A stretch of 64,000 nucleotides of DNA from Podarcis melisellensis (Eukaryota), in the NCBI GenBank assembly GCA_964234715.1, contig OZ174275.1; one strand, 5' to 3'. Shown one piece after another: positions 1 through 64,000 of the stretch (positions are counted from its first letter, which is position 1; every line of letters starts with the position of its first letter). Under the pieces are notes generated by a model. That model was not told the origin of the DNA. It made no database searches and saw only the letters and a list, made by a program, of their open reading frames with translations. The translations under genes and the position numbers were made by a program.

Positions 1-1400
1 TACAACCACTAGTACACAGCCTTGCACAGCCTTGGGGAATGAATTTGCTTTTAATTTGTAGAGGCATGCTCTAAGGGTTGTTCAAGTATTATCAATGATT
101 AACATTCATCCTGAAGAGCAGCTCTGGAAAACTCAAAAGCTTGCTGGCTTGTAACTGTTTAACGGGTCCCAATAAAGGTGTTACCTTTCTATAGATTTTG
201 GATTTTATCTAAACTTTTTGCATGATAAAAGTAGATGCCTTTCTGGCAATTATATTTATATTTTGTCACACTATTTATTTATGACCCCCACCAGATGAAA
301 ATAATCATTTTCCCTTTCTTTAACCTAATAACACCAACCCAAATTCCTCCCAAGGCCCCAAACCTTCCATGTTCTAAACATTAATTCCTAACCCAATGTA
401 CTGTCTTGCCTCTCAGATAGAAAACTCAGACCTCAAATTCCCCATATTCTTTCTCTACCTCTCGCAAAGGAGGTACACCCACCCACACCCTCAACATATA
501 CACACAGGTCATGACATTTCCCCAGTTCATATTATATTATTTCACATCCCACTAGTCCACACTGACAATCTTTCCACATCAAAGGACCAAACATATAAAA
601 TGCAGACTGTGTTCTAGAAGCCTATAATATGCATAGAAGTTCTACATAAATGAGCACAATCCAGCCAAAGTTAACAGTGATTGCAATGGGAGAGATATAA
701 GTATGTACCTCTTTCGCTGCCCCATAACCCGCTCTGTAAGAGATAGATTTCTTCCAGAGTTGCTGAAAGGACAAGAGCACTGGTCAAATTTACAGAAAAA
801 TTGACTTCCTATTTGCAAATAACAATGACAAGATCATTCAAAAATTGGCAGTGTTCACAGTAGCTTTGGCCTAAGCTAAACAAATGTATATAGATCCCCA
901 TGTCTTTTATCTGCAGTACTGTACAGGCAATTTTTAGTATTTGTGCAGGTCAATGAACTCGTGAAATAATTTCATGATGTTTATTTCAGTCATGTTTTCA
1001 CGTTCTTTCCAACCATATCCTTCATTTAATTCCTGAAGTTGGTTTTATGTTTTTGTAAAAAATTACTTGGGTGCAAATTTGTCTTGCGTGTTTACCAATA
1101 CCCTGCTCAAAACCCCCACAACTTTATAACACATTGCATAATATTTGCAACAGCTCATAATAGGACAAATAAATATTTATTCTTCACTTTTCCACTGAAA
1201 TCAGTGAAACAAAGTGTTTAGCTGTGGCTGGATATGCTCAATACATATAATTATTCGTATAAAATATTGGCACTGTACAACTGGAAAACCAAACAGCATA
1301 TAAGAGACAACACTATAAACATAATATTGTGGGCTGCTTGACTGGAAGATATAAGTAAAAAAGCCAAAATGTTTTTTTTTGGGGGGGGGCGGGGAATTAC

Positions 1401-1417
1401 CTTGCAAATATGCAGAG
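1401..1417 (-). other. Candidate 17-nt micro-exon
   Basis: Minus strand: catttttattccttttTAG|CTCTGCATATTTGCAAG|GTAATT, with a good pyrimidine tract and donor. Could be chance. Confidence 0.2.
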
Positions 1418-1966
1418 CTAAAAAGGAATAAAAATGTTACCAGCCAATTCATAACTAGTATCCTAACTAACCCATGAGCTTTTAGGTTAATCATTTTTAT
1501 GCATCTAAAGCCAAAATCCAACTTTCTGCAGAAGGCCTACCCTCCTCCTCATGCCAGAAGAAACCTGCAAACAGGGTTTTTAAATAGCGCAATGTGAAGG
1601 AGAAAAAGGTTCAGTGAAGCAGCAGCGTCATGACACTCAGAATATGGTGAAAACAGCTTCCAAGAAGTCTACTATCTAATGGCCTTTGATGTTTACTGTA
1701 CACTTGCAGCTTCATTACAACACTTAGCAAGCATCTGCCAAGATGGTAGGACTGAAAGGAAAGGGATAAAAACCCACCTTTGCCTCAAAATGGGAGCAGG
1801 GGAGATCAGATATGCCCATTCTTTTGTCAGAAAGACAAAAGTTGTTGACAAGGACAAAAGGAGATTTAGAAGCATAGCTATAATTAAAACTATTACTGAT
1901 CCCCAGGGGGAAAAATCCTGGCAAATCCAAAAGCAAATGGAGGCATGACAAATATATACACACATA

Positions 1967-2193
1967 AAGTGGTACCTCTGGTTACGAACTTAATTCATTC
2001 TGGAGGTCCGTTCTTAACCTGAAACCGTTCTTAACCTGAATCACCACTTTAGCTAACTGGGCCTCCCGCCACTACCGCGCCACCACCGCACAATTTCTCT
2101 TCTCATCCTGAGGTAAAGTTCTTAACCCGAGGTTACTACTTCTGGGTTAGCGGAGTCTGTATCCCAAAGTGTTTGTAACCTGAGGTACCACTG
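1967..2193 (+). mobile_element. Non-autonomous Tc1/mariner (pogo/Tigger-like) MITE, family A
   Basis: TIRs (A/C)AGTGGTACCTC...GAGGTACCACTG, TA on the left flank (right flank TG). Internal sequence matches the reverse complement of 5881-6114. Confidence 0.9.
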
Positions 2194-5100
2194 TGCATAC
2201 AAATGTGTGCATATGCACACACATTGGTAAAATATTTTAGACAAATGTGAAACCTCACTTCCAAGATTTGGACTCTCATCATATTTGCTGTCATCTAGTG
2301 TGTAACACAACATAAAGAGTAACCAGAAGATTTACAATCCAAAGATGAAGATTTTACTTTGCCATGGTGAATTCACTTCATAAAACAGAGAGAGAACACT
2401 TCAGTAGAAAATGTTGGCAGACCTCTTGGGAGTAACAGGGCACATTAATTTATATGACATGCTGCCCTGTTTCTCTTATAGAGGCCCATAGGAGGAGTTT
2501 GCTACCCTGAGCTTTTACTTAGGTCCCTAATGAAAATAAAAATGTTTTCAGCCCGTTAGTTGGGCACTTTAAACTATCATGCATGCCTTTCTTTGTACGT
2601 CCACCTCCCCCCCCCTGCATTTTTTTAAAAAAACAAATATTACCTCTAAGTATATATGACTAATACGATTTAAAATTTATAAGATGCAATTGAAACAGCA
2701 CAAGTGACAGACACTTCAGTGTGCTGTTATTGGGTGCAATGGACACCCTAAAGCACACAAAAGTCAAGAATCATACTGCTGCTATTGCAACCTTTTGTAC
2801 AAGCAATATTACGATGTGTTCTAGTTAGTGCATTTTTCAATGCAAAAAGTGAATGTTTCATGGGAACAAAACCCCTTAAGTCCCTACTGGTCTTTTCATG
2901 GATTTGTTTGTTTCTGCTGTGTGTGCTTTTCTGCAGCCCCAACAAACTGCTGCTATATGGCCATTTTTAGGGCTTCTCTCTAGCTAGCCAAATCAGGAGT
3001 CACTCGGGGCAAACAAAAGCATGTCTTCACTGTCTTTACTCTGAAAGGGGTGGGTGAGAAAGGAGAAACTATAATGTGGATCAGAGAGCCAAAGGAAAGG
3101 AGAGACTATGATTTGTTTCAGAGATCCTGTGAGCAGAACTCTGTTCATGGGCTGTGCCTACTTGCAGAAATGATATTTTCAGATCCCCCTTCACTGCCCC
3201 CCAAAATCTCAAGAGCTGTCTGACCCCCCTCACCATGGTGGGGCAGGGGCAAGCAAGACTGTAGAGTCCAACTCCACCTTTCTGCGGTTTCACACTTAGA
3301 GTTAAGTAACGTGAGAGGGAAGTCAGAATCAGGGTTGTAGCCTGGGTAGGCTAAAAACAGCAGCATTTATGCAGTGCACTCTTTGTTAGATGAGATTATG
3401 TAATCCATAATGATTTAAAGATCTAATGTCCTCCAGGCACTGCCATCTACCCCATGTGTGGCCCCTGAAATGGTCAGTTCTGTATCTGGCTGTTAGTCAA
3501 TTGAAAGAAAGGAGTTGTTAACATTTAAACACCACAGAATCAGATGGCTTAAAACAAGGTAAAAAAGCATGTCATTTTGGCAAAACAGTCAAGGCAGCAA
3601 AAAACCATGAATTGTGCCAGGAAAGGCCAGTTGTCAAAAAAATTGGCTAAATGTCCTTCTGTTTCAGACAATAGCTTATAAAGAAATTAAGAGTCAGTTA
3701 AACTAATTCACTTTAGAGGAGCTTGCCATCATAAGGCTGACAGAATTCCAGTAGTTCAATAGTGAGACACAGAAACTGTCGATGGTCCCTCAAGCAATTA
3801 ATTTTCTCCCAGCTCTTCACAACTGCATTTCAAGAAGTATTTGCAGGATCCTACCCACACTTACCAGGTAATGCCCAAACAAAACAGTGCTGCCACATCC
3901 TAAGCCTTATCAGAAAGTTGAAAATAGTGACCCACTAAGAGAGAAAACACTAAGCAATATTTTAATTACGTGCTTCATAATAACTACTAAATAAAACATT
4001 AAACTCAAACTAATCACACTTGTTACCTAACAGAGTTAGACTTCTGTAGGTGCAGAGTGAAATATTTAGTTCATTATCTATATACAATGCATACTAAAAA
4101 TAGCTGCTTACATAAAACAAAAGTCTAGGGTCCAATTCTTACATGCAAACAGTGACACAGAGGCTGTTCAAAACTCACAAGTTTATATAGTCTGCCAGAT
4201 GGGTCAAACAAAAATAAGACGATATGGGAAACTGATATACATATTTAAACAAACAAAGTCCTCAACTCATGGTTTGTAGCCTGACCTGAAGTGGGTTGCA
4301 AATGGAAGTTAGGTATGGGGCACTGTTCATGGGCAACAAACAAACAATATGGTAGTAGTAGTATGTGTGTAGAATAAAAGCTCCCCCCACTTGAAAATAG
4401 CTTCCAGACAGTCTTGAAGAAGCTGGCCTTTCAAAATTGTTAGGAAAAGGGTATGTTACACTTGACTGTAGCACCTTCTGCATACAGGATAGCCAAAACA
4501 AGCTTCTAAAAAGGGATACAGTACTGTTAAGACAGAGAAGGCACAGAAAATGACCATTTAAATAATGACAAGGATGGAACAATTCTGCTGTTGAGGAAAA
4601 GTTACAACAGGGGTAGCTAACATGATACCCTTCTGGATGTTTTGGAGCATGGGTAAAACACTATACTATTTTAATATCCAAATATATTGTGTGGAAATTT
4701 TTTTAATGGAGAGCAATTTTCATAGTAAACGTGAGAATGCAATTCATACCTAGAATCCAATCTTAAGTGAGTACAATCGAGAGAAAGGCAATTGTAGTTG
4801 GTTTCAGTGGAATTAATTTCAATGGGCTCAGTTCATACAGACATTTCTTTAAGACAAGGTCCTTTTAATAAAATGAACTGGGAAGCTCTTCTGGGCATGA
4901 GTAGGAATTCCCATACCCATAAAGCAAATGTTATCAGGACATTAGTAGTTAGGATCAGGGTATTAATCCTTTGATTTAGCTACAAAACAGATCTTATTGA
5001 AATAACTTGTGAATATGTTCCTATGTGCTTGGTCATCCCATCCGTTAGGGGGAGAAGGGGAAACAAATAGGGAGAATGCAAATTTGCAATGCAGAAAGTG

Positions 5101-5880
5101 TACAGTGTACAGTGTTTACATAGGGTAAGAATTATCTAGCCAGATCTACTACCATGCAGCGGATTTTACGTTCTTTGGGGGATTCTAGGTGTGTTTTTCA
5201 AAAGGCCATTCATGAAACTATATTAGAGGTGTCTGGCTTCTATTAATGTTATGTCCTTTGACATCCAGTCAGAGAAAGATAAAAGATGGCATTAACTTCT
5301 CACAGTGGAGTGAAATGAACATGTTAAAAGAAATGAGCAAATACTAAATAGATGTGCAATGCAAGGTGACCCAGTCGACTTTAACAGAGTACCAAAATAT
5401 AATCAAATAAAACCTATGATCTTTAGACTGGAAAAATGGTGAGCCAGGAAGGCAAACACAATTTTTAAATCTGCAAAGACCAACTGAAATAAATCATGCA
5501 TAAATTGTAACATGCAGCTGAGTCTGCTACAACCACTTGATCCTTGCAAGGGCATCAATATTGAAAGGGTGAGCTTGAGTCAGGGTGAGCTCAGCTTTCC
5601 TTGGAACATCATCCCTCCTGCTACTCACTCTCTCCAGATTATACAAACCACAGAAGCATCAATGCAAACAATCTATTATATACAAAGTGAAACTGCACTC
5701 TATTTCCCTCCATCACTCTCTGTCTAGTAAGCCAAACAGCTAGCTGTTTTGTTGAAGATAGCCACCAGCAAACCTGTTTGAAACTGGGAATGGGCCTTCT
5801 TCTGCCCAAAAGCACCATTCTTAGATTCACCTACTTTTTAAGCTTATTTAAAATTTATCCTTTGCTTTTCTATTAAAATA

Positions 5881-6114
5881 CAGTGGTACCTTGGGTTACA
5901 TACGCTTCAGGTTACATAAGCTTCAGGTTACAGACTCCACTAACCCAGAAATATTACCTCAGGTTAACAACTTTGCTTCAGGATGACAACAGAAATCGTG
6001 CTCTGGTGGCAGCAGGAGGCCCCATTAGCTAAAGTGGTGCTTCAGGTTAAGAACAGTTTCAGGTTAAGAACGGACCTCCAGAACGAATTAAGTACTTAAC
6101 CTGAGGTACCACTG
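5881..6114 (-). mobile_element. Non-autonomous Tc1/mariner (pogo/Tigger-like) MITE, family A, opposite orientation
   Basis: TA|CAGTGGTACCT...AGGTACCACTG|TA, with TIRs and an intact TA TSD. Internal TTCAGGTTA repeats are shared with 1967-2193. Confidence 0.92.
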
Positions 6115-6424
6115 TAATAACCCAAATGGCTTAAAAAATAAATACAGCAAAGTATGTCAAGAAAATGTTCCCATTCAGTTGAATGGAAAACACAACATCA
6201 ATTAAGACAAGAGAGGCAGCCACACTAAAACTTCAAAAGAAACATAAATAAACATCAGTTCTGAAGGATAGCCCTACCATTATGCAGAACAAGGTGACTA
6301 CCTGGAGTCAGGGTACAGTGGAGAGGGCAGAGATGGGTATGCTATGGCACCTATCCTTTGTCCCCTAAGTAAGTCTGTTGTTCTCGGATGCAACGAAAGA
6401 AAGATACTGTCCTGTCACCAGTGT

Positions 6425-6680
6425 TGAATTAACTGTGGCACATGTGTTGGTAACCTCACATTTGGACTATTGTAATGTGTTCTATGTGGGGCTATTCTCT
6501 TGCAGTTAGTGCAGAACACTGCAGCCCTTATCAGTAAGTTTTGCCACAACCTGATTAGGTTGTGGTAACATGGAGGCTGGCTTTTTCACTAGTGGTATCA
6601 GTGTTTTGGAATGCCCTCCTTGCTAAAATACAAGAAACTCCATCAGTATTGACATCCCACCAGCTCTTAAAGACACAAGA
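6425..6680 (+). mobile_element. L2-clade LINE fragment (ORF2 C-terminus)
   Basis: Encodes degenerate LVTSHLDYCNVFYVGL...LQLVQNTAA, a characteristic L2 post-RT motif. Confidence 0.7.
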
Positions 6681-8477
6681 GTACTCATAAAGTACTCCTC
6701 TCCACCTGCACATCAAGCAAAAATATCAGCTCAAGTAATACCCACCAAACTATGGAACTGCTGCTTCAGAGGTAGTTCAACCCTATCCAGAACAGATTGG
6801 ATCCATTTCCAAATCTCCAGAACAGTTGATCAACTACTTTGTCTGACTAACTTTAGGATTTGTTCACTCTCATCCACCCCATCTACACTGGAAAATTTCC
6901 ATGTGATAGCAAGCAGTCCTGGCAACTACCAGCAGACTTTGCATGCAATGGCAATTATTCATATAGTAATCTGCTCTAGATATTAACAGCCCCAGTATGA
7001 AAAATATGGGAGATATCCAATGCCCTCATTTCATTACCACAAGATTTCCATTTGTGCAACAGAACCCTTCCTTCCTCTCTCCAAATCTATTTTGGAAGGT
7101 TGGGTGAACCCCCAGAACAGATTTAAAGGGAGGATTAAGGAGAGGAGAGGAGAGGAGGAGAGGAGAGACAAAGTTCCATTGAACAGGCATGGCTGGGCAA
7201 GATTGATAAATAGTCTGTATAAGGCAGCTGCCTATGTTCCTAAATACTATCCCAACACAAACTAGACAGCCATGTGCAATCAAAAGGTCCTAGAATGCTC
7301 ATCATTTGCCTGCTGCCATGCGGGTGGTGGTGGTTAGAATGAATTGGAAAGTATTTGTGTAAAAGATTTTGAAGGCACAGGGTGCTTGAAGAGCTCTGCT
7401 AAAGAGAATAAAATACATACTATGTTGAAACTGCATACCAAAGATATCTAAAGATTGCATTCAGGCTTCAAGTACTTCTTAACCTCTCCAACCAGATTCA
7501 TGTCACCAAGAATATAACTTAATAGACTGAGAAGTTATATCTAAAAGGGAAAACTGCATCTTTACATTATAGGATGGTAATAAAATCCCATAGCAATTAT
7601 CCCATTGTTATGCTCAAAATAGGTACACTCTTTCATGCCTTAATTTTATGTTTTGCTTTGCCCTGTGCTAAAAGCACCAACATAATTATGCCCTCCAAGG
7701 TCCTTGCAAAATCTGCTCAGAGTGATTATTTGACTCTCTTTTTATTTGTGGAAAGTAGCTAATATTGTTTCAGGCTTTTTATCAAAATAAATGCATGATT
7801 GGCTTTAACCATTTTTCCCCCTATAATTGTTTAAAAAACGAGTTTGCTAATAGATGGAAGAGAAGAAGGTTAAATACTTTAATTTCCAACTTGCACACGC
7901 ATGCATTGTAAAGAGTTTCTCATTTTGTGTAATTTAGGCACAACCACAGGACATAAATGATAATGTAAAAAAAATAAAAACCCACCAAAAAAGGAACATG
8001 ATGGTGTATATTACATGTGAATATGATTTCTGATTAATAATGGTGATTCAAATATATTAGTTCCCATTTAGAAGATACAATTGCTAGCTATTTTTATTTT
8101 TATGAATGCTTATGTGAAATAGTTTTAAATTTATCTTCACCGTAAACCTAGAGCCTAAATCATCATTCAACTGTTGCAACATCATTCAAATATATAGTGC
8201 TGTTTTTTATATTAGTAATTAAGCCCATTCTATTTCATCATTCAAAATGTTTGAAAACTATTTATAATTCCCATTTAGAAAACCATGCCTAGGCAGCCAC
8301 TATAATTCATTTCACAGATTTCAAAATAAAGTTTCCAAATATGGATCTGGAACCTTCCTACATATCTTTCTATGAATCCTTACATTAAGTCTGGTACTTA
8401 TGTGAACACCACTAGTTTATATTTCTCACTTAAAGCACAGTCAGCCAGCTCAATCATTTGCTTGCCTTTCAGGCTTA

Positions 8478-8645
8478 CCGTATTTTTTGCACCATAACAC
8501 TCACTTTTTTCCTCCTAAAAAGTAAGGGGAAATGTCTGTGCGTGTTATGGAGGGAATGCCTACGGGTGGCATGCCTACGGATTTTCCCCTCTAAAAACTA
8601 TGTGCGTGTTATGGTCGGGTGCGTGTTATAGAGCGAAAAATACGG
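8478..8645. mobile_element. pogo/Tc2-like MITE
   Basis: TA|CCGTATTTTTTGCACCATAACACTCAC ... GTGCGTGTTATAGAGCGAAAAATACGG|TA. About 27-bp TIRs (23/27 match), TA TSD and subterminal GTGCGTGTTAT repeats. Confidence 0.9.
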
Positions 8646-9592
8646 TACTTTGCAGGTTCTCGGTCTAAATGGTGTTGCAACCAAGCATCAAAAGCAATGG
8701 GTAAAGGGATGGTTGCAATGTCGAGCACTCAGTATTACAGGATCTTTCTCTTGGACCAGCACTTCATTAAATTGCCCCTCCCCTATTGGCCATGTCCAGA
8801 CCAGATCAGCCTTAAACATAGGTACTTATAAATATAGGTACTTTAGCCCATTGACTTCAATTTGTATAGAGTAAGGCAAAACAACATAACGCTACTATCA
8901 TAAATATGAAAATGATGGGGTGTTAATGTCTTACAGAAAAATCACAATGGAAATCTGTTATACTTGTAAATCAAAAACTCATGTTCCTAGTTCCATTTGC
9001 TTGGCTTACAGCTGCCTTGTAAAGTGCTTCCGACAGATGTCAGATGGCATTGCCAGATGTCTATTTCTTCACATCTCAAAGCAATGCATATTAGTCAAGG
9101 AAATGTTACTTCTCGCACTTATCTGTGCATTCAGAAACACTCGCGTGTGTTTGTATAGGCTATGGGAGAACTGTAATGCAGGGCTGTATAACCTAAATCA
9201 CCTCAAGGGCCATTCCACTTTTTGAAGGGCCAAGGACGGCAACCGTAATTTTATCGCCAAAATTGTCAGTTCCACCTCAGCTTAATGCACATTAATCTCT
9301 TTATCACTTTAATTTGTCCTTAGCTACTTTGGCATGTGAATTTGTCCAGTGCATAATACACCATCAAGCACCAGTTCTATAGGAAATTATTTTCTGTCTT
9401 GGAATGCTAACTGGGCATGTGCGGGTCTGCAGGGTTTCTGTGAAGTTTTAGTGTTTTCAAGAGTTTTCAAGAAGGGATAGCAGCTGGGAATTGTAGTTTC
9501 CAGAGCTCTGTGTGCCTGAGATGACATTATGAGCATGTGCATGGCACCCGGAAACATGTTCTTACCTAAGCATCTGAGATCTTTACCAAGTA

Positions 9593-9796
9593 CAGTGGTA
9601 CCTCCGGTCGTGGACAGGATCCATTCCGGAGCTCTTGTCGGATCCCAAGGTTTCCGCAACCGTAGGTGCCTGTTCTGCGCGCATGTGCGGCGCGATAGAG
9701 CACTTCTGCGCATGCGTGCAGCGAAACCTGGAAATATATTTCTGGGTTTGCTGAAGGATACATAACAAGAGGCGCACGTAAGTAGAGGTACCACTG
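9593..9796. mobile_element. Tc1/mariner (Tigger-like) MITE, family B (same TIR, different CpG-rich interior)
   Basis: TA|CAGTGGTACCTC...GAGGTACCACTG|TA. The interior retains many CpGs (TGCGCGCATGTGCGG, TGCGCATGCGTGCA). Confidence 0.9.
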
Positions 9797-10040
9797 TACT
9801 CTGTTGCCTTGTGAACAGCGTTTTTTGCTTTCGTATATTAAACATGGAAGGGTATTATTCCGACAGCCAGACATGTGTGAAGTAAATACATTTCCAAATA
9901 TTAATAAGGTTGGGGAAAAAAGAAGTATCTCATAACCAAATAAAATCTCCAGGTCTTGACCAGGAAACAAACTTGTAGTATAGGCATGGTTGTGTAAAAA
10001 GCACAGACTGCAAAGCAGCTAATACACAGTATTGAAGAGG

Positions 10041-10235
10041 AATCACAGAATTGTAGAGTTGGAAGGGATCCCAGGGGCCATCTAGTCCAACCCACTACAA
10101 TGTAAAAATCTCAACTAAAGCATCTGTGACAGATGGCCATCCAACCTTTGTTTAAAATCTCCAATGAAGGGGACTCCACCTCCTTCCAAAGGAGACTGTC
10201 CCACTGTTGAGCAGCTCTTACTGATGTTTAGTTGG
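10041..10235 (-). mobile_element. CR1 LINE 3' end fragment
   Basis: Minus strand encodes FKQRLDGHLS (CR1 ORF2 C-terminus), followed by the CR1-type 3' end GGGTTGGACTAGATGGCC...CCCTTCCAACTCTACAATTCTGTGATT. Confidence 0.85.
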
Positions 10236-11669
10236 AGAATATTTGAGACTTTGCCTTCTTGATTTTTTAACAACCTGTGCTCAGTTATTTGATTTAAATA
10301 CACACACAGTTTGCTGGATCACAGTCAAGTTAGTGAAGTCCCTTGATTTCATTGGATCTAATCTGAGAATGCCTTGCTTGACTACAACCCTTAATATTTA
10401 TTTTGGTTGTTCTGAGAGGATTGTATATTTAAAAGATTCTAAATTTTTATGAGAGATGGCTAAGAATGTTAGAGGAACAATACATTTTTTGGATTAGAAG
10501 ACCAAGCCAAACACACACACACCCCACACATACTCTGAGGTTTAATACACCTGGTTTTGCTGCTTGACTTAACACTGACTTAACACTGGCTGTGGGTTCG
10601 GGTGTAAGTCAGATCAGTTTTCATGGCCTATAGACTGATAGGATAACTTCTGGTACAATAAAGTACTGTACTATTTATGCATCAGCTAAGAGAAAACAAA
10701 AGGAAGACACCTTTATAAATACTTCTGCTAATTTATATGAGTAGGTGCTGATTTAAAAATAATTACTTTTAAGTAGACATATAATACATGTGACGGCAAC
10801 TTCAAGGCCACAGCTCTCTCAGACTTGGATTCAAAGACCTTCATACAGGCAACTTCTGTAGATAGGGCACATGGCCACCAAAGAGTGATGAGATAGGAAT
10901 TCAATTAGAATGAAGCTCAAGGACCATCATTTGGAAACCTCTGCTCTAGGGGATGCAATCATGTGACTAACGCAGCTGGATACAAGACTTCGTTTTCAAA
11001 ACTAGGTAAGAGAATAAAAACAAAACCATTTCAATTGAAAAGCTTTTATTATACAGTGCTCAACTTTTCACTGAAGGTTAGAGAGACTTTTCTTGAATTC
11101 AGTAGTCCTACTTAAGGATAACAAAATCATATCATTGTTAAGGGCCTCAGAAATTACAGCACTACATGATAAACTGCTCTGTCTCTGTTTTATATTAATA
11201 CTTCATACATATAAGCTGCTCTAAATTTAATGCTCTTGTAAGGAAGGTTAAATACTACAAAACTTCCATACAGCAAAAGCCTGGAACTCTTAATGCATCA
11301 GATTTTCTACTTGGTGATTGTTCAGATGGTATTACATCTTAATGGATTCCTTTTTAAAGAACTAGATTGTGATTAATTGCAGTGCATGATTATGTACATG
11401 AAAAGGATTGGTCTGAACCTTTGCCCTAACCATACACCAGGGTAAAAGGAAGTTATAAAAAGGTGATCATTTAATCATTTTACTGAAATAAAACTGTGAC
11501 ATCTTAGTAGACACAAACAATCCTATTTATGTGTTAAATGAACACCATTTTTATTGCCCAATGTAAATGCAAGTCATGCACAACAAATCAAGCAGGTGTC
11601 TAAAAGGGGAAAACATTCTTTTGAGCATTAACCCTTGGCAATATTTGCGTTTCCCAAATTAAGCTGGAA

Positions 11670-11860
11670 ATAAGCCAGTTTAGTGTAATGCCTAGAACAC
11701 TATTTGGACATGGGAAACATCAATGCAAATATCTACATAGCCATCATTTTTCTAGATAGCTATGAGCATGTTACCATCTCTCTGCCAAGTTACAGAATTA
11801 TTGTGAGGATAAAATGGGAGAGACATATATACACCAGCCTTAAAGGAGAATAGGATAAAA
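11670..11860 (+). mobile_element. Degenerate tRNA-derived SINE (Squam3-like)
   Basis: GCCAGTTTAGTGTAATG head; TTGTGAGGATAAAATGGG core motif shared with other copies. Confidence 0.5.
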
Positions 11861-13036
11861 AGGAGATTGCAAGTGCTCCTTTGTTATTTATTAACACACA
11901 TAGAGGACATACTCCAGATTTATATAATGACAATTAAAATAGACACTACTTGTATAGAAAACTAACAGAATTAGAATGTGTGTGTGATTTATTTATTTAG
12001 TCTGTGCGCACATGTGTGTGTGTGTGCACGCACACACACACATATACACTCTACAGAAAGCACATGAGAGGACAGCAAAATAGTTTTGTTTTAACATTTA
12101 CTGCAAAGCATGCCAATATTTGGCCACAGTATTATAGCAGACCTGGGTGCAAGTGCTAATCAAGTGGAAATGCTAGTAGACATTTATTAGCATTTATTTA
12201 TAAAATCAAATACTCCTTTTCAAAAAAAAAGCATACACAAAATGGTTTTCAATTTTTTTAAGAGTACATCTTTTGAGGGTAGGCTCAATTTGCACAAATT
12301 CATATTTGTGTCTAAAAAATAATAAGACTTGGACTAATCTCTGCCTGAGATGAAAATTGTTTCCCTAGTCTATCGATTGAGGCCCATATGAATAGACCTA
12401 TGCCCACCTGAAGGGATCCAGAGCAGATAACATTTTGTATGCACCTGATGAGCACTGATCAGAATAGGATTAATGTACAGTATATATATATATATCCCCA
12501 GTGCTAGTTGCAGCAAAAGTGAAGAAGTCATTTTTCTGTTAGGCACAAGCTGATTCAAGTACAGATACCAGTTTCAACATATGGATGGCATTTAATAATC
12601 AAGTATTTAGACACATACATGAAATAAAATATGATTTGTGTATCCTGGGATTCGTGTTTCCTGGGAGTTCCCACTGGGAAAAAAGAAACCAACTGAGATA
12701 TTTGCCGTGCATCCAACAATGCAATTCAAATGGACTTGCTTAAGTTCAATCCTGTTTAGAAGAAGGGAAAAACTGTGGGTACTGTTCCACAGTTAACATT
12801 AGACGTAGCCAAAATTGCTTTGTTCCCCATGGACCCAATCTGAAGTCAATAGATGTATATACAAATGAAGATATGTGAAAGCATTCATACTAAATTTTAA
12901 GATTTCATGGTCTATGTAAATTTGTGATGTGCCTCAATTAGCATTTTCCCCACTTAAAAGCTTTGCAGTAACAAAAAGCCAGGCATATTTTTTTAAAAAC
13001 AAAGATGCACATATGATATAGCCTTACTTTTTGAAA

Positions 13037-13180
13037 TAGTGCTTTTTTCTGGGGTGACGCGGGGGGTACGCATACCCCTTAACATTTTGTGAATCTAAGT
13101 TTGACCTCATTGAGGGGCAGTATTTCAATATGAGTAGGAAAATGAGAGTACCCCTAAACATTTTTTTTAAAAAAGCACTG
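13037..13180. mobile_element. hAT-like MITE
   Basis: TIRs (T/C)AGTGCTTTTTT ... AAAAAAGCACTG and an internal duplicated TACCCCT(T/A)AACATTTT. No 8-bp TSD recognisable. Confidence 0.7.
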
Positions 13181-14139
13181 TCCAAAACATTTGGTTAAAC
13201 AATACATTTTGCTGAACTAACATACTGTTTGTGTAGTGTTATGTCCTTAAAAGGGGCAGGCAAACAAACCTTGTGATCATCCATATTCAGAACAAATTTT
13301 ACTTCACATAGAAATCCTCCTAAATTTAAAGGCGAAAAGGAATGCGGAAACTAAGCGAAGTCTGATTGTTTTGGTGGCAGTACTAGGAAAACCAAACAAT
13401 CTGCCTGATGTCACCAAAATAATTCACCTGACATCATGATGGAGAAGCCAGCCATGAACACCTCGCAAATTATTATTTTGATCCAGTTGTTAAGAGAGAA
13501 TTACAGCAAAACCTGCACTTTCCACAGCTATTAAAGCACTGACCCTAGAAGAGCACTCTTTTGTGCTGAACTTTTTTATATCACCAAGACTATTAATCAG
13601 GTGCCAGTTCAACTGATGTGCTTTATATAGTTGACCCCAACCAGTGCCTTAATTACCAGGTATTAAATGCTAATTAGGATTCTCTGCATTAAAGTTTAAT
13701 TTCTAAAAAAAGGAAAGAGTGAAAAATCTAAAAAGTATTGTGCTCCTTTGTTGTGTGCTACAGCATGGATGCAGGAGGATGCAGCAATTTGCTATTGACA
13801 AGCATTACAGGAGCAGGTCATTTCACAAGTATAGTGTGGACAAAGGTGAACTGGGCAACTGATGAGAATCTGTGGCCAAGGCGAAATAGCAATCTCTGAG
13901 CCAAACAGTAATAAAGTTACTGAAATGACGCAATGCAGCTTTTAAAGTGAACTGTCATAAGTGGGAAATGGGTTTCAGAGTAATTAAAACCAGGGGCGAA
14001 CCAACCATTAGGCTAAGCAAACTATAGTGTCTGGCCTCTGATAAAGCTATGAGTAGCTTTAATATAGTGTATGCTCCCCAGTAAATGCTCTTTCAAACAC
14101 TGCAAAAAATAAGGGATAGATTTAACAGTAATAGAGAGT

Positions 14140-14902
14140 CTACTGGGCAGTTATTTCTCCACAAGGGCTGACACTGATGCCGAAACCCAGCATTGCCTGA
14201 GCTCTGTGAGTGCAGCTTTCTCCCAATTGAAGTGTTTGAGGACCAGGACATTCTCAGGGAAACTGAAAGGCTTGTTTATAAATCTACTGTACTACCAACC
14301 TTACTGTATGCTTGTGAAACATGGACCACTTATAAATGCCATCTCCAACTCCTCAAAAGATTCCATCAACTGTGTCTCCAAAAAATTTTCCATATCACTT
14401 GGGAAGACAGGCAAACTAATGCCAGTGTACTGGAAGAAGCAAAGATCACCAGTGTCGAAGCAATGATTCTTCAACATCAACTTGTTGGACTGGTCATGTT
14501 GTTTAGATGCCTGATTATTGTCTTCCAAAGCAACTACTATATTCCAAACTTAAAATTGGAAAGCGTAATGCTGGTGGTCTCTCAAGGCAAATCTAAAATA
14601 ATGTAGTATAAATGATGACAATTGGGAACACTGGCTTGCGAGCGCTCCAATTGGAGAACAGCCTTTGTCATGAACTTTGAAGGCGCTTGAACTTGGGACG
14701 AAAAGGAAAAACATGCTAAGAGGAAGGCACACTTGGCAAACCCTCACCATGCCATCAACTCCCATCCGGAAACCTATGTCCCCACTGTGGAAGGACATGT
14801 GCATCCAGAATTGGCCTCCACAGTCACTTACGGACTCACTGTTGCGACCATGTTCATGGAAGACAATCTTACTCAGCTACGAGTGATCGCCAAAGAAGAA
14901 GA
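14140..14902 (+). mobile_element. 5'-truncated RTE-clade LINE (ORF2 C-terminus and 3' end), decayed
   Basis: Translation LVYKSTVLPTLLYACETW...RFHQLCLQKIFHITWEDRQTNASVL is typical of the RTE post-RT region. A C-terminal C2H2 finger CPHCGRTCASRIGLHSHLRTH lies at about 14777-14839, followed by a short (GAA)n tail. Frameshifted. Confidence 0.9.
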
Positions 14903-15551
14903 GCTAGAGTGAAGAATCTTTTCCATTACAGCTACTACAGCAGCAGCAGCAAGGTAAACAAGGGAGCTGAAGCAGTACTAAGGGGCAACCAAAGAAGAAC
15001 CCATATCCTTACCAGACGGAAACACAAAATAATAATCATTCGCATCAGCATCTGCCACTCATCTGGCTGGGTTGCCCCAGCTACTCTGGGCGGCTTCCAG
15101 AGAACAAAGGCAAGGAACAGTCCCTAACTCAGCTGCTGCTTTGCATCTCCCTCTGGTAAGCATATATGGAATACCTTTGCAATCCATCACACCCACCACT
15201 CAGTGGTAACTGTAGAGTACCACCTCAGCCCCATGCAGTGCAGCTTTAAAGGAAGGAAAGCCTCTAGGGTTGCCAGATTGGGTACAGTGTGCAAAATGGC
15301 ATGAATTGAACATACTTTAAGAAAAAAGAAAATAATTTTTCAGCCCTTCAGCAATCCTTAATGAAAAAGAAAAAGGCCCTAATATTTATTAATCTGCCAC
15401 TTGGCTGAGAAGAAAAATCAAGAACTCTCAGTTTGTTGAGGTCTAATAATTTTAAAAGGAGACACGCAGTAACTGAATGGATCAGATCGCAACAGCCCCA
15501 GTGAAGTGGACTAGTCACCACAGTGGAAATAAGCCAAATAGATCAGCCAGC

Positions 15552-15554
<3 letters not shown>

Positions 15555-15588
<34 letters not shown>
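15555..15588. repeat. (AC)17 microsatellite
   Basis: Direct read. Confidence 0.95.
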
Positions 15589-15594
<6 letters not shown>

Positions 15595-16428
15595 AATTAT
15601 GTTAATTATGTTAACTAAAATATGCAAATTAGCTGTGGCCCTCTGCATTTTCCAAGGTGACCCTCCGTGCAGAATGCGCTGCATATCCAGTGTACTAAAA
15701 TATGCTGGTAGATGGGCAACTATCTTATCTGCTGAAATTGGTGAAATATTAAGAATAATGTATTCTTCCATACACAATCAATGAAATATTTTGAATAAAG
15801 CATCCAACAGAAACTTGTTCAAAAAGAAAAAAAACCTCCTACTAGTTAAATTGTATTTAAAGACTGAAATGTTTTCCAAGTGCAAGCATATATACACCAG
15901 AATTCTTTACCTTTACTGAACACCTAAACAGACATCTAAATATAAGACGGTGTACAAAATATATGTACTGAGAGGAGATTAATCTGTTTAAATCCCATTT
16001 TGATTCTGTTTTAAATACCTGAGCTGATATTTTCACATAATCTAAATTAAACCAAGGAAAGCAGGTATTAATATAAGAAATTGTCAATTATATTTATAGC
16101 CAGTGGAAACAGTAACCTGACAAACATGCTGCTGCTTAATTAAGATTTCAATCCTGTACAGAGGTAGAAGCAGAGACGCCTCGGTGATAGATATAAGGAA
16201 GAATGAATTTTATACAGGGTTAAGGCAAACATAAACAATATTCTCCTTTTCTTTTTAAAAACAGCTAAATAGCTGAATTGATAAGAAAGACAAATACAGA
16301 TTCTATGACTCTCTTTTCTAGCAACACATATTTCAGCAGTTAGATATACCAGCTAAATAGTGGGAAATCCTTCCTTGGTGTGCAAATTTGCTCTCTTTAA
16401 GACTTGATCATCCGTGAATGTATTAAAT

Positions 16429-16466
16429 ACACACACACACACACATGTGTGTGTGTGTGTGTGTGT
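16429..16466. repeat. Compound (AC)n(TG)n microsatellite forming a perfect 34-bp palindrome
   Basis: ACACACACACACACACA|TGTGTGTGTGTGTGTGT... Confidence 0.95.
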
Positions 16467-19400
16467 TCCGATACTGCAGCAAAAAAAAAATTAATTACAC
16501 ACAGGCTGACCCTTCCCCATGAATGTATGAGCAACAAGAGATACAGCAGTGGATTCACCAACAGGATAGACAATTCGTAAAATGTTTCTGCCACAACAAG
16601 GAGTGGAGGGGCAAGTTTTGAGTTCCTAAGAGATTAAGTCTGAGTACCCAATACCAAGTGCATAATATAATTCCCAGTGCTATAAAAATAATAAATTCCT
16701 CCATCCCTCCTAAGGTCTCAAGTTTCAATACTTCTACAAAATGAAGATCTAAAGCATATGTAGCTTATTCCATAATTCAACATGGTAATAGATGCTGCAC
16801 CTGCCCAAATTCTTCCTCTGCACAACTAGTAAAGGTACAGGAACTCTGATATATTTCTCACCATACATAGTCATAAATGCCCTACTCTCAGTGAATAATC
16901 TTGTGTAGCTTATTGGCCTCACGTACCAATATGCCAATTCATAATGCTGAGAGCAAAACCAACTCATTTGTGGATAACTTTAATTGTGCAAACACGCACA
17001 CAGATGACTAAATCTCAGAAGCAATGCTAGTGCAAAAACTGGAATGCTAACACAATATGCAAGAAATCTTTTTCCTGTTCCTCTTATGGCAAAAAAATAA
17101 GGAAACAAAACTGGATTACATAATGGAAACAATTCAGAATAAAAACCAAAAGGCATGGAAAAAAAGGTATAGCTCAGAAGTAGTACGTTGGAGCTGAATC
17201 ACAGATCTTATGCTACTATGTTTGATGGCAGGACAATATTCATGTGGTCAACCCTTGTCCCTCTGATCAAATCTGAAAGCTTAAGACAAGGCATGAGTGA
17301 GATGGTTCCCATATGTTTTTTAACAGGCTGATGTCAAGGTTGATGTGCAATGTCAATTTTATTTTTCTCAGATGAAATGTTGTACTTGACAATACTGGCT
17401 GCACAAAAGCCACATCTACAGCAGTATGGCGAATAAGCATAGTGACATCTTATGACTCTGAATGGCCCATTAGTAAGAGATTTAGCTGCCATGGGCCTGG
17501 TTGTCCACTATGAAAATATGATGTGCCCATACATATGTAATGCATTATTTTTAAAAGAAGACGTTCAAAGTGTCTCCACTTGTTAATAAAATTAACTTCA
17601 TAAATGGATCATTTTTGTCCTGGGAGTTTTAAGAGAGTTAGTTCTTTTTTTCAGTTGTGGCAGGGGCTTCTTGTATCTTTGACTGAGGGGGTGGGATTCC
17701 GTTACCATAACTAATGTACATTACCAGTTTCAGAATTCTAATTGAGTTTAATACTGTTTCATGTTGCATTGAAGTACAAAATCAATACCATTTGTCCAGC
17801 ATAGAGGAAAAATGGAATCTATAAACTGCTCTTATTGAGTAATTAAACACCTATTATTGTCATGAGTAGTGGAAAAAAATGAATTTGGTAAGATAAATTT
17901 TCACAAGAAAACACTGCAGTGATTAATACCTCCCCACGTATTAAATAAAAATGACTGCCTTTTGTACAGGACTGCTGGCAGAAGAACAGGAATGAGAGAA
18001 GTAGTTGCCAGTACCACAATAACAGGCTAACCTTGAACTGAACTCCTTTCCTCAAGAAATTAAATGCTATAGCAGGACGTTAAATCCCTCCACTTAGAGC
18101 TCATTTGTGTTCTGTGTAACCTGCAGTTCCTGAAGAAAAAACTCATTATCTTCAAAAGGAGAATCCTTTTATAATTTCTTTACAAATGTGCATATTGTTT
18201 CTCCAAAAAAGTATTTCACATTAGAAGGATAAGGGTATTAACAGCATAAGCAAGCAGAGGGAATAAAAGAGAGAGAGAGACTTGCATCATTAAGATACCT
18301 TTTCTGTTTCCTGGACATTCTAACACAGACTACGTAGTGTTACTGGGGGAAATGGGATGTGAATGGGGGTTAATAAAAGTGTACCTTCACAGCAAATTTT
18401 TAATCTGTCAGATTGATCTTAAAATACCTCAATCTCTTTGTTGCTCCATGCCTGTTTTCTGCACGCACAAACACACACACACAGCCCCTCCCCCAACATT
18501 TATCCTGATGGCTGCCTTTACATCCCTATTTTTCTTTTCACTTTCTACGATGCACTAGGAACAACTATCAAGTACAAAAGATGAATCTAGGGATGCGACA
18601 CTTGTAAAGGGTAACCCTATTTCACAAGTGTGATGGGACAAAAAAAAAGGAAGGGGGGAAAAAGGCCACTGAAGCAATAACTGCTCACTGAATTACCATT
18701 AAATGGTAAGATTTATAATCCAATGTACAGTAAGTGCATATCTAATGGAGTTTGTCCTTTGAAAGAATATAAAGTAGATCTGCAAGCATACGGATGTATA
18801 CAGGCTAGCAGTCATTCCTTGCTCATTTTGTTCTTAAAATTTAGAAACTAAGAATCTGGCCATATTGTATATATGTAAACAACCCAAAGTTTATAACCCA
18901 GAGTATGGTTAATTGTGGTTATGTCCCACTGAAACACAGGGAAATGTGCCCAGTGCTGCAAGTGTAAATTAAGGGAATTAGGCATTTGTGCTGTACACTA
19001 TGGCTTGCATTTTCCCATTTCACAATCCAAACAGATTCATTCTTCATAATGGGTAAAAAGGCAGCTTCATCATGACAAGTTAAAATTTCTCTCCACAGAA
19101 ATCATTAATAAAATGAGAAGCAATAAATTCAGTATCTCACGTATTGTAAGCCAGAGTGAAGATTGATTCTTCTACCATACCCAAACCACCACACCCCATA
19201 GTAAAAATAATAACAAAAACTCTTCTGTTCTAGCAGAATATCACTTGTAACATGAACTTTGTTGAGATCTATGTTGAAGAAAGAATAGCAATGTGCATTC
19301 GCACTGAGTCATCAGGTCTGCTGGTTAACAGCACTGTAACACCAATATACTTTGCTCTCGTTCGTATCAGGAAGAAAGCAATAAAATGTCTTCACCTTGG

Positions 19401-20782
19401 ACACAACTGACTAGGCACTACAGCAATTGCTAATCATTTTGAATTTGTGAGAGGTTTCTGCACAAACCGCATTGAAATTAGCTGAAGTTGCATGGCAGTG
19501 TGTGTCTGCTGGACTCCCTTCCTTGGAAAACAACATGGCAGTTTGAGCATTTCCTTCTTCAGTCTTTCAGGCACTTGGAGGTTACAGAAGGATAAAAGAT
19601 CAAACAAGCCCAGATATAAACATGCTCTTAATATTGGATTTTTTTCTTAAGGGACATTGCAAGACAATCTAAACGAAAAAACAAAGCTAGTCTTACTCTG
19701 TTTCCTTCTGGGTTCAAAGGTGGATGGGTTTGTTTGTTGTTTAAACTCCAGCTTCTTTCAAATAGCAAAACTTGAAAATATTATCCTCAGAAAAGGAAAG
19801 GAAAAAATTGCAGCAAGCAACTTGGCTAATTTGCCTAAAATCAGAATTACATTTAGAAGAATAACAAACAGCGCCTGCCTTGTACTTTAAAATCTTGCAG
19901 AATGAAGTTCAGCAAAAGGTGAAGTAGTGGAATTAGAAAGATAAGTGGCTGTGTTATTGGAGACTTCTGCATTGGCAGCATCCAAAAACATACCTAAACA
20001 AACAGGAGCACTTTTTCCTTCCATACGTTAGGTCTTTCTCTCACCATCCACAGTATAATTTTTAATTATTTGTTTTGTTGTTGCAAGTGTATTCTTAGGC
20101 TATGTACAAGCAGACAAAAAACTGGCATTATCTGAAATAGTTAAAAAGACCTTTCCTACGGTACAGCGAACCACAGAATTTCCAGCCGCTGAGGGAGGCC
20201 AGTTGACCACTTACATTCCCCCCCCCCCCAGCCCGGTGATAAAATTAATGGATTGTTTTGATTCATACAATACTTTTCATGCCTAACTGGGGGAAGCACA
20301 CAGCTAGAATAAAGGAGGAGGAAGAACAATCATCCCGAAGAAAGCAGGTTCAATGTAAAGGGAGCTAATTGCAAGATGATTGCATTCTGCAAAACAAGAG
20401 GTGCTTGTGGCATTACATACCATCACAAGGGCTAGGCTTTTCCACCCTGCTGCTGCCTCTAAACAAGCTGATTTGCTAACAAAGTGGTCAGCACTCGCTC
20501 AGCATCTCAGTAGGTCCACTGCCGGCTGCTTTCCCAAGCAGAGAATCTCAAGCACCGTTTTCCAATCTGATTACACGGCTCCTTATTCCGGCAGCCTTAA
20601 ACCTTCATGGCAGTTTACCAACATTTTCATCACTTTTTCTTTTTCTTTTTTACAAAGCAAAGGAACTGATAAGCTCTCAGGTACCCAGGATTTCATAGTC
20701 GATGGCTGGCAGTCAGCCAGCCAGCTTCATTCACCACACAAAACTCCATCAACATCACATTACGGTTGGAAAAAGAAAGGTG

Positions 20783-20783
20783 G

Positions 20784-20809
<26 letters not shown>
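20783..20809. repeat. (GT)n microsatellite
   Basis: Direct read. Confidence 0.95.
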
Positions 20810-20814
<5 letters not shown>

Positions 20815-21491
20815 CCTTGTAGTCCCAATCCCTGGCATGCTTACTTTGAAGTAAATTTCACTAAAATGCTTAAACTCAAAGCTTCAAATTTGCTAGAGCT
20901 AGAAGGGATGGAGATGGATGGAAGGAAGAAGAAGGGATGATGACACCACATTAGAATTATGCAATATATAGAAAGCATCTACAAGCTTTGACTATGTGTA
21001 AACTGTTCCTTTTCATTTGTCACATCTATGCTATAACAAGCGCTTGTGAGAACACTGCAGCCTGAAAGTATTTATTTGAAAAACAAAACAGAGTACATCT
21101 TTTTTTATATATTAAAAAACCCTTTTAAAAAGCCACAAGGCCTCAAGAGGTTGGTTGGTCCTTGTTGCACTGCAATAAAATTAAAATAGTTCACAACTTT
21201 CTCTAATGAATTTAAATATTACACTATTTAGATGAATAATGAACTTCGAATGTGTGAGCTATTAAAAAGCCATTCAAAACAACCACAAAATGCATTAGTA
21301 CATTTAAACCGCATATTGTGTAAGGAAAAGAAAAACAAGTCTATACTGAAATTATCTGCATGTTTACTCAAAAGTAAGCTCCACAGATCTCCATGGAGCT
21401 CGCTTCCATTTGAGTGTTTATATATAGAATGGCAACCATACTCAAGCGGGAGTCAAGTATCTATCTGATGCAGGCAATTTTAGTTGTATTC

Positions 21492-21541
<50 letters not shown>

Positions 21542-21552
21542 GATAGATAGAT
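21492..21552. repeat. (ATAG)n / GATA tetranucleotide microsatellite
   Basis: About 15 units with one interruption. Confidence 0.95.
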
Positions 21553-22022
21553 CAGAGGGAAGACAATGTTTACGAGAGATTTTGTTTTTACAGAATAGAA
21601 TTATGTAAATGCAATTAAAATTAAATAAACCACAAGCTGCCAGACTAGTAATAGCAACTCTCCTGCCATAGGTCTTCTATCCTTACATGAAGAAGCAACC
21701 AACAAAAACAAGGGCAGTGTGAAAGCAGAGCTCTTTTTTAAGCAAAATGTCCAATATCTTCTACATTTCCTGCCAGAAATCAGTTATCAGCCCAAGTGAA
21801 AATTGGGGGTGGGGTGCTTCTATTTAACTTCCCATAAAACACAATTTATTATAAAGGGGGAGAAACAGAGAGTTGGTATGGCCAGAGAGAAAATAAGGAA
21901 ATGTACAACTAAGCTGGTGCGATGGCTCAGTACTCCAGATCAGCAGTGCATTGACCCTCTGTATCTCTGAGTCATTAGCTAGAATCCCAGCTCTGCCTTC
22001 AAGAGTAGGGAATTGAACTCAC

Positions 22023-22103
22023 ACACTGATGTGGGGAGATTCAGGATCTTGAGCATGCCAGACAGAAGGGTCATTCTCCGTGATGAGGAGGACGGTTGCC
22101 CCC
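22023..22103 (-). other. Candidate 81-nt exon (or the 3' part of an alternative first exon)
   Basis: Minus strand: cactcatccagttttttacctcccCAG|GGGGGCAACC...CATCAGTGT|GTGAGT. Locally GC-richer, non-repetitive sequence about 650 bp from an N-masked block. Confidence 0.35.
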
Positions 22104-22479
22104 CTGGGGAGGTAAAAAACTGGATGAGTGATTGTCGCACGATTCAAGCAATGGACATGCTGCTGACTCAGGGATGGACACTGACAGGCACCAATGCGTC
22201 AGGCCAGCTTGCTCCTAGTGGGAGTTGTTTTAGGGCACTAGTGCTGACAGGTACATGCAAAAGTCAAGGGGAAATAATATACATATACATGGTGTGTGTT
22301 TTACATCTCTATTTATACACCAACAGCAAGGACACACATACAATCAAGTCTATGTGAATGAGAGTAGAAGTGGAGCACTGGCTTCTTCTGTTTAGCACAT
22401 ACAAAGCTCATGTTAAGCATTCATCTGTAGTGTGTGCTTGTGTTTTTCCCCGCATTAGACATTTAAGTCTGACACCCTG

Positions 22480-23060
22480 GTATGCGTGCATATATTATGC
22501 ACACGTGTAATTTGCATATGTGTAGTATCATGCATAAATGACAGCCAATTTAAAATGCCATTCTCTAATTTATATGCAAATTCTACCTCTGATAAAATAA
22601 AAAAACATATTTTAAAAGCAGCTTATAATGCTAACACATTATTCCCATGAATGATTCTCAGTAAACTACATATGCTGACTGCAGGGCTCTTTTTTATTAT
22701 TAAATGATTTATTGGATAGAGAACGAACCCACTTAAACTACAGTGGTTCGCATGANNNNNNNNNNNNNNNNNNNNNNNNNNNNNNNNNNNNNNNNNNNNN
22801 NNNNNNNNNNNNNNNNNNNNNNNNNNNNNNNNNNNNNNNNNNNNNNNNNNNNNNNNNNNNNNNNNNNNNNNNNNNNNNNNNNNNNNNNNNNNNNNNNNNN
22901 NNNNNNNNNNNNNNNNNNNNNNNNNNNNNNNNNNNCACCAGGGAATTGTGTACTCCAACCTATTCCCAGTTTGCTTACAGATGCAAATATGCACTCCTCT
23001 CTTTTAACTACTAGAGTGTGGAGATGGAAGTTTACACAAACGACATCAGTTGTGTAAAAA
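22480..23060. promoter_or_regulatory. Candidate enhancer around a masked block (octamer/E-box/PBX-HOX/MEIS cluster)
   Basis: CACGTG 22502, ATTTGCAT 22510, TGACAG 22539, ATGCAAAT 22574, TGATTTAT 22705 and ATGCAAAT 22981 flank the N-run 22756-22935. Confidence 0.5.
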
Positions 23061-24455
23061 CAATGACGGGATTTTCAAAAGTTTTAAAGTGAAAGCTGAT
23101 TTATACATTTGAATTTATGTGAATATAAAAGATAGAACACTTTCAGAAACGCTGAAAAACCAAATCAATAGAATTACTATATCCGAAACAGATCAATGAA
23201 GGGAAAATAATAGAAAATATTTCAAGCTAAAAGCCAAATATTTTTCAGAGGACTATCCTCACAGCCCTACAGATATAAATGTTTAGACTGTGATCCTCTG
23301 CCCAGCTACACACAAACAGCCGCCTTCCTATGGAAATGTTTTAAAATACATTTCCAAAAAGATCCATTTCTAAAAGGCTAAACGTGAACTATAGGGGCAC
23401 AACTAAAACATAAACCCTATTTGGGATGCAACTATTATTGTCTTTTATCATTTCTTTATTTCAGCCTGGATATCTGCATCTGAAATTTGTCAGAATTTAT
23501 CCTAAAGCAAGTGCCCTCTCCTGTGTCTATCCAAGGAATACAAGTCTTGTCTCCTCACAATTAACAGACCTTGTCTGCTGCTGTATCTCACTCCCCACCC
23601 CCACCCCCTGAATGAGCATAGGCTTAAAAAAAGAAAACCCCAACATATACTGTATTTGCTGCTAGGCACTTAAATAGTTGTCTCGTCCATTTTAGTAGAA
23701 CACTGTACTATCCATGAAGCAACGCTTTCTCACTCTCCATCACTGTATTACACAGAGTTAAATGCTGCAAGCCAGAATAAGGATCATCAAATGGTCTAAA
23801 AATGTATGCTACACAAAGGCCTTAAAACACACACACAGTTCAGATCCAGACTGGTATAGTCAATGTCCATGATATTATTACATAAAGGCTAAATAATGCT
23901 AAACTGCATTGTGGAGATAAGTGTACGTAACAAACGTGGGGGTAGGGAGGGGCGTATTCCACAGCGTATTTGCCTTGTTAAAAGCAACATATACAAGCAA
24001 CATATACTAACAAGTGTATATTTAATGTCAGAATCATCTAAATTTTATGTTTCACTAAAGCACAAACTGTTTAGTTCTTAAAATTATGAACAACAAATTA
24101 TTTTTCTACTACTAGTAGATCCAGTTAGACAAACAGCATCCTGAAGGACAATTCATTTCATAGAAAATATGCTGAGTGCTCAAACAAATCATTTTTATTT
24201 ACCCTCACTGCTAAAAATAAAATTTCAACATCCCTGCCATTTTAATCAACTGTGTATCTAAGACAATCCTACACTTTCCATCCCTGTCCGAGGCCCACAT
24301 TAATCAGGTGTTAATTTTTTTAAAAATATATGCTCTAGCTGTTTGGAGTTCATTCAAGGTATTTCATTAGGAGCTTATTCGTTTAAAATAAACGTTCCAG
24401 CCATATCAAGTTTAACCCTTAGTGAAATGTGAATGAATGCTTTAAATGAGAAGAT

Positions 24456-25229
24456 NNNNNNNNNNNNNNNNNNNNNNNNNNNNNNNNNNNNNNNNNNNNN
24501 NNNNNNNNNNNNNNNNNNNNNNNNNNNNNNNNNNNNNNNNNNNNNNNNNNNNNNNNNNNNNNNNNNNNNNNNNNNNNNNNNNNNNNNNNNNNNNNNNNNN
24601 NNNNNNNNNNNGGGAGGGGGAANNNNNNNNNNNNNNNNNNNNNNNNNNNNNNNNNNNNNNNNNNNNNNNNNNNNNNNNNNNNNNNNNNNNNNNNNNNNNN
24701 NNNNNNNNNNNNNNNNNNNNNNNNNNNNNNNNNNNNNNNNNNNNNNNNNNNNNNNNNNNNNNNNNNNNNNNNNNNNNNNNNNNNNNNNNNNNNNNNNNNN
24801 NNGGGAAAACAGCACAGCTCAGAAGAAATGGGATTTGTTCCATTTGCATGATGCTGGCTCCCTTGGGCCCCTTTCTTTCAAATCCACAGCACAAAAGACA
24901 ACACTTAACATATTTGCTTAAAGATGACAACCTCATGTTGATTTCATTTGGATGTAACAGTGTCAGGATTACAGATATGAGAATATATTATATCCGTAAC
25001 AGAGACTGACAAATGTATCCATCAGTAGAACTGTCTGATTCATCTGCTTATACAGCCATTTTGCCATCCCAAGGGTTCCATCTAAGTAGNNNNNNNNNNN
25101 NNNNNNNNNNNNNNNNNNNNNNNNNNNNNNNNNNNNNNNNNNNNNNNNNNNNNNNNNNNNNNNNNNNNNNNNNNNNNNNNNNNNNNNNNNNNNNNNNNNN
25201 NNNNNNNNNNNNNNNNNNNNNNNNNNNNN
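24456..25229. other. Cluster of three N-masked blocks (24456-24611, 24623-24802, 25090-25229)
   Basis: N-runs of 156, 180 and 140 nt. The first two are separated by only 11 real bases. Confidence 0.95.
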
Positions 25230-27334
25230 TAGATCCCCCTGGACTCAATATATTGCTGGTTTTAAGCAACTTTCATTCTATACCATCAAAACTAAGATCA
25301 AAATAAACCAACAGCATATTTTTTTAAAAAAAACAAAAACAAATGTAGATTTTTTTAAAGTACCCATTTTAAAAAGTGTGCTTTAATCCAATTAAAAAAA
25401 ATGTCACTCAATAAGTACATTAAGCTTACTTGGCCACTTAAAGGAATGTGTAGCACAATATCCCGGAATTCACACACCAGCACGTAAATATTTTGATAGT
25501 AGTAGTAACACATTATTGCATTGTACTCCCTTATATTTGGACTTCCAAAAGTGGTTTGTCTTTTTATTTTAAGGAATTCCTCGATGTATATATATTTATA
25601 TCTAAAAACAGACCAGCAACTAGTCTTTAAAGATGCACAATACTACAGAAATGTTGATGTCAACAGACACGCACATGTCTCTGCGGCTCCCTTCTGCGTA
25701 TGATTTTATAGATCAACCCCACCCCTTTCTGATCAAATTAAGCAGTTAGGTAATGGTTTCACTCCATTTCAAAATGCATTACTTTGAATTGTGTATAGGG
25801 GCTTGTTCGTTCTTTCGTTCATTCTCTCTCTCTATCCCTCCCTCCCTCTCTTTCTTTCTCTCCCGCGCCACCCCCTCCCACTACACAAAGTGACTAGGCA
25901 TAATGAAATGCTGGCTGCATGTCTTTGTCCAGAGGAACTCTAAACTGCTTGTTGCTATTTGCTGGCACACAAGAACTGCACCATAATTCACTAGATTGGA
26001 GCTGTTTTGTAAAATGGAGTTAACTGCTGTACGTGGAATTTCAGCCCTGCAGATGGTTACGAATCATTATTTTCAATTTGTTTAGTTTCACATAAGGAAA
26101 GGAGTATGGGGAGGGGGTGCAAGATCAAAATATATGCCGAGGTTGCAGGGCGGGGGGTTAGTGTACTGGTTTGCAGTAACACAGCATTAAAATAATCTAG
26201 TACAAAGTACAAACCTCGTTTAAAAATGCTGAGTATATAACCCCACCTCCTCCTCTTCTTGCATTTTTAAGAAGTTGTTCATTGATCAGAATATTCAGTC
26301 CTAAAATCCAGACCACATACAATTTTTGTTTGTTTTGTTTTGGAAATGGGATTGTCAGGTCTCTAAAAGCAAAGTCATCCTCTGTCACATTTGCCATCAC
26401 TGAAGCCAAAATCATTCTATTCCATAAGTGGCTCAGTTGTCTGAGTGTAAATGGAACATAAAGCATTTATGGACAAGTGCATATGGACAGAAATTGAGCT
26501 GTAAATATATAGGCAGGGCAAATCTTGGAGCCTAGAAACATCTGGGGCTGAAACACAAGATGTGAGACTTATTCTGAAAGTGGCCACTTAATTGCACAGT
26601 TGATTTATACACTTGCTGTTTCGATTAAACAGAATATTAGAAATTTCCTGAAGAGAAATACAGAAAGTGAATGCTTTAGTAAGGATGATTATGTTTCGAT
26701 CTCATTGCAGAATAGGTGAAGGGGGGGGTGGGAAATGGCACTCTCTCTAACACTTCTTTAGAAAACAAATGAAGCATTTCTACTTCAAGGACAAACACTT
26801 AAAAGCTTTTCTAAATTCAAACCAAAAGCATTATTCTACAAAAGGTGCAGCCACCAAGCTTCGGTGTTTGAGAGTATCCTTAAAGCATACTTTGAGCAGT
26901 TAAATGATTAAATAGCTTCACTTTTTAAAAAATCTACATTTGATTATGTTGTTCAAAAGGCATCAACAGAATTAATGCACTTATCAGCATACTTATTAGT
27001 ATTTCATTCTGGAGAGTTGATTCATTTGATTCTGGTGCCACATTATCACAGCTGCCATCAGAGGCATTCAGACATGCCTTCTTCCTAAGCAGTATTAAGG
27101 GGGCCATGAAGACCCTCTTGGTTCGAAAAGCCTCTGCCCTTCTTCACGGCAAAAGAGCCTAAAAAGAAAAGCTGTAAAAGCCATCTATTCAATAGGGTAG
27201 CTTAGAAAGATTAAGGGTTTGGGCTTTTAGGCAAGGGTAGTATATACTGTCAATCATCCACTGGGTTGAAGCTTAATTTTCTCACTGGATTATATTTTCG
27301 GATTTAGCAATTAAAATATTGCCAAAGCAGTATA

Positions 27335-27700
27335 AGATTACATGAACTGCTTGCTGGACCAGAGGAAAGGTCCTTTTAGCATTCTCAGCTCCAACTGTGG
27401 CTAACCAGATGCTCCAAGGATACTCATGAAGGCATGTTGGAAAGAGCTGTATATTGATGTCGTCGTCGTCGTCCCCCCCCCCCCTGCATATACTGTCTCT
27501 GAAATATGAATATCTAATTCTTGGCTCTTATGCTGACAGCTAGGTCTATCCTCCATGAATTTCCCTTACTCTCTTCAAAAGCAGGTTAGCAGCAAGCACC
27601 ATTCATGTGGCAGTGAGTTCTGTAAGTTAAGTGGAAGTAATTTATTTTGTTTCTCCTGAACCTGCTGCTAATAACCGATTTTGATGGCCCTAAATTTTGT
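27335..27700 (-). mobile_element. Old CR1-like LINE 3' fragment
   Basis: Degenerate CR1-type 3' motifs on the + strand (CTGCTTGCTGGACCAGAGGAAAGGTCC..., CTATCCTCCATGAATTT..., TGTGGCAGTGAGTTC). Boundaries approximate. Confidence 0.5.
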
Positions 27701-27793
27701 AGATTGCAAGAGAAAATCTGAAACCGTGAGATGTAACCATGACATTTCAAATCACAAGAATCACAATTCTTATTTCTAGCACTCTGTTTACAG

Positions 27794-27916
27794 CAGGGAT
27801 GGGGACCTGTATGGTGTTAAATTTCCCAATTCGTATCAATCCTAGCCACTGTGGCCAATAGTCAGAGGTGTTTCTTGCCCTGAAACATCTAGAGGGGACC
27901 AGTTTTCCCACTTCTG
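27794..27916. mobile_element. hAT-like MITE (CAGGG...CCCTG type, about 125 bp)
   Basis: Ends CAGGGATGGGGA...TTCCCACTTCTG. Internal TGGCCAATAGTCAG and AACATCTAGAGGG are shared with copies at 37476, 52283 and 59975. Confidence 0.6.
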
Positions 27917-29461
27917 AATTAAAAGAGGCTATTTGAAGAACGTGCAAGTCTAACAGAAATGATGTAGAAACAACCTTCTGACTTGGGTAATACCAAGTCA
28001 GCAAAATGTCACAATAATGTGGCAAGCTTCTGAGTTTTCCAGAACTTTTCATCAGGAAAGACACAAAACAAAGGTTGAGGGACAAGAAAATTTTGGCTAG
28101 ATGTTGTAGCCATGAGGCCAGCTTGTAGAGTTGGTAAGTACCTCCCAGATACTACAGATATTAGGTTACACATCTTACGGGCAACCTCTCTTCAGGAAAC
28201 AAACAATACCAATAATTATCTGTGATCCCAAGAACTGTGATCTCCTAGCAAGGAATGAAACCTTAATATTCAAAAGGAAGTATGGCCCTACTCAGGCATT
28301 TGATTGAATATATGTGGGCCTAAGTGGATTGGGGTTGGGACATGCATGCAAGTTCCACCACTAACATAACGTATCTATGTATGCCGGCTCCACTTTCAGC
28401 CTTCATGTGTTAAGCATGAAGAGATATCCATTTGCTCAATATGTGAAGGTCAGAAGTGGAGCCAGCACATGCAAGGGTGTTGGGCTTGCCTGCGTGCCTC
28501 CAGCCCTCTCCACTGCGGAATACCTGAGTGAGGCTTAGATGCAGTGGGGGGGGGGTGAGGACATCTTTCTCCACAAGGCCAAGTCAATGGGTTTATGTTG
28601 CTCATTCTGGAGAGCAAGTGCCATTGCTTTCTTATGACACAATGCCATGCCAACACCCATAATTTCTCCTCATAATTGCCAATAACATTTCAAAACCCAA
28701 TACGTAGCTTAACTACTCACTTTTAGGAGAGGTACACAAGACTGCAAAGGAGTGGCTGTAGTGTGACTCACTTGTTAAGTGAGTGTATGAGATACAAACA
28801 CAGCTGCACACATATGCTGATTGCCCAGGGGGAGGGGATAGATCTTCATCCCTTAGGTAAGTATTTCTGAACTTTTTGAATACACCCCTCCCCTCCTATA
28901 CTCCTATACCAATCATTTGATGTCCTATGTGCAGACATCCCTGAATGAAGTTGTGTGCACATAGCCTGCTCCAGAACATGATTCTCTGCAGACTGAGAAG
29001 GTAGAGCCACTGCAGCACTGGAAGGAGAACAGAGTAAGAGATCTGATCCCTCCCTATAAAAACCAAGCATTGAGAAAGATAAGCATGAAGCAGGAGCTCT
29101 TTCTATTCTCCTTTCTTCTCAGCTCACATTAGAACTATGGATTTAAACTCAACATATTTCTATTGGCCCAATATGAATCCATCATTATTTTGCTTGTGGC
29201 GTAAAACTTTTTCACCAGACACAAAATATACACCTTTGGATATTTCCAACCAAAGTTCAACTGGAAGAATATGGTCCTATGAACAAAACACTTCTCAATG
29301 GTGTGTTTATCAAATGATACGGATGGTGTATTATATAGTCAGAGTAAGGCTACATCTACCAAACTGAAAATAACTGATCAGTGAACTGAACCTTTCCTTT
29401 CCATCGTCGCTCTCACTCATCTCCTACCCCACCCCCTGCAAGTTCTCCATAGTTTACTTAC

Positions 29462-29520
29462 CAACCTGTGCAGGTCTACTTCAGCCGAGCTTTTCAGGAT
29501 GCTTGTGTACCATTCCTTTC
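29462..29520 (-). other. Putative 59-nt internal non-coding (5' UTR) exon
   Basis: Minus strand: acceptor ...attccatactctcttAG|GAAAGGAATGG... and donor ...CACAGGTTG|GTAAGT. Same strand as exon 1. Length is not a multiple of 3, and the frame left open at the end of exon 1 hits a stop within this exon (ERNGTQAS*). Confidence 0.65.
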
Positions 29521-31149
29521 CTAAGAGAGTATGGAATGTTGCCTTATACAGTACACTCCAGCAAAATTACCATCCTTTCTTTTAATGCATCCTTGTCTAT
29601 ATTTATGCACATCATGGTGACCCAGAAGAGGCCAGAACAGAGCAGGCTTATGCGTGTTCCACCATCATACATGATGACCCAGAACACAACCCCCGTGCAA
29701 ACGGGTTGCCTGTACTAGGAATTCACTTAGTAAATCCATACCTTCCAAAAATTCAGATGAGAAGTAGGTAATAGTTTGAAAAGAAAAGATTCACTCCCTG
29801 AAGACATACCCATCTCTTTAGATGTGGCAGGAGGAGTCAGTTCTGGAAGCTATACTAAAATGCATGCCTAAATAGTACCAGAACAAACAATAAAGTAAAA
29901 AAAAAAGGTACAAAACAACTAGACTAAGAGCAAACTCTTCATTCAGAATATGTAACCAAAGTTGACTGATACCTTATGGGTTCATCTTTCCAGTCTCACT
30001 TTGGTGACATTTGTAAACTAGTAGAAACAGACCCAATTCATAGATTATCAGCAGCACTGGTTTTCTAGTAGAGTTTGAAGGAAGTAATTATGTGAACAGG
30101 AATGGCAACACAATTTCTTCTAAACCAAAGTGATCCGTTTCCAGCTAAACAAAGTAACCACATCACATGCACACACCGTTGTTCTTATACAGTATTACTT
30201 TCAGAATAATGAATTTGCTCAAGCCACACCAAACTTTTAATAAGAAATACATTGGGGGGGGGGAAACAACTCCTAACAGTGATTTATTTATAAAACAGAA
30301 CACAACCACTTTATAATATGATCATGGGCCATCCAGAAAGTATAAAGCAATTCAACTACATAAGAACATGAATCATTCCCAAAATAAAATTATAAACAAG
30401 CCTCTTACACATGTATCTTAAGTTTGTAAACAAAGTCAATGAGAGGTGTGGGCTTGCTTTTTCCAGGAAATCTGATTTATATCAGGTCCAATTTGAGTCA
30501 AACAAATTCTTATCTCATCAACACAAATAAGCCTTTCTCTTTTCTCCTTTCTGATTTTCATATTTATCAGAGTTGAAAATCCCCGTTCACAACAGTATGA
30601 CATAGAGAACTGTAGAATCCATGAAATTTATTTCATTTCCCTAAATAATCAGCAAAGATTTTTTTTCCACACAGTGCAATACTACTGCTAGTCAATAACT
30701 GTATACACATCTGTGTGGAACATGCACTTTCCAGCCCCCCCACCAACTGCCTTGGGAATAAGTGTTGCTGCTTGCAGGTCACTTGTGAGGGATTTTTTTC
30801 CTAGTACACATACTACTAAAATGTAGCAACAGCAACTTCCCAGAAGAAACGAAACAGCTTTTCTTCAAATGAAGAGCTATATTTTTTCTAAATACGCTGA
30901 ATAAAAATGTTTTAAAAGACAGAAAAACTCATAAGTTAGCAGACACCCTAATAAAGCTTCATATCTCATGAACCATGCATGCCTTCTATCTAATAACGGT
31001 ACTACTTGAGCTGAAAGAACTGCATTTCCCCACTAAATAATATTGCCACTTGAGCACTGAGAAAACCCTATCTCTCAACTATTTTGTGCCAAAAAGTCTG
31101 GAACATGGTCAGCAAACAAATTCACTCAACTGGCACAGAAAACAGCTAA

Positions 31150-32790
31150 GAGTTTGAGCTGTGGGTGGTCACTCCCAAAAGCAGATTCCACAACCTCCTC
31201 CAGGGATTGTTCAACAGCTGTACAATCCTGGCAACTTCTATTACTGGTATGGCATAATCATACTCTTAGATCAAACCAAGTAGAAAACAGTTTCCAAATG
31301 TAGCATCGACTACAAGCGCATGGAGTGCAAACCCATCCAGAACAAGCAACTGACCTATTTCCTGGACCTGGGAACCACTGACCCACACCAACTGTTTCCA
31401 GCTCTGTTTATTTAGTCTTCATCCAGCCATACCCGACAGTTGGGTGTCCTCAGAGTATTAAAAACACCGCACTCCAAATCCCCTAATAACAAACAGCTCC
31501 CAACAGCTTCAGTTTATGGTAAAAAGAAGCAAGGCTACATTCCCTTTATGGTCTATGAATGTCTGCAGTTACACTACCACAAATATTGGGTCCAGGTTGC
31601 GCTTTATCATCAGTGGCTGTACCATGGTACCTTCTTAAGGCTCTGGACATGAGACCCTCACAGAAAGCTGCATTAAGCACGCCTCGATCTAACCAGTCAT
31701 ACACTTCTGACTAGATCTGAGCCAAGAGGGACAAGGATTGAGAGAGCTTGTAGTCAGCTGCGTTATTGCAAGCATTGTGGGTGGTAGTCAACTAAATTTT
31801 ACTAAGAGTAGACCCACTGAAATTAATGCGCATGACTAAGGTCCATTAATTTCAATTGGTTTACTTTGAGTAAAACTTAGCTGAATACCACCCCTTGTCC
31901 ATTTCATCAGGCCTCATCCACTAAAACAGATGCCACAAAAAAGGGAAATATGTAATACTGTATGCTTCCCTACGAACAGTCGTAACTATGGCGTCAAAAT
32001 GTTTGGAAGATGAGTGCCCTTATCCTCAAAATGTTGTGCAAACATTTCACAGTGCATCTTTACAAGCTCCCATGGGGTGTCCTCCATGGACAACCTCCTC
32101 TGTACCACCCTAAAGAGTTCTGCTGGACAGCTGTTTGAGAATGCAGTAGAGATGGTAACGTCTTTTGCTGTCCCCTGCCAGATGGTAGGCACGATTAACT
32201 GGTGTTTGGACAGAACTTTCCACCAGCTGCACTATTGTTGTAATCCAGCCTGCTTCATTGCCTACAAGTTCAAAGAATTTCAGGAAGCTCCACATCACCA
32301 GAGAGGACACTCAAGAGTAATCACAACTCTGGAGCTTCAAGTCTTGCTGTTCCACAATGCAAGAAAGGCCTTGACAGGATTGTCAGCTTTATCCACTGGA
32401 AAATCCTCCACAGCATTCGGGAATCCATCACATTCCATAACTATCCAAGGATGGACCTGCAGGGGGAATGTGGCACCAAAAGCCACTAGGAAATAGTCCA
32501 ACCATTACAGTGCAATTTCTCTAACTGCACCCTCCCCATTACTAGACCACCAGCCATGCAATCTGCATCAAAGTCCAAACTGAGGGTATGTCCCACTCTA
32601 TGTGCCAGGCCAATGGCAACTTGAGATAGCCCCATGGTTGTCATGGAGGTCATGAAGTCCCAACCCAGTGCAGGCAACCTCTTTTCTGTGTTCAAGGACT
32701 TTCCACACTTACACCTAGCTTTCCTGTGCACCATAGACAAGTCCCACTTTTAGTATTAAAGGCACTCTAGATATTGTTAATTAGTCTCTT
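31150..32790 (-). mobile_element. Decayed L2-clade LINE ORF2 (APE endonuclease to RT region), interrupted by a hairpin MITE
   Basis: Minus ORF 32486-32740 contains DFMTSMTTMGLSQVAIGLAHRVGHTLSLDF, matching the APE endonuclease PTH-GHTLDL region of L2/CR1 ORF2. Multiple stops and frameshifts downstream. Boundaries approximate. Confidence 0.75.
31779..31893. mobile_element. Palindromic (fold-back) MITE inserted in the L2 fragment
   Basis: 50-bp inverted arms (42/50 complementary): GGGTGGTAGTCAACTAAATTTTACT...AGTAAAACTTAGCTGAATACCACCC, with a 15-nt spacer. Confidence 0.75.
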
Positions 32791-35077
32791 ATTTCCCTAT
32801 GCGGTGAAAACACACTGCCACCCAGAGCTAATTTTCAAGAAGAGGGAAGCTACAAACACAAGCAAAATAGGTCTGAGAGAGAGGGGCTTGCTTCCATTTA
32901 AACACCAAATAGCCCAGTTATGCAAGCATATTCATAAGTAAGATCCACAAAGTTCAGTGGAATTTACTCATCGCCTTTAGATTTGTACTGTCCTATCCTA
33001 AAGGCTGTGTTTGAAAAAGACAGTCTTGTTCACCCATCACCTCACACAAGAAGTATACATTCAAATTCTACTAATGAGTAGCAAGACATCAGGACCCATC
33101 TCTCAGTTGGATTGTAGCTTACTCAAAAAACCTTTGAGGCTTGGCTGAAGCACAAAATATCAAGCATGAATCCTTCTGCTAATCACACTTTGAATATTGA
33201 GGGTGTTCAAGATATTTTTAATATTACAAATTCTGTTTTAAAGGTGCCATCAAAATGGGGCCATGGCGTTATCTAATGAACATAATGCCACGTTACATGA
33301 GTCATGGCCACTAGCTTAGATAACATTAGGAGGCGAAATGTGATAAATAAAGTGAGTTGAAACATACTATGGCTTTAAAGAAGAGTAATAAAGTTACATT
33401 TTAGTGGCAATTAAGCCACATAACTTTTATATTTCAGATGAAGGTTTTTAATCTCCATTGCTCACTACAAAGCTGCATTTGACTGCTGCAGTCAAATGCA
33501 ATGCATTTGAAACAAGAAATTAAAAATCATGAGCAACCAAAAGCATAAACTAAAACTGCAGGATTTTTTTAGATTTAAGAAAGTTCCCCCCCCCCAATCC
33601 ATAACACATTTCTATTACCATGAGGACTAGAAACATTTTAAAAATGCACTGAAAATCAATTCCTGAGCATTGCACTGAAGCTTTCTAGGCCACACAAGGG
33701 TAATGCCCACACTGTAACACAGATGATGATGATGACGACGATGATGATTTATTTATTCCCCAGCCACTCTGGGATTTATAACTTTAAAAAAGTGTCTGGA
33801 AGGAATGGAGTGGGGTGTGGGGTGTGTGTGTACAAATGGTTAAATGATGATTACTGTGAATAAGGAAGTCTTTAATACTTGTAATATGTCATGTGAACAC
33901 ACTTTCAGAAAATATTTTATAAAAAGATACCATTGTGGGTTTTAGATAACTATATAATCTCTTATAAACCAATCTTTAAAGTTCTGTGTTTGTTAGCATG
34001 CTGGAGATGTAAATACCTAAATACTATAGGTGTGCATATAATTTATTCAATTAATATCCCACCCATCCTCCCAAAGGAGTCCAGAACAGCACGAACTTGG
34101 CCACTTGAAATGTTCAAGGGCAGGTATAATGGTGTTTACACTCTAAGTGTTTCTTTTTAATGGTACTCACATGGTGGATACAATAGACTGAGAGGTGAGA
34201 AGTGGGGTTCTTAAATCTCCACAGCATGTGCCATAGTGACTTAAAAATGTTTTAATTTATTCCACTTTTTACTTTGCCATATTCATTTTGTTTGGAAGCA
34301 TATTACACCATGGAATAAAATACCCAACTGTACAAGAACATATTAAAATTAGCTCAAGGAACTCTTACAATGATTCTTGAAAATATTCAAGCTTGAACCA
34401 GGAAACCTCTAGGCTTAGAACTGTAGGGAAGCCACTGTAGAGCAAAACACATTTCCCGTGAAATGCACTTGCATCCTATAACATAAGAGTTTTTAGCCCT
34501 TAAGACTTTCAAGATCAGCCTGAGCAGATATGGTCACAATTTTATTGCAAGCTCATTGTAAAGAGTGGCAGGGGATAAAATAATTGCCAATGAAGTTTCA
34601 GAATCCAGCACAGATTTTCCAGAGGTTGGATATCGGTGCTCCAGATAGTAATCCCAAGTTCTCTTACTAGGGAGCAAATTCCATTGAACTGAACTGAATT
34701 ATGAGCAAACATGTTTAAATTAGGACTACACTGTGAATATCACAAACAAGCAGAAAAAGGCATTTGTGTTTAGCAGCCAAAATACCATGCCACAGTTATT
34801 CAAGTTTACACTAAGAGAGCTACCATATTTATAGTGTCAGAATTCACATTCCACCCATCCCCTGAACAAAATTTTGCTATAGTTCTAAAGTATAGATGGT
34901 TAGATATTTCTGGACAAATCCCCATGTTAAATTTTTAAAAAGCAGATAGGTTTCTCCAGCTGGCAGATAGAATGGACGACGTGATACTGGAGGCCTAATC
35001 TGGTATCTAACAAGTGGGTATGCAGTCAATAGTGCAGCTAACACCAATTGCTCCCTACCCAATCCAAGGAAACAATC

Positions 35078-35270
35078 AATTTTATTTTTTATTGCATTCA
35101 TGCCTTCCCTTTCTTCCAATCAACTCAGTACAACGTATTTTGCTCTCCTCCTCCCCATTTTGTCCTCAAACCACTCTGGTAGGTTAGGCCAACAGAGTAT
35201 GTGACTGGCCCAAGGGTTACCTTGCAAGAATCATGGCTGAGTGGACCTGGGTCTAGCCAACACACTGGCT
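35078..35270 (-). mobile_element. Degenerate tRNA-derived SINE (Squam3-like)
   Basis: + strand CCCCATTTTGTCCTCA...AGGTTAGG...GTGACTGGCCCAAGG...ATGGCTGAGTGG...CACACTGGCT is the reverse complement of the same SINE consensus. Confidence 0.6.
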
Positions 35271-37454
35271 AGCCAATGAAAAATATGAATATTATCTTGC
35301 TTAAGTGAATGAGATAGTGTTCCAAGCCATTGGTTGAGCAAGTTGTGCCATCAATGGAGGAGCAGCAACTCCCACAACACACACACAAAATCTATCCACA
35401 CACACACATGCATACTCTTTTATTAGCAACAATCAATAAAAAAATGAAAGATTGAAACAGGTTCTTTTGCTCAAATATTTGCAATGATAATTAATTGGAG
35501 GAAAAAACAGTACTTAGGCTCAGCTCCCAGATGCCTGCTCTTTGTATAGCTGTCCTTCGACAAATCTGACCATTTAACATTACTTCACATGGCATTTTTG
35601 GGGTGGGAGTGGGTGTGTTATTCCAGATAAACATTATAGTTCATTTCTTCCTCATAGTGAGCTAAAGAACCAAAAGACTTATGTGCGACTTTGCTTTGAG
35701 TCTGTGTCAGAAAAAGAGCGAGAGAAAGAGATTACCAAATGTGTCTTGCCTGATGATAAACGTACTTGGTTTTGGCTAAAAGCAGTAATCATATCAGTAT
35801 CCCTTGTTATGTCCAGCAAGTTTCTTCAGCATGGATTTGTCTTCAGAAGCACACTTCATGGGACTTTTATTAAGTCCATTTGAAAAGAGAGTAAGTTTTG
35901 GAGGGCAGAGTAACATTGCAAGGGGCAGCAGGATTGCCAGCTTACACTTGGCTTTTTGAGATGCAACATGAAAAAGGCACCTCTGCTTTTAATACACCAG
36001 TATGCTGGCTAATGCAGCTTTTCACATCGTAGTGCTAGAGTAGTAAAGAAAAAAGGAACCTGTAGAATATCTCTTCCCCTTCCATATTGCTATTAAACAC
36101 AAAATGAGCCCCACCCTGCTAGAGATTTGGTAATTCTTCATGTACGGAACTACATTCTTCTACCACTCCAGCTGCACACCAATGTATAGATTTTTAAGTA
36201 TGATAAAGTCAGCAAAGAAATGACTACTTAACAAATCCATCTATCTTTTGGAATTGAGGCTGCAATTTTATGAGCCCAACTGAACTCCAGCAGGACTTAC
36301 TTCCAAGTAAACATGCCTAGGATTGGATATAGATGATATTCTTTAAAAAGGAACATCATGTTCAAAATGAGAATGGGGGTGATAAAGCTTCTTGAAAAGG
36401 ATACCTCAGTTAGTGTAATTGTACAACTGCTTGCAGCGTAACATGCAACGGCATAACTATAGCTAGCTAATTTTTAAATGCATGATCACAGAGGTTTATT
36501 ATTTGTCAGTATATCAAACTTATTTGCTCACAAATAATAAGACACTTCTTAAAACAAGTTAATAAGCTTAAACCTACTTTTTTGAAACAAATGTCTATGC
36601 AGACACCAATATCTTAATTCACTGGCAATTTTTCTTTCACTATTATTTTTGTTAGAAGATTACTATTCTTCTCATTCTAACATTAAAATAATTCTGGAGT
36701 TGGAAAGCATTCTTTTGTAGTTATTTTAGGGGAGGTAAGGAACAAAAAGTTAAGAGATCAAAGCACTCCAATTTGAGAAGTGTGTCACTGATTTAACAAA
36801 ATGATTCTGAAAGATGCTTCTAGTTCAGAAACAAAAGCCAAAGTTTGGCCTTTGGAAACAAACAGCAAAACTAAAAGCACACATACCGTGTTGCTGTGTA
36901 TACTTGCTTGCTATTCAACATATTTTACTTCAAACAAATTTTAGGACATACACCCCTCATTATATCCTGCAAACTTGGGAGTAAAATTCTTCCTTACAGT
37001 GACAAAACCCAATTCAGTTTAAAGACAACCCAATAAAATTGAACAGGAATTTATTGGGCAACAATATCTTAAAATAAAGTTACATTGCATCAGAAGTTTC
37101 ACCAAGGTTTAAATAGTGAATTAAAATACAAAATGTTTCAAAGGCACATAAATCAATCATTTCCCCAGACATATCCACTGCACAAACATCAGTTAGCTTT
37201 AAAAACAACCACAACTACCAGCCCTTAGTTCTTTAGATATCTGTGCAGTCAACAATTCCATAAGGCTAAATAACTTTATTTACGTCACGATGAAGAAAGT
37301 GGAAAATAAGAATCTAAGGAACAAGTCAAATCCTTCCCCAATGTATGGGAAGGCTGTAGGACACTCCTACACTTGGAGTAGCAAACATAGAAGAGGAAAG
37401 TTATTGTCCTGGGGAACTAGATCATCCCAGTTTTTTTCAAAGGTATATTAATGT

Positions 37455-37790
37455 GAGAGCCAGTGTGGTTTAGTGCAGGGATAGACAAAATAGTGCCTTC
37501 AGATGTTGTTGGGCTTCCATCATCCCTGATCACTGGCCACACTAGCTGGGTCTGATGGGAGCTAGAATACAACTAGGGGGGCACCACTTTGGCTACCTCT
37601 ACTGCAGTGATTTCACCAGGACTGAGAAGACTCAAGCTCAAATCCCCGCTCTGCTACAAATCTACTGGGTGGCTGTGAAACTGTCTCTCAATCTGACACT
37701 CTTGAATAAAAAACTGCAGAAAGATATTGTACACTATCACAAGTTCCTTGAAGAAAGTACTAAATATGAAATGAATGAAACATTTAAATA
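37455..37790 (+). mobile_element. tRNA-derived SINE (Squam3-like), interrupted by a MITE
   Basis: 5' GAGAGCCAGTGTGGTTTAGTG (A box); after the MITE, GCTCAAATCCCCGCTC (B-box-like), CTACTGGGTG and an A-rich tail. Confidence 0.6.
37476..37601. mobile_element. hAT-like MITE nested in a tRNA-derived SINE
   Basis: CAGGGATAGACAAAATAGTGCCTTCAGATGTTGTTGG...GGGCACCACTTTGGCTACCTCT is imperfectly palindromic and splits the SINE A-box region. Confidence 0.7.
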
Positions 37791-40700
37791 ATCCATACTC
37801 TTAAATCCAGTACACTTTGCTGAAAGCTAAAACAATGTATTTTGAAAAAGTAACATTCTAACATAGACGTGTGTGTCATAAAAAAAATCTGCTCATTGTT
37901 CAACCCCCATACAAAATGTTCTACTAATTATTCTACTATGAGTCATTCAATAAAAATAGCTGGAACTATGGAAAGGATCATGAAACTGAAAAGTGAGTTG
38001 GGAAACCCTAATAAGCACGCATTCAAAACATGCTCCGTTGTAAGGATACATCCCGATGTAGGTCACTGAGAAGCACTTCATCTCATAGTATCTTTTGAAT
38101 TCTTCTGGTGGTGCTGCCCTGACTATTTGGTAAAACTAAAAGCCAACGAAATCTTTAAAATGTTTCCTCAAAATGTGATCCATCCTACTAGCAAACACAA
38201 TTGCTGTCACACATCAGAACACCTCCAGCTGAAAGCAACACGAGTTACAAGTGCTCTCCACTCTATAGCTTTATACATAGAGATAATGAGCCAGTTAAAT
38301 CCAAGCATTACGGCAGCCGAAGAATTTAGCAGGATTGATGAAAGAGTAACAAAGGAAAAGCAGGAGAAAGCTTACACAGTCTATACTTTGCCACATACCA
38401 CTGCATGGCATATAATTAGCAACAGTTCAAAGTAATGGGGTTAATGAAACAAAGATCACAAGATGTTTCTTGTTCTTTCGTTTCTTCATTAGCCGTTTCA
38501 AATATAGATTTGCTTCAATAAGCTTTTGTGCTCAGATCACTTACTCTGGAGTAATCCCAATGATATTGATGGGCTGGCATCTATGCCAGTCAATAGGGTT
38601 TTTTAACAACAACAAGAAGTGCATTTAAATCCCCCCCCCCACTTCATTATATTGAAGGCACTTATACACAAATACTTTCATTTGTGAAAAAGCATTTGCT
38701 TGCTGATTACCATTACAAGACATTTTGTGGAATGTAATTCACCAATATTTGCAATACAATTCTCATATTAAGGTGCTATTTCAGGGTCTTTTTTTTCTTC
38801 ACTAAACAGTCCAATTCAGAGACTTCCTATATGTCCTTGATTTGGACTCAATATATATTCACTCAGTAACTTCTTTTCATAACAAAAATGCTTAAAATGC
38901 CTATATAGGAATTCAGTCTTATATTCCCACTCCTGTCTCCTTCTGTGTCCTGAACAGCAGCTTAGCATAGAAAGCAAACAGGTTTCCTGGCACAGAGATA
39001 AAGTGATCAGAAAAGATTTACAGGCTAGATTTCTGTAGTTTCAGGCTGCTCTTAAAGGCACAATGCAGGTAATTAGATGGCAACTGTCACAGCCCATTCC
39101 TATTTGTGCGTACACAAAGTTCCATGGCACTTACTTGAGAGTAAATGTTCATAGTACTGCAGTCCTGTGCACACTTACTCGTAAGTAAGTCCAATTGAAT
39201 GCACTGGGGTTTGCTGCTGACTAAACACACTGTACATGCCCATGTCCCATTCAATTATTTACTTTAAAGCAAGCATATGAATTAAAATGCTTGATTCAAA
39301 TCCATGCTGCTAGATTCAGCAAAAATAGTTATTTGTAGAGACACAGAAGATAAATATATATAGTCAAATGCGTGTACTCTCTCTCTCACACACACACATA
39401 CCATTTTCCTTTTTTTCAGAAACACTTTGCTTAGACTACCACAGGTGCATGTGCCAGAAGTAAATTTGTATTCACATTACAAACCCAACGGATAAGGAAT
39501 TTAATTTTTATAGCTTTCTCTACGGAACATGGCTCACAAATGCCAACAACAAGGAATTCAAAACAGGATCAATTCTTTTCCCTTCTTGGAAACAATCTTA
39601 TAAGTGTCCAAGTACTCGACAACATGAAAGAATATTGTTGCTTCTCTGAGCTCTTTTGATATCTCTCTCTGCATGGTGGAGCTGTTCACGAGTGATGGGA
39701 GAAATCTCTTTTGAAAATAAATGGCACCTCTTCAAGTGTGTTCAGATACATCCTGGCTGGACCTTCAGTTATAACTTGAAAAGGATGCTTGATTTTTAAA
39801 TTTGTTTTAGGTATCAAATTGTGATGCCTGTAACAATCTTCAAACCTGATTCTTGCAGCACCGACTTTATGAGTTTCCCCCATGTCAACACAGAAGGCAG
39901 AAAGTAATGAGAGTGGTGAGGAGAGGTAATGGGAGAAAGGAAGAGAGGATGGGGTTAGGCAATTGTTGCTGAACATCCCAACAAACTAAAGTTCACACTT
40001 CAGATGAGACATACTGAAAAGGTTAATGCTACTGCACTTAATGGTTTCTTCACATCCATAAGCATAGCTGTCACCACATACTTACACAGAGCACTAATCA
40101 CTTCACAAGAGTCGAAGCACTGGTACAAATTGTAGTGCACAGGAGTATGTTACCCACATGCAGCCTGATCCTACACATGCATATACACACTTAGTCAGTA
40201 AGCATGCAGATTACTACAACATCACTCTTTCTTCTGGCCTTTAAGGATACCTAAGAATCACACATAAACAGGTCCCCAACTTATACAAAAGAAAAATGCA
40301 GTATATTAAGATGCTGAGCTTTGGAAAATAAACTTGGAGAGAATTAAAATGCTGATTTTAGCCACACTTAAAACATTTTTTTAAAAAAAATCATTAAAGA
40401 GAAAATTTTTAAAAATCAAAAGACAAGTTCAAATGTTAGCTGTGCAGTTGTCATAAGACTACTATGATTGCGGCTTCAATTCTAACTGGGTACAGAATTG
40501 CAGTCTTCGGTTTCTTCCATAGCCAATATTAACCATAAGCTTTACATCAATGTTTATTGCCAAAACTGTATTTGGACATATTAAATATAAACAATGGACA
40601 GGAGAGTTGAATTAAATATATTATTTTGAAGGTAATGTAAGTTTAAAAAGAGAAAGGATGCAATGTAGTTTTGTGTGTAAATGAATTTAAGTGGGTACAA

Positions 40701-42279
40701 ATAGGCACAGAAGAGATCCAATATGACACATTGTTCATTCTGATATGGAAAGAGGTATCAATGTCTTTTTGCAATAATCTTTTTAGGATACTGCATTTAC
40801 AGTACATTGTACAGTTATTTCTTAAACTGCACTTGAAAACAATCAGTTAAATTCTCGGTTAATAATGTAAATTAAGGTAATATCCTTCAAGGATATGCTT
40901 ATAGAATTTACACTGTTTAATGACAAAAACAAATGATAAACTGGCAGCAACAAATATTATTTTTAAACAAATGTTAATAAAACAGATTGTCACTAAAGAA
41001 AAATAATAGCTACATTAGTTCTGCACTTCAGGGGGCAAAATCATTTCCACTTTAAATAAAATTTAGCCTTGAAATTAAATGTGCTATAATGAAGCATCTC
41101 ACAGGTACCATTTACTGACATTGCCAGAACAAGCTGCTGCCTGTCATTGTTCTTCTAGCGCCTTGATATCCAGGTACCCTCATGAAGTTATGTTGATGAA
41201 GAGAATTATAATTTGCTCTAGAGTAGGATAAAGTTCCTATTCCTATAAGAACTTATTTTTGGGAGGATACCCACTGATTTTTTCCTGGAATGACAGAATT
41301 CATTGTGTTTTAGGACTTTTATTCTCACTGGTTAATCAACAGGTATTTTCATATTCGCTGTTGTAGAACTAGCAAACACAAGCTTATGCTGCTTTTCAAA
41401 TAATATGTTCCAAGCCTCTCTTCCTACAAAAATGCTGACATATCTAATTTTAATTTGACCTTCCTTGGAAGTTTCGCCGTCACTCACACTGTGTGGTAGG
41501 CTGACTATATAGACTTCCATTTTTACCCAGCTTCCAGCTTCTCACCACTATATTTTGAAGGACAGAAGTTTAAAAAATGAAAAGCTAGGCTGTTTGTATA
41601 TATCCGATAGTACAACTAATGCTCATAATTAACACTACAGCATGGATTTTACACCTGGAAGATATCCTTGTGTATTTTTGTGGGGGTTGGCAGCTTATCA
41701 CAATCCTATGCATGTCTACTTAGAGGTAAATCCAATTTAGTTAAATTATCAGGTAAGTGGGTATAGGTTTGTCTATTAATAAAAGGATGCTAGACCCCCT
41801 GCTACACTTAAAGCTCCCAGATGTTTCCCATAAGATATATCAGTTTTCACTTTAAAAGATAGCATTTCTAGCAAAGAGAGTTTAATAACCTGTAACCATA
41901 ACCATGGTGTACAATCAGGAATTTAAAAGCATGGGGGGGGGGGAGAGAATCTGCTACAAAATATAAACTAACTAAATTACACATATTTTACTACCAAAAT
42001 GTAATTGGAATAGGATGACTCTCAATTGGCCCACTGTGCTGCTTTCACCAACTATTACCATGTCTTCCCCAAGCTCAAAAGAAGTACGTTGATTTATTAG
42101 TAGATGTACATAAAAATTAATAGAATAAAAGTTAGTCCATTATTACCAACTTGGATCATTTTGTTTGGGTTGGGTTGGGTTGCGTTGTGTAAAGAAAGGC
42201 AAGTTCATATTTAATGTTTCTTGTTAACTTTAAATCCTTTGCTTATTAATGGCAGTGGGGGGGGGGAGAGAGAAGGAGG

Positions 42280-42830
42280 TAAACACGCTGATGAAATACT
42301 TTATCATGCTGATTGACAGAAAAAATGCTCCATTACTTCACAAAATGCCCGTATTACAATTCCCTCCCATCAATAAATCATGATGAAATTCCAGTTAATT
42401 AAATAAACATTAGTCAATAAACCTGGCGCTTTTTGTAAAGTTATACAATGCAAACTTAAGTTCTTATAAAGCGTATGTTAACTGGGGGCAAAGAGCCAAA
42501 TATTTTCCTTTATCGGATCTAACAACGCTAGATGAGACTAGCAGATTAAAAACATGCAAGGGAGTTTCCTACATACAGCTATCATGCTGATTTTGTATCA
42601 TTAAAATGGCTCCCAAACAAGCAGATTAACTGATTAATTGATGATTAAGACTGCAGGAAGATCAGACATTACACCCAAATACTTCTTGCATGCACACACA
42701 GAGCTAACTAATTGACAGCTGCACACACATCAGAATGATCAGTCTCCCAAAGCAATATTTTAAAGCACGCATAAACCCCTCTTTCAGCATTTTCATGCAC
42801 AATGAACAATTATATTTCTAAGTTCAAGTT
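42280..42830. promoter_or_regulatory. Candidate intronic enhancer with PBX-MEIS/PREP and PBX-HOX motifs
   Basis: TGATTGACAG (42310-42319), TGATTTATTG on the minus strand (42371-42380), TGACAG (42713-42718), multiple TAAT cores, repeat-free. Confidence 0.5.
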
Positions 42831-44798
42831 CTGCGACCTAAAGCACTAAAAGAATGAAAGGGGGGGGATTCTTCAGTACACTGTTATCAATAAATAAACT
42901 TTTGAAATTAATCATGTGATCATAAAAACAAGCAATAGAACATAAATATAAGCTCAGTATTAATGCAAGGCACAGAATATATTCTGAGCCAACATGCACT
43001 AGAAAATATTAGGAATAAAGCTCTCATGCTGAATTGCTACCATCAGAAAGAACTTGGAGAAAAGTTCCTTGATGTATCAGATATACTGATGGTGGGGGCC
43101 ATGTATTCCATCCTCTGCTATGTTTATATGGATGGTACCTGAAGCCAATGCTTATTACCAATGGTAAATACCATATTGTGTGTCACAAGCTGACACACAT
43201 CCCACACTTTCTCCAATACAGCTGGTTACTGTTGTATAAATCTCTTTTGTTTGGGGATAAGGAATCATGACTGGGCACCAAGTTTGTATAGTAATCACAT
43301 CTTGTTTCAAATATCACACATTAATAAAGCTTTTTCATAATAATGCAACAGACACAACTCATTAGCCAATCTAACACCCAAAGTCCTATTGCATTTTTGC
43401 TGAGATCTGGTCCAAACTGTCCACAAATAGCACTTGTTTTTCAGTAAGGACAGAGGAGTGCTAAAAAATGCCTGATTTCAAGGAATACTTCATTCTCTTA
43501 TTAACAAAAAGCTGTCTGGCAAAGAAAATTCAGAACTTCTCTGAAAGTCCAGCGAAAATTCACCTATATTGTGGTTTTCTAAAATGGTATTTTTGACATG
43601 AGTTATCTATAGCTATGTATCCTTGTCTAGGATACAAACGCTTACAGTAAGAATCCACATGCAGTGCACTTGTCAAAGAGAAGGTGGAAAGGGCAAAGAT
43701 GTTCTTAACATGTCTCCTGATGTGGTACAAAGTAATGCCCAATTTCTTGCATAAATACCAGCACTGGAAAGATTTCCCCGATAAAGAGCTAATGACAAAT
43801 ACAACAAAAAGCAGATTTATCAGAGCTTGGAAATCTGGGATTAATTTTCACTGTCTAAACCTTGCAACTGTCACATGGAAAACAAACTTACGAATGTATT
43901 TCATCCCATCAAGTCCCCCAGCTGAAATATATTCCTAAAGATGCAATGCAGGGAAGCACACACACACACACACAAATAAAGCCTGAACCACAAACATTAA
44001 AGCACAAAAGCAGCAGACTAACTGTTTGAAGTTTTATTCTTAAAATATACATCTATATCATAGGGGAAATATCAGATACAGCCTTATGTTAAGCAACTCA
44101 AAACCAAAAGTTTAAGGAGGATCTGCTGACTCTCTTTTTTCTTAAAAATTTCTTTCTGGGAGTGACAACAGAAGTCCATTTTTATTTTTATTTGCAGATG
44201 AGGAGGGGGAGTCAATTCAAAGCAGCTTCCCCAACTCAGACCTAACTCCCCCCCCCCTTGAAGCATCATCATAAGTGGCTGCTTGATAGATGTTCCCCTT
44301 GATAAACGACTTGTTCAAAAGAGACACAGTAGCTTTCATTTCCTGACCACAACACACTTTTAATTTGCAACAGCAGAACTGCTGGAGTGTGACTCAGTCC
44401 TACTCTCCAGCTTTTCAGGGTTCTGCTCCTGACAGGCCACATCACTGGGCAAAACAATAACTAGGTGCATCCACTAACAACAATCAATGCATCATGTTTT
44501 TTCTTTTGATACACACACACACACACACACAAACATTCAGTTGCAGAACTGATTACATTGGTGCTCTCACACACTCTCATCCTCTTCACCCCTCCCCGAA
44601 AACTCGGCCGCTTTCAAAATCACTCTGCTGGTCAAGATATTCTACTAGGAAATTGAGAAGTAGAGGTGGGGGTGGAGAGAAGGAGAAGAGGGCAGACCCA
44701 GAGGGGTTGGGGGGAGAGAATAAAGTGCACAAGTGCCATACAATATACAAAGCAGTGTCACCCAACCATGATTACTGTGTATTACTACTATTAGAATT

Positions 44799-44819
44799 AT
44801 CATCATCATCATCATCATC
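44799..44819. repeat. (ATC)n trinucleotide repeat
   Basis: Direct read. Confidence 0.9.
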
Positions 44820-46284
44820 CAGGAATTGCATTTAAACAGTGGCCACCATCCACCCCATCCAATTTCAGCCCTCAGCACACTATCCAATTCCCGATTTAAA
44901 ATTTATAAATGTAATATCCTCATCACAAGCAGCAGGTCCAATCTGCTGTGAATATATATTACAGCTTTAACATCACAGAGGGAAATCTCCCATCTGGCAA
45001 TCACATTCGCTCCAACAGCTCTAGGAAATAAAAGCAGGGGGGGGGGGCGCAGGGAGAGAAGAGAAAGAGAAAGCCGTGTCTTCCTGCTCTCTCCCCCCTC
45101 CCCCTTAAAAACATGTCTCAGGGCAAATTATGTGCATCTAAAATAAACAGTTGCTGTATTGATTGCCTTAAAGTCAACAAGTTCCAAATGCAAAATAAAT
45201 AAATAATAATAATCAGATAATCATCCCTATTGTAACAGCGGCTCAGGGTTACTTTGGAGAGATATAGGCACCTACTAGCATCAGCCTAGGAGTGGACATT
45301 TGGCACTCAAGCTTTGCTTTGGATTCAGGTTTGTTAGGAAAGATCAGTGGTCACGTACTTAAGCTGACCATGAGGTTTTGCTCTGTCCTTATTTGCTTCT
45401 CCCACAGACTAGTAAAAGTGAGACAATTCGCTGTCCTTCTGTCACCCCACAAATTCCTAATTTTTGCATTTGTGCGCAAAACAAAATCTAATGTTATACT
45501 TTCTCTAAGCTTCTGTAACTGGACTTTTGTAAACTGCAATATATTGAAATCCTCCCTGCCCCATTTCATCAGATCCCTCCAGGCCTGTTTTTTTAAAGGT
45601 GTTTTGCAGAATGTGGCCTCTTACAATCATTTAAAAGTATGTTGCAATGACAAGCAGCTATATGGGAAAAAGGACAGAAAATACACAGGTCGTTATTAAA
45701 ACTGGAGGAGGGAGGCGGAATAATTGGTTATTGTGCACCTATGAATCATCTTATTTTCCTATCCTGATCTAAAACCTACAAAAAAGTAGAGGGAGGAAAG
45801 ATATAACGGTAGTATAGAGTAAGAAACAATAACTATTACTTTAAAATTTAAAAGGAAACATTTGCTGTGAGTGTAGGCATAGATATGTTCCGGGTTTCCC
45901 CCCTCCCCTTTTTACAGTCAGTGAGTTTACTAATTTACATAGTATTTGAGTGTACACAGTTCACTTTTGGTAACATGCAACTTTAGCATTGCAACTGAGA
46001 ACAAAAGTAACGCTACAATCAAAGCAGAAATCAGAAACAAAATGATAACACACAAAAACTGCTTATTTACACACTTGAAGCTTTACCATTAACATCATTT
46101 ATCTCTAGTTATATCCACATGCAAAGTCCTCAGATATATTTTTTTCATCATGCGCTTTAAAAATTTATCTAGATGCAAAGAAAGAGAGAAAGAAAGAAAT
46201 AGAAAGACATAGATCCCAAAAGCAGACATACCATAAACACTGGTGCTACTGATCATTTCTTGCTGGCAGCACAAAAAAGCTGAA

Positions 46285-47507
46285 NNNNNNNNNNNNNNNN
46301 NNNNNNNNNNNNNNNNNNNNNNNNNNNNNNNNNNNNNNNNNNNNNNNNNNNNNNNNNNNNNNNNNNNNNNNNNNNNNNNNNNNNNNNNNNNNNNNNNNNN
46401 NNNNNNNNNNNNNNNNNNNNNNNNNNNNNNNNNNNNNNNNNNNNNNNNNNNNNNNNNNNNNCATCAACGAAAAGGGGATCTCAGATCACAAGAGAAGAAA
46501 GAAAGGGGGGGGGAGAGAAGAGCACATGANNNNNNNNNNNNNNNNNNNNNNNNNNNNNNNNNNNNNNNNNNNNNNNNNNNNNNNNNNNNNNNNNNNNNNN
46601 NNNNNNNNNNNNNNNNNNNNNNNNNNNNNNNNNNNNNNNNNNNNNNNNNNNNNNNNNNNNNCAATACGCCCACCGTGCTGTCCCCCCTCCCTCCACGATG
46701 ATGTGCTTACATTTTACTGCATCAGCTTCTCTTGACATATTCACGCCCCCCCCACCCTGAACTAAAACACGGCAATTTAACCCTAACTTTCCCCTTCCGC
46801 CGATCCTCATTCGCACTAATTTGCTTAAAAGTTCGTTCCCCCAATACACCTAAGTCGCATCTTATCCGCGCGTTCCTGCTTGGACTCCAATTTGAAAAAA
46901 ATAAAAGAGACCCACTTAAGCGAAAGTGGATTTGGCGGCGGGGTGGGGTGGAGGGGGAAGCTCTAAATCTCGCAATCGCGAACTCTTGGGCTCCTGACTA
47001 TTGTTAGCAACGATCAAGGAAGGGGGGGGAACCATCCACCGCGATGCTATCTCTTTACTTTCCACGCTGCGCTTAGATGAGAAAAACGGAACGGGGGGAA
47101 AAAAGAGAAAAGAATAAACCAGTCTGGAGCATGTCCTATATTTAAATATAGATTTAAAGCATTATGGCTTAGATTTAATATTTAAAAGGCACACGCACAA
47201 AATTTAAAGCGCCCGTAGCCGCCTGGGATATATTTAAAATTATATAAAATTTTAAACAGAGCGGGCGGGAGGGGGGGAGGATGAAGAGAGACGAACGGCA
47301 ATGGGAGATCTTACCTGGAGGTTTGGTAGAGAAGCCCGGTAGGTTAGAGCTGCATCGATCCTATCTGTTCGCTGANNNNNNNNNNNNNNNNNNNNNNNNN
47401 NNNNNNNNNNNNNNNNNNNNNNNNNNNNNNNNNNNNNNNNNNNNNNNNNNNNNNNNNNNNNNNNNNNNNNNNNNNNNNNNNNNNNNNNNNNNNNNNNNNN
47501 NNNNNNN
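46285..47507. other. Cluster of three N-masked blocks at the promoter/first exon/intron start (46285-46461, 46530-46661, 47376-47507)
   Basis: N-runs of 177, 132 and 132 nt. Confidence 0.95.
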
Positions 47508-47800
47508 ATGCCAGCAGCTGAACGCCTGCGCAGAGCGCCGCCGAGCCAAATTCAAATCACTTTCACACTCGGAGCCAAAGATCAGTTTTCAAAAAAGAGA
47601 GCGAGAGAGAGAGAGAGAGAAGAAGGTGGGGGGGATATCGGGAGGGAGAGAGAGAGAGAGGCACCAGATTCATGGGCAAGAGGAGGAGGAGAGGAAGCTC
47701 AATGGCCGCGCGCTACTGCCGCCGCCGCCGCACCACCACCACCACCACCAGGCCCCTGGCTGCACAGGTCAGGTTACATGGTAGGGGCTGTCGCTTGCAA
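47315..47800 (-). other. Putative non-coding first exon (5' UTR) of a minus-strand gene or lncRNA; 5' end approximate
   Basis: Minus strand reads ...CTACCAAACCTCCAG|GTAAGA (GT at 47314-47313) inside the CpG island. Part of the exon (47376-47507) is N-masked. No long ORF; contains the mini-uORF ATG CAG CTC TAA (47355-47344). Confidence 0.7.
47718..47750. repeat. (GCC)4 followed by (CAC)6 repeat in the promoter/first exon
   Basis: GCCGCCGCCGCCGCACCACCACCACCACCACCA. Confidence 0.9.
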
Positions 47801-48740
47801 GGAAGCCTGCAAACACTGCCTGGAGGTGGCCGGGAGGTCATGGCAGAGCAGCCAGGAAGCTCTCCCGCCCCTCCCGCGGCCGCCAAAAGGCGAATCGGGA
47901 ACTTGGGGAGTTGGGATCCCTGCTCCCAACCTCGCCTCCGCCTCCTGCAGCAAGAGAAACACTTCTCCCAGCTCGGGCACTTTCCCTGCAGCCGGGAAAG
48001 CGCCATAGCCCGTCCCATCCCCCCAACCCCCCCCCCCAGCAGCGGCGGAGAACGTCTCTGCCTCCCCCCCACCCCACCGCCCGGTCCCCACCTCGCAATA
48101 AGCAACAGCGGCGGCGGCGCCTCCAGCTCCAGGCCCTACCGCAGCTCAGTGGCAGTAATGCCTCTGTGCAGCCCGCTCGCCGTCGACTCAGCTCCCTAGA
48201 CTTTAGGATGCTGCGCGGCGGCAACAGCCGAGAGCGGCTGAAGCAAGAGAAAGACCGGGAAAGGGGGGGGGGGAGCCCGATCCTGCTCTGTGTGCTTGCT
48301 CGCGGGTAAAGAGTAAAGTCGCACTGTATGCTTATGGAGTTTTCCGCACCCCCCGGGTAAGAAACTGTGTGCGGCAAAGGGGATAGCAGCCTGAATGATG
48401 CAGGATAGCAGCAGACATTAGACTTTCCCCCCTAACAGTTGCCTTTTATTCCCGCTGTCTCCACTTGAAAGTTCCTTTGCGTGCAGGATCCCCTGCTCGC
48501 ACTTGCTCCAAATGACGTTTCACGGCACCGTCCTGCACAAGTTCTTTCCTCACAAAGAAATTTTCCGCTGGGTTGAAGAGAGTGTTCACTGAGCAAATAA
48601 AGCCGCACTTCTTTCGGAATAGGACCCAGTGAATTCAGTCGGGGCATTATTTCTTAGTAAATCTCTGCAGTGGATACAGATGTAATATCCCATTAAACTC
48701 TTCAGAGTGTTTCTGTTTACTGTACTAGGATGGTGCTGTG

Positions 48741-49070
48741 GGGCTGCAATCTTAGGTATGCTTTCTTGGAAGTTCTACTGAATTGTTCTCTGTTTAAAAG
48801 GACTTCCCTGTGGATCCAAACTGGCAGCACCATCTGAGGTGAGGTGCTGAGTACACCAGGAATCTCCCACAGGATACATGGGAGTGGGAAGACAAAATAT
48901 ACCAAGGCTGCAATCCTAAATTGCCAAGGACCAAGTCCTGTTGAAATACTTGAATTAGTTCTGAGTAAAAATACTTTGAGGTGTGATGTCATTAAAAAGG
49001 CTTGCTTGGAAGTGAGTCCAGTTTGCATTGTGATAGTTGTAAACATGCAAAGGGTTTGGCTGTACCTCTT
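48741..49070. mobile_element. Cluster of 2-3 decayed copies of the GGCTGCAATCC palindromic MITE
   Basis: GGGCTGCAATCTTAGG (48741), AAGGCTGCAATCCTAAA (about 48904), CTTGGAAGTGAGTCC...GTAAACATGCAAAGGGTTTGGCTG (about 49005-49062). Confidence 0.55.
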
Positions 49071-50378
49071 GCGATCCTCTGTGTTATCATTTGCAAGTGT
49101 CAGTTTCTTCACCTGTAAAATGGGCATCGTTAATACTAATTTTTAGTATAATCTCCAAGAGTTAATTTGAGCCCAGACTGAACAGAGATAAGTCTCTGGA
49201 ATCAATTTTTATACAGCAAGTCCCATCTCTCCTTTATCTCCTATTAGTGAAATACCCCATAATTTGAGCTGTGAAAGTTGATTAGAAAGAATCTAGCCAT
49301 CAGAGTGGCTCCTTGCAAATCCCTTGCTACTTACAGCTCAGGGAACATGCCCAGCAGCTTCAGGGATTAAGTGTTTAGGATCAGATGGCCACCGCACCTT
49401 CTTAAGAGGTATGGATGGGTGCGTTCTGGTGCTTTGATATCAAAAAAATACATGTTTGCTTATGATTTGATATCTCTTTACAACTGAATGATTCATAGTT
49501 GATTATGTGAACTACTTCCATTGACTTTTACTGCATTTGCAGTGATGTGATATGATAGTTCTGTTTGTGTTGCTACAAGTGCCTTTGTTGTACCTCACAT
49601 ACAAATAATCACTTGCCTGTTTGTTTGTTAGTTTAATTGTTGTTGTGTGAGGAACATGCACAGACAAATCCAAACCTTAGAGTTAGAACCTTTTTGATGG
49701 AATCCATTCTCAAATGCTTTGCTGCAGGGACCCACCAATGGTCTTTTGTCTTCGAGCAAAATCCACTTGTCACTTTCAGTGCCTTAATCAGAAGCTACAT
49801 CTCTCAATCTGCGACACCCCCCCCCCCCACTTTAAAGGCAAGCTGGTGTTCATCTCAGGCTTTTCATACCCTTCCTTACCTTATTATGTTGGATGCAATG
49901 AATACTTTTTCACAGTCCATTTTGGGAGGGAAGAGTTATGTTGCCACATTGCATATGCAAGTTAAAAGCCCAGACAGAGGATCTAACACAGGGAGTGGCA
50001 TTTTATCCCATGTTTCCCTTTTGTCATTTATATTCTGCACTAGTACCTTGAGACTCACCTCTGTGTACACAGAAAATAAGCCCCAGTGATTTCTATAGAG
50101 CCTGCTCCCCAGGAACTGGGCATACGATGGTAAACCTTTGGATTTTCTTCAGGTTAACACCAGTGTACTTGCAAAGCAGCCAGAAGGTGAGAAGGTAGAG
50201 CAACTCAAACATCTCCTTAATGTGTATTCCAGTGCCAGAAGACTCAATGGGACATTATGCATGCCAGAACGGCAAATTCCCAGCTCTATGAAAAGGACTG
50301 TCATAGAAAGTAGCGTGGAATAGTCTTCTGTCCAGTATAAAAATAAACATCCCATGGAGCTTGCCTTTGTGCTGCTAA

Positions 50379-50471
50379 CAGTGCAGTCCTAAACATATCT
50401 CCTGAGAGGTATATCCCACTGAGTTCAGCAGGACTTCATCTCACCCGTGTGAGTACAGAATTGCAGCCTTA
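50379..50471. mobile_element. GGCTGCAATCC-family palindromic MITE, decayed
   Basis: CAGTGCAGTCCTAAACATATC...CCCACTGAGTTCAGCAGGACTT...AGAATTGCAGCCTTA. Confidence 0.6.
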
Positions 50472-51714
50472 ATGTGGGACTTGTCAATCCATTATGTCTT
50501 ACTCATGTGCATATAATCGTTCACATTGCTCCAATTTTATGTGTATGGGGTTGTTGTTTTCTCTTGCAGGATTGCTAAGCTCTTTCTTTAACTACACTTC
50601 TCCAACCATATAGCCCAAGCATGTGCATGTTTGCTCAGATAAAAGTCTAAATTTAACTCAGATGAAAGTCCAAGTACCATGCACACTTACCGGCAGCCGT
50701 GTCCCAATATACATTAGTGTATATTATTAACTTGCATGTCCATCAGTTAACTATAGTTTTCAGTTAGGTGCAATTTATATTCATATGCTTCCTTTCACAA
50801 GCCTCTCCTTCCCTTGCATGCTATATATAATACACAAATAATACACAGTCCATGTTGGTCCCTTCCAGAGTAGATCCTATTAGATTATTAAATTATTTCT
50901 CATAATATATGTAACCTTTTACAGCTTTAAATCTGTATGGAAATATGTGCAATGTTTGGGTTTGTAATCCTTCCTGGGACCTTGTGGTAAAGGATGAGTA
51001 AGAAATCAAATAAGTAAATAAATCGTTCTCTGCATTAGGAGAAACAATTCCTGCATGCTCATAGTGGGAAAGGGATATTTCCTTCTGATATCAGCCCCTC
51101 ATGCCTTGTGGGTTGCCTAACCTTGAGCCCCCACGCTGCACATATTTCCATATAGATTTAAATTGCCCTCCAGACACTTAGGATTACAACTCAGCTGCAG
51201 CCATGGGAGTTGTAGTCCAAGAAACTGGAAGGCACCAGGTTGGAGAAGACTTTCCCACATCCTTACCTTGTCTTAGGGAAGCCTGATTTTCCTCTATGGA
51301 GAAAATAGCTCCAGAGATGTTGATATCTTCTTCCTGCCAAGCAAGAAGGCCAAGCAAGCACCTGCTGCTTTTCTTGTACATCCTCCCCAAATGAATGATC
51401 AGTGCTGTCAGCTCTGATGGCACTGGTTGTGTATTTGTGGAAGGGCCACGGGTAAGAAAGGGTGGGGGAAGAGAACATCAGATCTGAATTTGACACCTGT
51501 ACTAATGGCCAGGGACAGCCTACAAACTTCAGGGGTCAGCACTCTCTCTATATGTGTCTCTCCCCTATTACCATTCAAGACTCCTTCTCCTATGACCTTT
51601 ATTGCATGAAGTGAACATGGCATCAACAGGAAGCAAGGCATTTGTTGCTGTAGCTCCAAGGCTGTGGGATAATATCCCACAATGTTTGGTTGAATTCATC
51701 CCTCCTAGCCATTA

Positions 51715-52215
51715 GGGGGCCGGTGACCAGACAGGCAGCCCTTTTGGTCATGGCACTCCATCTGTAGAATGCTCTTTGCAGAGAGGTTCACTTGGAGGCC
51801 TCTTTGATGTTTTGTTTGGCACCACGTAAAGGCTTAAAAAAAAAAGGGCAGGCATTTCAGCATATAGCGTAAGTTATCTTGACTGTTTTTATCCATTCTT
51901 TTGAATTTAATGGCTTTGTTTTGTTTTAATGGCCACTTCTTTTATTTTCTTTTATCACACTGGGAGTTTTTAGTGAAGGACTGAATAGAAATCTTCTAAA
52001 TAAATAAATGAAACATATCTGTTTGGAAAGACATTTGGTCAGTAAACAAATATTGTATGCCTATCTGATATAATCTGCTGAGTTCAATGTCCTGTGCTTT
52101 TAATTTTAGTGTTGCCATTTTTACATGAGGATGTCGTTTTATTTTATTATAGATTATTGTTGTGAGCTGCCTCAAACTTGTAGAATTCGGACACAAATGC
52201 TATAAACAAATAAAG
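51715..52215 (+). mobile_element. L2-like LINE 3' end(s), degenerate
   Basis: GCCCTTTTGGTCATGGCACTCCATCTGTAGAATGCTCTT (AFSV-AP-LWN-LP-like), then a T-rich 3' UTR, GTGAGCTGCCT and an ATAAA tail. Confidence 0.5.
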
Positions 52216-52282
52216 ACATTTCCACAGGAACATAAGAAGCTGTCTTATTGCTCAGCGAAGCTCGGTATTGTCTCTAACACAC

Positions 52283-52410
52283 AGATAACCTGTGGCATTC
52301 AGTATGGTGCTGGACTGCAGCTCCCATCATCCCTGATCAATGGACATTCTGACTGGAGGACTGAGAACTGGAATCCAACAACATCTGGAGGGCCACAGGT
52401 TCCTAATCCT
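52283..52410. mobile_element. hAT-like MITE (same family as 37476)
   Basis: AACCTGTGGC...GGACTGCAGCTCCCATCATCCCTGA...TCCAACAACATCTGGAGGGCCACAGGTT, imperfect palindrome. Confidence 0.7.
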
Positions 52411-52574
52411 TTTATTTATTTGTAGATAGACGGATAGAGAGGTAGATTGAATTTATATACCACCCTAAACCCACAGGTATATCCTTGACTCTGACCGCCC
52501 AGGGTTTTACACAGGAGTTTTTTCTAGCCCTGTCTGGAGATGCTGAGAGACCACCCTGCTACTGTCACATAGAT

Positions 52575-53160
52575 TGTCAGGGCTCGAATCAGACACAGGT
52601 CAACAATAAAATAAGTAGATATCAGCTATCAGTTAACTCTTTCTGCAAGAAAACGGACATGCAACTTGTGGTCTCAGCAACATGGCCCAGTAGGCCTTGT
52701 CCCTATGAAGCAGTTGCCAGGACTGAAGGTCCCTTCCTTTCACCCTCACTAAAGCTCCTTCTCTCCTGGATGGTTCCCAAGCAGTCTCAAACTGTGTCTG
52801 TGCACCTCTGATCTCTGTTCTGATCTTCTCATTACTTTGCGAGTTCTGGGAGACCAGGGAGGAGGGGAGCTTGCAACAGCAGGAGAGGGAGACTCCCTGG
52901 ATTCTTCAGCAATCTCTTGACGCCCCTCCTCCTCTGCTTTGGCCTCAGAGTCTAAACTGCTTTTCACAGGCTCGTCCTGCTCACTAAACCCTGTTGCCCC
53001 TTCAGCATCCAGCACCATCTTCCAATCTTTTCTCTCTGACCTCTCCTTGGTGTCCTACCACAAATCCCCTGGCTATGAACCTTCCTTCTCCGAGGTTTCC
53101 ATTGGAGGCTCCCCAGTTGCTGCCTCCCACCACACCTCTTTGTCCGGCCAGTCCCTGATA
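52575..53160 (-). mobile_element. Solo LTR (Gypsy/ERV-type), about 586 bp
   Basis: Termini TGTCAGGG ... CCCTGA(T)A give the TG...CA inverted ends of an LTR (one C>T change). No internal gag/pol adjacent. Contains a decayed acidic reading frame on the minus strand. TSD degenerate. Confidence 0.65.
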
Positions 53161-53772
53161 CATATCTATGTTGTCAGTACTGAAAGGAAGAAGAATAAGA
53201 AGAATTTTATCATTTGTACATCGCCCATCTCACTGGGTTGTCCCAGCCACTCTAATAATGCGTTAGATCAGCCTTCACAGTGTCCAGCCATGGGGAGTTG
53301 GAGTACCAAACATCTGGAGAGCACCAGCTTGGCGAAGGCTATGTTAGGTGTTTCACTTAGGGATGCTCAAGCACTAAAGATAGCTCTCTTCTTCCCCAGC
53401 ACTATTGTTTGTATGCAGAAGGACCAATCCACAAATAGTAAATGGTTTCAATTTATAAGAGCTGGTTCACTTAGTTGTTCCAAGATGGGACTAGAGATTT
53501 AAATATCTCCAAAGACCATTCAGATCATTCTAATGGGGCAAGTGCTGCATAAACTATATTCTTAGATAAAATTAATTATGGAACAAAGTTCCATATTTTC
53601 CTTGCCTCCTGTGCCACTACCTCCTGGCATGTGTGCCATTTGTAAAAAAGAAGAAGAAGAATTCGTGTTCGTGTAAAATAAACCCTTTGTACGTGCACAC
53701 ATGCACACATTCTGGTTTTTTTGCTATATAAAGAGATGTCACCATAGCCTGTGGACATTTTGACAGCTCTAT

Positions 53773-53945
53773 GAGAGCTAGTGCAGTGTGTTGGAGGAAT
53801 GAGCTGTGAGATAAATCAGTTTGGATCTCACCTCAACCATGCACTTGGGGAACCTTAGGTGAACCTGTTAGCATCAGCCCTCAGCACCAAAGTAATTTGA
53901 GGTCTACTATATTGGCCTACTATAAAGATTTGTTGCAAGGCTCAC
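53773..53945 (+). mobile_element. Degenerate tRNA-derived SINE
   Basis: GAGAGCTAGTGCAGTGTG head, TTTGGATCTCACCTCAACCATG B-box region, GTTGCAAGG core. Confidence 0.4.
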
Positions 53946-54633
53946 AGCCTATGTGCTTTTACTTGGAAGTTAGGCCCAGTGCCAAGCAAGAATACAATTC
54001 TAGGCATGTCTGCTGATTGCGTTCCAAGTATGGATGAGACACTAGTCCTGCTGATGTTATGTATTTTGTCCCAGAGTGCTTAAATCACCACTAACATCAG
54101 CACGAAAAGAGGGTAGCTCCATCAGGTGCCCTTCTGTGAGGACTGCAGCTACCATGACGATGGCTGTCTGAGAGAAGAACTGTGTGGTGGGAGCAACCCT
54201 GTTCTTCTGGCCAAGACATTGTCACCTGCTCTGTTCCTAGATCTGGTGTTGGATGGAGAGTACTTCCAGGGAGGAACTGGTTTTTATCAAGGACAAGAGA
54301 GACAGAACTTAGGAAGTGTTGTTTATATCAGCCAGCCAGAAATCTGCATAGACACATCTGCATTAGAAGAATGGTCACTTCAAGAACTTGAGCTTGAGCT
54401 TGATTCTGCTTCCTCTCTCATATTCCCTTTTCCTTATGTAAGCTGCTCTGGGAGGGTTTTGACTAAAGTATAGATTAATTTTATCATTTCTGCTTCATAA
54501 ANNNNNNNNNNNNNNNNNNNNNNNNNNNNNNNNNNNNNNNNNNNNNNNNNNNNNNNNNNNNNNNNNNNNNNNNNNNNNNNNNNNNNNNNNNNNNNNNNNN
54601 NNNNNNNNNNNNNNNNNNNNNNNNNNNNNNNNN

Positions 54634-54727
54634 GAGGCTGCACTCCTATACACATCTACTCAAAAGTAAGTCTCATTGAGTTCCATGGGGCTTGCTCCCA
54701 GAGTAGTATATATAGGATTGCAGCCTC
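54634..54727. mobile_element. Short palindromic MITE (GGCTGCAATCCTA...TAGGATTGCAGCC family), best-preserved copy
   Basis: GAGGCTGCACTCCTATA ... TATAGGATTGCAGCCTC arms with an internal AAGTAAGTCTCATTGAGTTCCATGGGGCTTGCT hairpin. Confidence 0.75.
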
Positions 54728-57700
54728 AAGAAAAAATATTTTTAAATGTAAGGTATAAAGACTTCAACTTTCTCCACCAATCTACAGTAAAATGCAACAA
54801 ATGGAATCAAAGCAAAAACTACATCAATAAAACTGTTTCTCAACCCCTTTATACTATTACTCTACAAATGGACGGCATCACTTAACAATATTGTGCATTA
54901 ACAATACAATAAGTTCTCTAATAAGTTTCCATGAAATGACAATTTATTTAAAAACTCATCATTTGTAATTCTATTCTCATAAGACCATTTAGATGCATGG
55001 GTCTTTTCAATTCTAATAGACCTGCTAATAGTCCCTCACAAAAGAATTTATTCAGGCCCTTGACCTCAGATTGATACAACTGCACCACATAATCAGAATT
55101 AAGAGATGAGTCAAAGTAATATTCAGTAGTATCAAGGGGGTCAAACTGGTCCTTCAGCAACCCATGTACCATACATGCGAAGGTGATTTCAAAATCACTG
55201 CAGCAACCCCTTTCCCTTTGTGGTGTCTGAAGCCTTTGTACACACTTTTAGGAACAGTTTTGTCAATAAAATATTTAGCATACTATTCATACAGTCCATA
55301 GATTTTCTTTGTGAAAAGAACAATAGTGGGAAATCACGATTATTATTATTTTTAAGTATACTGAGCGGGATTTACAGGAAGGTCTTAGAGACCTGCCAAT
55401 ATACATTTTTATATTTTAAAGGAACGCAGCAGAAACCCCAGATTCAATTCCACAGCAAATGAAAATAGCTGTAAAGTTATATATAAGAACTGATAATCAG
55501 ATTGAGATTTTCCTACTGCATACGAGTCAGGTAAACAATCACAAATATTTTCTACATATCTCAGGGTGTGAGCAAGTGCCCATTTTGATTGGGGGAGAAG
55601 ATTTGGTCATACAGTGACCACAGTTTGGATGTAACAGTAAGCTATCGCTTCACATTATGTGAATGAGCCTCGGACTTGTGTGCTTTCCCCTATTATTTCT
55701 TCCCTGGAGTGGTTGCAAGAAGATCAAAAGAGTTTGCATCTTTTAAAAACCACTCATTACTCATTATGTCCGAATCTAGGTTTAGCTTTGTGCTTTAGAA
55801 AGGGGTAGGGAACCTTTCCCCTATGACTCACAGGAAAAAAAACAGTTGGGTGTGGCAGCTGGTACCAGGCATAGTAGCAACCAATGTTTGCTCAAGCCAG
55901 AGCCGGGGGGGGGGGGCAAAAAACATATGATCTGCCTCATATAGCTGTCTAGTAGGTAGAAGGAATCAGCAAAAATGAGGTACTCTGACTTTCAGGAATA
56001 AAATGCTTTCTGGTGCAGCAAAGCCACCAATGGATACAACCTATTAATTTCATTAACTCTGTGTTGGGTTATGGCCAAGAGTGTTTTAAAAAACAAAGTG
56101 AAGAGGTCAACTCATCAGCAAATACAGATCCCCTTGCCTCCAAAGTAAAACGCCATCATGAAAATACTTTACACCAGCTTAGGTTCAGGCCCAAAGTGTA
56201 TAAAGGTTTTTCAGAACAGGCTCCTTAATTCCCTTGAATCTGCATTATGTTATGTAGTCTGTTGATGCTTGAATTAATGTGCAAGTTGTTAATCTCTCTA
56301 GACCTGGATTTAAAATTAGACAAAGCAATAATTAGTTTGGCACCATCATTTTGCTACCCAGAGAGTAATAATATAGGTCATAAAATACAAGAGAGCCCAT
56401 TACAAGTTTTTTTTTTAACACATTGTTACTGGGGAAAGATACATAGGTGCAGAAATTTGAAAATAAATTATGGTTAGGCAGCAAAATAAATTAATGGTTT
56501 TTTTGTGAATCCAACCCTATGGCTGATCTTTTTGTTTTTATTAGCATTTTAATGCTAAAGTGGCGAAGCAGCCACATCTAGAACCCTCAAGGAGCTGCTG
56601 TTACCAATTTGCCAAGCACTCCCCTATTGCATCCATGCTGACCTTGACACTGTTGTGGCAAAGTCAGAGAATGATGGGACCTCGGATACCATTGAGCACT
56701 GCTAGGCCAGGCAACTTTCAACTTGTTTCCCCTGAGACTGTGGACTAACTGCTTGGAGTGGTGAGGCTAGTCCTTAAAGACTCCTCATTAAAAAGCCAAA
56801 TTCTTTGGCCGTAGACAATAAATAAATAAATATATTGAAAACAAAATTCAGGATCAGGATTGTGATTGTGATGCACAACAAGCAGTGTTTTAACCATTTC
56901 TCCCCACACCAGTATCAATGACACCCCCCTCCCTAACTGTTGATACTGGTAGTGAAGCTTTCACTGATATTAATATTTAGATTTTCTTACATTGCAATCA
57001 TCACTTTAGAGCCTCATCTGAATGGTTTCTGAATTCTGAGCTTCCCCCACCTCTAAATATTCCAGAAAATGTGCCTAATTACATTCTGAGAATACAAGCC
57101 TGAAACAGGATAAACATGGAATAGCCACATAGAAAGCATAGTCCTTTTGTATGTGCATCTCAGTTTGTTTTCAGGACAAAAGACTGCAGAGGAACAATGC
57201 AATTGCTTGCATTGGCTACTTTGTCCTGCCTTCCAATCACTCTTGCTTTATTTTTAGTTAAACATGAGAGATCAGGAAGTCATCAAATATCATAATTGGT
57301 CTTGATTTCTCAGGATATTTTGAGCTACATGCCATATCCAACAACAGTACATTGGCATTGTATTGAATCATTATGTTAAAATATCTCAGTATCCAGTTGC
57401 ATATATTTTGCAAGTATTTAATTGCATGCAAAAAGCATCACATAGCAACATTAAGTATGTGTGTGTGTATACATAGCACTACACAAGTGCATAAATAAAC
57501 AGAGAGCGGAAGAGATAGGTATAGAATGTAGATTCATTGCTATAAATGCATATATATTCATAACTCATTTAATGCGGAGCTTCTTGTGTAATGCAAGCCA
57601 CTGATACAAAGTTGCTAATGATAATTATAGAAGTGATGCTGATTTAGTCATTTCAAGANNNNNNNNNNNNNNNNNNNNNNNNNNNNNNNNNNNNNNNNNN

Positions 57701-58879
57701 NNNNNNNNNNNNNNNNNNNNNNNNNNNNNNNNNNNNNNNNNNNNNNNNNNNNNNNNNNNNNNNNNNNNNNNNNNNNNNNNNNNNNNNNNNNNNNNNNNNN
57801 NNNNNNNNNNNNNNAACCAGAAACAATAATTTGCAGAAAGCATCTCATGTACCACAGCTGACTGCTGCAATCATTTGGTCAACCTGTTAAAGATCAAACA
57901 GTATTCTTCACTATTCTCAGTGGTATCTTTGTAATAAAGTAGCAGCAAACAGACAATGTTTGCTTCTGGTCAGTTTTAAAGAATGTTCAGTTTATCAGTA
58001 GAGACTTTAATCTCAAGCTTCATAGAGTACAAAGAGAACATTGATCCTACTGTGTTGTCCTTTAGGCCACAAGGCATGAGCATTTTTACATTCATTTGTC
58101 ACAAAGCAAAAAAAGAAAGAAGGAAGTTAATACTTTGAAAACACCAAATGCCATCTTTTAAAACAGAATAATTTCCTATTTCTTTCTCTCTCTCTTTCAT
58201 CCCCCAACTCATCTTTTTTTTTCTTCCTGCTATCTGATTAGGCTTCTGTTCCACCATACTTCACAGTTGTAACTAGTGGAGAAGAGCTCCAGTGCAGGAT
58301 TTCATGATTCTGGATTCCCGCCAAGTCACCCATTAGCTAGTGACCTGGTGCTCGTGTTGAATGGAGCAATATCATTCATACAGGTCCACTGTTTTGGGTT
58401 CTGCTGTGAGTAGCCTACATGAAGAATGGCACTTTACCCCAGTTAGGTAAAGAAATGTGTCACAACCAGAGTAATTATTTCTGGTGAGACCAGGTCTGCA
58501 GATGAAAAGGAATTAGATTAAATTCACACTATGCGTGTCCTGCAGTTTATTTTGCATTTTCATTTACAGAAATAAAACAAAATGAATTACTTCCTTGACC
58601 ATAGAATTGTTACCCCCCCCCCGCAAAAGTTGCTGCAAAAAGAATAGTGTATGCAGCACAATAGGCCTATGCAGGCATATCTTTATCAGAGTGAAGGGCA
58701 ACAAGTATGCCAGCTCTTTCCCCACATTACAGACCCTATTGCTTTCCCATGAGTTGGATCGCTTTTGAAGTGGAACACCTACTCTGCTCATGGAGGTTGC
58801 TCATGACCAGGCCACACTAACCCATGATTTAATTATACAAAACGTTGAGCACTGAAAATGGCTCAGAAAGGTCAGCTGG

Positions 58880-59278
58880 TTCAAAATGTGACCACCAGAT
58901 TCCTGGATGCCAGTGTGGTTTTGACCCCACTTCAAAGTGCTGTTTTTTAAATATATAAAGCCATAAACAATTTGGGCCTGAGCCAGTTGAAGGATTGCAT
59001 GAAGCCACATCAACATGAACATCCTCCAAATTTGCTTCTTTACATTGCTCTGCTGGCAGATTATGTCTCATATCTTTGACTGGGTGTGGTTTTTCATGTT
59101 GTTGTTACTGCCAGCTTAGTAACTTTGGAGATATTGTTGTATTAAATGCTTCTATATATTGTATTGTCGATACCGTATTGAATTTTTATTATGGGAGCTG
59201 CCTTCAGTGGATTGTACTCAGAAAGGCAGCCTATAAATATTAAGAAAAAATAATAATTGATTGATTGATTGATTGATT
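58880..59278 (+). mobile_element. L2-like LINE 3' fragment ending in (TTGA)n
   Basis: TTCAAAGTGCTG...TATAAAGCCATAAACAATTTGGGCC (FKVL-YKA-NNLG motif), then a GAGCTGCCTT...GAAAGGCAGC hairpin and tail. Confidence 0.55.
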
Positions 59279-59657
59279 TCAGGGTTTAAAATCACACAGG
59301 GAGCCTACATGAGTAGGCTGGTTCCCCACTACAAACGCTAGCCTGCAACTGAAGGAGAACAATAAGGGCAGTTATGGGGGCATGGGGTGGAGCTGGGATG
59401 CTCAACCCCACACTCCTTCAGGTAACAGCATTTGGAATTAGGATGACTAAATAGGACTAGTAAATAAATAAATATTCCAATAGGGCATAGGACTGCAGCC
59501 TAAGAACACCTGTATTTCCTATTGGCTGATGCTTAGGTAGATATCCCCTCACTGCTCTTGGTTTTATAATGGGCTCCAGCTGAGCTTCTCATTAGCAGTC
59601 TGTTCCCTCTTCTGTTTTGCATGAAACAATGTGGCATATCTGGTCCTGATCCACCAC

Positions 59658-60075
59658 TAGGTATGAGCGAATCTCTCGATTTCAATTTCTCTCATTTTCT
59701 CAATTTTCCAATCTTAAATTCAGTTCTCAACATTTCTGTTTTTAAAAATCTGTGATTTTTAAAACTTGCTTTGGACATTTTTTTTTTTAGCACTTTAGTG
59801 TGAATTTTCCCCAACAGACATATTTTTGCAAACAGTTTTGACTAATATACACATTTTTGCAAGATATTTCTGCAATATACCGCATACCTGTATATGCTTT
59901 TGCAAATATATGCATCTATATGCACACTTTATCCTAATATACACATTTTTGTACACATCTGTTGGCTGAAGAAGGACCACTCCCATCATCCCTGATCGCT
60001 GGCCATCTTGGTTGGAGATGGTGGGACTTGGAGTCAAACAACATATAGAGGGCATCAGGTTGGTTGGGGAAGGCT
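59658..60075. mobile_element. hAT-like non-autonomous element fragment with internal short repeats, joined to half of a hAT MITE
   Basis: Starts TAGGTATGAGCGAATCT (TAGGGATG-type TIR) and has repeated CTAATATACACATTTTTG units. From about 59975, CTCCCATCATCCCTGA...AACAACATATAGAGGGCATCAGGTTGG matches the MITE family at 52283. Confidence 0.55.
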
Positions 60076-60957
60076 GCCATGGGGTATCAGTAGTTTTGGT
60101 TGGTGTGTTTCCTCTCCTTAAGAATACATCTTCACTGGACAGTTTTCTCTACCAGTGGCCTGCGCTTGCCTGCCCCCCCTTCTTAGCTCTTTCTCTGTTA
60201 TGGTTGAATGTTGGTTCCTCAGCAATGACAGCACATATTGACACCACTAAGGTGCTTTCCTCTGATATGCTTTTACACTTCTAGCACCAATCATATGGCT
60301 TTCTTTTAATTGTGTGTTAGAGCTTGTTTAGTCCAAAGCAATAGTGACAAGATGTCTCTCAAGGCCAGATAATTATCATTTATTTTGTGGTGCCAATAGA
60401 GAGTCTTCAAAATAAGATGAACTCAGGGGTATTGGCATGATTATTATTTTTCAGAGAAGCTATGATCAGCCTTATTCTCAGAAGCAGCCTACAAGAAATC
60501 TGTCAAATTTTGAGGATAACAACCAAATTCCCTCATGCAAATTTTATACTAGGTATCCAGCAGATGTGATCTCTGGTAATGAAATATGTGTATATAAAGC
60601 TTAATTTGGTTGTTCGTATCTCAGGAGGATATTGGGATGGGGGGAAATACCCAACTTGTAACACATGTTGGATTTTGAAAGCCATCCTTATAAACTTATA
60701 TGTGCTTGGCAACTGTGTCCTGTTTAAACTGCAATATTGCCTTGTGCCTAGGTGGGCATCATGCCACTCTAGCAGATGGGCATGAGTTTAAGTGAGCCAG
60801 CATAGTAGTACATACTTTTCAGGGTCCAGACACCTATCATACCTGTAAAAAGCACTGCATCTAGGATTAAAGAGCTATACTAGTCCCCTCTAAATCATAC
60901 ACTGATTTGAACAGATATCTAGGATACAAAGAATGAACGGGACTAAAAGTCAGAACA

Positions 60958-61230
60958 TCTACTATATATTTTTGGAAAATAGTTTGTCTGTCTGTTCTCT
61001 GTAAGTTTGGCTGCCTCTCAGAATATCACCACCAAACTTGGCTTGAGGGTTCCTGAGACGGAGATCTTTGTTGACAGTTGAGTGCTGGGCGCCATTTTAA
61101 ATCAACATGCTGCACCAAAATGTGACTTCATCTGTTTGCTTGCCATAAGTTCATCTACCTCATCACAAAAGTAATCACAAGAACCAAACTGCAAGACTTA
61201 AATGACTCTGAAGGTATTGTACCCTAAGGC
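60958..61230 (+). mobile_element. Possible Helitron-derived 5' fragment
   Basis: A|TCTACTATATAT start followed by a GTTTGTCTGTCTGT microsatellite and CACCAAACTTGG, a layout seen in non-autonomous Helitrons. No 3' CTRR hairpin found. Confidence 0.3.
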
Positions 61231-64000
61231 TGTTGGATGGTGTCTTGTACACCTTTCGACAACTCCTGCAGCCAAGCTGGTGCCAAATGTATTGCTCTGC
61301 TTTCCTTTGGACCACATTAGTGGGGCTGAGAGGGGGATATTGTGTATGGGTAGCTCAGGACCTCCATACACACTCTCCAGGCTTGCGCCCCAGGGACATC
61401 AATTTGGTGCTGCTAATGCAGTGGTTTGACTTCACTCCTGGAGGAGCACTCCATTGTCTCTTGAGACAGATGGATGACAACAATATTGTGTGGAGGGACC
61501 CTCAATGTGTATAGTTACGTAGTTTTCCCTTGCTTGGCTGGCTTTTCTTTCACAGATAGCTGGTGGGGGGGGCAGGGACAGAACAGTGCTGAGACAGATT
61601 GGGACCATAGCAAGTGGGGAGGGGGCTTAATCTTTTGCCGCCAGTGTTGTCCTGATTAGAATCACCCATCCAATTGCTAATCTCACAGGGAGGAAAGCTC
61701 CCCTTGACACCAACGAGAGCTTTCTTCTCATTGCAAATAGCCAGCACTGGGGGAGGAAGAACTGTGGTGGGGCAAATGAAGTTCTTCACACCCTCCCATG
61801 CTTATTAAGCCAAAATAAGCTACAAAATGGCAAAGAATGTGAAAAACTTTTTTTAAAAAAACATTTCTAGTTTTCTTTGTTTTCATTTTTTTCTGTGGAT
61901 TTTATCATACTGCTGCTTTTAGATATGTTATTAGCAACCTTGGAAACATTTGATTGAGAGTCAGGGTTTACATTTCTTAAATACATACATAAATTAGTTC
62001 AGGAAAATATAAACTGGTAGGATTGCGGAGGCATCAGACACTATTATATAAGATGCTTAAGTCTGCATGTACCACACAGTCTCATGAACACTACCACTAT
62101 TGTTTCAGATGAGGATATAGGCCTTTACCACTCCCTTGCAGTTTTATTGACAAATTCCCTTTCTATTTTGTGTAAGAGTTGAAATTCAATGATAAGTCAT
62201 ATAAGCTCGCTCTATAGAGAATCTGTAACACTGCTCCCAGGCACACTGCAATGATTGGAACCACAAGCCAAACACACTTTAGACGCTTAAAAATCTCGCA
62301 ATCTACTGCATATATATAATGGAGCTTTCAGCTAGTACACTGCAGCTACTCATAAATGCATTTGCCTTAGGGGCATGAAATCAGAGTAGTTATTTGTATT
62401 ACACTGAAATAGCCATGGCTACAGAGGAATTTACATAATAAATACACCTGCCTGCTTTAAAACATAGTGTGCAACTTTTGCAATATGTGTGGGTAGTGGT
62501 GGGGGTAGGTTAGAGAGGTATGTGTGTGTAGAAAACAGATGCGGATTTCAAAGTTACCCAAGCAGTTTATTCAAATAAATGCTTGAAATGCTGCTGTGTT
62601 GTATTTTAACATGCAATCATCTGGTAGCCAAAAGATGGTTCCAAATTTACGAATGATATTAAGTAAATTTGGCATTGCAACAAATGCTGTTTACGTTCCA
62701 GTCAATGGTCACTTGTTGTGGCTTTCAAGAAGATTAAAATTTGGTAACTTTGCATCCCTTGTAAGAATGTCTCTTTCAGTATTCAAAATTATACAAAAAC
62801 CAAAAAGAGAAAGAAATATATCAAACACCACAGCACCAGAAGATAGTTTTTAAGTGAACTCAACAACATATATCCTTTTACTCTCTACTTTGTTATAACC
62901 GGTTGCCCTTTTAACAGTAAGAGACCCCTCAGGATATTAAAACATGACTGCAAATGAAAAAAGGTGTTCAGATGCATCCAGTTCATCTGGACATTAAGAG
63001 ATTATGTGTCAGTCTGTTTTTAAAAATGTAAGCAAGTCTGATAACTCAGACCCTCTCCTGATGTTAGCAGTGTGAAAGCCACTACAGCCTGTCTTCTTCC
63101 AGCTCTGCTTCACTAAAGCCAGAAGACCTTGGCCATATAAGAGGGAGCCCACAGCATGGTTCCATTTCCATGTCCTTCCTTTCAGAAACTGGAACTTTAC
63201 ATATACCAAGCTACTTCACACCATAGAGATGCTTAAAGTTGCCGGGGAGACAACCTAAAATTCAGTCTAATTTTGTGACTTGCAAATATCAAAAGCTACA
63301 CAGTCTTTCTGACATAATAGAGCCCTCTTGCATTAACTGTGCTGATTAATACAACATAGTAAGGGTAACATATTTCATAGGATGGACTTTGTAACAGTAT
63401 ATGAGCTCTTAATCCAATAACTAGAGGGTTTTGTACAACTCAAAAGCATACATATTCTTTACACCGAAAGAGGTCTAATAAAACATTTAGCACGCCTATT
63501 TTTCATTGCATATATTCTACAACATCTAAGCAACAGCTGCCTATTTCAGCCTTAAATAGTGGCCAGTGCCGGCTTAGTCTTGGGTAAGCTTTGTTTGATT
63601 TATGAGAATCCTCTGAAGATTGATGTGAGATAGCATAGTCTTTTATCTGGTTGGTCTTCTGTCTTTCTGGTTTGGCTTAATTCCTTACAACACTTTTGAC
63701 TAGCGCTGCCTGTATTCTCAAGGCAGAGTTTTCTGTTCTTCTTCTTTTTTTAACCACAAGATCATTCACAAGATTCCATGTTTCTAATTTACTGAAAGTC
63801 GCAAATCCTTGCCACACTCTCACAATAATGTCTGTATTATAAATTATTTGAACTCTTGCAGTCAATCACTTTCAAACACAAAGGTAACATGGCAGCACAT
63901 CTTCCCAAAGGGATGCTGCCTTCTGTCGTTGACTCCAGATATCTAAAATGAGACAAGAATGACACACTGAACATTTCAGCATGGTGATTTCCTGGTTATT

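What the first reader, a model, noticed from the sequence alone, without database searches (positions are those of the whole stretch)
22756..57814. N-runs have quantised lengths and probably mark deliberately masked, deeply conserved elements
Seen: nine N-runs of 180, 156, 180, 140, 177, 132, 132, 132 and 156 nt (22756-22935, 24456-24611, 24623-24802, 25090-25229, 46285-46461, 46530-46661, 47376-47507, 54502-54633, 57659-57814). The minimum of 132 recurs three times, and eight of nine equal 132 plus a multiple of 8. Two runs are separated by an 11-nt island, which is implausible for scaffold gaps. Most sit in repeat-poor, TF-motif-rich sequence, and one lies inside the putative first exon. Inference: a k-mer filter with padding (for example a screen against human sequence) blanked stretches identical to another genome. 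If so, the Ns map the most conserved non-coding elements of the locus and the most informative bases are hidden.
Basis: partly seen in the sequence, partly recalled or inferred. Interest (0 to 1): 0.7.

Follow-up and report, generated by a model that had tools for sequence, protein, structure and literature searches.

The report
The nine runs of N are almost certainly blanks that a sequence screen put over short stretches resembling human DNA, not holes in the assembly. They are a by-product of data preparation that probably marks ordinary, deeply conserved regulatory DNA.

Summary
There are nine N-runs of 180, 156, 180, 140, 177, 132, 132, 132 and 156 nt at the stated places, and no other N in the window. 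Eight of nine equal 132 + 8n; the chance value is about 4e-6.

The starts are not in one phase modulo 8. Islands of 11 and 68 nt lie between runs. The borders are unique, complex DNA with no edge duplication. Perfect microsatellites of 34 and 61 nt are left unmasked. This fits a seed-and-pad mask, for example 32-nt words sampled every 8 nt of a reference plus 50 nt of padding on each side. It does not fit scaffold gaps.

This scan has already noted the same thing in many other windows of this lizard genome.

- No coding or RNA family was found in the window.
- Three runs sit at or in a 2-kb CpG island.
- The gene of the locus was not identified.

Low interest.

The parts
22756..22935 (.). N-run, 180 nt (132 + 6x8). 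Under the 32-nt word / 50-nt pad model the core 22806-22885 holds an exact match of 80-94 nt.
   Evidence: borders are unique and complex with no edge duplication; octamer sites at 22510, 22574 and 22981
24456..24611 (.). N-run, 156 nt (132 + 3x8); modelled exact core of 56-70 nt
24612..24622 (.). 11-nt purine-rich island left readable between two masks. Two padded intervals just fail to touch here.
24623..24802 (.). N-run, 180 nt (132 + 6x8); modelled exact core of 80-94 nt
   Evidence: octamer site at 24842
25090..25229 (.). N-run, 140 nt (132 + 1x8); modelled exact core of 40-54 nt
46285..46461 (.). N-run, 177 nt, the one length off the 8-nt grid (132 + 45). It is best read as two seed groups in different phase whose pads merged, from a small insertion or deletion against the reference or from two separate matches.
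   Evidence: inference
46462..46529 (.). 68-nt readable island between two masks, purine-rich
46530..46661 (.). N-run, 132 nt (minimum size, one seed word); at the left edge of the CpG island
46600..48700 (.). CpG island: CpG observed/expected 0.6-1.2 against 0.23 for the whole window, GC up to 0.71. Probably a promoter with a non-coding first exon; the strand is not settled.
47376..47507 (.). N-run, 132 nt, inside the CpG island and about 100-250 nt downstream of A/T-rich TATA-like sequence at 47130-47260
54502..54633 (.). N-run, 132 nt, solitary
57659..57814 (.). N-run, 156 nt (132 + 3x8), solitary; modelled exact core of 56-70 nt

Best explanation
The nine N-runs are blanks written by a sequence screen during data preparation. 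They are not unread DNA. The screen looks for fixed-length words shared exactly with a reference, most likely human DNA. It merges neighbouring hits and overwrites them, plus a fixed pad on each side, with N of the true length. The shortest possible blank is word + 2 pads = 132 nt, for example 32 + 50 + 50. Longer exact matches add steps of 8 nt, because only every eighth word of the reference is indexed, or because lengths are rounded in eights. On this model the hidden exact matches are about 32-46 nt (132), 40-54 (140), 56-70 (156) and 80-94 nt (180). In a lizard, unique non-coding DNA that shares such words with human is expected to be deeply conserved regulatory sequence. Here that would be a roughly 2.5-kb block at 22.7-25.2 kb, the edge and inside of a CpG-island promoter at 46.3-47.5 kb, and two solitary elements at 54.5 and 57.7 kb. 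Shown: the lengths, the phases, the islands, the clean borders and the non-coding setting. Inferred: the word and pad sizes, that the reference is human, and that the hidden DNA is conserved non-coding sequence of true length.
For: Lengths are 132 + 8n in 8 of 9 runs and the minimum occurs three times (P about 4e-6). The starts fall in residues 4, 0, 7, 2, 5, 2, 0, 6, 3 mod 8, so the 8-nt step is not a grid on this genome but belongs to the reference or to a rounding rule. Islands of 11 and 68 nt lie between runs. Borders are unique and complex, with no left-right duplication and no repeats. Perfect (AC)17 (34 nt) and a 61-nt (ATAG)n array are left unmasked, so the screen does not simply catch simple repeats. 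The piece is at least 75 Mb long (distance given), so nine gaps in 35 kb would be out of character. Other readers and follow-up agents reported the same pattern in other windows of this genome (s1-494230, s1-501871, s1-508139); these are leads, not independent proof. Setting: no Rfam family, no Pfam family in the 96 longest stop-free frames, and a CpG island at 46.6-48.7 kb. Human ultraconserved elements are known to be recoverable in lizard genomes: all 197 tested were found in the tegu (PMC6304105). Screens for human sequence based on 32-nt words exist (STAT / sra-human-scrubber, PMC8450716).
Against: Nothing here shows directly that the sequence is continuous across any run or that the run length equals the true length. 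The mask rule (32/50/8) is fitted to nine numbers, and other splits of 132 fit equally well. One run (177) needs an extra assumption. The identity of the reference (human) rests on the operators' and tools' wording. The published STAT scrubber samples by minimum hash per 32-nt segment and would not give steps of 8, so this is a different implementation.
Confidence: 0.85

Rival explanations
1. The runs are genuine assembly gaps whose lengths were estimated by the assembler or scaffolder.
For: The scan's program labels six of the nine places as assembly gaps. I could not show continuity across any run.
Against: Estimated gap sizes have no reason to sit on 132 + 8n with a thrice-repeated minimum. 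Fixed scaffolding gaps would all be one size. An 11-nt and a 68-nt contig between gaps are implausible. Nine gaps in 35 kb on a piece of at least 75 Mb are out of character. The borders are unique and complex, without the repeats or edge duplications usual at real gaps. The simple repeats in the window were assembled through.
Confidence: 0.05
2. The runs are deliberate masks, but some were triggered by something other than deep conservation: chance or low-complexity words shared with the reference, or a screen against a different list.
For: Two pairs of runs flank purine-rich islands (24612-24622, 46462-46529), so purine-rich low-complexity words could lie beneath. The filter message itself says it 'also trips by chance'.
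Against: Perfect (AC)17 and a 61-nt (ATAG)n array are not masked, so simple sequence is evidently not what triggers the mask. A random 32-nt word is not expected to be shared by chance between two 1-3 Gb genomes. Five of the nine runs have fully complex borders. Longer runs (156, 180) need several consecutive word hits.
Confidence: 0.07
3. The masks hide highly conserved coding exons of a gene, not non-coding elements.
For: An earlier follow-up in this genome found N-runs over conserved coding parts of a gene (s1-508139). Frames cannot be judged under N.
Against: Stop-free stretches running out of the run borders are short, at most 68 codons, outside the GC-rich island. The 96 longest frames of the window match no Pfam family. 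Flanks of the 22.7-25.2 kb cluster are only 32-40% GC. Exact lizard-human matches of 80-94 nt are unusual for coding DNA because of synonymous change (established knowledge).
Confidence: 0.08

Closest known systems
K-mer screens for human sequence, such as NCBI STAT / sra-human-scrubber (PMC8450716)
   Same: A 32-nt word with 50-nt pads gives exactly the observed minimum of 132.
   Different: STAT picks one minimum-hash word per 32-nt segment and discards whole reads. Here intervals inside a genome are overwritten with N, with padding and an 8-nt step, so this is another implementation whose rule I can only infer.
Ultraconserved and conserved non-coding elements of vertebrates (Bejerano et al. 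2004, as used in PMC6304105)
   Same: They are unique, non-coding and repeat-free, clustered over a few kb and at a CpG-island promoter. Exact matches to human of tens of bases in a reptile are what such elements give.
   Different: The definition (at least 200 nt identical in human, mouse and rat) cannot be tested with the letters hidden. The target gene is unknown.
Scaffold gaps in genome assemblies
   Same: Both are written as runs of N inside a long scaffold.
   Different: Real gaps are either one conventional size or unquantised estimates. They do not leave 11-nt islands, and they tend to sit at repeats. None of that holds here.

Membership tests
Seed-and-pad mask from a word screen | A fixed minimum length (word + two pads) that recurs | tested here: met
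   132 nt occurs three times and nothing is shorter
Seed-and-pad mask from a word screen | Longer masks grow in fixed steps | tested here: met
   8 of 9 lengths are 132 + 8n, P about 4e-6. The 177-nt run needs two merged seed groups.
Seed-and-pad mask from a word screen | Placement is independent of assembly problems: unique, complex borders and tiny islands possible | tested here: met
   Islands of 11 and 68 nt; no edge duplication and high complexity; no repeats
Seed-and-pad mask from a word screen | The hidden letters match the reference (human), and the run length equals the true length | not testable with these tools
Assembly gap | One conventional size, or unquantised estimates, between real contigs | tested here: not met
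   Five distinct sizes on an 8-nt grid; 11-nt and 68-nt 'contigs'
Assembly gap | Listed in the assembly's gap table | not testable with these tools
   The source assembly record is not available here
Ultraconserved / conserved non-coding element | Long, near-perfect identity across distant vertebrates | not testable with these tools
   Letters are hidden. There is only the model-based inference of exact cores of 32-94 nt.
Ultraconserved / conserved non-coding element | Non-coding, unique sequence | tested here: inconclusive
   The flanks and the whole window show no Pfam or Rfam family and almost no repeats. The masked cores themselves cannot be judged.
Ultraconserved / conserved non-coding element | Clustering around a developmental regulator gene | tested here: inconclusive
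   The CpG-island promoter is present, but the gene was not identified

The most novel reading that the evidence does not exclude
The 22.7-25.2 kb block hides an exceptionally conserved enhancer: four exact human-lizard cores of 40-94 nt within 2.5 kb, ringed by four perfect octamer (POU-factor) sites. It would serve a divergent CpG-island promoter of an unidentified, possibly non-coding, gene, and its logic would not yet be described.
Probability: 0.04. Interest if true: 0.35.

Novelty: not a real feature. Interest (0 to 1): 0.08.

Why it matters
The value is mainly practical. Readers should therefore not treat them as gaps, as frame breaks or as biological oddities. They should also expect the best-conserved enhancers, promoters and exons of animal genomes to be the parts they cannot see. 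The biology underneath, conserved non-coding elements near a CpG-island promoter, is of a well-known kind.

Tried and rejected
(1) I tried to lay reads across the runs to test continuity. 

(2) Rfam at gathering and at E-value threshold gave only sub-threshold, low-complexity miRNA-like matches far from the runs.

(3) Pfam on the 96 longest stop-free frames found no family above noise, so no coding exon and no gene name.

(4) Earlier-findings look-ups for a gene name near the window gave none.

(5) Self-comparison for repeats showed the whole window is repeat-poor, so the test does not single out the run flanks.

(6) The motif enrichment test was positive only for the octamer, which I had noticed first. 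Homeodomain, SOX, MEIS, PBX, FOX, E-box, TEAD and GATA motifs are not enriched.

(7) Open-frame extension from the run borders was not informative.

(8) I rejected a grid on this genome's own coordinates, because the starts are in seven different residues mod 8.

(9) I rejected simple-repeat masking, because (AC)17 and (ATAG)n are unmasked.
Full report
Observation. Eight lengths are 4 mod 8, that is 132 + 8n with n = 6, 3, 6, 1, 0, 0, 0, 3. Only 177 is off the grid. The 11-nt island at 24612-24622 is real, and there is a second island of 68 nt at 46462-46529.

Gap or mask. Several independent features speak against unread DNA:
- The sizes are neither one conventional value nor free estimates. 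They sit on a grid with a recurring minimum.
- The starts fall in residues 4, 0, 7, 2, 5, 2, 0, 6, 3 mod 8. The 8-nt step is therefore not a tiling of this genome. It belongs to whatever the sequence was compared with, or to a rounding rule.
- Readable islands of 11 and 68 nt between runs are what two padded intervals leave when they just fail to touch. They are not contigs.
- The borders are unique, complex sequence. There is no left-right duplication, and no second copy in the window, of which only 0.9% is self-similar.
- The window's real simple repeats, a perfect (AC)17 of 34 nt and a 61-nt (ATAG)n array, were assembled through and are not masked. Assembly trouble is therefore not expected in this unique DNA, and the mask is evidently not triggered by simple sequence.
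- The scaffold is at least 75 Mb long (distance printed), so nine gaps in 35 kb would be out of character.

Other readers and two follow-up agents reported the same pattern in other windows of this same lizard genome (s1-494230 'all five 4 mod 8', s1-501871, s1-508139, among others). I treat these notes as leads, not as proof.

How the mask most likely works (inferred). Exact words of fixed length shared with a reference are found. Overlapping hits are merged, and a fixed pad is added on each side. Word + 2 pads = 132, and the roundest split is 32 + 50 + 50. An 8-nt step follows if only every eighth reference word is indexed. The exact matches underneath would then be about 32-46 nt (132), 40-54 (140), 56-70 (156) and 80-94 nt (180). 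The 177-nt run would be two seed groups 45 nt apart and out of phase, from a small insertion or deletion against the reference or from two separate matches, with merged pads. A published relative of such a screen is NCBI's STAT human scrubber, which also uses 32-nt words (PMC8450716). Its minimum-hash sampling would not give steps of eight, so this is a different implementation.

What probably lies underneath (inferred, not seen). The window looks like non-coding vertebrate DNA:
- GC is 0.39 and CpG observed/expected is 0.23.
- No Rfam family was found.
- No Pfam family was found in the 96 longest stop-free frames.
- Only short open stretches run out of the run borders.

Four runs form a block at 22.7-25.2 kb. 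Its middle pair alone implies at least 247 nt containing two exact cores of at least 56 and at least 80 nt. Three runs sit at the left edge of, and inside, a 2-kb CpG island at 46.6-48.7 kb. Two runs are solitary, at 54.5 and 57.7 kb. In a lizard, unique DNA sharing such words with human is what ultraconserved or conserved non-coding elements look like. All 197 tested human ultraconserved elements were found in the tegu genome (PMC6304105). A neighbouring note (s1-494032) also places deeply conserved non-coding DNA 4.5 kb before the window.

Four of the window's eight sites lie within 300 nt of the first block. I tested that motif after seeing it, and ten other motif classes are not enriched.

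The 'putative first exon' is not established. The strand skew switches at the island. From 1 to 46 kb the + strand has A>T (z 10.5) and C>G (z -5.3), the signature of minus-strand transcription. From 48.7 to 64 kb it has T>A (z -3.2). A divergent promoter is therefore possible and the strand is open.

What could not be done.

The test asked for first, continuity across the runs, was attempted with read laying.

The Rfam searches were split at 47507 and 47571, and the second batch of frames avoids that place.

The run search found the stretch in whole-genome runs of one organism (0.81-0.94 of the sampled words) and of five relatives (about 0.6), all under coded names. No run on record as RNA holds it. 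The gene served by the CpG island was not identified.

Verdict. The mask reading is well supported (about 0.85). The reading that the runs hide conserved elements is plausible but untested here. The pattern is a product of data preparation, was already found repeatedly by this scan in the same genome, and hides biology of a known kind. Low interest; classed as not a real feature of the genome.

Noticed in passing
window 22510, 22574, 22981, 24842: Four perfect octamer sites (ATGCAAAT or its complement) ring the first block of N-runs, out of eight in the whole window. This hints at a POU-factor-bound enhancer, but the test was post hoc.
   Followed up: partly
window 46600-48700: A 2-kb CpG island (CpG observed/expected 0.6-1.2, GC up to 0.71) has A/T-rich TATA-like sequence at 47130-47260, GA and CCA/CCG runs, and possible splice donors near 48307 and 48357 on the + strand. 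No protein-like frame was found.
   Followed up: partly
window 1-46000 versus 48700-64000: The strand composition switches at the CpG island. To the left, the + strand has A>T and C>G, a minus-strand transcription signature. To the right it has T>A. This suggests divergent transcription from the island.
   Followed up: partly
window 14178-14603 (+): A stop-free frame reads like the C-terminal part of a LINE-type reverse transcriptase, probably a decayed retroelement fragment. Pfam gave no hit at E 0.01.
   Followed up: no
window 1965-2183 and 5907-6116: An inverted pair of 219-nt copies at 83% identity, probably two copies of a short interspersed element. It is the only sizeable repeat in the window.
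   Followed up: no
window 15555-15588 and 21492-21552: A perfect (AC)17 and a 61-nt (ATAG)n microsatellite are both left unmasked. They serve as an internal control showing that the mask does not fire on simple repeats.
   Followed up: yes
   Followed up: no
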